A stretch of DNA of 39,440 nt from Desulfobacterales bacterium (lineage in GTDB: Bacteria; Desulfobacterota; Desulfobacteria; Desulfobacterales; UBA2245). Numbering within the stretch: the stretch's first letter is position 1; each line of letters begins with the position of its first letter. Made by a program: the position numbers and the translations under genes. Shown here piece by piece: positions 1 through 39,440 of the stretch. The notes beneath the pieces are model-generated. The model was not told where the DNA came from, did not search any database, and saw only the letters and a program-made list of their open reading frames with translations. The stretch is taken from contig JAXGZF010000006.1 in NCBI GenBank assembly GCA_040771865.1, positions 372,001 through 411,440 on the forward strand, read 5' to 3'.

Positions 1-2
1 AG

Positions 3-1958
3 ACCCTTCGGAAAATCAATTTTACTGGCGATTCCAAGTCGTTGCGCCAGGAGCTGTGGACGGCGTCGGTGGCTGACCGCATGCTGCAGAACCGGCTGGA
101 TTCGGCTGCGCGGGCGCCGGATGCTCCTTTTACCGACGCGGTCGCGGGGTCGGGCATTTATCTGAAGGAAGTCGCTTATGCGGAAGTATCGGCTCAAACA
201 AGTCCTGAAAACTGGGAAAGAACGTTATCTCTTCTGGAAATTACCCTGCGAAGCGCTTTGACGCATGGATTTGCCGAAGCGGAACTGCAGCGGGTGAAAA
301 AGGACATTATTTCCGAACTGGATCAGGATGTTCAAAAAGCTTCTACGCGCAGCAGCCGCGATCTGGGGCCCCGGATTATCCGGTATTTAAACAGCGGGCA
401 GGTGCTTCAGTCTCCGGCGCAGATTCAAGCGCTTTTTGCGCCGTTTATTGAATCTCTGGACATGGAGTCCGTTATGAAGGTCTTTCGCAGGAACTGGGCC
501 GATGATCATCTTCTGGTTCTGGTGACGGGAAACGTTGAATTGGAAGGCAAAGGCAAAACACCGGAAGATCTGATTCTTAACATATTTGAAAACAGCAGAG
601 CCCGGAAGACGATGCCGCCCGCGCCGCCGGAATCGGCAGGATTCCCCTATTTTCCCCTTCCCCTGGAAGGAGGAGGAATTCAAAAGGCAAAAGAGATTCC
701 AGATCTTGGCATCACGATGGTTGATTTTAAAAACGGATTCCGATTGAATCTCAAACAAACGGATTTCCAGACCGGTGAAATTCTGGCGGATTTGTCCTTC
801 GGCCAGGGAGATGTCTCTCAACCATTGGATAAGCCGGGCCTTTCTGCTTTATCACAGCAGGTCGTCAATGAAAGCGGTTTGGGACACCTGGACAGGGATC
901 AGTTGAACAGGTCCATGGCAGGTAAAATGACCCGACTGGAGTTTCAGGTAAGAGAGGATCGGTTTTCATTTTCAGGCCAGACCGTTCCTGGCGAGATTGA
1001 AGTTCTGTTTCAGCTTCTTTACGCGCACCTGACGGATCCAGCGTATCGGCAGCAGGCGTATGATCTGGCGATGAATCGTTTTTCCCAGGAGTACCGGGAA
1101 ATGGAACGCACCGTCGAGGGGGGAATGCGCCTTTACGGGAAAAGGTTTCTGGCCGGCGGCGATCCGCGCTTCGGAATGCCTTCCTACGCCGAATTCACCC
1201 AACTTTCCCTGGAGGATGTGAGATCGTGGATCGATCCTTCTATCAGAAACGCATCGATGGAACTTTCCGTTGTGGGCGATTTTCAGAGCGAGCGGGTGAT
1301 CGATCTGGCATCCCGGTATTTCGGATCACTTCCGCCAAGAGAAGACTTGGGTGAAACGAAAAAAACCTCGAATCTTCCGGTTTTTCCGTTCGGGAAGAAG
1401 TTAACGATTCAGGTTCCAACCCAGATTTTCAAAAATCTTTTGATTGTGGCCTATCCTACGGAAGATACGTGGAATATCGAAAGAACCAGATGTTTTTCGC
1501 TGCTGGCGGAAATTTTTTCGGATCGATTGCGCCAGCAGGTTCGTGAAAACATGGGAGCTGCGTATTCTCCCTTTGCATTCAACCGTTCCTTCCGGGCATA
1601 TTCAGGCTACGGTCTGTTTCAGGTGATGGTGTACGCGGAACCGGAAAAAATCGATGCCATTATTTCCGAAATTCGAGGGATTGCCGAAAAACTGGCATCT
1701 GATGGGATTGAGATAGACGAGCTTGAACGCGTCAGGACCCCTGCCGTCAATCGAATTCAGGATATGGTTCGAAGAAACGAGTACTGGCTCAATTCGGTTC
1801 TTTCCGATTCCAGGCGGTATCCGCAACAAATCGACTGGAGCCGGAGCCTGGTACAAACCTATGTGTCGGTCCGACCCGAAGACCTGAATCAACTGGCCCG
1901 AACCTATTTGAATGCGCGGAAGGCAGCTGTTTTTATCGCCGGACCGGAAAGGTTTTAG
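3..1958 (+). CDS. M16 family (insulinase/PqqL-like) zinc metallopeptidase, 5'-truncated by the window edge
   Basis: The frame is open from base 3 to TAG 1958. M16 C-terminal-half signatures are present (FKNGFRLNLK, MELSVVGDF, RLRQQVRENMGAAYSP, RRNEYWL). The HxxEH catalytic motif would lie upstream of the window. Confidence 0.85.
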   Translation, partial: TLRKINFTGDSKSLRQELWTASVADRMLQNRLDSAARAPDAPFTDAVAGSGIYLKEVAYAEVSAQTSPENWERTLSLLEITLRSALTHGFAEAELQRVKKDIISELDQDVQKASTRSSRDLGPRIIRYLNSGQVLQSPAQIQALFAPFIESLDMESVMKVFRRNWADDHLLVLVTGNVELEGKGKTPEDLILNIFENSRARKTMPPAPPESAGFPYFPLPLEGGGIQKAKEIPDLGITMVDFKNGFRLNLKQTDFQTGEILADLSFGQGDVSQPLDKPGLSALSQQVVNESGLGHLDRDQLNRSMAGKMTRLEFQVREDRFSFSGQTVPGEIEVLFQLLYAHLTDPAYRQQAYDLAMNRFSQEYREMERTVEGGMRLYGKRFLAGGDPRFGMPSYAEFTQLSLEDVRSWIDPSIRNASMELSVVGDFQSERVIDLASRYFGSLPPREDLGETKKTSNLPVFPFGKKLTIQVPTQIFKNLLIVAYPTEDTWNIERTRCFSLLAEIFSDRLRQQVRENMGAAYSPFAFNRSFRAYSGYGLFQVMVYAEPEKIDAIISEIRGIAEKLASDGIEIDELERVRTPAVNRIQDMVRRNEYWLNSVLSDSRRYPQQIDWSRSLVQTYVSVRPEDLNQLARTYLNARKAAVFIAGPERF

Positions 1959-1982
1959 AATTAACCCGTCAAAGACATCGCC

Positions 1983-2124
1983 CAGGTGTTGAAAAACAAG
2001 AATCAGGCCGTCAGGCAAGGCGCGCGGCGATGCGACAAGCGCAGCATATTCAAGCATATGTGAGCATTGGCGAGAGCCGTGCAACGCTGAATGGCAGCCT
2101 CAGGCGCAGTTTTTCAACACCCTG
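1983..2124. mobile_element. ~140-bp MITE/REP-like non-coding element with terminal inverted repeats
   Basis: Perfect 13-bp inverted repeat ggtgttgaaaaac (1985-1997) / gtttttcaacacc (2109-2121). The interior is also self-complementary (aggccgtca/tggcagcct, gcgcggc/gccgtgc, catat/atatg). No transposase is present. Confidence 0.65.
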
Positions 2125-2213
2125 CAAGAGCCGGCTTGAACAGGGAAATACCCCGTTTATTCTTTATTTTCAGCTAAGTTTGATTCGGGATTCGAAAATT
2201 TTATCCGGCTGCA

Positions 2214-2229
2214 CGGCACAGATTCTGCT
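2214..2229 (+). promoter_or_regulatory. Candidate sigma54 -24/-12 promoter upstream of the qrc operon
   Basis: CGGCACAGATTCTGCT has GG(2215-16)-N10-GC(2227-28) spacing, compared with consensus TGGCACGnnnnTTGCW. It lies ~300 bp before qrcA. Confidence 0.3.
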
Positions 2230-2526
2230 TTGAAACCATCGGCTGCCAAACCGATGCCAAAAAAGCATTCGGGATGTGTGCATACGACCCGCCCTGTCCG
2301 GCTTTTTTCCCTTGACAAATATACCATCCAAAGATAAACGTTGACCTTTGGCAAATTTTATTCTGCTGCCTCAGCAATAGTGAAATTTGCTATTTGTTTT
2401 CTTGAATTGTCCCATGCGATTTTTGGGTAGTATTTATTCATACTCGGGAGAGCCGGTAGCGCGTAGACCGTTTTTTAAAGGATCAACCCAAGCAGTTTGC
2501 AAGAGTAGATTCGGAGGATAAAACGT

Positions 2527-3144
2527 ATGGATGGGAAAGGGCAAGAAAGCGGACCCCGTGGAATTTTGGTCCTGTATTTTTTTATCGGGTTTACCATCAG
2601 CATCATCGTTGGATGGATTATCTTTCCTAAGCTTCTCTACTCCCAGAAAAAACAGCCGATCGATTTCAATCATGCCCTGCATGTTGAATCCGTTGCTGAG
2701 GGATGTGAAAGTTGCCATTTCTTCCGCGAAGACGGAAGCTTCTCCGGCATTCCCAAGCTGGCTCAGTGCATTGATTGCCACGAGTCGGCGATGGGGGAAA
2801 ACCCCGAGGAAGCCAGGTTTGTCGAAGAGTACGTGGCAAAGGGAATAGAGGTCCCGTGGCTGAGTTATTCCCTCCAACCGGATTGTGTTTTCTTTTCTCA
2901 CGCAGCCCATATCAACATGGGGAAACTGGAATGCAAGGTCTGCCATGGACCCATCGGAGAATCAGAACATTCCAGGATCTATGAAGAAAACAGGCTTACG
3001 GGATACAGCCGGGATATCTGGGGGAAAAACATCGCCGGGATCAAGCAGAATTCGTGGGATCGGATGAAGATGGATGATTGCGCCGAGTGCCATGCCGACA
3101 TGGGTGGCGGAAGAAAAGATGCGTGTTTTGTCTGTCACAAGTAA
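2527..3144 (+). CDS. qrcA: Menaquinone reductase complex multiheme cytochrome c subunit QrcA
   Basis: N-terminal TM anchor and five CxxCH motifs (CESCH, CIDCH, CKVCH, CAECH, CFVCH). QPIDFNH and VFFSHAAH motifs. RBS ggagga. First gene of a cytochrome/MopB-like/FeS/NrfD-like cluster. Confidence 0.93.
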   Translation: MDGKGQESGPRGILVLYFFIGFTISIIVGWIIFPKLLYSQKKQPIDFNHALHVESVAEGCESCHFFREDGSFSGIPKLAQCIDCHESAMGENPEEARFVEEYVAKGIEVPWLSYSLQPDCVFFSHAAHINMGKLECKVCHGPIGESEHSRIYEENRLTGYSRDIWGKNIAGIKQNSWDRMKMDDCAECHADMGGGRKDACFVCHK

Positions 3145-3221
3145 CTATGGCTAACCACTTTTATCCCATAAAAATGGCTTGCTGAAAAGCTTGCTTCTTT
3201 TTCAGACATGAGGGGTAGAAT

Positions 3222-5462
3222 ATGAAGATAGACAGAAGAGGTTTCTTAACACTGGGAGCTGGTGCTGCAGCAGGGATAGTCGTCACGCCATTGCCCTGGA
3301 AATTGACTGATGATCTTTCCATCTGGACCCAGAACTGGTCGTGGACTCCGGTACCCCCGGATGGAGAAAAGGCGTATGCCAAATCGATATGTTCGCTTTG
3401 CCCCGGCGGGTGCGGCATATCGGTTCGAAAGGTTGAAGACCGCGCGATCAAGATAGAGGGGATTGAGGGCCATCCCGTCAATAACGGCGGAATCTGCATC
3501 CTCGGATTGTCGGGTCTGCAGGCTTTGTATGGACCGACACGGGTAAAACAGCCGTTGATGCGATCCGGAAACCGTGGGGAAGGCCGGTGGAAGAATGTGG
3601 ACTGGGAAACCGCGCTTGCCGAGATGACGAAGCGCCTGGATGAGATCCGTAAAGCCGGTCAGGCGCACACGGTGGCCTGCGTTGCCGGATCCGATCAGGG
3701 AACGGTTCCGCAGCTTCTGAAACGCTTCCTGGCGGCCTATGGTTCATCCAACTTTATCAGAACCCCCTCGATTCGGGACAGCTACGAACTGACGTTCAAG
3801 ACCATGCAGGGATCGGAAGGCGCCGCCGGATTTGATCTGTTCAACTCCGATTTCATATTGAGTTTCGGCAGCGGCATTATCGAAGGATGGGGTTCGCCGG
3901 TTTACATGTTTCGGGCCAACAGCGAGCTGCGGGGCAAAGGAAAAGTCGTTCAGATTGAGCCGCGGCTTTCGAACAGCGCCGCCAAATCCGACAAGTGGGT
4001 GCCGGTCAACCCAGGAACCGAAGCGGTTCTGGCGCTGGGTCTGGCCCACGAGATTATCAAGGAATCCTTGTACAACAAGGAATTTGTTGGAAAATATGCC
4101 GTCGGTTTCGAATCTTGGGAAGACGCCAAAGGCCAGAAGCAGAAAGGTTTTAAAGACTGGGTGCTGGAAACCTACTGGCCGGCGTCTGTGGCGAATATCA
4201 CCGGCGTGAAGCCGGCTGTGATTCACGAGCTGGCCGTAAGCTTCGCCAAGGCTTCAAAACCCGTGGCACTCTGCGGCCGCGGCCAGGGCAACACGCCTGT
4301 CAGCCTTTTTGAAAGCATGGCGATTCATGCACTGAACGCTCTGGTGGGCAACATCAATCAGAAGGGTGGAATCAGCGCGGTGCCCTTTGCCGATTACATC
4401 AACTGGCCGAAGGTCCCGGTCGATCCGGTGGCCGAGGCCGGGCTTCAGCAACCCAGAATCGATGGCGCCCAGAGCGACCCGTTCGCGTCCCGGTACCTTT
4501 TGAACCGCCTGGTCAGCGCCGCCGAGTCCGGAAAACCTTATCCGCTTCAGGCGCTTCTGGTATGGGAGGCGGATCCGATTTACACACTGTCTGACAGCGC
4601 AGCCGTCAAAGCAGCCTTTGACAAGATTCCGTTCGTCGTAAGCTTTTCCTCTCACATGAATGAAACCGCACAGTATGCCGACCTGATCCTGCCGGATCAT
4701 TTCTATCTGGAAAGGTATCAGGATATTCCGACTCCGGTGGGAATGCCTGTTCCCAGCATCTCCTTAAGCCGTCCGGTGGTGAAACCCCAGTTTGATTCGA
4801 AATATACCGGAGATGTTTTGATTCAGGTTGCAAAGGGCCTCGGCGGAAATCCGGCTGAGGCCATGCCGTGGAAAGATTACGAGCAGTGTCTGAAAGAAAC
4901 CCTGGGCGATCACTGGGACAAGCTGAACGCCAAAGGCATTCTGATGGCGGATCAATATCAGTCGCCGGCCTGGGATAAAGCCTTTAAAACCGCGTCCGGC
5001 AAGTTTGAATTCTGCGCACTGACCGTCATTGGCGAAGCCGCTTCCATCGAGGGCGATAAGGAAGCCTTTCCGCTGACGCTGATACCGTACGATTCCATGC
5101 GTCTGGCAAATGGTTTTATCGGTGATCCGCCGTTTGTCATCAAAACCGTGTCCGACAAGATTTTAAAGAAAAACGATATTTTTGTTGAGATAAATCCCGA
5201 AACCGCGAAGCAATACGGGCTGACGGACGGAAAACTCGCGGTTCTGGAAACGCCCAAGGGTTCGGCCCGTGTACGGGTGAATGTCTTTGAGGGAATTGTG
5301 CCCGGCGTAATCGCCATGCCCAGAGGCCTGGGCCACAAGGCCTATGACAAGTATCTGGCCGGCAAGGGGCTTAATGTCAATGAATTCATCGGATCGGTGG
5401 AGGATCCTGTTTCCGGTCTGGACGCAGCGTGCGGAATCAGGGCAAAGCTGACCATCGCCTAA
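3222..5462 (+). CDS. qrcB: Menaquinone reductase molybdopterin-oxidoreductase-like subunit QrcB
   Basis: Tat signal DRRGFL, then PLPWKLTDDLSIWTQNWSW. N-terminal CSLCPGGC...C motif. DMSO-reductase-family fold motifs (PVNPGTE, ETAQYADLILP, VEINPETA). Confidence 0.92.
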   Translation: MKIDRRGFLTLGAGAAAGIVVTPLPWKLTDDLSIWTQNWSWTPVPPDGEKAYAKSICSLCPGGCGISVRKVEDRAIKIEGIEGHPVNNGGICILGLSGLQALYGPTRVKQPLMRSGNRGEGRWKNVDWETALAEMTKRLDEIRKAGQAHTVACVAGSDQGTVPQLLKRFLAAYGSSNFIRTPSIRDSYELTFKTMQGSEGAAGFDLFNSDFILSFGSGIIEGWGSPVYMFRANSELRGKGKVVQIEPRLSNSAAKSDKWVPVNPGTEAVLALGLAHEIIKESLYNKEFVGKYAVGFESWEDAKGQKQKGFKDWVLETYWPASVANITGVKPAVIHELAVSFAKASKPVALCGRGQGNTPVSLFESMAIHALNALVGNINQKGGISAVPFADYINWPKVPVDPVAEAGLQQPRIDGAQSDPFASRYLLNRLVSAAESGKPYPLQALLVWEADPIYTLSDSAAVKAAFDKIPFVVSFSSHMNETAQYADLILPDHFYLERYQDIPTPVGMPVPSISLSRPVVKPQFDSKYTGDVLIQVAKGLGGNPAEAMPWKDYEQCLKETLGDHWDKLNAKGILMADQYQSPAWDKAFKTASGKFEFCALTVIGEAASIEGDKEAFPLTLIPYDSMRLANGFIGDPPFVIKTVSDKILKKNDIFVEINPETAKQYGLTDGKLAVLETPKGSARVRVNVFEGIVPGVIAMPRGLGHKAYDKYLAGKGLNVNEFIGSVEDPVSGLDAACGIRAKLTIA

Positions 5463-5484
5463 CGCATAGGATGAAGAGGTTCTG

Positions 5485-6270
5485 ATGGAAAACGAACATG
5501 GACATCACAAAACAGGCAAGAAATACGGAATGGTCATCGATCTGGACAAGTGCACCGGATGCGGCGCGTGCATGGTGGCGTGCATGGCTGAAAACAACGT
5601 GCCCTTCAAGGTAGATGAAACCAACAAACTGGACAACATCATGTGGATGCGCGTATACCGGATCAGCAACGGAAAGCCGTTTCCGGATGCCGACATATGC
5701 TATCTCCCCAGGCCCTGCATGCACTGCGAGGCGTATCATGGGCATTCACCCTGCGTGTCCGTATGCCCGGCCACGGCCACGGATTATAACCGTGAAACCG
5801 GAATCGTCAGTCAGATATATACCCGATGCTTCGGGTGCAGGTACTGCATGGCCGCCTGCCCATATCATGCGCGATATTTCAACTGGTGGGATCCGGTCTG
5901 GCCCGAGGGAATGAAAAAATATCTGAGCCCGGACGTTTCTCCCCGCATGCGCGGCGTGGTGGAAAAATGCAGTTTCTGCTTTCACAGGTACCAGCTGGCC
6001 ATGGACAAGGCATTTACCGAGGGACGCCGTGAGATAGAAGAGAGCGCGTATCAGACGGCCTGCACGCAGGCATGCCCGGCCGGCGCCATTACCTTTGGCG
6101 ACCTTGACAATCCCAAGCACGCCGTTTACAAGCTGAAGCACGATCCAAGAGCATTCCGCCTTCTGGAGCGACTTGGGACCAACCCCAAGGTTTATTATGT
6201 GACCGATCGTGAGTGGGTCCGGTGGATGGCCGACAATTATCAGGACCAGGAGCGTAAAGCCAAGGGGTAG
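5485..6270 (+). CDS. qrcC: Menaquinone reductase iron-sulfur subunit QrcC
   Basis: NrfC/DmsB-type protein with four Cys groups: MVIDLDKCTGCGACMVAC, CMHC...PCVSVCP, CFGCRYCMAACPY, EKCSFC...CTQACP. Confidence 0.93.
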   Translation: MENEHGHHKTGKKYGMVIDLDKCTGCGACMVACMAENNVPFKVDETNKLDNIMWMRVYRISNGKPFPDADICYLPRPCMHCEAYHGHSPCVSVCPATATDYNRETGIVSQIYTRCFGCRYCMAACPYHARYFNWWDPVWPEGMKKYLSPDVSPRMRGVVEKCSFCFHRYQLAMDKAFTEGRREIEESAYQTACTQACPAGAITFGDLDNPKHAVYKLKHDPRAFRLLERLGTNPKVYYVTDREWVRWMADNYQDQERKAKG

Positions 6271-6330
6271 AAAGCGGCCGAGCACCCGTCAACAAGAACA
6301 ATATAAGCAACCATAACTGAGGAGCACAGA

Positions 6331-7572
6331 ATGATTGATGATTCTGCATTGATACCCAAGGGCGTAAAGAGATGTTCCTTCCGGCAATTTGCCTTGTGGA
6401 TCGGAATTGCAGGCATTGTACTGTTGTGGGGCGTTTATGCCATGTTTCTTTGCTGGTTCAAGGGATTGAACCAGACCAACATGAATGATGCCTACGGATT
6501 CGCTTTGTGGATTTGGGCGGACCTGGCGGTTATCGCTTTGGGCGGCGGCGCCTTTTTCTCCGGTTTTTTAAGGTATCTTGTCGGAAAGGATGAACTGAAA
6601 AACGTTATCAATTATGCGGTGCTGATCGGTTTTATCTGCTACAGCAGCGCCCTTCTGATTCTGGCCATTGACGTCGGCCAGCCGCTGAGAGCCTGGTTCA
6701 TTTTCTGGCACGCCAACGTTCATTCCATGCTGACGGAGGTGGCATTCTGTCTTTCCTGTTATTTCGCGGTATTGACCATAGAGTACATTCCGCTGATTCT
6801 GGAAAACCGTCAGATCAACAAAATTCCTTTCTTTCACAACCTTGCCCACAACATGCACGAGATCATGGCCATTTTTGCCGCCACCGGCGCCTTCCTGTCT
6901 TTTTTCCATCAAGGATCGCTGGGCGGCGTGGCCGGCGTGCTGTTCGGCCGCCCGTTTTCCTACCGTGAAGGCGTTCTGATCTGGCCGTGGGCGTTTTTCC
7001 TGTTTACCTGGTCTGCGGCAGCCTACGGTCCCTGCTTTACCATCATGATCACCAAGATCACCGAGGTGATCACCGGAAAGAAGCTGGTCAAGGACAATGT
7101 CATTGAACTTCTGGCCAAGATATCCGGATGGATGATCATCACCTATACGGTCGCAAAACTCATCGACACGATTTACTGGGCGGCCGTGACCGCTCCGTCC
7201 ATGGGCTTTAATATTGATCATTTCTTCGGCACTTCCATTTACGGAATCTGGATTCTGGGCGCCGAAGTGATTCTCGGCGGAATCGCGCCGGGTCTGATTC
7301 TGATTTCCGAGAAGGGCAGAAAGAGCCAATTCGGGTTGTGGGCCGCCATTATCTTCGGCGTGATCGGCGTGAGCCTGAACCGCTGGGTAATGGTCCTTCA
7401 GACCATGGCGGTTCCCATTCTGCCGTTCGAAGACTGGTACCTGTATATTCCGAGCTGGCAGGAAGTGGCCACCACCGTGCTGCCGGTGGCATACGGCGTC
7501 ATTCTGATCATGATTTCCTACCGGTATATGCCGATTTTTCCGCAGGAACCGGAACTGAATCCGATCGATTAA
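6331..7572 (+). CDS. qrcD: Menaquinone reductase integral membrane subunit QrcD (NrfD/PsrC family)
   Basis: About 10 hydrophobic segments. Motifs LWIWADLAVIALGGGAF, DVGQPLRAW, SFFHQGSLGG and YIPSWQE. Confidence 0.93.
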   Translation: MIDDSALIPKGVKRCSFRQFALWIGIAGIVLLWGVYAMFLCWFKGLNQTNMNDAYGFALWIWADLAVIALGGGAFFSGFLRYLVGKDELKNVINYAVLIGFICYSSALLILAIDVGQPLRAWFIFWHANVHSMLTEVAFCLSCYFAVLTIEYIPLILENRQINKIPFFHNLAHNMHEIMAIFAATGAFLSFFHQGSLGGVAGVLFGRPFSYREGVLIWPWAFFLFTWSAAAYGPCFTIMITKITEVITGKKLVKDNVIELLAKISGWMIITYTVAKLIDTIYWAAVTAPSMGFNIDHFFGTSIYGIWILGAEVILGGIAPGLILISEKGRKSQFGLWAAIIFGVIGVSLNRWVMVLQTMAVPILPFEDWYLYIPSWQEVATTVLPVAYGVILIMISYRYMPIFPQEPELNPID

Positions 7573-7597
7573 CCGTCTGGAAAGAGGAGGATAAGCT

Positions 7598-7756
7598 ATG
7601 TTTCCTTTTAGTTTTGAATGGGTCTGGGACATGACTCACTACGTGTTCCACGGCGGTTTGTGGTATGCGCTGTCGATCATCGGCCTGGGCATGACCTATT
7701 GCATCGGCAAGGCCATTATTGATACGATTCAGGGCAAGGGCGGCGGACATCACTAA
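7598..7756 (+). CDS. 52-aa single-TM small membrane protein closing the qrc operon (not in ORF track)
   Basis: Strong RBS aagaggagg (7582-7590), ATG 7598, TAA 7754-7756. Translation: MFPFSFEWVWDMTHYVFHGGLWYALSIIGLGMTYCIGKAIIDTIQGKGGGHH. It lies between qrcD and the terminator. Confidence 0.8.
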   Translation: MFPFSFEWVWDMTHYVFHGGLWYALSIIGLGMTYCIGKAIIDTIQGKGGGHH

Positions 7757-7777
7757 GACCGTTGAATTCCGATGAAG

Positions 7778-7817
7778 AAAAAGCGTTTTTCCCTTTGGCA
7801 GGGAAAAACGCTTTTTT
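7778..7817 (+). terminator. Intrinsic (possibly bidirectional) terminator of the qrc operon
   Basis: Perfect 17-bp inverted repeat aaaaagcgtttttccct / agggaaaaacgcttttt with a 5-nt loop, ending in a T run. Confidence 0.85.
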
Positions 7818-7895
7818 GTCGGTAAATAAAGGTATACAATCATACCTCGTTGAAATTAATAGACGGACGCACGAGACTTTATATGCAGGGGTCGC

Positions 7896-9149
7896 ATGGA
7901 TAAAATTGTGGTTGAAGGCGGGCGCCGGTTGCAGGGAGAGGTTCAAATCAGCGGCGCCAAAAATGCGGCGCTTCCCATGCTGGTGGCTTCTCTGCTGGCG
8001 GACGGATGGAGCACCTTTCAAAATGTTCCGGATTTAAAAGACATCGAGAGCATCAAACTGCTTCTTGAAAATCTGGGCGCAAGGGTCGAATCCGATTCGC
8101 ACCAGGTTCGCATAGACGGCAGCGGCCTGTGCAACCATGAAGCGTCTTACGACCTGGTTCGGAAAATGCGCGCCTCCATTCTGGTACTCGGTCCGCTGGT
8201 CGCCCGGTTAAAAAGAGCCCGGGTATCGCTTCCCGGGGGATGCGCCATCGGGGAGCGTCCGATTAACCTGCACCTCAAGGGGCTTCAGCAGCTGGGTGCG
8301 GAAATCCGGATCGACCATGGTTACGTGGAGGCCCGAGCGGATCGCCTTCGCGGTGCCGACATATGCCTGGATATGCCGACGGTGACGGGTACCGAGAATC
8401 TGATGATGGCCTCAGTCCTTGCCGAAGGCGTGACGGTGCTTCGAAATGTGGCTCGCGAGCCCGAGGTGGTCGCGCTGGCCGACACGCTGAACCGCATGGG
8501 AGCAAACATTCATGGCGCGGGCGCCTCGGCGATGACGATTTGCGGCGTCAAGTCGCTTCATCCGGTTTCGGTTTCCGTGATTCCGGATCGCATCGAAGCG
8601 GGCACCTTTATGGTGGCGGCGGCCTTGACTCGCGGGGATGTGACGGTTTGCGGCTGCGAACCGGAGCACATGCAGGCTTTTCTGCACAAGCTTCGGCAAT
8701 CCGGTGCCCGGATTGAGGAGAGCCGTTCACGGGTCCGGGTTTTCGGGCCGAAAACCATCTCCAGCGTGGATGTGAAAACACTGCCGTTCCCGGGTTTCCC
8801 CACCGACATGCAGGCCCAGTTTATGGTGCTGATGTCCATTGCCTCGGGGTTGAGCATCATTTCAGAAACCGTATTCGAAAATCGATTCATTCACGTCGGC
8901 GAACTTCGCCGTATGGGTGCGGACATTCAGATATCCGGAAATTCCGCCCTGATAAAGGGGGTTTCGATGCTTTCGGGCGCTCCGGTGATGGCCACGGATT
9001 TAAGGGCCAGCGCCTCGCTGATTCTCGCCGGACTGGTGGCACAGGGCGTGACCGAGGTCAACCGGGTTTATCATCTCGACAGGGGATACGAAAAGATCGA
9101 AGAAAAATTCGCCGCACTCGGCGCCGGCATCAAACGTGTTCCGGCTTGA
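7896..9149 (+). CDS. murA: UDP-N-acetylglucosamine 1-carboxyvinyltransferase
   Basis: Motifs [29 protein letters not shown] (Cys-type active site), [24 protein letters not shown] and HLDRGYE. Confidence 0.98.
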
Positions 9150-9192
9150 GACCCTCTTTATAAGTATTCCGGTTTGATAAGGAATATTTGCA

Positions 9193-11634
9193 GTGGATCG
9201 GCCAATTTATTTCCGTCCGATCATTGCCCTGACGCTGGCCCAAGGTCTGGGAATTGTCATTGCCGGACGCACCGAAGGCGGTTCCCTCTGGGCTTATGCG
9301 GTTATATGCGCCTGCCTGGCTTATCTGATCTGGCGGATCAGCCGCGAAAAAGGCTCGGCGCTGGTTCCGCTCGCACTTTTCTTTTTCATCGGCTGGGTTT
9401 CCATCAAGTCCTATCTCGCTCCGATACTGCCTTCGGACCATATTTTCAACTTTCTCAGCGAACGCCCTCAAAAAATTACCGGAACCATTGAGACCGACGC
9501 CATGCCCTATGCATTTGGGGCGAGATATGATCTTCGCGTTGAAGCCGTCGGGACACAATGCGCATCCGGTAAAATCCGGCTGACGGTTCTCGGCGGGGAA
9601 AATTTTCTGAGCGCCGGCGACCGTGTGGAGTTTACGGGACGGATTCGACCGATTCGGGGGTCGATCAATCCCGGCGGATTCGACTATGCCCGGTATATGC
9701 GAATGCACCGCATCTGGGGCGCCTGTTACGTGAAGCAGGAGTCGCTGCGTATTCAGGAAAAAAGTCCGCCTTCCCGGGAGTGGAAGCAAGTTGAAAACTT
9801 TCGCCGCAACCTGGTCGAACGGATCGAAAACAGTGTATCCGGCCAGTCGGCACAGGTTCTGAAAGCATTGGTTGCCGGAGAGCGGGAAGGCATTTCCCTA
9901 CCGGTTCAAGAAGCGTTCAACCGCTCCGGCGCCGCTCACGCACTTGCGGTTTCAGGGCTTCACGTGGGCATGGTTGCAGGATCGGCAATGGCATTTTTCT
10001 GCTGGGCCTTATCCTATGCACCCTGGCTGACGGAAGGCGGAAGGGTTCGAAAGGCCGCGGCTGTTCTGACATCATTTTTTGTGGTGGCTTACGGCGTTTT
10101 GACCGGCATGTCCCCGGCAACTCAGCGGGCCGTTATCATGGCGCTGGTTGTTCTGCTGGGATTTCTGGCGCAAAAAGAACACGACCTCATCAATTCGGTA
10201 TTTATCGCCGCCATGCTGATTCTGATTATTTATCCTCCGGCGCTGTATTCCATTTCCTTTCAGCTTTCCTTTGCGGCCGCGATTGGAATCATAACCGGGT
10301 TTCCGATGATTGCGGCCGGTGAGAGAAAAGAAACTCGATGGATCATTCAAGCATTCAAAACTTCCATATGGGCGTCGATATTTGCCATTGGCGCCACCCT
10401 GCCGCTGGTCATGTATTATTTTAATCAGATCTCCTGGGTCGGCGTGATCAGCAATCTGCTGGTGATACCGCTTCTGGGATGCTGGGTGCTTCCTCTTGCC
10501 CTGGGCGGCGCATGGATGGAGCTTTTCAGCCCGGCTGTCTCCGGATTTTTTCTGAAATTGGCCGGATTCGGCACGGATCTGATGCTGAATATCGTTGTCT
10601 GGATCGGGTCCGTTTCCTGGGCGGCCGTAAAAACGATTACGCCGTCGTGGCTCGAGATATCCGCATATTACGGAATTACCGGTTGCGCGATGCGCTGGAT
10701 TCAGCTCAAAAGGCGGACAGGGTTGAACCGGGAATCTCAAAACGACTTGCGAATTCAGGTTGTCGGCGCGGTGTGCGCGCTGGTGCTTGCGGCCGATGCC
10801 GGCTACTGGGTTTATGAGCGCTGGTTCAGCGACCGGCTGCGCGTAACGGTTTTGGATGTGGGACAGGGATCATCGACCCTGATTGAGATACCCCGCGGGT
10901 ACTGCATCCTGGTGGACGGAGGCGGTGCGGACAACAGGGTGTTTGATGTCGGAGAAAAAATTGTTGCGCCCTGCCTGTGGCGGAAAAAAATTCATACAAT
11001 CGATCTGATGGTTCTTTCGCATCCGGACAGCGACCATGTCAACGGGCTGGTTTTTGTTGCGAGGCATTTCAATGTCAAACAGTTGTGGACCAACGGCCAG
11101 GGCATGAATTCAAATGCCTGCCGGGAGCTGATGGATATTGTTCTTGAAAAACGCATCGAACTGCCTGCTTTTGAGACGATTCAGCGGGATATTCAGATCC
11201 ATGGAACGTCCCTGAACATCCTGCATCCGCCCATGGATTTCGAGCTCCTTCGGGAGGACGATCAGGATGCCAATGACCATTCGATCGTGCTGAAACTCCG
11301 GCACGGGCAAATCTCTTTTCTGCTTCCCGGCGATATTACCCGGAAAATGGAAAAAAAACTGGTTGAGGCGGAGGGTGAAGGGCTTCGATCGCTGGTCCTG
11401 CTTTCTCCGCACCATGGAAGCGCCACGTCAAGTTCCGATTGCTTTCTCAGAAGCGTGGCGCCCGAAATTGTCATCGTCTCGGCGGGGTGGCGCAACCGTT
11501 TTGGATTTCCGCATCCGTCCGTCATGGAAAGATATCGAAGATACAACTCCCGGGTGTTTGAGACAGCCGTTCACGGTGCGGTTTATCTTGTCAGCGACGG
11601 CAGGCGGCTCGCCGTAAGACCTACCATCCGTTGA
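9193..11634 (+). CDS. comEC: DNA internalization competence protein ComEC/Rec2
   Basis: NPGGFDY, SGAAHALAVSGLHVG and SFQLSFAA in a multi-TM core. C-terminal metallo-beta-lactamase domain (LDVGQG, SHPDSDH, PHHGS, NRFGFPH). Confidence 0.95.
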   Translation: MDRPIYFRPIIALTLAQGLGIVIAGRTEGGSLWAYAVICACLAYLIWRISREKGSALVPLALFFFIGWVSIKSYLAPILPSDHIFNFLSERPQKITGTIETDAMPYAFGARYDLRVEAVGTQCASGKIRLTVLGGENFLSAGDRVEFTGRIRPIRGSINPGGFDYARYMRMHRIWGACYVKQESLRIQEKSPPSREWKQVENFRRNLVERIENSVSGQSAQVLKALVAGEREGISLPVQEAFNRSGAAHALAVSGLHVGMVAGSAMAFFCWALSYAPWLTEGGRVRKAAAVLTSFFVVAYGVLTGMSPATQRAVIMALVVLLGFLAQKEHDLINSVFIAAMLILIIYPPALYSISFQLSFAAAIGIITGFPMIAAGERKETRWIIQAFKTSIWASIFAIGATLPLVMYYFNQISWVGVISNLLVIPLLGCWVLPLALGGAWMELFSPAVSGFFLKLAGFGTDLMLNIVVWIGSVSWAAVKTITPSWLEISAYYGITGCAMRWIQLKRRTGLNRESQNDLRIQVVGAVCALVLAADAGYWVYERWFSDRLRVTVLDVGQGSSTLIEIPRGYCILVDGGGADNRVFDVGEKIVAPCLWRKKIHTIDLMVLSHPDSDHVNGLVFVARHFNVKQLWTNGQGMNSNACRELMDIVLEKRIELPAFETIQRDIQIHGTSLNILHPPMDFELLREDDQDANDHSIVLKLRHGQISFLLPGDITRKMEKKLVEAEGEGLRSLVLLSPHHGSATSSSDCFLRSVAPEIVIVSAGWRNRFGFPHPSVMERYRRYNSRVFETAVHGAVYLVSDGRRLAVRPTIR

Positions 11635-11639
11635 TCGGA

Positions 11640-12686
11640 CTAGGCTGCGGCGAGGTCGCTCGAAACTTTTTGGACGTAATCGGTCACGCTTTGTTGAATT
11701 CCATTCAGGTCTTCCTCTGAGAACATGAGATCCTCCAAAGCGGCTTGATGCACGGGATAAAGAGCGGCGTTCTCGCCGGTTCCGTATCCGCTGCGAATGG
11801 CGATAACATCCGCCACATGGAGAATGTATGCCAGCTTGGGCTCTTCCTGCATCTGCTCAGGGTCATGGTGGCAGCGAATGGCCAGCGTCTGGTTTTCCGG
11901 AATTTTCCAGAACCGGCACAGCTCGGCGGTCAGTTCGGCATGCTCAAAGCCCAGAATCTCTTTTTCCGCATCGAGAAAATTCTTTTTGCCTTCCTGCATC
12001 ACCGCATCAAAGTCGGGTTTCTTCCGGAAAATGTACGGATCCAGAACCAGCTTGCCGGCATCATGAATCAAACCCGCGGAAAAGGCGTCATTTTCGAACT
12101 TGGGTATTCGCTTGGAAGCAATCAGCTTGGATCCGAAAGCCACTGCCAGAGAGTGCTTCCACAGGGAACCGGAATCGACTCCGTAGCCTTTCAGTTCGCG
12201 GTCCAGAAGCTTGGACGTTCCCAGAAGCAAAATGAGTTCGGCCAGGGTTTTCAGACCCAGAACCACCAAGGCCTGATGCACCGAGGTAACCTTCCCGCTC
12301 AGGCCGTAGTAGGAGGAATTGGCCATGCGAAGCACACGTGCGGCGATGGCCTGATCGGTTTCAATGATGGCGCCGATTTCCTTGAAACCGGCATTGGGTT
12401 TTGCCATCACCTCCTGTGCCTTGAGAACGATCTGAGGCATGGGGGGGAGATCTTCGACGGCGGAAAGAATTTTTTTCATCAGATCCTGATCCTGCTGGGC
12501 GGCCGGCTGTTCCGACGCGGAAGGCGCTTTGTCCGCAGAAGCCGCAGTTTCGGATTTTTCCGCCGGAAGGTAAATCCGGATCAGACTCTTGCAGGAAGGG
12601 CAGGGAAAGACGATTTCTTTTCCTCTGGGAATGCGCTCATCGGGAATCTGGTAGGTCTTGCGACACTGGCTGCAGGTAATTTTCAT
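11640..12686 (-). CDS. Zinc-ribbon (MJ0042-type) + HDOD domain signalling protein
   Basis: N-terminal CSQC...CPSC and a low-complexity linker. HDOD motifs LPPMPQIV, DQAIAARVLRMANSSYYG, LWKHS, AGLIHDAGKL, WKIPE and HH. Convergent with comEC, with 5 bp between the stops. Confidence 0.9.
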   Translation of the reverse strand: MKITCSQCRKTYQIPDERIPRGKEIVFPCPSCKSLIRIYLPAEKSETAASADKAPSASEQPAAQQDQDLMKKILSAVEDLPPMPQIVLKAQEVMAKPNAGFKEIGAIIETDQAIAARVLRMANSSYYGLSGKVTSVHQALVVLGLKTLAELILLLGTSKLLDRELKGYGVDSGSLWKHSLAVAFGSKLIASKRIPKFENDAFSAGLIHDAGKLVLDPYIFRKKPDFDAVMQEGKKNFLDAEKEILGFEHAELTAELCRFWKIPENQTLAIRCHHDPEQMQEEPKLAYILHVADVIAIRSGYGTGENAALYPVHQAALEDLMFSEEDLNGIQQSVTDYVQKVSSDLAAA

Positions 12687-12990
12687 ATATTTGATCTTTC
12701 CGTGGCGATTGTAAAGTTAAACATGCCGCACAGTCAAAATTTGAATAAGTTTAATTGAAATGCAAAAAATATCAAGATACAAAATATGCCGCAATGCGGA
12801 AGATCGCATAGGTTGAATGAAACGGAACCCGCCGGAGCGCCCGGCAAACCGCATGCGGCACAAACTCTCTGATATCATGGCCATCGCCATGCGCAGGGTT
12901 GAAAATCCATATTCGGCACTGTGCCATCTCAGAACATAACCGGCGCCCCATCATGGGGCGTCGGCGCTGGATTCCGGCATTCGAAGTCAT

Positions 12991-13020
12991 TTGACATTTT
13001 ATGCGAAATGTGTTGAAAAT
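12991..13020 (+). promoter_or_regulatory. Candidate sigma70 promoter for the glycan operon
   Basis: Perfect TTGACA at 12991-12996 and an imperfect -10 (GAAAAT) 18 nt downstream, ~60 bp before the rfbB ATG. Confidence 0.35.
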
Positions 13021-13078
13021 ACTCATTTTATGAGGATTTGTCGCCCTGTTTTCCGGCAATGCATGTAATGCGGGGAGG

Positions 13079-15088
13079 ATGCGGTTGAAAAACATACTGG
13101 TGACAGGCGGATGCGGTTTTATCGGCGCCAACTTCATTCGGTTTGCGCGCGAACGGGCGCCCCTTGTCCGAATTGTCAACCTCGACAAGCTGACCTATGC
13201 GGGCAACCCGGCCAACCTCGCCGGAATAGCAGAAGACGCCCGTTACCGGATGGTCAAGGGCGATATCTGCGACCCCGAACTGGTTGAACGCCTTTTTGTC
13301 GAGGAGCGGATCGACACGGTTGTCCATTTTGCCGCGGAATCCCATGTGGACCGCAGCATCACCGGCCCGGCCGAGTTCATCCGCACCAATATTCAGGGCA
13401 CGTTTATCCTCCTGGAAGCGGCGCGCCGGGCCTGGATCGGCGGCGCGTCATTTGATTGCAACCAGGCCCGGTTTCTCCATGTCAGCACCGACGAGGTCTA
13501 CGGATCCCTCGGTGAAACCGGTTTCTTCACCGAGCAGACGCCCTACGATCCACGGTCGCCCTATTCGGCCAGCAAGGCTTCATCCGACCATCTGGTCAGC
13601 GCCTACTTTCACACCTACGGCCTTCCGGTTCTGATCACCAACTGCTCCAACAACTACGGCCCGTACCAGTTTCCGGAGAAGCTGATTCCCCTGATGATTC
13701 ACAATGCCCTTAACGGCAGGGAACTGCCTGTTTACGGAGACGGCGGAAACGTCCGCGACTGGCTTTATGTGCAGGACCACTGTGCCGCGATTCTAAAGGT
13801 TCTTGAGGGCGGAAGACCGGGACAGACCTACAACATCGGGGGAAACACCGAAAAGCGGAATATCGAGGTGGTTCAAACGATCTGCGATCTGCTCGATGAA
13901 AAGGCAGGACGGCTGTTTCCCCATAAGACCCGCCGTTCCCTGGTCCGATTCATCACCGACCGCCCCGGCCATGACCGCCGCTATGCGATTGATGCGGGAA
14001 AGCTCAAGGCCGAGCTGGGATGGCAGCCTTCCATGACCTTTGAGGAAGGAATTCGAAGGACCATCGACTGGTATCTCGACAACCCGGACTGGGTGGCATC
14101 GGTCGTCGACGGCTCCTACCGGGAATACTACGCGAGGCAGTATGGAGACGCGGAACCGGAGACGGCGCGCATCCGTGTCGCTCTGACCGGGGGAAAGGGG
14201 ATGCTGGCTCGTATGATGCTTCAAAACAGGCCTGCCGAATGCGAGATTCATTCCTATGACCTGCCCGAATTCGACATCACCGACCGGGACCGGGTGCTGG
14301 CCACTTTCAGGGAACTCAAACCCGACATCATCATTAACTGTGCGGCCCGCACAGACGTCGACGGTTGCGAGAGCGACGCCGGCGCGGCCATGCGGGTCAA
14401 CGGGAATGCTCCCGGATACCTTGCTCAAGCCGCCGTCGAGACAAACGCCCTTCTGGTGCATATCTCCACCGACTATGTATTTGACGGCGTCAAACAGATC
14501 CCCTACAGTGAGGAAGACGAACCGGCGCCCCGTTCGGTCTATGGCCGGTCCAAGCTGGCCGGTGAAAGAGCGGTCATTTCCAGCGGCCTCAGGCGGTATT
14601 TCATCGTGCGCACCAGCTGGCTGTATGGCCCCGGCGGCCGGAACTTCGTGGAATCGATTCTGCGCCTTGCCGCCGAGCGCGAAGAACTGCGGATCGTCGC
14701 CGACCAGACGGGCTCGCCGACCTATACCGGCGATCTGGCCAAGGCTGTATTCAACCTTGTCGGCCGGGCCATGGATTCTTCCCGGTCTGAAACCGGCGAT
14801 CTTTACGGCATCTATCATTTTTCCAACGAGGGGGTGTGCACCTGGTTCGAATTTGCCGTTGAAATTCTCAAAAATGCCCGGAATGGAAATCTTCCGCTCA
14901 GGGTCAAAAAAGTGGTTCCCATCGCGACCAAAGACTATCCGCTGCCGGCCGAAAGACCCGCCTGGTCGGCGCTGAGCAAAGACAAATACCGCCGGGCAAC
15001 CGGAGCGTCCGTCCCCGCCTGGCAGGAGAGCCTTGAGAAATATTTTCACTTGCGTGCATCGGCTGAACACGGTAAGGCGGACCGGTGA
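13079..15088 (+). CDS. rfbB: Fused dTDP-glucose 4,6-dehydratase (RmlB) / dTDP-4-dehydrorhamnose reductase (RmlD)
   Basis: N half: TGGCGFIG, DKLTYAGN, HFAAESHVDRSI, STDEVYG, YSASK, DRPGHDRRY. C half, in the same frame with no stop: TGGKGMLA, NCAARTDVD, HISTDYVFDG, YGRSK, DQTGSPT. Confidence 0.93.
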   Translation: MRLKNILVTGGCGFIGANFIRFARERAPLVRIVNLDKLTYAGNPANLAGIAEDARYRMVKGDICDPELVERLFVEERIDTVVHFAAESHVDRSITGPAEFIRTNIQGTFILLEAARRAWIGGASFDCNQARFLHVSTDEVYGSLGETGFFTEQTPYDPRSPYSASKASSDHLVSAYFHTYGLPVLITNCSNNYGPYQFPEKLIPLMIHNALNGRELPVYGDGGNVRDWLYVQDHCAAILKVLEGGRPGQTYNIGGNTEKRNIEVVQTICDLLDEKAGRLFPHKTRRSLVRFITDRPGHDRRYAIDAGKLKAELGWQPSMTFEEGIRRTIDWYLDNPDWVASVVDGSYREYYARQYGDAEPETARIRVALTGGKGMLARMMLQNRPAECEIHSYDLPEFDITDRDRVLATFRELKPDIIINCAARTDVDGCESDAGAAMRVNGNAPGYLAQAAVETNALLVHISTDYVFDGVKQIPYSEEDEPAPRSVYGRSKLAGERAVISSGLRRYFIVRTSWLYGPGGRNFVESILRLAAEREELRIVADQTGSPTYTGDLAKAVFNLVGRAMDSSRSETGDLYGIYHFSNEGVCTWFEFAVEILKNARNGNLPLRVKKVVPIATKDYPLPAERPAWSALSKDKYRRATGASVPAWQESLEKYFHLRASAEHGKADR

Positions 15089-15134
15089 AAGTTGCGGGAA
15101 CGATCATGCCTTTGTCGAAAAATGGAGTTTTCCT

Positions 15135-15683
15135 GTGAAGGTCCAAAAAACGGCAATTCCCGGCGTCCTCATCATCGAACCCAAGGTTTTTGGCGATGAG
15201 CGGGGTTTTTTCATGGAGAGCTTCAACCAGCGGGACTGGGAAGCGATGACCGGATTGAAAACGGTCTTTGTGCAGGACAACCATTCCGCTTCGACCCAAG
15301 GGGTTCTGCGCGGGCTGCACTATCAGCTTCCGCCCGCCGCCCAGGGGAAGCTGGTCCGCTGCGTGGTCGGCGAGATCTTTGACGTGGCGGTGGATATCCG
15401 CAAAGGCGCATCGACCTTCGGTCAATGGACAGGGGTGAATCTGTCCGCAGAAAATAAACGGCAGTTCTGGATTCCCGAGGGGTTTGCCCACGGCTTTCTG
15501 GTGCTCTCGAAAACCGCCGAGGTCCTTTATAAAACCACCGGTTATTATGCGCCGGCATGTGACCGGAGCATTATCTGGAATGATCCTGATCTCGGCGTTG
15601 TGTGGCCATACTCTGAGGCCCCCATACTGTCGGAAAAGGATCGTTCGGCCGCGCGTTTTGCTGAAGCGGAAATTTTTGAGTAA
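15135..15683 (+). CDS. rfbC: dTDP-4-dehydrorhamnose 3,5-epimerase
   Basis: Motifs FGDERGFF, QDNHS, GVLRGLHYQ, DVAVDIR and GFAHGF. The start was moved to GTG 15135, after RBS ggag at 15124. Confidence 0.95.
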   Translation: MKVQKTAIPGVLIIEPKVFGDERGFFMESFNQRDWEAMTGLKTVFVQDNHSASTQGVLRGLHYQLPPAAQGKLVRCVVGEIFDVAVDIRKGASTFGQWTGVNLSAENKRQFWIPEGFAHGFLVLSKTAEVLYKTTGYYAPACDRSIIWNDPDLGVVWPYSEAPILSEKDRSAARFAEAEIFE

Positions 15684-15689
15684 TCCGAG

Positions 15690-16508
15690 ATGAATGATTC
15701 CGTCAATCCACTGGATTTATTCCGCAGCCTCTTCCGCAATCGTCATCTGCTCTGGCAGATGACGCAACGAGAGGTCGTCGGCCGCTATCGGGGCTCGGTC
15801 CTGGGAATGTTATGGTCCTTTTTCAATCCGATTTTCATGCTGGCTATTTATACTTTTGTCTTCAGCGTTGTTTTTCAGGCCAGGTGGGGGCATAGCCATT
15901 CGGAGAGCAAAACCGAATTTGCCGTCATCCTTTTTGCCGGACTGATTGTGTTCACTCTTTTTGCCGAGGTGGTCAATCGTGCGCCCGGTCTGATTCTGGG
16001 GAATGTCAGTTATGTCAAGAAAGTGGTTTTCCCGCTGGAGATCCTTCCAGTCATCGCCGCCGGTTCTGCGCTTTTTCACACCACGATCAGCGTGATGGTG
16101 CTGCTTGCTTTTCACGGCCTTGTCAGGGGGGTCCTTCCTGTAACCGTTCTGCTGCTTCCGGTCGTCCTTTTGCCGCTGCTGATATTGATTCTGGGTTTGG
16201 CCTGGTTTTTGGCCTCCCTGGGTGTGTTCCTGCGAGACGTTGGGCAGACGATCGGCATTTTCACGACGGCGTTGCTGTTTTTGAGCCCTGTTTTTTACCC
16301 GGTCTCGGCGCTGCCCGAGGGGATCCGCCGCTATCTTTTCCTCAACCCGCTGACCTTCATCATCGAGCAGACGAGGGAAGTCCTCCTCTGGGGAAATTGT
16401 CCGGACTGGTGCGGTTTGGCGATTTCTTTATTCATCAATGCGGGATTTGCGTGGGCCGGCTTATTCTGGTTTCAGAAGACGAGGAGGGGGTTTGCCGATG
16501 TCCTCTGA
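15690..16508 (+). CDS. wzm: O-antigen/glycan ABC exporter permease Wzm
   Basis: Motifs REVVGRYRGSVLGMLWSFFNP, YVKKVVFPLE, FLRD, SPVFYP and NPL, with about 6 TM segments. Confidence 0.92.
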   Translation: MNDSVNPLDLFRSLFRNRHLLWQMTQREVVGRYRGSVLGMLWSFFNPIFMLAIYTFVFSVVFQARWGHSHSESKTEFAVILFAGLIVFTLFAEVVNRAPGLILGNVSYVKKVVFPLEILPVIAAGSALFHTTISVMVLLAFHGLVRGVLPVTVLLLPVVLLPLLILILGLAWFLASLGVFLRDVGQTIGIFTTALLFLSPVFYPVSALPEGIRRYLFLNPLTFIIEQTREVLLWGNCPDWCGLAISLFINAGFAWAGLFWFQKTRRGFADVL

Positions 16509-17844
16509 AATCGCCGTGAAAGTCGAAGGCCTTTCCAAGTGTTACCAGATTTACGACAGGCCCAACGACCGTCTTAAACAATCTATTTATCCTCGTCTGC
16601 AAAGGCTTGCAGGCAAACCGCCCAAACAATATTACAGAGAATTCTGGGCGCTCAAAGATGTATCTTTCGAGGTTAAGAAAGGTGAGACCATCGGCATCAT
16701 CGGCCGCAATGGATCGGGAAAATCCACGCTGCTGCAGCTTGTCTGCGGCACGTTGACGTCCACGCTCGGAAAAGTTGAGACGAACGGGCGCGTGGGGGCT
16801 CTGCTGGAGCTGGGTTCCGGTTTCAATCCCGATTTTACGGGACGTGAAAACATATACATGAACGCCTCCATCCTCGGGCTGAGCCGGGAGGAGATCGATG
16901 AAAAATTCGATGATATTGTTGCTTTTGCCGATATCGGCGATTTTATTGAGCAGCCCGTCAAAACCTACTCGAGCGGCATGGCTGTTCGACTGGCTTTTGC
17001 GGTTCAGTCCCAGGTTTCCCCGGATGTTTTGATTGTGGACGAGGCCCTGGCGGTTGGCGACGCCAAATTCCAGGCCAGGTGTTTCGACCGGCTGAGGAAG
17101 CTCAAGGACGGCGGCGCCAGTATACTGATCGTGACGCATTCCAGCGAACAGATCGTGACGCACTGCACCAGCGCAATACTGCTGGAAAACGGCAGGGTTC
17201 TGGAGACCGGACAACCTCGATTCGTTGTCAACCGTTATATGGATCTGCTGTTCGGCAAAGAAAAAAAACCGCTTGAAACCGCTTCATTGTCCACGGCATC
17301 AGCTGCTGTGAACGAGATTGCGGATCCGGGCGCCTTGTTAAACTGCACGGATGATGTGCTTTCCACCCGCCCCGGTTACAACCCGCATGAATACCGCTGG
17401 GGAGACGGGGGCGCCGCCATTCTGGATTTCATTTTGATTGCGGATGGTGAAACTTACCCTTCCGCCGTTACTTCGGGACAAAACATCGAATTGGCCATTT
17501 CAGTAAGGTTCTTGAGCCTTCTGGTGCGTCCGATCTTGGGCGTCACCATCAAAACCAAAGAGGGCGTGACTGTCTATGGCGTTAATACGGAAACTCTGGA
17601 GGTCGGGCAGTTCCAATCTTTGGGCAAGCCGGGTCAGGCGGCATATGTCGCGGCGTCCTTCTGTTGTCGCCTCGCGCCCGGCGACTATTTCATCTCGCTG
17701 GGAATCGCTACGCGGCAGGGAGAGGATATTGTACCCCACGACAGGCGTTACGATGCCATCCATTTGCAGGTGCGGCCGGCAGCGGCATTTTTTGGGTTGA
17801 TTGATCTGGGTTTTGAACTGAAGGTAAAGGAAATTGTACCGTGA
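16498..17844 (+). CDS. wzt: O-antigen/glycan ABC exporter ATPase Wzt with C-terminal carbohydrate-binding (Wzt_C) extension
   Basis: GRNGSGKST, YSSGM and DEALAVGD, plus a ~200-aa C-terminal extension (RWGDG...LAPGDYFISLGI). ATG 16498 overlaps the end of wzm. Confidence 0.92.
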   Translation: MSSEIAVKVEGLSKCYQIYDRPNDRLKQSIYPRLQRLAGKPPKQYYREFWALKDVSFEVKKGETIGIIGRNGSGKSTLLQLVCGTLTSTLGKVETNGRVGALLELGSGFNPDFTGRENIYMNASILGLSREEIDEKFDDIVAFADIGDFIEQPVKTYSSGMAVRLAFAVQSQVSPDVLIVDEALAVGDAKFQARCFDRLRKLKDGGASILIVTHSSEQIVTHCTSAILLENGRVLETGQPRFVVNRYMDLLFGKEKKPLETASLSTASAAVNEIADPGALLNCTDDVLSTRPGYNPHEYRWGDGGAAILDFILIADGETYPSAVTSGQNIELAISVRFLSLLVRPILGVTIKTKEGVTVYGVNTETLEVGQFQSLGKPGQAAYVAASFCCRLAPGDYFISLGIATRQGEDIVPHDRRYDAIHLQVRPAAAFFGLIDLGFELKVKEIVP

Positions 17845-19976
17845 AATCAAAACTTTCAGAATCGGGGTATCAATTCGACACGCAGACCGGCGTCTGGCTG
17901 CGGCCAGGCTACGCCGGAATCGCCTACAGCGATGGCGAAAACGTCGAGCGCCGTATCGCCGCCATAATCGAGCGGGCGAGCGACCTAACCGTTCTGTCCG
18001 AAGAGCTGCGCCGACATTGTTCGGACTGGCCTTCTTTTTACCACCTCAGCGGGGCGCGATCCAATATCCTGCGGCCGTTTAAAGACATTTTAAAAGGCGC
18101 GGATGTGCTGGAAGTCGGTGCGGGCTGCGGCGCAATCACCCGCTATATGGGAGAGTGCGGCGCCAGAGTGCTGGCTCTGGAAGGGACTCTGCGTCGTGCG
18201 GCCATTGCAAGATCCCGCACACGGGATTTGCCTGATGTCATCGTTACAGCGGATCGATTGGATCAATTTGAATGCGGTCAAAAATTCGACGTGATCACAT
18301 TGATCGGCGTACTGGAATACGCAAATCTGTTTACGTCCGGGGATGATTCCGCACTTGCCATGTTGCGGCAGGCGCGAACTGCGCTGAAGCCCGGCGGCAA
18401 ATTGATTCTGGCAATTGAGAACCAGCTGGGTCTTAAATATTTTGCCGGTGCGCCGGAAGATCACCTGGGGCAGTCCATGTATGGAATAGAGGGGCGTTAC
18501 GAGAAGGATCAGCCGCAGACCTGGGGGCGTAAAGTGCTTGCAGAAATGCTGATGAAGGCCGGTTTTGCGCGTTCGGAATTCATGGCGCCGTTCCCCGACT
18601 ACAAGTTGCCGGTTTCCATCGTTACTGAAAGCGGTTTTTCCTGTGTGGGTTTTGATGCCGGCGCGCTGGCATGGCAAAGCGTCAAACGCGATCCCCAGCT
18701 GCCGCATATACTGGCGATGTCGCCCGAACTCGTCTGGCCGGTTCTTGCTCAGAACGAAATTGCGCTGGACCTGGCAAACTCGTTTCTTGTTGTGTCCGGA
18801 GACGCCATTGGAAAGAGACCGGATACATCCATTCTTGCCTGGCATTTCACGGGTGAGCGATCCGGGGAATTCTGCAAGGAAACCCGGTTTGTACAAACCG
18901 GCCATGGCGAAATAGAGGTTCGTTACCATTTGCTGGCCGGGGGCGATAGGCGCGTCAAGGGAAGGCTGCTGACGTTCTTCGTTCCGGAAAAAGCGGAATA
19001 TGTTCAGGGCAGACCCCTGTCTCAGGAGCTGCTCCATATCGTCACCCGGAACAGTTGGCGCATGGAGGAAGTCGGCGCATTCTTCAAACGATACCTGCAT
19101 GTTCTCGGCTCCCTGACCGCATCCGGCGAGGCGCCTTTATCAATTAATTCCGCCGATAGTCTCATTTCCGGCGAACATCTGGATCTGCTGCCGCAAAACA
19201 TCATCGTCGGCTGGGACGGGTTGTGCAGGGTGATCGATAAGGAATGGCAATGGAACGACGACATGCCTTTAGGATGGCTGATATTTCGTTCTTTGCTCAG
19301 GCTGATACATACCGTGACGCGCTTCAGCGCTTCTGCCAGCGACTTTGTCGGCACCCCGCTGGGCTTTATCCGCGCCGCATTCAAAGCCGCCGGATTTGCC
19401 GTAACCGACGGTGAGATTGAAAGTTTCGCGAGGCTGGAGGAGGCGCTGCAATCCGAAGTTGCCCGGCGTCCGTTGAATAATGACGAATTTATTCATTGGC
19501 TGCGCACAGCTCCCCTGCCTCGATGCAATCTGAACCAGGCTTTAATCGAGCGCGACCGGCAGATTTCCGGCCTCAATCAAGTGGTTGCGGATCAGGCGAG
19601 GCACATTCGGAATGTAGAGTCGGATTGGTCGGCGCGGGGACAGCGTATTGAGGAGCTGGAGCGGGTTGCAGCGGATCAGGCGAGGCACATTCGGAATGTA
19701 GAGTCGGATTGGTCGGCGCGGGGACAGCGTATTGAGGAGCTGGAGCGGGTTGCAGCGGATCAGGCGAGGCACATTCGGAATGTAGAATCGGATTGGTCGG
19801 CGCGGGGACAGCGTATTGAGGAGCTGGAGCGGGTTGTAGCGGATCAGACCGCTCATATAAAAGATCTGCTTGTCCACATTAACAATATCGAAGCAGAGTT
19901 GACGGAATTTCGCTTGTCCTGGTACGGAAAACTGAAAGCGGCAATCCAGAAAGCGCGTCAACGCCGACAAAAATAG
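17841..19976 (+). CDS. WbdD-like glycan chain terminator: class I SAM methyltransferase + kinase-like domain + coiled coil
   Basis: VLEVGAGCG, FDVITLIGVLEY, LKPGG and IENQLGLKY. Central DLLPQNII...VIDKEW is kinase-like. C-terminal heptad coiled coil and basic tail. GTGA overlap with wzt. Confidence 0.78.
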   Translation: MKSKLSESGYQFDTQTGVWLRPGYAGIAYSDGENVERRIAAIIERASDLTVLSEELRRHCSDWPSFYHLSGARSNILRPFKDILKGADVLEVGAGCGAITRYMGECGARVLALEGTLRRAAIARSRTRDLPDVIVTADRLDQFECGQKFDVITLIGVLEYANLFTSGDDSALAMLRQARTALKPGGKLILAIENQLGLKYFAGAPEDHLGQSMYGIEGRYEKDQPQTWGRKVLAEMLMKAGFARSEFMAPFPDYKLPVSIVTESGFSCVGFDAGALAWQSVKRDPQLPHILAMSPELVWPVLAQNEIALDLANSFLVVSGDAIGKRPDTSILAWHFTGERSGEFCKETRFVQTGHGEIEVRYHLLAGGDRRVKGRLLTFFVPEKAEYVQGRPLSQELLHIVTRNSWRMEEVGAFFKRYLHVLGSLTASGEAPLSINSADSLISGEHLDLLPQNIIVGWDGLCRVIDKEWQWNDDMPLGWLIFRSLLRLIHTVTRFSASASDFVGTPLGFIRAAFKAAGFAVTDGEIESFARLEEALQSEVARRPLNNDEFIHWLRTAPLPRCNLNQALIERDRQISGLNQVVADQARHIRNVESDWSARGQRIEELERVAADQARHIRNVESDWSARGQRIEELERVAADQARHIRNVESDWSARGQRIEELERVVADQTAHIKDLLVHINNIEAELTEFRLSWYGKLKAAIQKARQRRQK
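19587..19847 (+). repeat. Three tandem 84-bp repeats (28 aa = 4 heptads) plus a 9-bp partial copy
   Basis: Units start at 19587, 19671 and 19755. Copies 1 and 2 are identical and copy 3 differs at 2 nt. The unit encodes ADQARHIRNVESDWSARGQRIEELERVA. Confidence 0.97.
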
Positions 19977-19985
19977 AGGCTTGAT

Positions 19986-21071
19986 ATGAACATTACTGTT
20001 ACAAAACCTTTTCTGCCGCCCTTCGCGGAGTTCAATGCCTACCTGGAAGGCATATGGGGGCGTGAATGGCTTACGAACAATGGCCCCCTGGTCAATGAGC
20101 TTGAGTTGAAACTCAAGGATTATCTTAAGGTGGATCACCTGCTGTTTCTTTGCAACGGCACCATCGGGCTTCAAATAGCGATTCGCGCGCTGGATTTGCA
20201 GGGCGAGATCATCACCACTCCCTTCAGTTATGTTGCGACGACCTCCAGCATTGTCTGGGAGAGATGTCGGCCGATTATGGTCGATATCTGCCCGAAAACC
20301 CTGAATATCGACCCCGATAAAATCGAGCAGGCCATTACCGGCAAAACCACGGCCATACTCGCGACGCATGTATTCGGAAACCCCTGCGATGTGGATGCCA
20401 TTTCCACGCTCGCGCAAAAACACGGCCTGCGCGTGATTTACGATGCGGCCCACGCGTTTGGATGCATTTACAAAAAACGCTCTCTTCTATCGTACGGCGA
20501 CATTTCCGTTTGCAGCTTTCACGCGACCAAACTCTTCCACACCATTGAAGGAGGCGCCGTGATCACTCCCGATGCCGAAGTTCTGAAGCGGATGGCCTTG
20601 ATGAGAAACTTCGGTCACGCTTCGCTGACGGAGTTCGACGGGCTTGGGATCAACGGCAAAAATTCCGAAATGCATGCGGCAATGGGTTTGTGCAATCTCA
20701 GGCATATTGAGAATATTATTGAGACCAGGCGCAGGCTATGCAAATACTACGCCATACAACTTGAAGGCCTTCCTCTCCGGTTCCAGGAAATTGCGCCCGA
20801 TACGCAGTATAACCATGCGTACTATCCGGTGGTGTTTGAGAGCGAATCCATGATGTTGAAGGTTCTGGATCATCTGAACGTGAACAGTATTTTCCCCCGC
20901 AGATATTTCTATCCGGCTTTGTCGAATCTTCCTTATATATACGGGCAGAACGCGCCGATAGCCGAGGATGTCTCGCGCCGCATTCTCTGCCTGCCCCTGT
21001 ACCACAAGCTGTCGGAAGCGGAGGTCGCCATGATTTGCCGGTTCATCAAACGGACGCTCAAATACATCTGA
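19986..21071 (+). CDS. vioA: DegT/DnrJ family dTDP-4-amino-4,6-dideoxy-D-glucose aminotransferase
   Basis: Motifs WLTNNGP, TTPFSYVAT, YDAAHAFG, SFHATK (PLP Lys), GINGKNSE and RRYFYP. Paired with a VioB-like acetyltransferase. Confidence 0.8.
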   Translation: MNITVTKPFLPPFAEFNAYLEGIWGREWLTNNGPLVNELELKLKDYLKVDHLLFLCNGTIGLQIAIRALDLQGEIITTPFSYVATTSSIVWERCRPIMVDICPKTLNIDPDKIEQAITGKTTAILATHVFGNPCDVDAISTLAQKHGLRVIYDAAHAFGCIYKKRSLLSYGDISVCSFHATKLFHTIEGGAVITPDAEVLKRMALMRNFGHASLTEFDGLGINGKNSEMHAAMGLCNLRHIENIIETRRRLCKYYAIQLEGLPLRFQEIAPDTQYNHAYYPVVFESESMMLKVLDHLNVNSIFPRRYFYPALSNLPYIYGQNAPIAEDVSRRILCLPLYHKLSEAEVAMICRFIKRTLKYI

Positions 21072-21083
21072 TAGAGGGGGAAC

Positions 21084-21653
21084 ATGTCCTGGTTGTCTGT
21101 TCAACAGATCCATGAAATCGGTTTCGGTCGAGTCGGCTGCAATGTGATGATATCCGACAGCGCAAGGTTCTATAATCCGATGAACATTCGTATGGGGAAC
21201 CATGTGCGCATCGATGACTTCTGCGTAATATCCGCGGGCGAAGGAGGGGTTGATATCGGCGACCATATTCACATTGCCGTATTTTCGTCGATTCAGGGCG
21301 CGGGAAGGGTTGCGCTCTCCGATTTTTGCAATCTGTCCTCAAGGGTTTCGGTTTATTCCAGCAATGATGACTATTCCGGCGACAGCATGACGAATCCGAC
21401 CGTGCCGGACAGATTCAAAAACGTCAAACATGCGGACGTATTTCTTGGAAAGCATGTCATCGTCGGCAGCAACAGCGTTATTTTGCCGGGAGTCGTCATC
21501 GGCCAGGGCGCTGCAATCGGCGCCCTGAGTCTGGTGAACTCGGATTGCGACAGTTTTTGCGTTTATGCGGGCGTTCCCGCCAAAAAAATCAAAAACAGAT
21601 CAAGCGGTTTGCTGAATCTGGAAAATGAGCTCAGGGGGTGCGGTGAAGGTTAA
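21084..21653 (+). CDS. vioB: Hexapeptide-repeat N-acetyltransferase (dTDP-Qui4N acetyltransferase-like)
   Basis: VRIDDFCVISAGEGG, SSRVSVYSSNDDYSG..MTNP and YAGVPAK. It resembles VioB as I recall the family and is adjacent to vioA. Confidence 0.75.
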   Translation: MSWLSVQQIHEIGFGRVGCNVMISDSARFYNPMNIRMGNHVRIDDFCVISAGEGGVDIGDHIHIAVFSSIQGAGRVALSDFCNLSSRVSVYSSNDDYSGDSMTNPTVPDRFKNVKHADVFLGKHVIVGSNSVILPGVVIGQGAAIGALSLVNSDCDSFCVYAGVPAKKIKNRSSGLLNLENELRGCGEG

Positions 21654-22593
21654 CCTGTCGATTCTTCTGGTAACATTCAATCATCGGCAATACATCGGTC
21701 AGGCGCTGAATTCGCTGTTCAAACAGAGATTTGAAGGCGATGTCGAACTGGTGGTTGCCGACGACGGCTCTTCGGATCAAACGATGAACATCATCAGGTC
21801 TTACGAAGGGACCGATGACCGTTTTCATTTTAAATATCTGGACAGCGGTTCAAACCTGGGCGTCACCGGAAACTACCAACGCGGTTTTGCCGCATGTTCC
21901 GGAGAATATGTCGCGGTACTTGAAGGAGATGATTATTGGGTCAGCCCGATGAAACTTCAGCGCCAGTGCGATTTTCTGGATGCTCACTGGGAGTGCGATC
22001 TGTGTTCAGTCAATTACTATGTATATGAAGAAGAGCGCTCCCGGTTTACCCCCAGAACGGCGACCGGTTCCGGATACAGGCTTATCGGCGCCAGAGATCT
22101 GATTGCAGATAACCTGGTGGGGAATTTTTCCACCTGCATGTATCGAAAATCCGCGCTGGACGGATTGCCTCGGAAGCTCTTTGAGATTAAATCCTACGAC
22201 TGGATCGTGAATATATGTGTGGCGCGCCGGAGTCTGATCGGATTCCTGGAGGCGCCGATGTCCGTTTATCGTCTGCACGCCGAGGGCATCTGGACGAAAA
22301 CCTCCCTGATCGAAAAACTCAGGACCCAGCTCGATCTTATTCCGGATTACGATGCGCTGACCCAATATGTCTTTCATGAGGATTTCGATCTTTTGGCGAA
22401 CCGTTTACGGCAGAGCATGGCTGCATCGCAAATCGGCAATGTCGCGGATTTCGTTTCCGGACCTGCGGGGGGCTTTTTGCCTGTTCTCTTGGACTGGATG
22501 CCGTCTGTGTTGGTGAGTGCAGCCCGCGCGATCCTGCCTCCGGCGCTCAAGCGTTTTATTGTCGGAAAGCTTCAGGGGAATCGCGCCGTATGA
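21643..22593 (+). CDS. GT2 family glycosyltransferase
   Basis: Motifs LSILLVTFNH, VADDGSSD and GEYVAVLEGDDYW. Probable start is GTG 21643 (alternative ATG 21625). Confidence 0.88.
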   Translation: MKVNLSILLVTFNHRQYIGQALNSLFKQRFEGDVELVVADDGSSDQTMNIIRSYEGTDDRFHFKYLDSGSNLGVTGNYQRGFAACSGEYVAVLEGDDYWVSPMKLQRQCDFLDAHWECDLCSVNYYVYEEERSRFTPRTATGSGYRLIGARDLIADNLVGNFSTCMYRKSALDGLPRKLFEIKSYDWIVNICVARRSLIGFLEAPMSVYRLHAEGIWTKTSLIEKLRTQLDLIPDYDALTQYVFHEDFDLLANRLRQSMAASQIGNVADFVSGPAGGFLPVLLDWMPSVLVSAARAILPPALKRFIVGKLQGNRAV

Positions 22594-23720
22594 AACCGCC
22601 GGCGGTCTCGGTCGTTATGGCGACCTATAATCATGCCGACTTTGTTGTTCAGGCAATTGAAAGCGTTCTCAATCAGAAAGACGTGGATTTTGAGTTTCTC
22701 ATCGCCGATGACGGTTCGGTAGATCACACAAGAGATGTTGTTGCCGCCATTCCTGATGAAAGAATCCGCTTTTTCCCATACAGAGAGAACCGCGGCGCAT
22801 GTACGGTTACCAATGAGCTGATTCGGCGCGCATCGGGAGAATTTATTGCGATCATCAATTCCGACGACTATTGGATCGGAAGCGACAAGCTCGCATGCCA
22901 GCTGGAGGTGATGCGTGAAAATCCGGCCATCGGCGCCTGTTTCGGGCGCGTACGGTTTGTGGACAGAGAAGGGGTTTCCATCGACAAGTCGCAAATGCCG
23001 AGGGGGGGCGTTTTCGACCAGGGAAACCGTTCGCGCGGCGCCTGGCTCCGGCATTTTTTCGACCAAGGCAACTGCATCTGCCATCCGACGATGCTGATAC
23101 GCAGGGCGTGTTACGATGCACTGGGCTTATACGACAACCGTCTGCGGCAATTGCCGGATTTCGACATGTGGGTGCGTCTGGTGAAACGGTATGACATTCA
23201 CGTCAGCAACAGGGAAATGATCGCCTTCCGGCAATTGCCGGGAGAAAACGCCAGCAGCGCCACGTGCGTCAATTTAAGGCGCCTGATGAATGAATTTTAT
23301 TTTGTTCTGCAAAGATTTTTTGACGAAATTCCGCGCGATGTATTTCTGGACGGTTTTGGAAACCTGCTGACAGCGCCCGATCCTCCGGACAACGTGCATA
23401 TCGATATAGAGCAGGCCCTGCTGTACCTTGGAAAAAACCGGTGGGCCTCCCACATATACAATCTGATCGGTCTCGAAAGAATGCACTTTCTGCTGGGCAG
23501 CGAACCACACCGGCGGATCCTCATCGATCGCTACGGTATCGACGACCGCGCTTTTCACTCATTATCGGCAGAAACCGGCGTGTTCGATCTGGAAGATTCG
23601 GCGTCAAAGCTCTCTGTCATCGATGGAATATCATTAGTCGCGGAAGTCAAGCGTCGTGTCCTATTGCGCATTCCGCCGATTCTTCGCCCCTTCCTGAACC
23701 GTGTCCTGAAAAGGTTTTAA
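22590..23720 (+). CDS. GT2 family glycosyltransferase
   Basis: Motifs VSVVMATYNH, IADDGSVD, IAIINSDD, CHPTMLIRR and LPDFDMWVR. ATGA overlap with the upstream gene. Confidence 0.9.
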   Translation: MKPPAVSVVMATYNHADFVVQAIESVLNQKDVDFEFLIADDGSVDHTRDVVAAIPDERIRFFPYRENRGACTVTNELIRRASGEFIAIINSDDYWIGSDKLACQLEVMRENPAIGACFGRVRFVDREGVSIDKSQMPRGGVFDQGNRSRGAWLRHFFDQGNCICHPTMLIRRACYDALGLYDNRLRQLPDFDMWVRLVKRYDIHVSNREMIAFRQLPGENASSATCVNLRRLMNEFYFVLQRFFDEIPRDVFLDGFGNLLTAPDPPDNVHIDIEQALLYLGKNRWASHIYNLIGLERMHFLLGSEPHRRILIDRYGIDDRAFHSLSAETGVFDLEDSASKLSVIDGISLVAEVKRRVLLRIPPILRPFLNRVLKRF

Positions 23721-23728
23721 CAGATTCC

Positions 23729-24637
23729 ATGACTGCATCCGTCTACCAGATTCAATACAGCGACGAGGTTGTCGGCATGATGGATCCTTCCTTCATTGAA
23801 TATGATTGCCGGCATCAACCGGAGTATGAGAGGCGGGAAATAGCCCACATGCTGAGTTTCTACGATGAAGGCGCATGGAGGCGCAGGGGTTCCGAATATT
23901 TCGGACTGGTTTCACCCAGGTTTTCCGGTAAAACCGGAATCAGCGGCAAGGCTTTCATCGATTGGGTAAACGCCAACCCGGGCTACGACGTCTACTTTGT
24001 CAACCCGTTTCCGCAACTGGTCTACTGGCATTATAACGTGTGGGAACAGGGGGAATTCTGGCACCCCGGCCTTGTCAATCTGGCAAACGCGCTTTTTGCT
24101 GCGGCCGGTCTCTCCATCCGGGTTGAAAACCTGCCGCGCAATACGTCTTCATCTCTGCTTTACTGCAATTACTGGGTCGGCAACGAGAAATTCTGGCGTG
24201 CCTATATGACTTTGGTTCGCAAACTGGTTGCCGCAATTGACGAACTGGACGCGGACAACAGAAGGAAGTTTTTTGAACAGGCGCCTCACTATGCTCCGGC
24301 AACCTATTTCCCGTTCGTATTTGAGCGCCTGGTCAGCACCTTTCTCGTTCTGCACGAAGAATTTGCCCGCCTGCCTTACACCTTTGGGCCTGAGGAAATT
24401 TTGAACCGATGCGACAACGAGATGGAGCGTTTCGTCATCCGTGAGTGGGCCGGAATGATCGACGACTGGGATGCTTCTGGTCGGAACGATGCCCAGTACA
24501 GGAAAATTTTCGCCAATCTTCAAGGCATGCTGCGGGTTTACCTGTCGGTCGAATCGCATGATTCCCGTCCGGAACCCCCAAGCGGCGGGGGGCTGATGGA
24601 GAGGCTCAAACGCATTTTGGGATTAAGATTAAGGTAA
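23729..24637 (+). CDS. Hypothetical glycan-biosynthesis protein, probable glycosyltransferase
   Basis: ATG 8 nt after the GT2 stop, 302 aa, aromatic-rich. Motifs YFGLVSPRF, YCNYWVG and YFPFVFERL. Confidence 0.7.
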   Translation: MTASVYQIQYSDEVVGMMDPSFIEYDCRHQPEYERREIAHMLSFYDEGAWRRRGSEYFGLVSPRFSGKTGISGKAFIDWVNANPGYDVYFVNPFPQLVYWHYNVWEQGEFWHPGLVNLANALFAAAGLSIRVENLPRNTSSSLLYCNYWVGNEKFWRAYMTLVRKLVAAIDELDADNRRKFFEQAPHYAPATYFPFVFERLVSTFLVLHEEFARLPYTFGPEEILNRCDNEMERFVIREWAGMIDDWDASGRNDAQYRKIFANLQGMLRVYLSVESHDSRPEPPSGGGLMERLKRILGLRLR

Positions 24638-24755
24638 GCTCAAAGCTGAAAGGGCTCAGGATCAAGGATTACGGATTCAAGGGAGGAGCGTTGAACTCAG
24701 TCCTCATCCCTCATCCCTCAGGTTTCAGGTCTCATCCCTCAATTTCCCCTTGATC
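24637..24755. repeat. Heptamer-periodic repeat tract forming an imperfect inverted repeat
   Basis: Seven in-phase YTCA-NNY heptamers at 24696-24744 (ctcagtc ctcatcc ctcatcc ctcaggt ttcaggt ctcatcc ctcaatt). Purine-rich ~7-mers lie on the left (ctcaaag ctgaaag, atcaagg attacgg). gatcaagg (24660-67) pairs with ccttgatc (24748-55). Confidence 0.7.
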
Positions 24756-24812
24756 TTTGCTCGCATTTCTGTGATCGTATTTAGTTGAACTCAAAACAGG
24801 AGCCAAACTCGC

Positions 24813-26480
24813 ATGAAAAAATTTTTTAAACAATGGCGGCCCTATATTCTCTTTGGCGCCTTGTTCAGCATGTTCATCAACATACTTCAGCTTACCTTTC
24901 CCATCTACATGCTGCAGATCTACGATCGGGTGCTTTCCAGCTACAGTCTTCCGACGCTTTACGCCATCACCTTTGCGGCCGTTCTGTCGCTGATTATCAT
25001 GGCATCTCTCGAATTCCTTCGTTCGCGGCTGCTGGTGCGCTGCGGGGTTGCCATCGATCAGGTCCTCAGCCGGGATGTCCTCGACAATGTCGTCAAACAG
25101 GCGGCGCTTACCGGCGCCCAGCCCCAGCAGGCCACCCTGCGCGATGTCAACGTGCTGCGAAATTTTTTTGCCGGGAACGCCATTTTTACCCTGTTTGACA
25201 TGCCCTGGACTCCCCTTTTTCTGGCCGTCATCTATTTCATACATCCGGTGCTGGGCCTGGTGGCGACCGGCGGCGCCGTTCTGCTGGTCATTTTTGCCGT
25301 CATCAACGAGCTGATCACGCGCAGGCCGCTCAATGCCGCCAACATCGTCAACGGCTTTTCGATGAAATTTGTCGATACCGCCAGCCGCAACGCTCAAGCG
25401 GTGCGCGGCATGGGCATGCTCGGCGGGGTTACCTCCCGCTGGCAGGGCTTCAACGATACTGTCACCAAACTTCAGACTCAGGCCAGCCGTCAGGCCGGAT
25501 TTATTCAATCTCTGTCCAGTTGGCTGCGCCAGTCCATGCAGGTATTTATATATGGTGTCGGTGCCTGGCTGACCCTGAGGGGCGAATCCACCGCCGGCTG
25601 CATGATCGCTGCCTCCATCATCATGGGCAGGGCGCTGGCGCCGGTGCAGCAGGGCATTGCGCTCTGGAAGAACATGATCGAGGCGCGCAGCGCCTGGAAG
25701 CGTCTAGATGCGCTCTTCAGCCGGCCCGATGTTCCCGAAGCCATGGATCTGCCTGCGCCCACAGGGCAGGTAAGCGCTGAACACGTCACTTTTGCTTTGC
25801 AGAATACGGTCATTCTGCGCGACATCAATTTTGCCCTGCAGCCAGGGGAATCGCTTGGCCTCATCGGTCCCTCCGGCGCCGGAAAATCCACCCTGTGCCG
25901 GCTGCTGCTGGGCATCTGGCCGGCCAGCGGGGGCAAGGTTCGTCTGGACGGAAACGACATCTACGCCTGGGATCAGGAAAAAATCGGACCGTATCTCGGC
26001 TATCTGCCCCAGGACGTCGAGCTGTTCACCGGAACGGTGGCGGAAAACATCGCCCGCCTCGGCACGGTTGATTCTGATAAGGTCATTGCCGCCGCGAGGC
26101 AGGCCGGAGTTCACGAACTGATTCTCGGTTTTTCCGCGGGTTACGATACGCGGATCGGGGAGGGCGGCCTGATTCTTTCCGGCGGTCAGCGGCAGCGCCT
26201 GGGTCTGGCCCGCGCTCTGTACAACAACCCCAGACTGGTGATTCTGGATGAACCCAATTCCAATCTCGATGACGAAGGCGAGGCAGCCCTGGTCCGTTCC
26301 TGGGGGCATCTTAAACAGCAGAAAACTACGCTGGTTGTGGTTTCCCACAAACCGTCGCTGCTGGCGGGCATGGATAAGATCCTGATGCTCAAGAACGGGC
26401 AGCAGGTCATGTTCGGTCCCCGCGACGCGGTTTTTCAGAAACTCATGGAGGCTCAAACCCGGTTGAAGGCTGTTCAATAA
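24813..26480 (+). CDS. prtD: Type I secretion system permease/ATPase (PrtD/AprD/RsaD family)
   Basis: Motifs YMLQIYDRVL, FDMPWTP, IAASIIMGRALAP, GPSGAGKS, GYLPQDVELF, LSGGQRQR and LDEPNSNLD. No C39 domain. Confidence 0.93.
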   Translation: MKKFFKQWRPYILFGALFSMFINILQLTFPIYMLQIYDRVLSSYSLPTLYAITFAAVLSLIIMASLEFLRSRLLVRCGVAIDQVLSRDVLDNVVKQAALTGAQPQQATLRDVNVLRNFFAGNAIFTLFDMPWTPLFLAVIYFIHPVLGLVATGGAVLLVIFAVINELITRRPLNAANIVNGFSMKFVDTASRNAQAVRGMGMLGGVTSRWQGFNDTVTKLQTQASRQAGFIQSLSSWLRQSMQVFIYGVGAWLTLRGESTAGCMIAASIIMGRALAPVQQGIALWKNMIEARSAWKRLDALFSRPDVPEAMDLPAPTGQVSAEHVTFALQNTVILRDINFALQPGESLGLIGPSGAGKSTLCRLLLGIWPASGGKVRLDGNDIYAWDQEKIGPYLGYLPQDVELFTGTVAENIARLGTVDSDKVIAAARQAGVHELILGFSAGYDTRIGEGGLILSGGQRQRLGLARALYNNPRLVILDEPNSNLDDEGEAALVRSWGHLKQQKTTLVVVSHKPSLLAGMDKILMLKNGQQVMFGPRDAVFQKLMEAQTRLKAVQ

Positions 26481-26537
26481 GAGAAGCCGCGTTGATTATA
26501 CGTAAATAAACCACTTACAATTCGGATAGATTTCGAT

Positions 26538-27938
26538 ATGGAGAAAAAAAACCAAAGCTGGTTGCATCGCCTCTTTTTCCGCAACCGCATTACCAAGGAA
26601 GACTACGCCCGAATCGAGGACGAAAATACCCCTCCGCCGGAACTTCCGATTCGATTTGCCGACAGCCGCCGGATCATCGGGTCGGGGCTGTTCATTATCC
26701 TTCTGTTTTTCGGCATTGGCGGAACCTGGGTCGCCGTGGCACAGATCACCGGAGCCGTTATTGCTTCCGGCGAGGTGCGCGTCGACACTGAGCGCAAAAC
26801 CGTTCAGCATCTTGAAGGCGGCATTATCAAAGACATTCTGGTACGGAACGGCGATCATGTCGAGGCCGGCCAGCCGCTTCTGCTGCTGGACAGCTCGCGG
26901 GTCGTATCCGCCAGCGACCAGCTGCGCATTCAGATCGTCGCCGCCCAACTCGACGAGGCCCGCCTGAATGCCGAAAAAAATCTGAATACCCGTGTTTCCT
27001 GGCCGCCCAATGATCCCGAGGTTCCGTCGCATAAATACAAGGAACTGCTGGAATCAGCCCGCAAGGTCTTCTCTTCAGGCCGCGAAACGCTCGAAAACAA
27101 AATCGATCTGCTGCACAACCAGATCGATCAGATAGAGCAGCAGGATCTGAGCATCGCCGGTCGCCTCAAGGCCGAACAGCAGATCGTCGCGGCCTTGCAG
27201 GAAGAACTCGATGCCAAGCTGATTCTGTTCGAGGAGCAGTACATCGACAAAACCCGCATACTTGAACTGCGCCGGGCCATTTCCGAACATCAGGGCCTTC
27301 AGGCCCAGCTTCAAGGGAGTCAGGCCGAACTGCGAGAAAAAAAGGCTGAGTTTCAGCTGCGCGTCAGCACCCTCGAAAACGAATACCGGCAGGGGGCGAT
27401 TACCCGCATGTCCGAGGTTCAGCAGCGCCTGTTCGATCTTCAGCAGCAGCTTCTGCCCCTTCTTGACGCCCGTCAGCGCCTTACCGTCTCCGCACCCGTA
27501 TCCGGAGAGATTGTGGCCCTGCAGGTTCATTCCAGAGGAGGGGTCATCAGTCCGGGCCAGCCGCTCATGGACATCGTCCCGAAAGACAGCCCCCTGATCG
27601 TCGAATGCTACATCATGGTTAACGACATCACCCACCTCTTTAAGGGACAGCTGGCCGACGTCGAGCTGCTGGCCTTCAAACGACGCACCACGCCCAAAAT
27701 ACCCGGAGAGGTGGTTTACATCTCGGCGGACCGCATTGCGCGGAAGACCGCTTACGGCGAACAGCCGGCTTACATCGTTTATGTCGAACTCGATAAGCAG
27801 GAGCTGGCGAAAAACGACCTCTATGTTTCGCCCGGAATGCCTGCCGCCGTGTTTATCCGCACCGAACCGAGGACAGTGCTGGATTATATTCTGCAACCCC
27901 TGACGGCCAATATTGACCGAGCCCTGCGCGAGAACTGA
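26538..27938 (+). CDS. prtE: Type I secretion membrane fusion protein (HlyD/PrtE family)
   Basis: TM helix, GAVIASG, KTVQHLEGGII, long coiled coil, APVSG, GGVISPGQPLMDIVP, PGMPA and RTVLDYILQP. Confidence 0.93.
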   Translation: MEKKNQSWLHRLFFRNRITKEDYARIEDENTPPPELPIRFADSRRIIGSGLFIILLFFGIGGTWVAVAQITGAVIASGEVRVDTERKTVQHLEGGIIKDILVRNGDHVEAGQPLLLLDSSRVVSASDQLRIQIVAAQLDEARLNAEKNLNTRVSWPPNDPEVPSHKYKELLESARKVFSSGRETLENKIDLLHNQIDQIEQQDLSIAGRLKAEQQIVAALQEELDAKLILFEEQYIDKTRILELRRAISEHQGLQAQLQGSQAELREKKAEFQLRVSTLENEYRQGAITRMSEVQQRLFDLQQQLLPLLDARQRLTVSAPVSGEIVALQVHSRGGVISPGQPLMDIVPKDSPLIVECYIMVNDITHLFKGQLADVELLAFKRRTTPKIPGEVVYISADRIARKTAYGEQPAYIVYVELDKQELAKNDLYVSPGMPAAVFIRTEPRTVLDYILQPLTANIDRALREN

Positions 27939-28008
27939 GAGAAAGAAGCAATTCCGAGGCCTTCCGGTCCGGCCGGTTTTCAAACGGCACGAAAGGATTA
28001 AACAAACC

Positions 28009-29319
28009 ATGATCAAAGCCCGCTTTTTTCCGATTGTTGCCTGTCTGCTTCTGACATGCATCGGGACGGCGGCCCATGCCGATCCGTTGACGCTCGAACA
28101 ATGCATCGAACGCGGTCTGTCGCAGAACCCTGAAGTGAAAGCCTACACCCTGGCCATCGATGAAGCGGATCAGGAAATCAACGAGGCCAAGGGCGCCTTT
28201 CTGCCCACCCTCGGTTTTAATTACAATCTCACTCAGCTTTCCAACGGCAACAGCAACGAGACCGACAGTGATTATCTCGACCAGAACAGCGACAGTTTCA
28301 GCGTCCGGCTGACCCAGCCTCTTTTCACCGGTCTGGGCGGCGTCGCCGGACTGAAGAAAGCCCGCCAGTCCAAGCGGTTCCGACAGTACGAGCTGAAATA
28401 CGTCGAGCTTAAACTCGTGCACGGGATCCGCACCAGTTTTTACGACTGGATTCACGCGCGCCAGCGTGCCGAACAGTGGCGTGAGTCGGTCCGGCGACTG
28501 GAGCAGCAGAGCGCCATCGCGGCCGCCTGGGTGGAGCAGCAGCTGGCACCGCGCCTCCGTCTGCTCGAGATCGGCGTTGAGCTTTCCAATGCCCGGCACG
28601 AGCTGATCCGGACCTGTTCCGAGGAAGCCATTGCCGAGGCCAGGCTCCGTGAATGGCTGGCCGCAGCTCCGGACGAGCCTCTGGATATCAGCGGCAGTCT
28701 GGACTGCGAAATGACCGATCTGTGCGTCAGCCTGGAGGATTGCCAGGCCCAGGCGATGGAAAAACGTCCGGAGCTCGTTCTGGCCCAGTTGAACATCGAT
28801 ATGACCCGGCAGGAAGCCAGATCCATTCTGGCCCGGAACCTACCCCACGCCCAGATTGACGCTTCCTGGGTCGACTTCAATCGCGATTACAATGAATTGG
28901 AATATAGCGATTTAGATCGCGATTATTACAGCGTGGGCCTCAGCCTCAGCTTCAGTCCGTTCCAGGGCGGCCGCAACCTGTCCGCCTGGCGCAGAGCCCG
29001 AATCGCCGTCGACCGGATGGCGCAGCGACTGGTCCATCAGCGGAACGCCATTATGTCCGAGGTTGAAACCGGTCTTCAGCAGCTTGCCGAAAGCCGGGCC
29101 CGCATACTGAATGCCGAGGATACGCTCAACGAAGCACGCGCTGCGTATCAGATGGCCTCCAGGTCAGCCGAACTGGGCGTCGTTTCCTTAAATGAGCTTC
29201 TTGATGCCGAACTGCGCCTGACCAACGCCGGGATCAAACTGATCAATTCGCGTTATGCCTTGTGTCAGGCCCAGGTTCAGATGGATTTCGCTCTCGGCAA
29301 TTTAACGGGCGTCAATTGA
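28009..29319 (+). CDS. tolC: TolC family outer-membrane channel
   Basis: Signal peptide MIKARFF...AAHA, then LTLEQCIERGLSQNP, FLPTL, LTQPLFTG, RPEL and GVVSLNELLDAE. Start at ATG 28009 after aagga. Confidence 0.9.
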   Translation: MIKARFFPIVACLLLTCIGTAAHADPLTLEQCIERGLSQNPEVKAYTLAIDEADQEINEAKGAFLPTLGFNYNLTQLSNGNSNETDSDYLDQNSDSFSVRLTQPLFTGLGGVAGLKKARQSKRFRQYELKYVELKLVHGIRTSFYDWIHARQRAEQWRESVRRLEQQSAIAAAWVEQQLAPRLRLLEIGVELSNARHELIRTCSEEAIAEARLREWLAAAPDEPLDISGSLDCEMTDLCVSLEDCQAQAMEKRPELVLAQLNIDMTRQEARSILARNLPHAQIDASWVDFNRDYNELEYSDLDRDYYSVGLSLSFSPFQGGRNLSAWRRARIAVDRMAQRLVHQRNAIMSEVETGLQQLAESRARILNAEDTLNEARAAYQMASRSAELGVVSLNELLDAELRLTNAGIKLINSRYALCQAQVQMDFALGNLTGVN

Positions 29320-29392
29320 TCTTGCCCGAAGTTTCCATGCTTTAGCGGGAATAAAAGGTCCGGAATCTTTTGCGGGGTCGCCGTAATTACTA

Positions 29393-29440
29393 TCCCAATA
29401 TATTGTTGTAGATATCGGCAGTTAAAACAATATGCTGAGG
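29393..29440. promoter_or_regulatory. Tandem NrdR-box-like palindromes
   Basis: tcccaatatattgttg (29393-29408) and aaacaatatgctgagg (29425-29440) are 32 bp apart start to start. They resemble the acaCwAtATaTwGtg consensus. Confidence 0.4.
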
Positions 29441-29687
29441 CGCCAGGCTTTCCTCAGGGCCTGTTGCATGCGCGGCGGGTATTCGAAAAACAGGGGGGGC
29501 GACGGCCTGAGAAGCCATCTCAACAATACCGCATCTTCCTGAATGCCGTAATATCTTTGAAATTCGCTTGACAACACGATTGAAAAGCGCTTAAAAGTTC
29601 ATATTGACATAATCGGATTCAGCGTTTTAAAGAAAGTCAATCTGCTCTAGCCGTCGCGCATGTGAGCATATTATCAAGGAGACAGTG

Positions 29688-29915
29688 ATGTCGGTCAATC
29701 CAACCGTAGTTCAAATCGAAACGAAAATGTTTACTCCGGCTCTTCAGCAGGCAATGAAACAGGCCCAGGATGCCGGACACAGCTTTCGAGATGCCGTCAT
29801 GGGCGCCACAAACGCCCACCTGAACATGCTGGTTGAGCTGGTTGGCACGAAAGAAGCCAAAGCGATTCTGAAAGGTCAGATAGCTTTTCTTGAAACCCAG
29901 CCGTCTGATGAATGA
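29688..29915 (+). CDS. 75-aa hypothetical helical protein
   Basis: RBS aaggag at 29676-29681, ATG 29688, TGA 29915. Two TTGACA hexamers lie upstream (29568, 29604). No family recognised. Confidence 0.65.
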   Translation: MSVNPTVVQIETKMFTPALQQAMKQAQDAGHSFRDAVMGATNAHLNMLVELVGTKEAKAILKGQIAFLETQPSDE

Positions 29916-30555
29916 TTTATGATTCATTTAAAAAATATCGTTGCAATCATTTCATGTTTGGTCTATTTTAACCAAAATAAGTTAACAAAGCGGTTGATCC
30001 GTCAAGGCCGGGTTGGAATTTTTCAGGTTGTCGCGCGGAATTTCAGACAGGCTTTGGCGTTTGAAATCATCGCCATGGACGCAGGCGTCAATACGCAGAG
30101 TATTTAGTACCTGAGTTTGTTCAGAAGGCAGTGTATTTTAGGTTGCCGCTCTTTTACAGTCATAGTTTGTTTAAAACCATACGGGCGCGGGCGGCGAATT
30201 GTTGCGCAGGCCGGGCGGCATGTTATTTCAGTTCAAAGCCCGGTTGAACTGGTATCGGATTTTAGAATCTCTTGCGCCTTTAAGCCGGATGCGGTTCGGT
30301 TGCGGGAACTGCCTGACGGGGAAAAGCGCCATTGAGATCGCTTTTGCGGCTTGGCGCATGGTTCGGGCCGCTTTTGCCGGCGATAAACCCCAGCCCGATT
30401 TCCTGCGCAATCATCGTGCGCACCCGCCGCATCGTAAAAAATGAGTAAAGGATTTAAGGATATTGCCAATAAAACCAAATAAAGCCGAATATTATTTCAG
30501 GGTTGCGGGCCTCAGCAGGGAGCCGTGGCAAACGGATCGGGGCCATGGAGCATAA

Positions 30556-30601
30556 AGGCCCGGGGGATTGCCTGATTTCTAATCTCGGCCTGATTTTTTT
30601 T
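30556..30601 (+). terminator. Possible intrinsic terminator upstream of the giant-gene promoter
   Basis: Bulged stem aggcc..gggatt / aatctc-ggcct followed by an 8-T run (30594-30601). Confidence 0.35.
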
Positions 30602-30674
30602 GAAAGCAGGGTTGCAATTCCAGAGGAAGGATATGCGGCAACTCTGCCTTTAAAAAATCGGCCTATGTATATTT

Positions 30675-30737
30675 GCACAAAAATCTGAGGAAATTTGTGC
30701 GGATGTGTTGACAATTGCGGTGAGTAAGTGTTATTTG
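30675..30737 (+). promoter_or_regulatory. Candidate promoter with upstream inverted repeat for the giant surface protein
   Basis: GCACAAA-N12-TTTGTGC (30675-30700) sits just before a perfect TTGACA (30708-13). Imperfect AT-rich -10 region at ~30731-37. Confidence 0.45.
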
Positions 30738-30754
30738 AGCAAAATGATTATTGT

Positions 30755-30784
30755 CAGGAAGAGAAAACAGGAAGAGAAAACAGG
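30755..30784 (+). repeat. 13-bp tandem direct repeat in the 5' leader
   Basis: caggaagagaaaa occurs twice, followed by cagg. ttgtcagga also occurs at 30751 and 30786. Confidence 0.85.
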
Positions 30785-30822
30785 TTTGTCAGGATAAATC
30801 CATTCAAAAAGGAGAGAATAAA

Positions 30823-33800
30823 ATGACTGCATTTTACGAAGGTTATTACCTGGCACAGAACCCTGATGTTGCCAAAGCGGTTAATGCCGGACTGATCGGA
30901 TCCGGTTGGGAGCATTATGTAAATTGGGGAGCGGCGGAAGGCAGAAGCTACGCCGAACCGCAATATTACGATTCTTTCAATGAAGTTTACTATCTGGCCA
31001 AATACCCCGATGTCGCAAAGGCCGTCAATCTCGGCCTGATCGGGACCGGCTGGGATCATTACGTGAATTGGGGCGCCCTGGAGGGCAGAGACGGCGCCAT
31101 TCCTCCGGCCGGCTATGATGATTTCAGCGAAGAATACTACCTGGCCAGGAATCCCGATGTGGCCAAGGCGGTCAATGACGGCATTATCGGCTCCGGCTGG
31201 GAGCATTATGTAAATTGGGGAGAGGCGGAAGGCAGAAGCTTTGCCGCGCCGTCAGGCTATGGCGACTTCAGTGAAATCTACTATCTGGCCAACAACCCCG
31301 ACGTGGCCGCCGCTGTTCAGGACGGCTATTACGGCACCGGCTGGCAGCATTACTCGGAGATCGGACAGTCTGAAGGCAGAAGCTATGCTGCGCCGGCGGC
31401 TGTCAATGGCGCGGTGCTTCAGTCGGATGCGTTGCCGGATATACCGATTCCGCCCGCCACGGGCAATCTTTTCACCCTTTCCGAAATTGTGGTTGAAGAG
31501 GAAGGCACTTCGGATGTCATCGAGATTTACTGGGGATACACGCCCCACCAGTACGGCCCTAACGATGGGGACGACGTGAGCCGCGGCATTCCCGTCGAGG
31601 ACCTGCTGAGCTTCCTCACGGCCATTACCGGCCTGGACCTCTACGAGCTGGGTCTGATCGACGACGACGGTCTCGGCCCGTTCGACAACGTGACCAGCCT
31701 GTCGTTGAGCAACCCGCTCAGTTCCACCACGGAAGGGGATGCCACGAACGCGGATGGAGGCAATGCGGACGATGAAAGCATTGCCGGCGGCGCCACGAAT
31801 GTCCAACTGGTAATAAACTACGCCGACGGCACCTCGATGTCCTTCAACGCCGAGGCGTTTCTGGGCGAGCAGTACTTCTACTTCCTGCAAAACCTGCTGT
31901 TCTACACCGACGAGGACGGCCTCCTGCAGTCCCGTCTGTTTGAAAGGGTTGTCGAGGAAGGCACGAGCGACTCCGAATATCTCGAACCGATCATCCTGAC
32001 TCCGGTCATAAACAACGGCGGCACCCTGGAACCCGGCTACACCTCCAACGCCGACGACACCATCGTTGCCGGACGTCTGGAGCTGCTGCACCAGGCCTAC
32101 ATCGACGCCGGACTGGGCTACGACATTCTGGAAATCGACGCCAAGGGCATCTACGCCCAGCCTCTGGAGCTGCTGAACATCGAGGAAATCCGTGTTCAGA
32201 ACCTGCCCAATGTCTATACCACCGATGATTTTGACGAGCTCGGGGGATACGTGGGCTACTCCACCTATCCGTGGCTTTCTGAAGACTGTGACAACGGCTT
32301 TACCAACAGCTACGTTGACCTGAGCCGCGCCACCAGCATCGAGAAGCTGGTTGTGAACGAGGCATCTTATTCCAACTATAATCCTTTCGGCATCGAACTG
32401 GGAACCCTGTCCATCGTCGGCGTCCGCAACAACGCCACCCTTCGCCTCGAAGGCGGTTTTACCGAGGATGTGGTTGTATCATACGCTCAGGGCCTGACCG
32501 GCTGTCTGAATGTCGAGCTGGCGCTGGGCGCCGTTGAGAGCGACATCTACATTCTGCAGAACGCCGCGGTGCTCAACATCGATTCTCAGGGCTATGAAAA
32601 CTATATGCGCGGCTTCTTTGTCGGCGGCCACGTCACCAGCTTGTTCATCACCGGAACAGGCGCTTTCGGCGTTGGCGACGACATGGCCGACAGCTTCCAC
32701 ATGAGCCGTCCCGTCCTTATCGACGCCAGCGAGAACACCGGCGGCATCGACATCACCATAGGCTACCACGAAGACAACATCACCGTTATCGGCACGATTG
32801 CCCGCGATGAAGTGGACGTTTATACGGATTTCGGCGACGTGACGGTCGCCGTGGACGAGGGCGCCAACGTCGTCTATGCCGAGACTTACGAAGGCAACGT
32901 GCTCGTCACCGCAGGATCTGCCAGAGACTATATCGAAGCCTATTCGGATTATGGCGACGTTACGGTTGAAGCAGGCGACGGACAGAACTACGTCGATGCG
33001 TATGCCGATGAGGGCAACGTACTCGTCACCACCGGGTCCGGCGCAGATGAAATCTACGCCGAGGCCTATTACTGGGGCAACGTCACGGTCGACGCCGGCG
33101 AGGGCAACAACTACATCTATGCCGAAACCGATGAAGACTGGGGCGACGACACCTCCGGCAACATCGAGATCACCGCGGGCGCCGGCAACGACTCCATCTA
33201 TGCGGAGACCGAGGAAGGCGACATCGCGATCAACGCCGGCGGCGGAACCAACTACATCGAGGCGTGGACCTATGCATACTATGAAGGCGCCGGCAATATC
33301 GACATCACTACCGGCGCGGGCAAAGACACGATCTGGGCCGGTACGGACAATTATTATGGAAATGTGACGATCGATGCGGGCGCAGGCGACAACTGGATAG
33401 ACGCCTACACCTACTATGACGATCTGTCGATTACCACCGGCGCGGGCAACGACATCATTTACGCGGAAGGCGGCGATCCGGATAATTGGTCGTGCGACGC
33501 GACAGTGACCATCGATTCAGGCGCCGGCAACGACAACATCTACGCCGAGGGTTACTCCAACAGAGTGCTGGTAACGGTCAATTCAGGCGACGGCTTGGAT
33601 CAGATTCAGATCCGCGCGTACAAGTCTGTCGTAAATGCGGGCGCCGGTGACGACACTGTTGTGGTAGACGGCACGGGCGAATATTCAACGTTCACCATTG
33701 ACGCCGGCTTGGGAGAGGACACGATCATCCTTAACGACGGGGTGACTGCAGGCGACGGCTCCAGCATTTCCGGCGCCGAGACGATCATCGTCTCCTCGGA

Positions 33801-36800
33801 CAGCGACCTCACCCGCGCGACGTTGACCGGCGTTGCCACCGTGCAACTCCTGGATGATAGAGAGCTTACCTTAACTGCCGAGCAATTCAGCGCGCTTGGC
33901 GCTGGCGCCTTTATCGTTGAGGACGCGTCTTTCGGCGACGAGGCCGAGATTAACATCAAGGTCACGGAAGATTACACGCTGGGCGATGTGTCTGGCCTGG
34001 GAGAAAACATCCGGCTGACGTTCGACATTCTGAACGGCGCCAGGCTGACGCTGACGGCCGAACAACTCCACTACTATGTGGCGGAGGACGGCATCGACTC
34101 AACCGACGGCCTGAACGGTGGGGTGACGATCACCAACGCCGGTATGGATTTCGACGCCTTTGACAATGGTCCTGACTATCAGGTGGACGACGGCGGCACG
34201 CTGTCCGACACCTTTGCTACTAGCGACGACGTTATTATTCTGCGCAGCCCCGACGGATTCGACCGGCCCGAACCGGAAGACTCGATGGATATCACCGAGA
34301 TCGATTCCGATGTCACTCCGGTCATCTCCGACCCGATCATTCTGGGCGACAACGTGGACAACGCGACGCTCCTCAAGATCGTCGGCGGCCAGGATATCCT
34401 CTTTGAGGACGGCGCTTACGTGGATCTGGGCGGCTACGGAGACTCCATCGACTTCTCCGAGCTCAGCGGCACGGTCACCGGCCTGACGGTCAAACATTTT
34501 GACAATATCGGCGGCGTGGAGGGCAACAGCACCGGCACGCGCATCGATGTCGAACTGACCGGCAATGTTGGCAGCTCCACGCAGGGCCTGGTTACCAGCG
34601 GCGTTGAAACCTACGTGGTAACGGCTGTTGATACAGATGACGATGGAAACATCACTGAAAACGAAACCGCCACCATCTGGCTCTGCGATGACGCTCAGGA
34701 TCTGGAAGTGATCGGCCTGCAGGGCAATGGCGGCAACACCCTGATCATTGAACAAATTCCGTGGGGCCTTGTGGCGCCGACCATTCTGCTGGAAGGCGAC
34801 GGCTATGCCGACTGGAACCAGGGTCTGAAGGTCGACGGCAATCCGAACGCCTCCGACATCGGAAACATCGAGTTCAATTTCTTCTATCCCGGCGCTCCGG
34901 CGGTGGTCAACATCAACAACGGCGGCGTGGAACTGGGCGTTACCTCGACAGGCGGCGAGCGCTTCTTTGATATCGGGTATATCGAAATGAGCAATGCGGC
35001 CTCCCTGACGATCAATGTGACCGAAGGCGATGCGGTGATAGAATCTATCGACAACGATATGGACCTTAAGACCCTGACGCTGACGGCCACGGAGGATCTG
35101 ACCATTAGCGAGGATCTGCGGTTCCTGACCGCCATCGACGGCACCGGCGTGGTCGGTCATCTGACCCTGACCATCGATGACGACCTCTACAACGGGCCCT
35201 TTACCTTGACGGCCGGCGACGGCGGTTTGACCCTGACCCTCGACGGCTGGTACGCCCAGACGGCCGATTTCGCAGATTGCGTCATCGACGCGGGCGCGGG
35301 AATGGGAACCCTGATCATCGACGGCGATTTCGATCTCTCCGGCGCGGATCTGATCAATATCAACAGCCTGGTCCTGGAAGACGATGCGACCGTGTGGCTG
35401 TCCATGTCGCAGTCCGACGCCATCGGCGCGGCCAACATCGTTCTGGCCGAAGACGCGGACAACGCCACCCTGAATCTGTCCGGACTGGACGGCGAGCCCT
35501 TTGCGGTTGCCAACTACGCGGATGGCATCGACATCAATCTGCTTCGGCTGATCGACGCGGATGTGACTCTGCATGCGCTTACCGACCTGCACCAGATCGA
35601 CGGGCTCGAGGTGGCGGAAGGCAGGACCCTCACGCTGACGGCGACGCAGTTCCAGCAGTTGGTTGCAGCAGGCTCGCTGGATTGGTATGAGACCGACGGC
35701 AATCCCGCCACGGGCGGCTTTAATGTGGTCATCACCGACCTGACCCAGGCGGCCGTGGACTACGATGAGAACGGAGACGGCGTTGCCGACGGATTCGATC
35801 TGTCCGGAATCGACGACGATGCGACCGTTGTCATCAACATGACCGAAGACGTGACGCTGACATCCGGCATGAGTTTCGGCAACTATCTGGAAAACGTCAC
35901 CGTGAACATGGGCGACAACATGACCCTGACCCTGGCCGACATTCAGCAGGCCGACGGTCTGACGGTCAACGGCGGTGCCGGCAGCGTTCTGAAGTTCACC
36001 GACACCTATGCGGGCATGTTCGAGAGCATCGACGCCTCCGGCTTTAACGTCGACTACCTCATGGTGCTCAACGTCCTCATCGATGCCCGGAACATCGATC
36101 TGATGTTCTATGACCTGCCCGAGTCGGTAATCAAGTACGTCTACAACGATCTCGGCTTTGTGGGCACGGTCGATCAGATCATGACGATCGAAGAAGGCAC
36201 CTCGATTCCGGGCTTTGTCGTCGTCAATCCGCCCTCCGAAGAGACCGAGCTTTCGAGTCTGACCCTGAACATGATGGGCGGCACCGAGATCGCGGGCAAC
36301 CTGCGGATTTCGACCACGGCGAAGGACGATGATCTGATTCCGGCGTACCTGCGGACCCTGGTCATCAACTCCGAGGGAACGGCGGAAAACCTGATCACCG
36401 GAGAGACGGCCAACGTCATCGCCGGCGACATCACGCCGATGGGAAGCGGTTATCAGGTGGTCTACACCAGCTACAACAACAACCTGCTCGACGTTGAAAT
36501 CAACGCCACGCAGGAGCTGATCGTCGAAGGCTCGATCATCTTCAACTCCAACACGGCGAGTGATGCTCCGTTCGATTCAAACTACTGGGAAGACGGCATC
36601 ACGGCCAACGATCAGGATCAGGCAACGGCGACCCTGACCGTTACCGGCACGGCCGATGTCACCATCCAAGAGCTGGACGTCGATGATCCGGACATTCAGA
36701 CCCTGAGCATCGCCAACGACGGAACCGGCACGTTGACCATCACCGGCGCCTCGCCCGCCATCGACGGCGAGAAGCCAGGCTCTGCCCCCGACTGCATTGA

Positions 36801-39440: not shown

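Follow-up and report, generated by a model that had tools for sequence, protein, structure and literature searches.

A candidate glycan-anchored S-layer system in a Desulfobacterales bacterium: a giant homolog of methanotroph S-layer proteins beside type I secretion and ABC-exported polysaccharide genes

Layout of the block

The window, that is, the whole stretch of 39,440 nucleotides analysed here from a Desulfobacterales bacterium, carries at positions 13079-39440 a single block in which the genes for glycan synthesis, for export and for a giant protein all lie on the + strand, as judged from open reading frames and their Pfam and NCBIfam matches. A co-oriented block of glycan, type I secretion system (T1SS) and giant-protein genes had been proposed in the first-pass annotation, and every gene named there was found in it. 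The block opens with a fusion of dTDP-glucose 4,6-dehydratase and dTDP-4-dehydrorhamnose reductase (RmlB-RmlD, 13079-15088; TIGR01181 545 bits and TIGR01214 364 bits, both above cut-off), a gene 85% identical in DNA to that of a genome of the same genus, G001. It is followed by the 3,5-epimerase RmlC (15033-15683; PF00908, 2.3e-75), with a match that sets in at residue 39 of its frame and an actual start that probably lies downstream of 15033. Synthesis of dTDP-rhamnose had been ascribed to the block as a whole; this holds for rmlB, rmlC and rmlD, while rmlA is outside the window, on contig C7.

The exporter genes come next: the ABC-2 permease Wzm (15690-16508; PF01061, ABC2_membrane, 4.9e-26) and the ATPase Wzt (16438-17844; PF00005), which carries a C-terminal Wzt_C domain (PF14524, 4.9e-31). 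The query set used for the genome search found no other Wzm-like frame, and the Wzt_C of the window is the only match in the 2.98-Mb genome. In systems of this kind the Wzt_C domain binds the capped end of the glycan, and the coiled coil of the terminator WbdD acts as a ruler. The adjoining gene (17841-19976) encodes a terminator-like class I methyltransferase, with Pfam methyltransferase models at residues 73-242 and a fold match at Z 16.8 for that domain. Its AF2 model (pLDDT 84.7) predicts the methyltransferase, a conserved middle domain, a single helix of about 120 residues (564-683) and a short basic C-terminal helix (695-708). The long helix contains an 84-bp tandem repeat (19587-19847; 3.1 copies, 98% alike, Tandem Repeats Finder), each unit of which equals 28 residues, or four heptads. 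Relatives are plentiful (3951 at E <= 1e-10), and many of them are fused to GT2, GT4 or RgpF.

This protein had been called a WbdD-like ruler, and the part of the name that survives is the architecture: as in WbdD of E. coli O9a, the methyltransferase of the model is joined by a further domain, by a long helix (a candidate coiled coil) and by a basic C-terminal helix (a candidate membrane-binding end), and a Wzt with Wzt_C is encoded next door. By sequence, no WbdD match was found in the PDB at E <= 0.01. Foldseek did recover WbdD (4ax8, 4azs and 4azt at E of about 1e-8, ranks 35-41, 508-599 aligned columns), with low TM-scores of 0.22-0.36 and rmsd of 17-21. WbdD was absent among the 50 best VIA rows, which were single-domain methyltransferases, residues 325-560 having been folded only within the whole model. 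WbdD joins a methyltransferase to a kinase; the likeness here is one of architecture, and these fold searches did not bring out a kinase domain.

Two sugar-modifying genes follow. The first (19986-21071) encodes a DegT-type 4-aminotransferase (PF01041, 1.7e-87) that we describe as DesI-like from its best PDB match (2po3, 1.5e-58); its best NCBIfam match, TIGR04427 at 271 bits, is under the cut-off of 650 for that family. The second (21084-21653) encodes an N-acyltransferase of the hexapeptide, left-handed beta-helix type that matches PDB entries 3vbi-3vbp over its full length (7e-52 to 9e-51). Excerpts of PMC6031040 identify 3vbn as AntD, the N-acyltransferase that acts in anthrose synthesis, and the earlier name VioB is better replaced by AntD-like (3vbi/3vbn, 7e-52). 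The two genes bear out the proposed route to an N-acylated amino sugar, but the acetyl group was too specific: with the acyl group left general, 'Qui4NAc' becomes 4-acylamido-4,6-dideoxyglucose. Beyond them lie two GT2 glycosyltransferase genes (21625-22593, PF00535 3.2e-24; 22590-23720, PF00535 2.2e-24) and one for a conserved protein (23729-24637) with no Pfam or NCBIfam match. The atlas places this last protein in hypothetical clusters (0.97-0.99), in one of which 13% of members point weakly to DUF4422. Wzm, Wzt, glycosyltransferases and nucleotide-sugar genes are thus found in one cluster, as in ABC-transporter-dependent O-polysaccharide loci, and the genome has one Wzy_C/WaaL-family match, a candidate ligase or polymerase on contig C10 (57.8 bits, above cut-off).

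The secretion genes are those of a PrtD-type ABC transporter of 555 residues (24813-26480; TIGR01842 661.8 bits, cut-off 510; DNA identity 85% in G001), an HlyD-type membrane-fusion protein (26538-27938; TIGR01843 337 bits, cut-off 209) and a TolC-family outer-membrane channel (27913-29319; PF02321 9.8e-55). The TolC start is likely the Met near 28006, the G001 ortholog starting at the corresponding Met. Between tolC and the giant gene is a 1.5-kb spacer (29320-30822) with no frame above 96 residues, no Rfam match at E <= 0.1, promoter-like sites no more numerous than in shuffles and nothing above chance in a terminator scan. Metatranscriptome contigs at >=99% identity, from four libraries of one study, cover 29.6-39.4 kb; those that start at 29591-29862 extend into the giant gene, and the spacer is possibly a long leader, with the proviso that contigs from RNA libraries are no proof of transcription and carry no expression level. 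The same four runs gave zero contigs on 19441-24776 and short, low-depth ones on 24777-29445, which does not amount to a ranking of genes. The shares in runs X6-X20 were small (0.05-0.18) and are no evidence of habitat.

A giant homolog of cup-shaped S-layer proteins

The last frame of the block begins with an ATG at 30823 and runs to 39438, where it ends at the end of contig C6 and not at a stop codon. Its 2872 residues lack a hydrophobic N-terminus and are strongly acidic (17.5% D+E, 2.3% K+R). Four copies of a 48-residue repeat form the N-terminus (30823-31407; TRF period 144), followed by the conserved core of the family (31468-32382) and by RTX-like Gly/Asp repeats of the GxGxDxI type (32749-33741; HemolysinCabind 33 bits, cut-off 23). 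The core is present in 113/120 relatives, starting 2-406 residues from their N-termini.

The missing C-terminus lies on contig C12 (1-1008), the product of which matches the C-termini, including the last residues, of 80/120 relatives. Of 34 alignments, 33 imply that about 105-160 residues are missing between C6 and C12, and the full-length protein would then have some 3,300 residues. In G001 the order tolC, substrate, GT2, epimerase, MFS, tamB likewise joins C6 to C12. The C6 end shows no k-mer or blastn overlap with another contig, and against the G017 homolog alone the fragment gave a best BLASTP E of 0.76, the link being seen only against the wider family. After the giant C-terminus, C12 carries three SapC genes (the only three SapC matches in the genome), three GT2 genes and one epimerase gene. 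With no signal peptide, an acidic composition, RTX repeats, a C-terminal region and cognate ABC, membrane-fusion and outer-membrane genes, the protein has the predicted features of a type I secretion substrate; no model exists for the secretion signal, and a putative one is placed by the alignment of C12 to the ends of relatives.

The search for relatives returned 140 proteins at E <= 1e-3, among them H8GFV3 of Methylomicrobium album, to which (as P0009, UniRef H8GFV3) the giant aligns at E=0 with 1701 bits and 37% identity, the alignment covering 75% of the query. In excerpts of PMC13274458, H8GFV3 is Metal_0880, the 4036-residue major S-layer unit of M. album BG8; it is frameshifted in low-pH-adapted strains that lack the layer, and the T1SS genes Metal_0877-0879 lie directly upstream. 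The homologs MEALZ_0971 and EQU24_15540 are described in the corresponding parts of PMC11784148 as proteins whose knock-out abolishes the layer. The PrtD, HlyD and TolC genes of the window (24813-29319) stand directly upstream of the giant in the order of Metal_0877-0880, and the two proteins have core and C-terminus in common. By sequence homology, then, the giant is clearly a relative of proven cup-shaped S-layer proteins and not an orphan, in agreement with the first-pass annotation, which had taken it for a T1SS-type surface-layer protein. The same annotation knew of no characterised example in Desulfobacterota; the family as such has been characterised in the two papers just cited, the excerpts of which also list homologs in Desulfonatronum and Desulfonatronospira. 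For sulfate reducers, our literature search turned up no characterised system that combines S-layer, T1SS and O-antigen.

The methanotroph 'hauberk' proteins H8GFV3, MEALZ_0971 and EQU24_15540 are of the same size class as the giant (3-4.5 thousand residues), and a SapC gene adjoins the locus of M. buryatense 5G (L050) as it does in the window's genome. The differences are that the giant N-terminus has the 48-residue repeat and H8GFV3 does not, that a wzm/wzt pair with Wzt_C adjoins the giant whereas the M. buryatense 5G genome has no Wzt_C match, and that the host here is a Desulfobacterota-type anaerobe and not an aerobic methanotroph. In the characterised members the glycan link is not seen.

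Caulobacter RsaA is exported in one step by the PrtD-type T1SS RsaDEF, has RTX-type calcium repeats and is held on the O-polysaccharide by its N-terminal domain. These details are summarised in part in PMC11784148, as far as its excerpts go. By analogy, the logic of our locus would be RsaA-like: one-step PrtD-type export, RTX calcium repeats and an N-terminal hold on a 4-acylamido-4,6-dideoxyhexose O-polysaccharide. Among 14 control genomes, SapC-family genes were seen in Caulobacter only. The giant is about three times larger than RsaA, and phmmer with all 2872 residues against all PDB chains, RsaA included, gave nothing at E <= 1 except an antibody fragment (0.45); at the level of sequence, the earlier proposal of an N-terminal module different from that of RsaA is borne out. 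A second S-layer system with T1SS export and a SapC-family accessory is Campylobacter fetus SapA with sapCDEF, to be compared with the three SapC paralogs beside the giant.

N-terminal modules and their linkage to glycan genes

The 48-residue repeat defines a large family, with 6027 cluster representatives at E <= 1e-3 and no Pfam entry. DUF5338 was considered and set aside, its match in the window protein being weak (25.6 bits against a cut-off of 25.9, over some 30 profile positions). The AF2 model (pLDDT 92.4) predicts three helices per unit, and this predicted N-terminal fold has no PDB match (Foldseek best E 4.4; VIA-wide best Z 2.0 over 38 residues), a null result that shows neither a new fold nor a difference from the RsaA N-terminal domain. 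As the repeat lacks a solved structural relative, what it binds is read from context alone. In the 150 best representatives it stands at the C-terminus in 114 and at the N-terminus in 29. Of 10 GT2-GT4 fusion enzymes scanned, 3 contain it. It also occurs in many unrelated secreted proteins. In the window's genome, tblastn with the giant (E <= 1e-6) found it elsewhere on contig C3 only, where paralogous copies form the C-termini of two signal-peptide proteins; the window methyltransferase does not contain it.

Among the N-termini of 120 relatives, 51 are DUF4214-like and 4 carry the 48-residue repeat, while M. album H8GFV3 has neither. The giant has no Pfam match to DUF4214 (PF13946), and hhalign gives a probability of 0.08% that the repeat and the DUF4214 N-termini of relatives are related. 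To judge from these sequences, the N-terminal module of the family is swappable, being DUF4214 or, as in the giant, the 48-residue repeat.

An alignment-based scan of genome contigs yielded 40 family loci (exact peptide words of the giant had yielded none), and in 14 of them wzm and/or wzt lie within 10 kb, with one more at about 15 kb; a survey for such co-occurrence of family and glycan genes had been proposed in the first-pass annotation. SapC is linked in 13/40, and the flanks examined held no wzm/wzt in 26/40. Linkage goes with the type of module: wzt is nearby in 12/22 loci with a DUF4214 N-terminus, in the one locus with the repeat (1/1) and in 1/17 with other N-termini. The neighbouring methyltransferase itself carries DUF4214 in four loci (L036, L044, L052 and L056) and one copy of the 48-residue repeat in a fifth (L042), and in all five loci with a recognisable module it is of the same type as that of the giant; ten of these neighbours were scanned, and six have no DUF4214 at E <= 1e-3. 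Being related, the loci are not independent samples, and these counts overstate the support. Five genomes were searched for Wzt_C, and in each of the three that have it the sole copy is beside the giant gene. Judged by record titles, linked loci are found in Gammaproteobacteria, Betaproteobacteria, Campylobacterota and Desulfobacterota alike. Culturable relatives with this layout are Marinobacterium litorale DSM 23545, Allochromatium warmingii DSM 173 and Undibacterium flavidum.

Two further genomes are informative. In G017 a 2733-residue homolog is surrounded by rmlBACD, wzm, wzt, GT4 genes, TolC, HlyD and SapC, together with three PrtD-like ABC genes, two of them Pfam-scanned. In G001 the conserved flanks are 85% identical to those of the window, and both the glycan cassette and the secreted protein have been replaced, the N-terminus of the new protein being 51% identical to that of Chlorobiaceae giants. 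The giant proteins described in excerpts of a Chlorochromatium preprint are at most possible members of the family. Comparison across loci supports a glycan-anchored layer, short of proof.

How the layer may be held, and what it would mean

The reading that we favour, and for which we judge the chances to be about even, is a three-part S-layer system made of a T1SS-exported giant, a capped polymer and a repeat module that anchors the layer to the polymer. The giant would leave the cytoplasm in one step through PrtD/HlyD/TolC, guided by the RTX region and the secretion end at its C-terminus, and, by homology with the hauberk proteins, would assemble into a cup- or cone-type S-layer. The cassette would make a rhamnose-containing polymer of controlled chain length on a lipid carrier, its 4-acylamido-4,6-dideoxyglucose being supplied by the DesI-like and AntD-like enzymes. 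The long-helix methyltransferase would cap the polymer by methylation, Wzt_C would recognise the capped end, and Wzm/Wzt would export the chain, which would then probably be ligated to lipid A-core. The four N-terminal repeats, which occupy the position of DUF4214 in most relatives, would bind the polymer and keep the layer on the outer membrane. Gene content, the kinship with a proven S-layer protein, the recurring linkage and the exchange of modules are seen in the data; we infer the lattice in this organism, the structure of the sugar, the binding of repeat to glycan and the effect of the ruler on spacing; the glycan as anchor, and its length as what may set the spacing of the layer, come from comparison between loci.

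The best-surviving alternative, which we consider unlikely while taking it seriously, retains the T1SS-exported S-layer and gives the neighbouring glycan another role, as an O-antigen- or capsule-like locus or a decoration of the layer, attachment then falling to SapC, to a protein of the outer membrane or to a membrane segment. In excerpts of PMC11784148 and PMC13274458 the suggested anchor is a membrane segment, a porin or a small partner protein, and the methanotroph layer is described as glycosylated; the lack of Wzt_C in M. buryatense 5G, the family loci with no wzm/wzt in their flanks and those linked to SapC point the same way. Left unexplained would be the fact that module type tracks the presence of the cassette (13/23 against 1/17), that the methyltransferase shares the giant's module in five loci, and that cassette and protein were replaced jointly in G001. 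In addition, T1SS substrates by-pass the periplasm, which is where a Wzm/Wzt-exported glycan would be available for transfer.

A non-lattice role, as a giant RTX adhesin or as a loose, non-crystalline coat on the O-antigen, is less probable still. A precedent for such a coat is the phage shield Psh of Pseudomonas putida KT2440, an RTX-DUF4214 T1SS protein for which excerpts of a preprint (bioRxiv 10.64898/2026.09.02.748959) propose an O-antigen coat on the basis of gene context and modelling. As reported in those excerpts, its gene has an operon for O-antigen capping/biosynthesis on one side and its T1SS on the other, and in the proposal a helix-rich module rests on the capped O-antigen; its DUF4214 is C-terminal and it is described as a multimeric shield with no lattice, whereas the giant has the 48-residue repeat. 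The size, acidity, repeat content and adjoining T1SS of the giant, and the occurrence of its repeat in unrelated secreted proteins, would suit an adhesin or coat as well. They do not account for full-length homology, through core and C-terminus, to a protein without which a cup-shaped S-layer is lost. The exporters of RsaA and Sap S-layer proteins are of the PrtD type, and LapA-type adhesin transporters have an extra N-terminal domain; the 555-residue transporter of the window is of the former type, and no LapG/LapD-type gene was seen among the block frames scanned. Mere chance or hitch-hiking of unrelated glycan and protein genes in a variable surface-antigen island, suggested by variability between congeners, by SapC copies on C12 with an IS200-like transposase gene between them and by the rarity of the family in the phylum, where a sample of 400 other genomes gave one case, is highly improbable given the recurrence of the linkage across those four groups and the single Wzt_C in the window's own genome.

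Returning to the glycan-anchored layer, a bolder extension can be put forward, which we hold to be doubtful as a whole: one interchangeable reader module may serve both the cytoplasmic capping enzyme and the S-layer protein. This would be DUF4214 in most lineages and the 48-residue repeat here, with a third type shared by Chlorobiaceae and the sister species. Each locus would then be a matched pair, a capped polysaccharide and the lattice that reads its cap, swapped between strains as a unit. Near-identical 28-residue (four-heptad) copies in the helix would let glycan length, and hence the distance between lattice and membrane, change in fixed steps, and the 48-residue repeat would represent a large uncatalogued family of polysaccharide-binding domains whose fold is not yet solved.

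How the methanotroph layer is attached to the cell was left open in the available parts of PMC11784148 and PMC13274458; their main texts, searched by term, nowhere mention O-antigen, DUF4214 or SapC, and our literature search on DUF4214 returned nothing on S-layers of the H8GFV3 type. The locus and its relatives suggest an anchor for a large part of the family, namely a swappable N-terminal module that reads a capped wzm/wzt polysaccharide. They also add digester and sediment anaerobes to the family, and define a 48-residue repeat with thousands of members and a confidently predicted fold, for which there is neither a Pfam model nor a solved relative. If the pairing of layer and capped glycan is true, it would bear on defence against phages and predators, on cell-surface display and on the surface-antigen islands of uncultured bacteria.

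The block, its glycan enzymes and its counterpart in a sister species

All genes from 13079 to the end of the window lie on the + strand, and the gene list of the first-pass annotation was borne out by ORF calling, Pfam and NCBIfam. The block (13079-39440) encodes an RmlB-RmlD fusion, RmlC, Wzm and a Wzt with a Wzt_C domain, a 711-aa methyltransferase with a long helix, an aminotransferase of the DegT type, a hexapeptide acyltransferase, two GT2 proteins followed by a protein without any family, then PrtD (662 bits, cut-off 510), HlyD and TolC and, beyond a 1.5-kb spacer, a 2872-residue open frame with its ATG at 30823 (30823-39438; hereafter the giant). The rmlA gene is outside the window, on contig C7 of the same genome. 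In a PDB search, the nearest solved relative of the aminotransferase was DesI (2po3, 1.5e-58) and those of the acyltransferase were 3vbi-3vbp (7e-52), of which 3vbn is described as AntD, an N-acyltransferase in anthrose synthesis (PMC6031040). From these DesI-like and AntD-like best matches, the product of the two enzymes is predicted to be a 4-acylamido-4,6-dideoxyglucose, with the acyl group left unspecified. Upstream of the block, Pfam identified genes for a multihaem cytochrome c, a molybdopterin oxidoreductase, a 4Fe-4S protein and an NrfD-type membrane subunit (2527-7572); MurA, ComEC and an HDOD protein follow, ordinary neighbours that are kept in the same-genus genome G001.

The methyltransferase (17841..19976, +) had been called WbdD-like, which holds for its architecture but not for its sequence: WbdD gave no sequence match, and its Foldseek match to our model was weak. 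The model (pLDDT 84.7) contains a methyltransferase fold (Z 16.8), another domain, a single 120-residue helix and, at the C-terminus, a short basic helix. Within the long helix, an 84-bp tandem unit is present in 3.1 copies at 98% identity (19587-19847), each copy encoding 28 residues or four heptads, and a change in copy number would alter the length of the helix by fixed increments. At E<=1e-10 the protein's relatives number 3951; many of them are fusions with GT2, GT4 or RgpF domains, and some Legionella relatives have long coiled coils. Three of the latter with very long coiled coils (P0281, P0284, P0289) carry the source name "chromosome segregation protein SMC", probably a mis-annotation.

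Comparison with G001 shows two stretches of 85% DNA identity, one from within comEC through rmlBD into rmlC (9447-15607) and one from prtD to tolC (24749-29298), separated by 9 kb that are not alike. In their place, G001 has wzm, a wzt with Wzt_C, a 1176-aa methyltransferase-GT2-GT4 fusion, a GT2, a PMT_2-like membrane protein and an acyltransferase, and after tolC a 1051-aa RTX protein stands where the giant would be (locus L072, 12676-15828). No SapC-like gene was found among the ORFs called in this locus. As the flanks are 85% identical while cassette and substrate both differ, the two have been exchanged together. Over its first 184 residues, the RTX protein shares 51% identity with the N-terminus of the giants of this family in Chlorobiaceae; this common N-terminus is a third module type (besides the two described below), on a different body.

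The giant protein and its S-layer relatives

As the first-pass annotation had stated, the giant has no signal peptide: its N-terminus is without a hydrophobic stretch. The frame is rich in acidic residues (17.5%, against 2.3% basic) and has RTX-like repeats at residues 643-973. It is interrupted by the assembly, since the window ends with contig C6. Codons 1-336 of contig C12 align with the very C-terminal end in 80 of 120 relatives (best E 1e-66), the implied gap from the end of C6 being about 105-160 residues in 33 of 34 computed cases, and the full-length protein should therefore have about 3,300 residues. Downstream of this C-terminal piece, C12 carries three SapC genes, an IS200-like transposase gene, three further GT2 and an epimerase. 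The join is supported by conserved gene order in G001 (tolC, substrate, GT2, epimerase, MFS, tamB). The IS200-like (Y1_Tnp) gene lies with a DUF2442 gene between the first and second SapC, inside the surface-layer locus (L020, 2452-4603). Two other large frames were observed in this genome: one of 7505 codons on the minus strand of the first 22.5 kb of contig C8, which runs off the contig start, has an N-terminal "LEPRLLLS" motif and is unrelated to the giant by tblastn, and one of 1072 codons at the start of C5, with a hydrophobic and basic tail at its end.

In four metatranscriptome libraries from one study, 83-88% of the words sampled from 29441-39440 are present. Contigs from these libraries map to about 29.6-39.4 kb, mostly at >=99% identity, and the longest pieces begin at 29591-29862; this is compatible with a transcript with a leader of about 1 kb, although such contigs show neither start nor level and DNA carry-over is possible. 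A 76-codon ORF in the spacer (29685-29915) is within the covered stretch; in M. alcaliphilum, a small partner gene is reported to adjoin the S-layer gene (PMC11784148). In three of the four libraries, the contigs diverge from the window beyond 39203 and share the same 88 loose letters, suggesting that the final 240 bases of the contig differ between strains or were misassembled.

A word-indexed search returned 140 relatives of the giant at E<=1e-3, mostly of 3,000-4,500 residues, among them H8GFV3 of Methylomicrobium album BG8 (P0009; 1701 bits, 37% identity over 75% of the query). This protein, Metal_0880 (4,036 aa), has been named the major unit of a shed cup-shaped S-layer and was found in purified S-layer units; it is frameshifted in low-pH-adapted strains without the layer, which also carry a mutation in a porin gene, and its gene is preceded by those for PrtD, HlyD and TolC (Metal_0877-0879) (PMC13274458). 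Deletion of MEALZ_0971 or EQU24_15540 is reported to abolish the "hauberk" layer, and BLAST homologs of both are listed in M. album BG8, Marinobacterium litorale and two Desulfovibrionales (PMC11784148). Our locus scan independently recovered M. litorale, Methylotuvimicrobium buryatense 5G and Allochromatium warmingii. The 2133-aa family ORF of M. buryatense 5G, with a T1SS upstream and an adjoining SapC gene, fits EQU24_15540, as judged by the description in that paper and not by locus tag. Chromatium and Chromatiaceae MAGs are also among the 40 family loci; for Chromatium okenii, a genome paper reports S-layer units that are conical and hexagonal, and predicts a Sap-type T1SS. No PDB chain matched the giant's sequence at E<=1, so by that test it is not a relative of RsaA. 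Homology to a proven S-layer protein supports the S-layer reading of the first-pass annotation and makes the giant a new member of a family already described in 2024-2026. This family is rare around the organism (2 of 40 other genomes in a sample of relatives, one solely through a weak N-terminal match of 7e-8, and not found in the same-genus genome of that sample; 1 of 400 other genomes in a sample of the phylum) and is widespread in Proteobacteria, Chlorobiaceae and Campylobacterota.

Glycan linkage and the swapping of N-terminal modules

The first-pass annotation had proposed a survey of co-occurrence with glycan genes. At the 40 loci, ORFs were called in flanks of <=10 kb, many of them cut by contig ends, and assigned by best phmmer match to proteins of the window and of G017, a Desulfobacterales MAG of another family. 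Of the 40 loci, 14 had wzm and/or wzt within these flanks, 13 had SapC and 9 had PrtD/HlyD. In Undibacterium flavidum, two GT4 genes, wzt, wzm, a methyltransferase and a GT lie about 15 kb upstream, beyond the first flank. A Wzt_C model searched against five genomes had exactly one match in three, each adjoining the giant gene, and no match in those of M. buryatense and Shimia abyssi; the window's own genome (2.98 Mb) has one Wzt_C and one Wzm-like ORF. The G017 locus combines rmlBACD, wzm, wzt, GT4 genes and a DUF4214-methyltransferase with TolC, a 2733-aa homolog, HlyD, three PrtD-like ABC genes (two of them Pfam-scanned) and SapC. Based on these counts, the linkage is recurrent, though not universal.

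A core corresponding to residues 216-520 of the window's giant is conserved in 113 of 120 relatives, always after a variable N-terminal part, which is DUF4214-like in 51 and the window's 48-residue repeat (four copies in the giant) in 4. Across the 40 loci, the modules are DUF4214 (22), the repeat (1) and other or cut (17), and wzt is found in the flanks of 12, 1 and 1 of these, respectively. The single wzt locus of the last class is that of A. warmingii, in which a 626-aa repeat protein lies between wzm/wzt and the giant gene. This protein (L047, 6361-8238) and one in a Chromatium MAG (L038, 3727-8109), each encoded immediately upstream of the giant gene, have N-terminal repeats and cadherin-like domains, and could be adaptors or second surface proteins. 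A methyltransferase adjoins the giant gene in ten loci; Pfam identified DUF4214 in four of these enzymes (L036, L044, L052, L056), whereas the other six gave no DUF4214 match at E<=1e-3. At L042, the one locus with the repeat on the giant, the adjoining 363-aa methyltransferase starts with one repeat copy. Hence, in all five loci with a recognisable enzyme module, enzyme and giant carry the same module type. In the window itself, the methyltransferase is without the 48-residue repeat.

The 48-residue repeat and proposed attachment to polysaccharide

The repeat was found in 6027 cluster representatives at E<=1e-3 (442 at E<=1e-30) out of 1.84 billion searched. Of the best 150, 114 have it at the C-terminus, 29 at the N-terminus and 5 internally, and in 2 it spans the whole protein. 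FG-GAP, cadherin, Big_5, VWA and Lcl_C domains are among those found in its carriers, and a second scan of 10 carriers included 3 GT2-GT4 fusion enzymes. Contig C3 encodes two signal-peptide proteins ending in four to five copies (L079, 1240-2943 and 3443-6409; 568 and 989 aa, the longer with NosD-like beta-helix and CarboxypepD_reg matches), which may be retained at the surface by the same ligand as the giant. Pfam has no model for the repeat, and it shows no profile similarity to DUF4214. An AlphaFold2 model (pLDDT 92.4) has three short helices per unit, and neither Foldseek nor a full VIA scan returned a solved relative. Because the repeat is common to secreted proteins and cytoplasmic polysaccharide enzymes, we infer that it is most simply a polysaccharide binder. 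A comparable proposal exists for Psh of P. putida, an RTX-DUF4214 T1SS protein put forward as an O-antigen coat, whose gene lies between O-antigen capping genes and its T1SS; O-antigen binding is there based on gene context and modelling (September 2026 preprint, bioRxiv 10.64898/2026.09.02.748959).

Anchoring to the glycan best explains this comparative pattern, and as a proposal we give it about an even chance of being right. Such a glycan link is not common to the methanotroph S-layer members already characterised, unlike the window's locus. The system would be best filed as a variant of the T1SS-exported, polysaccharide-held S-layer, with another lattice protein and another, uncatalogued anchor module.
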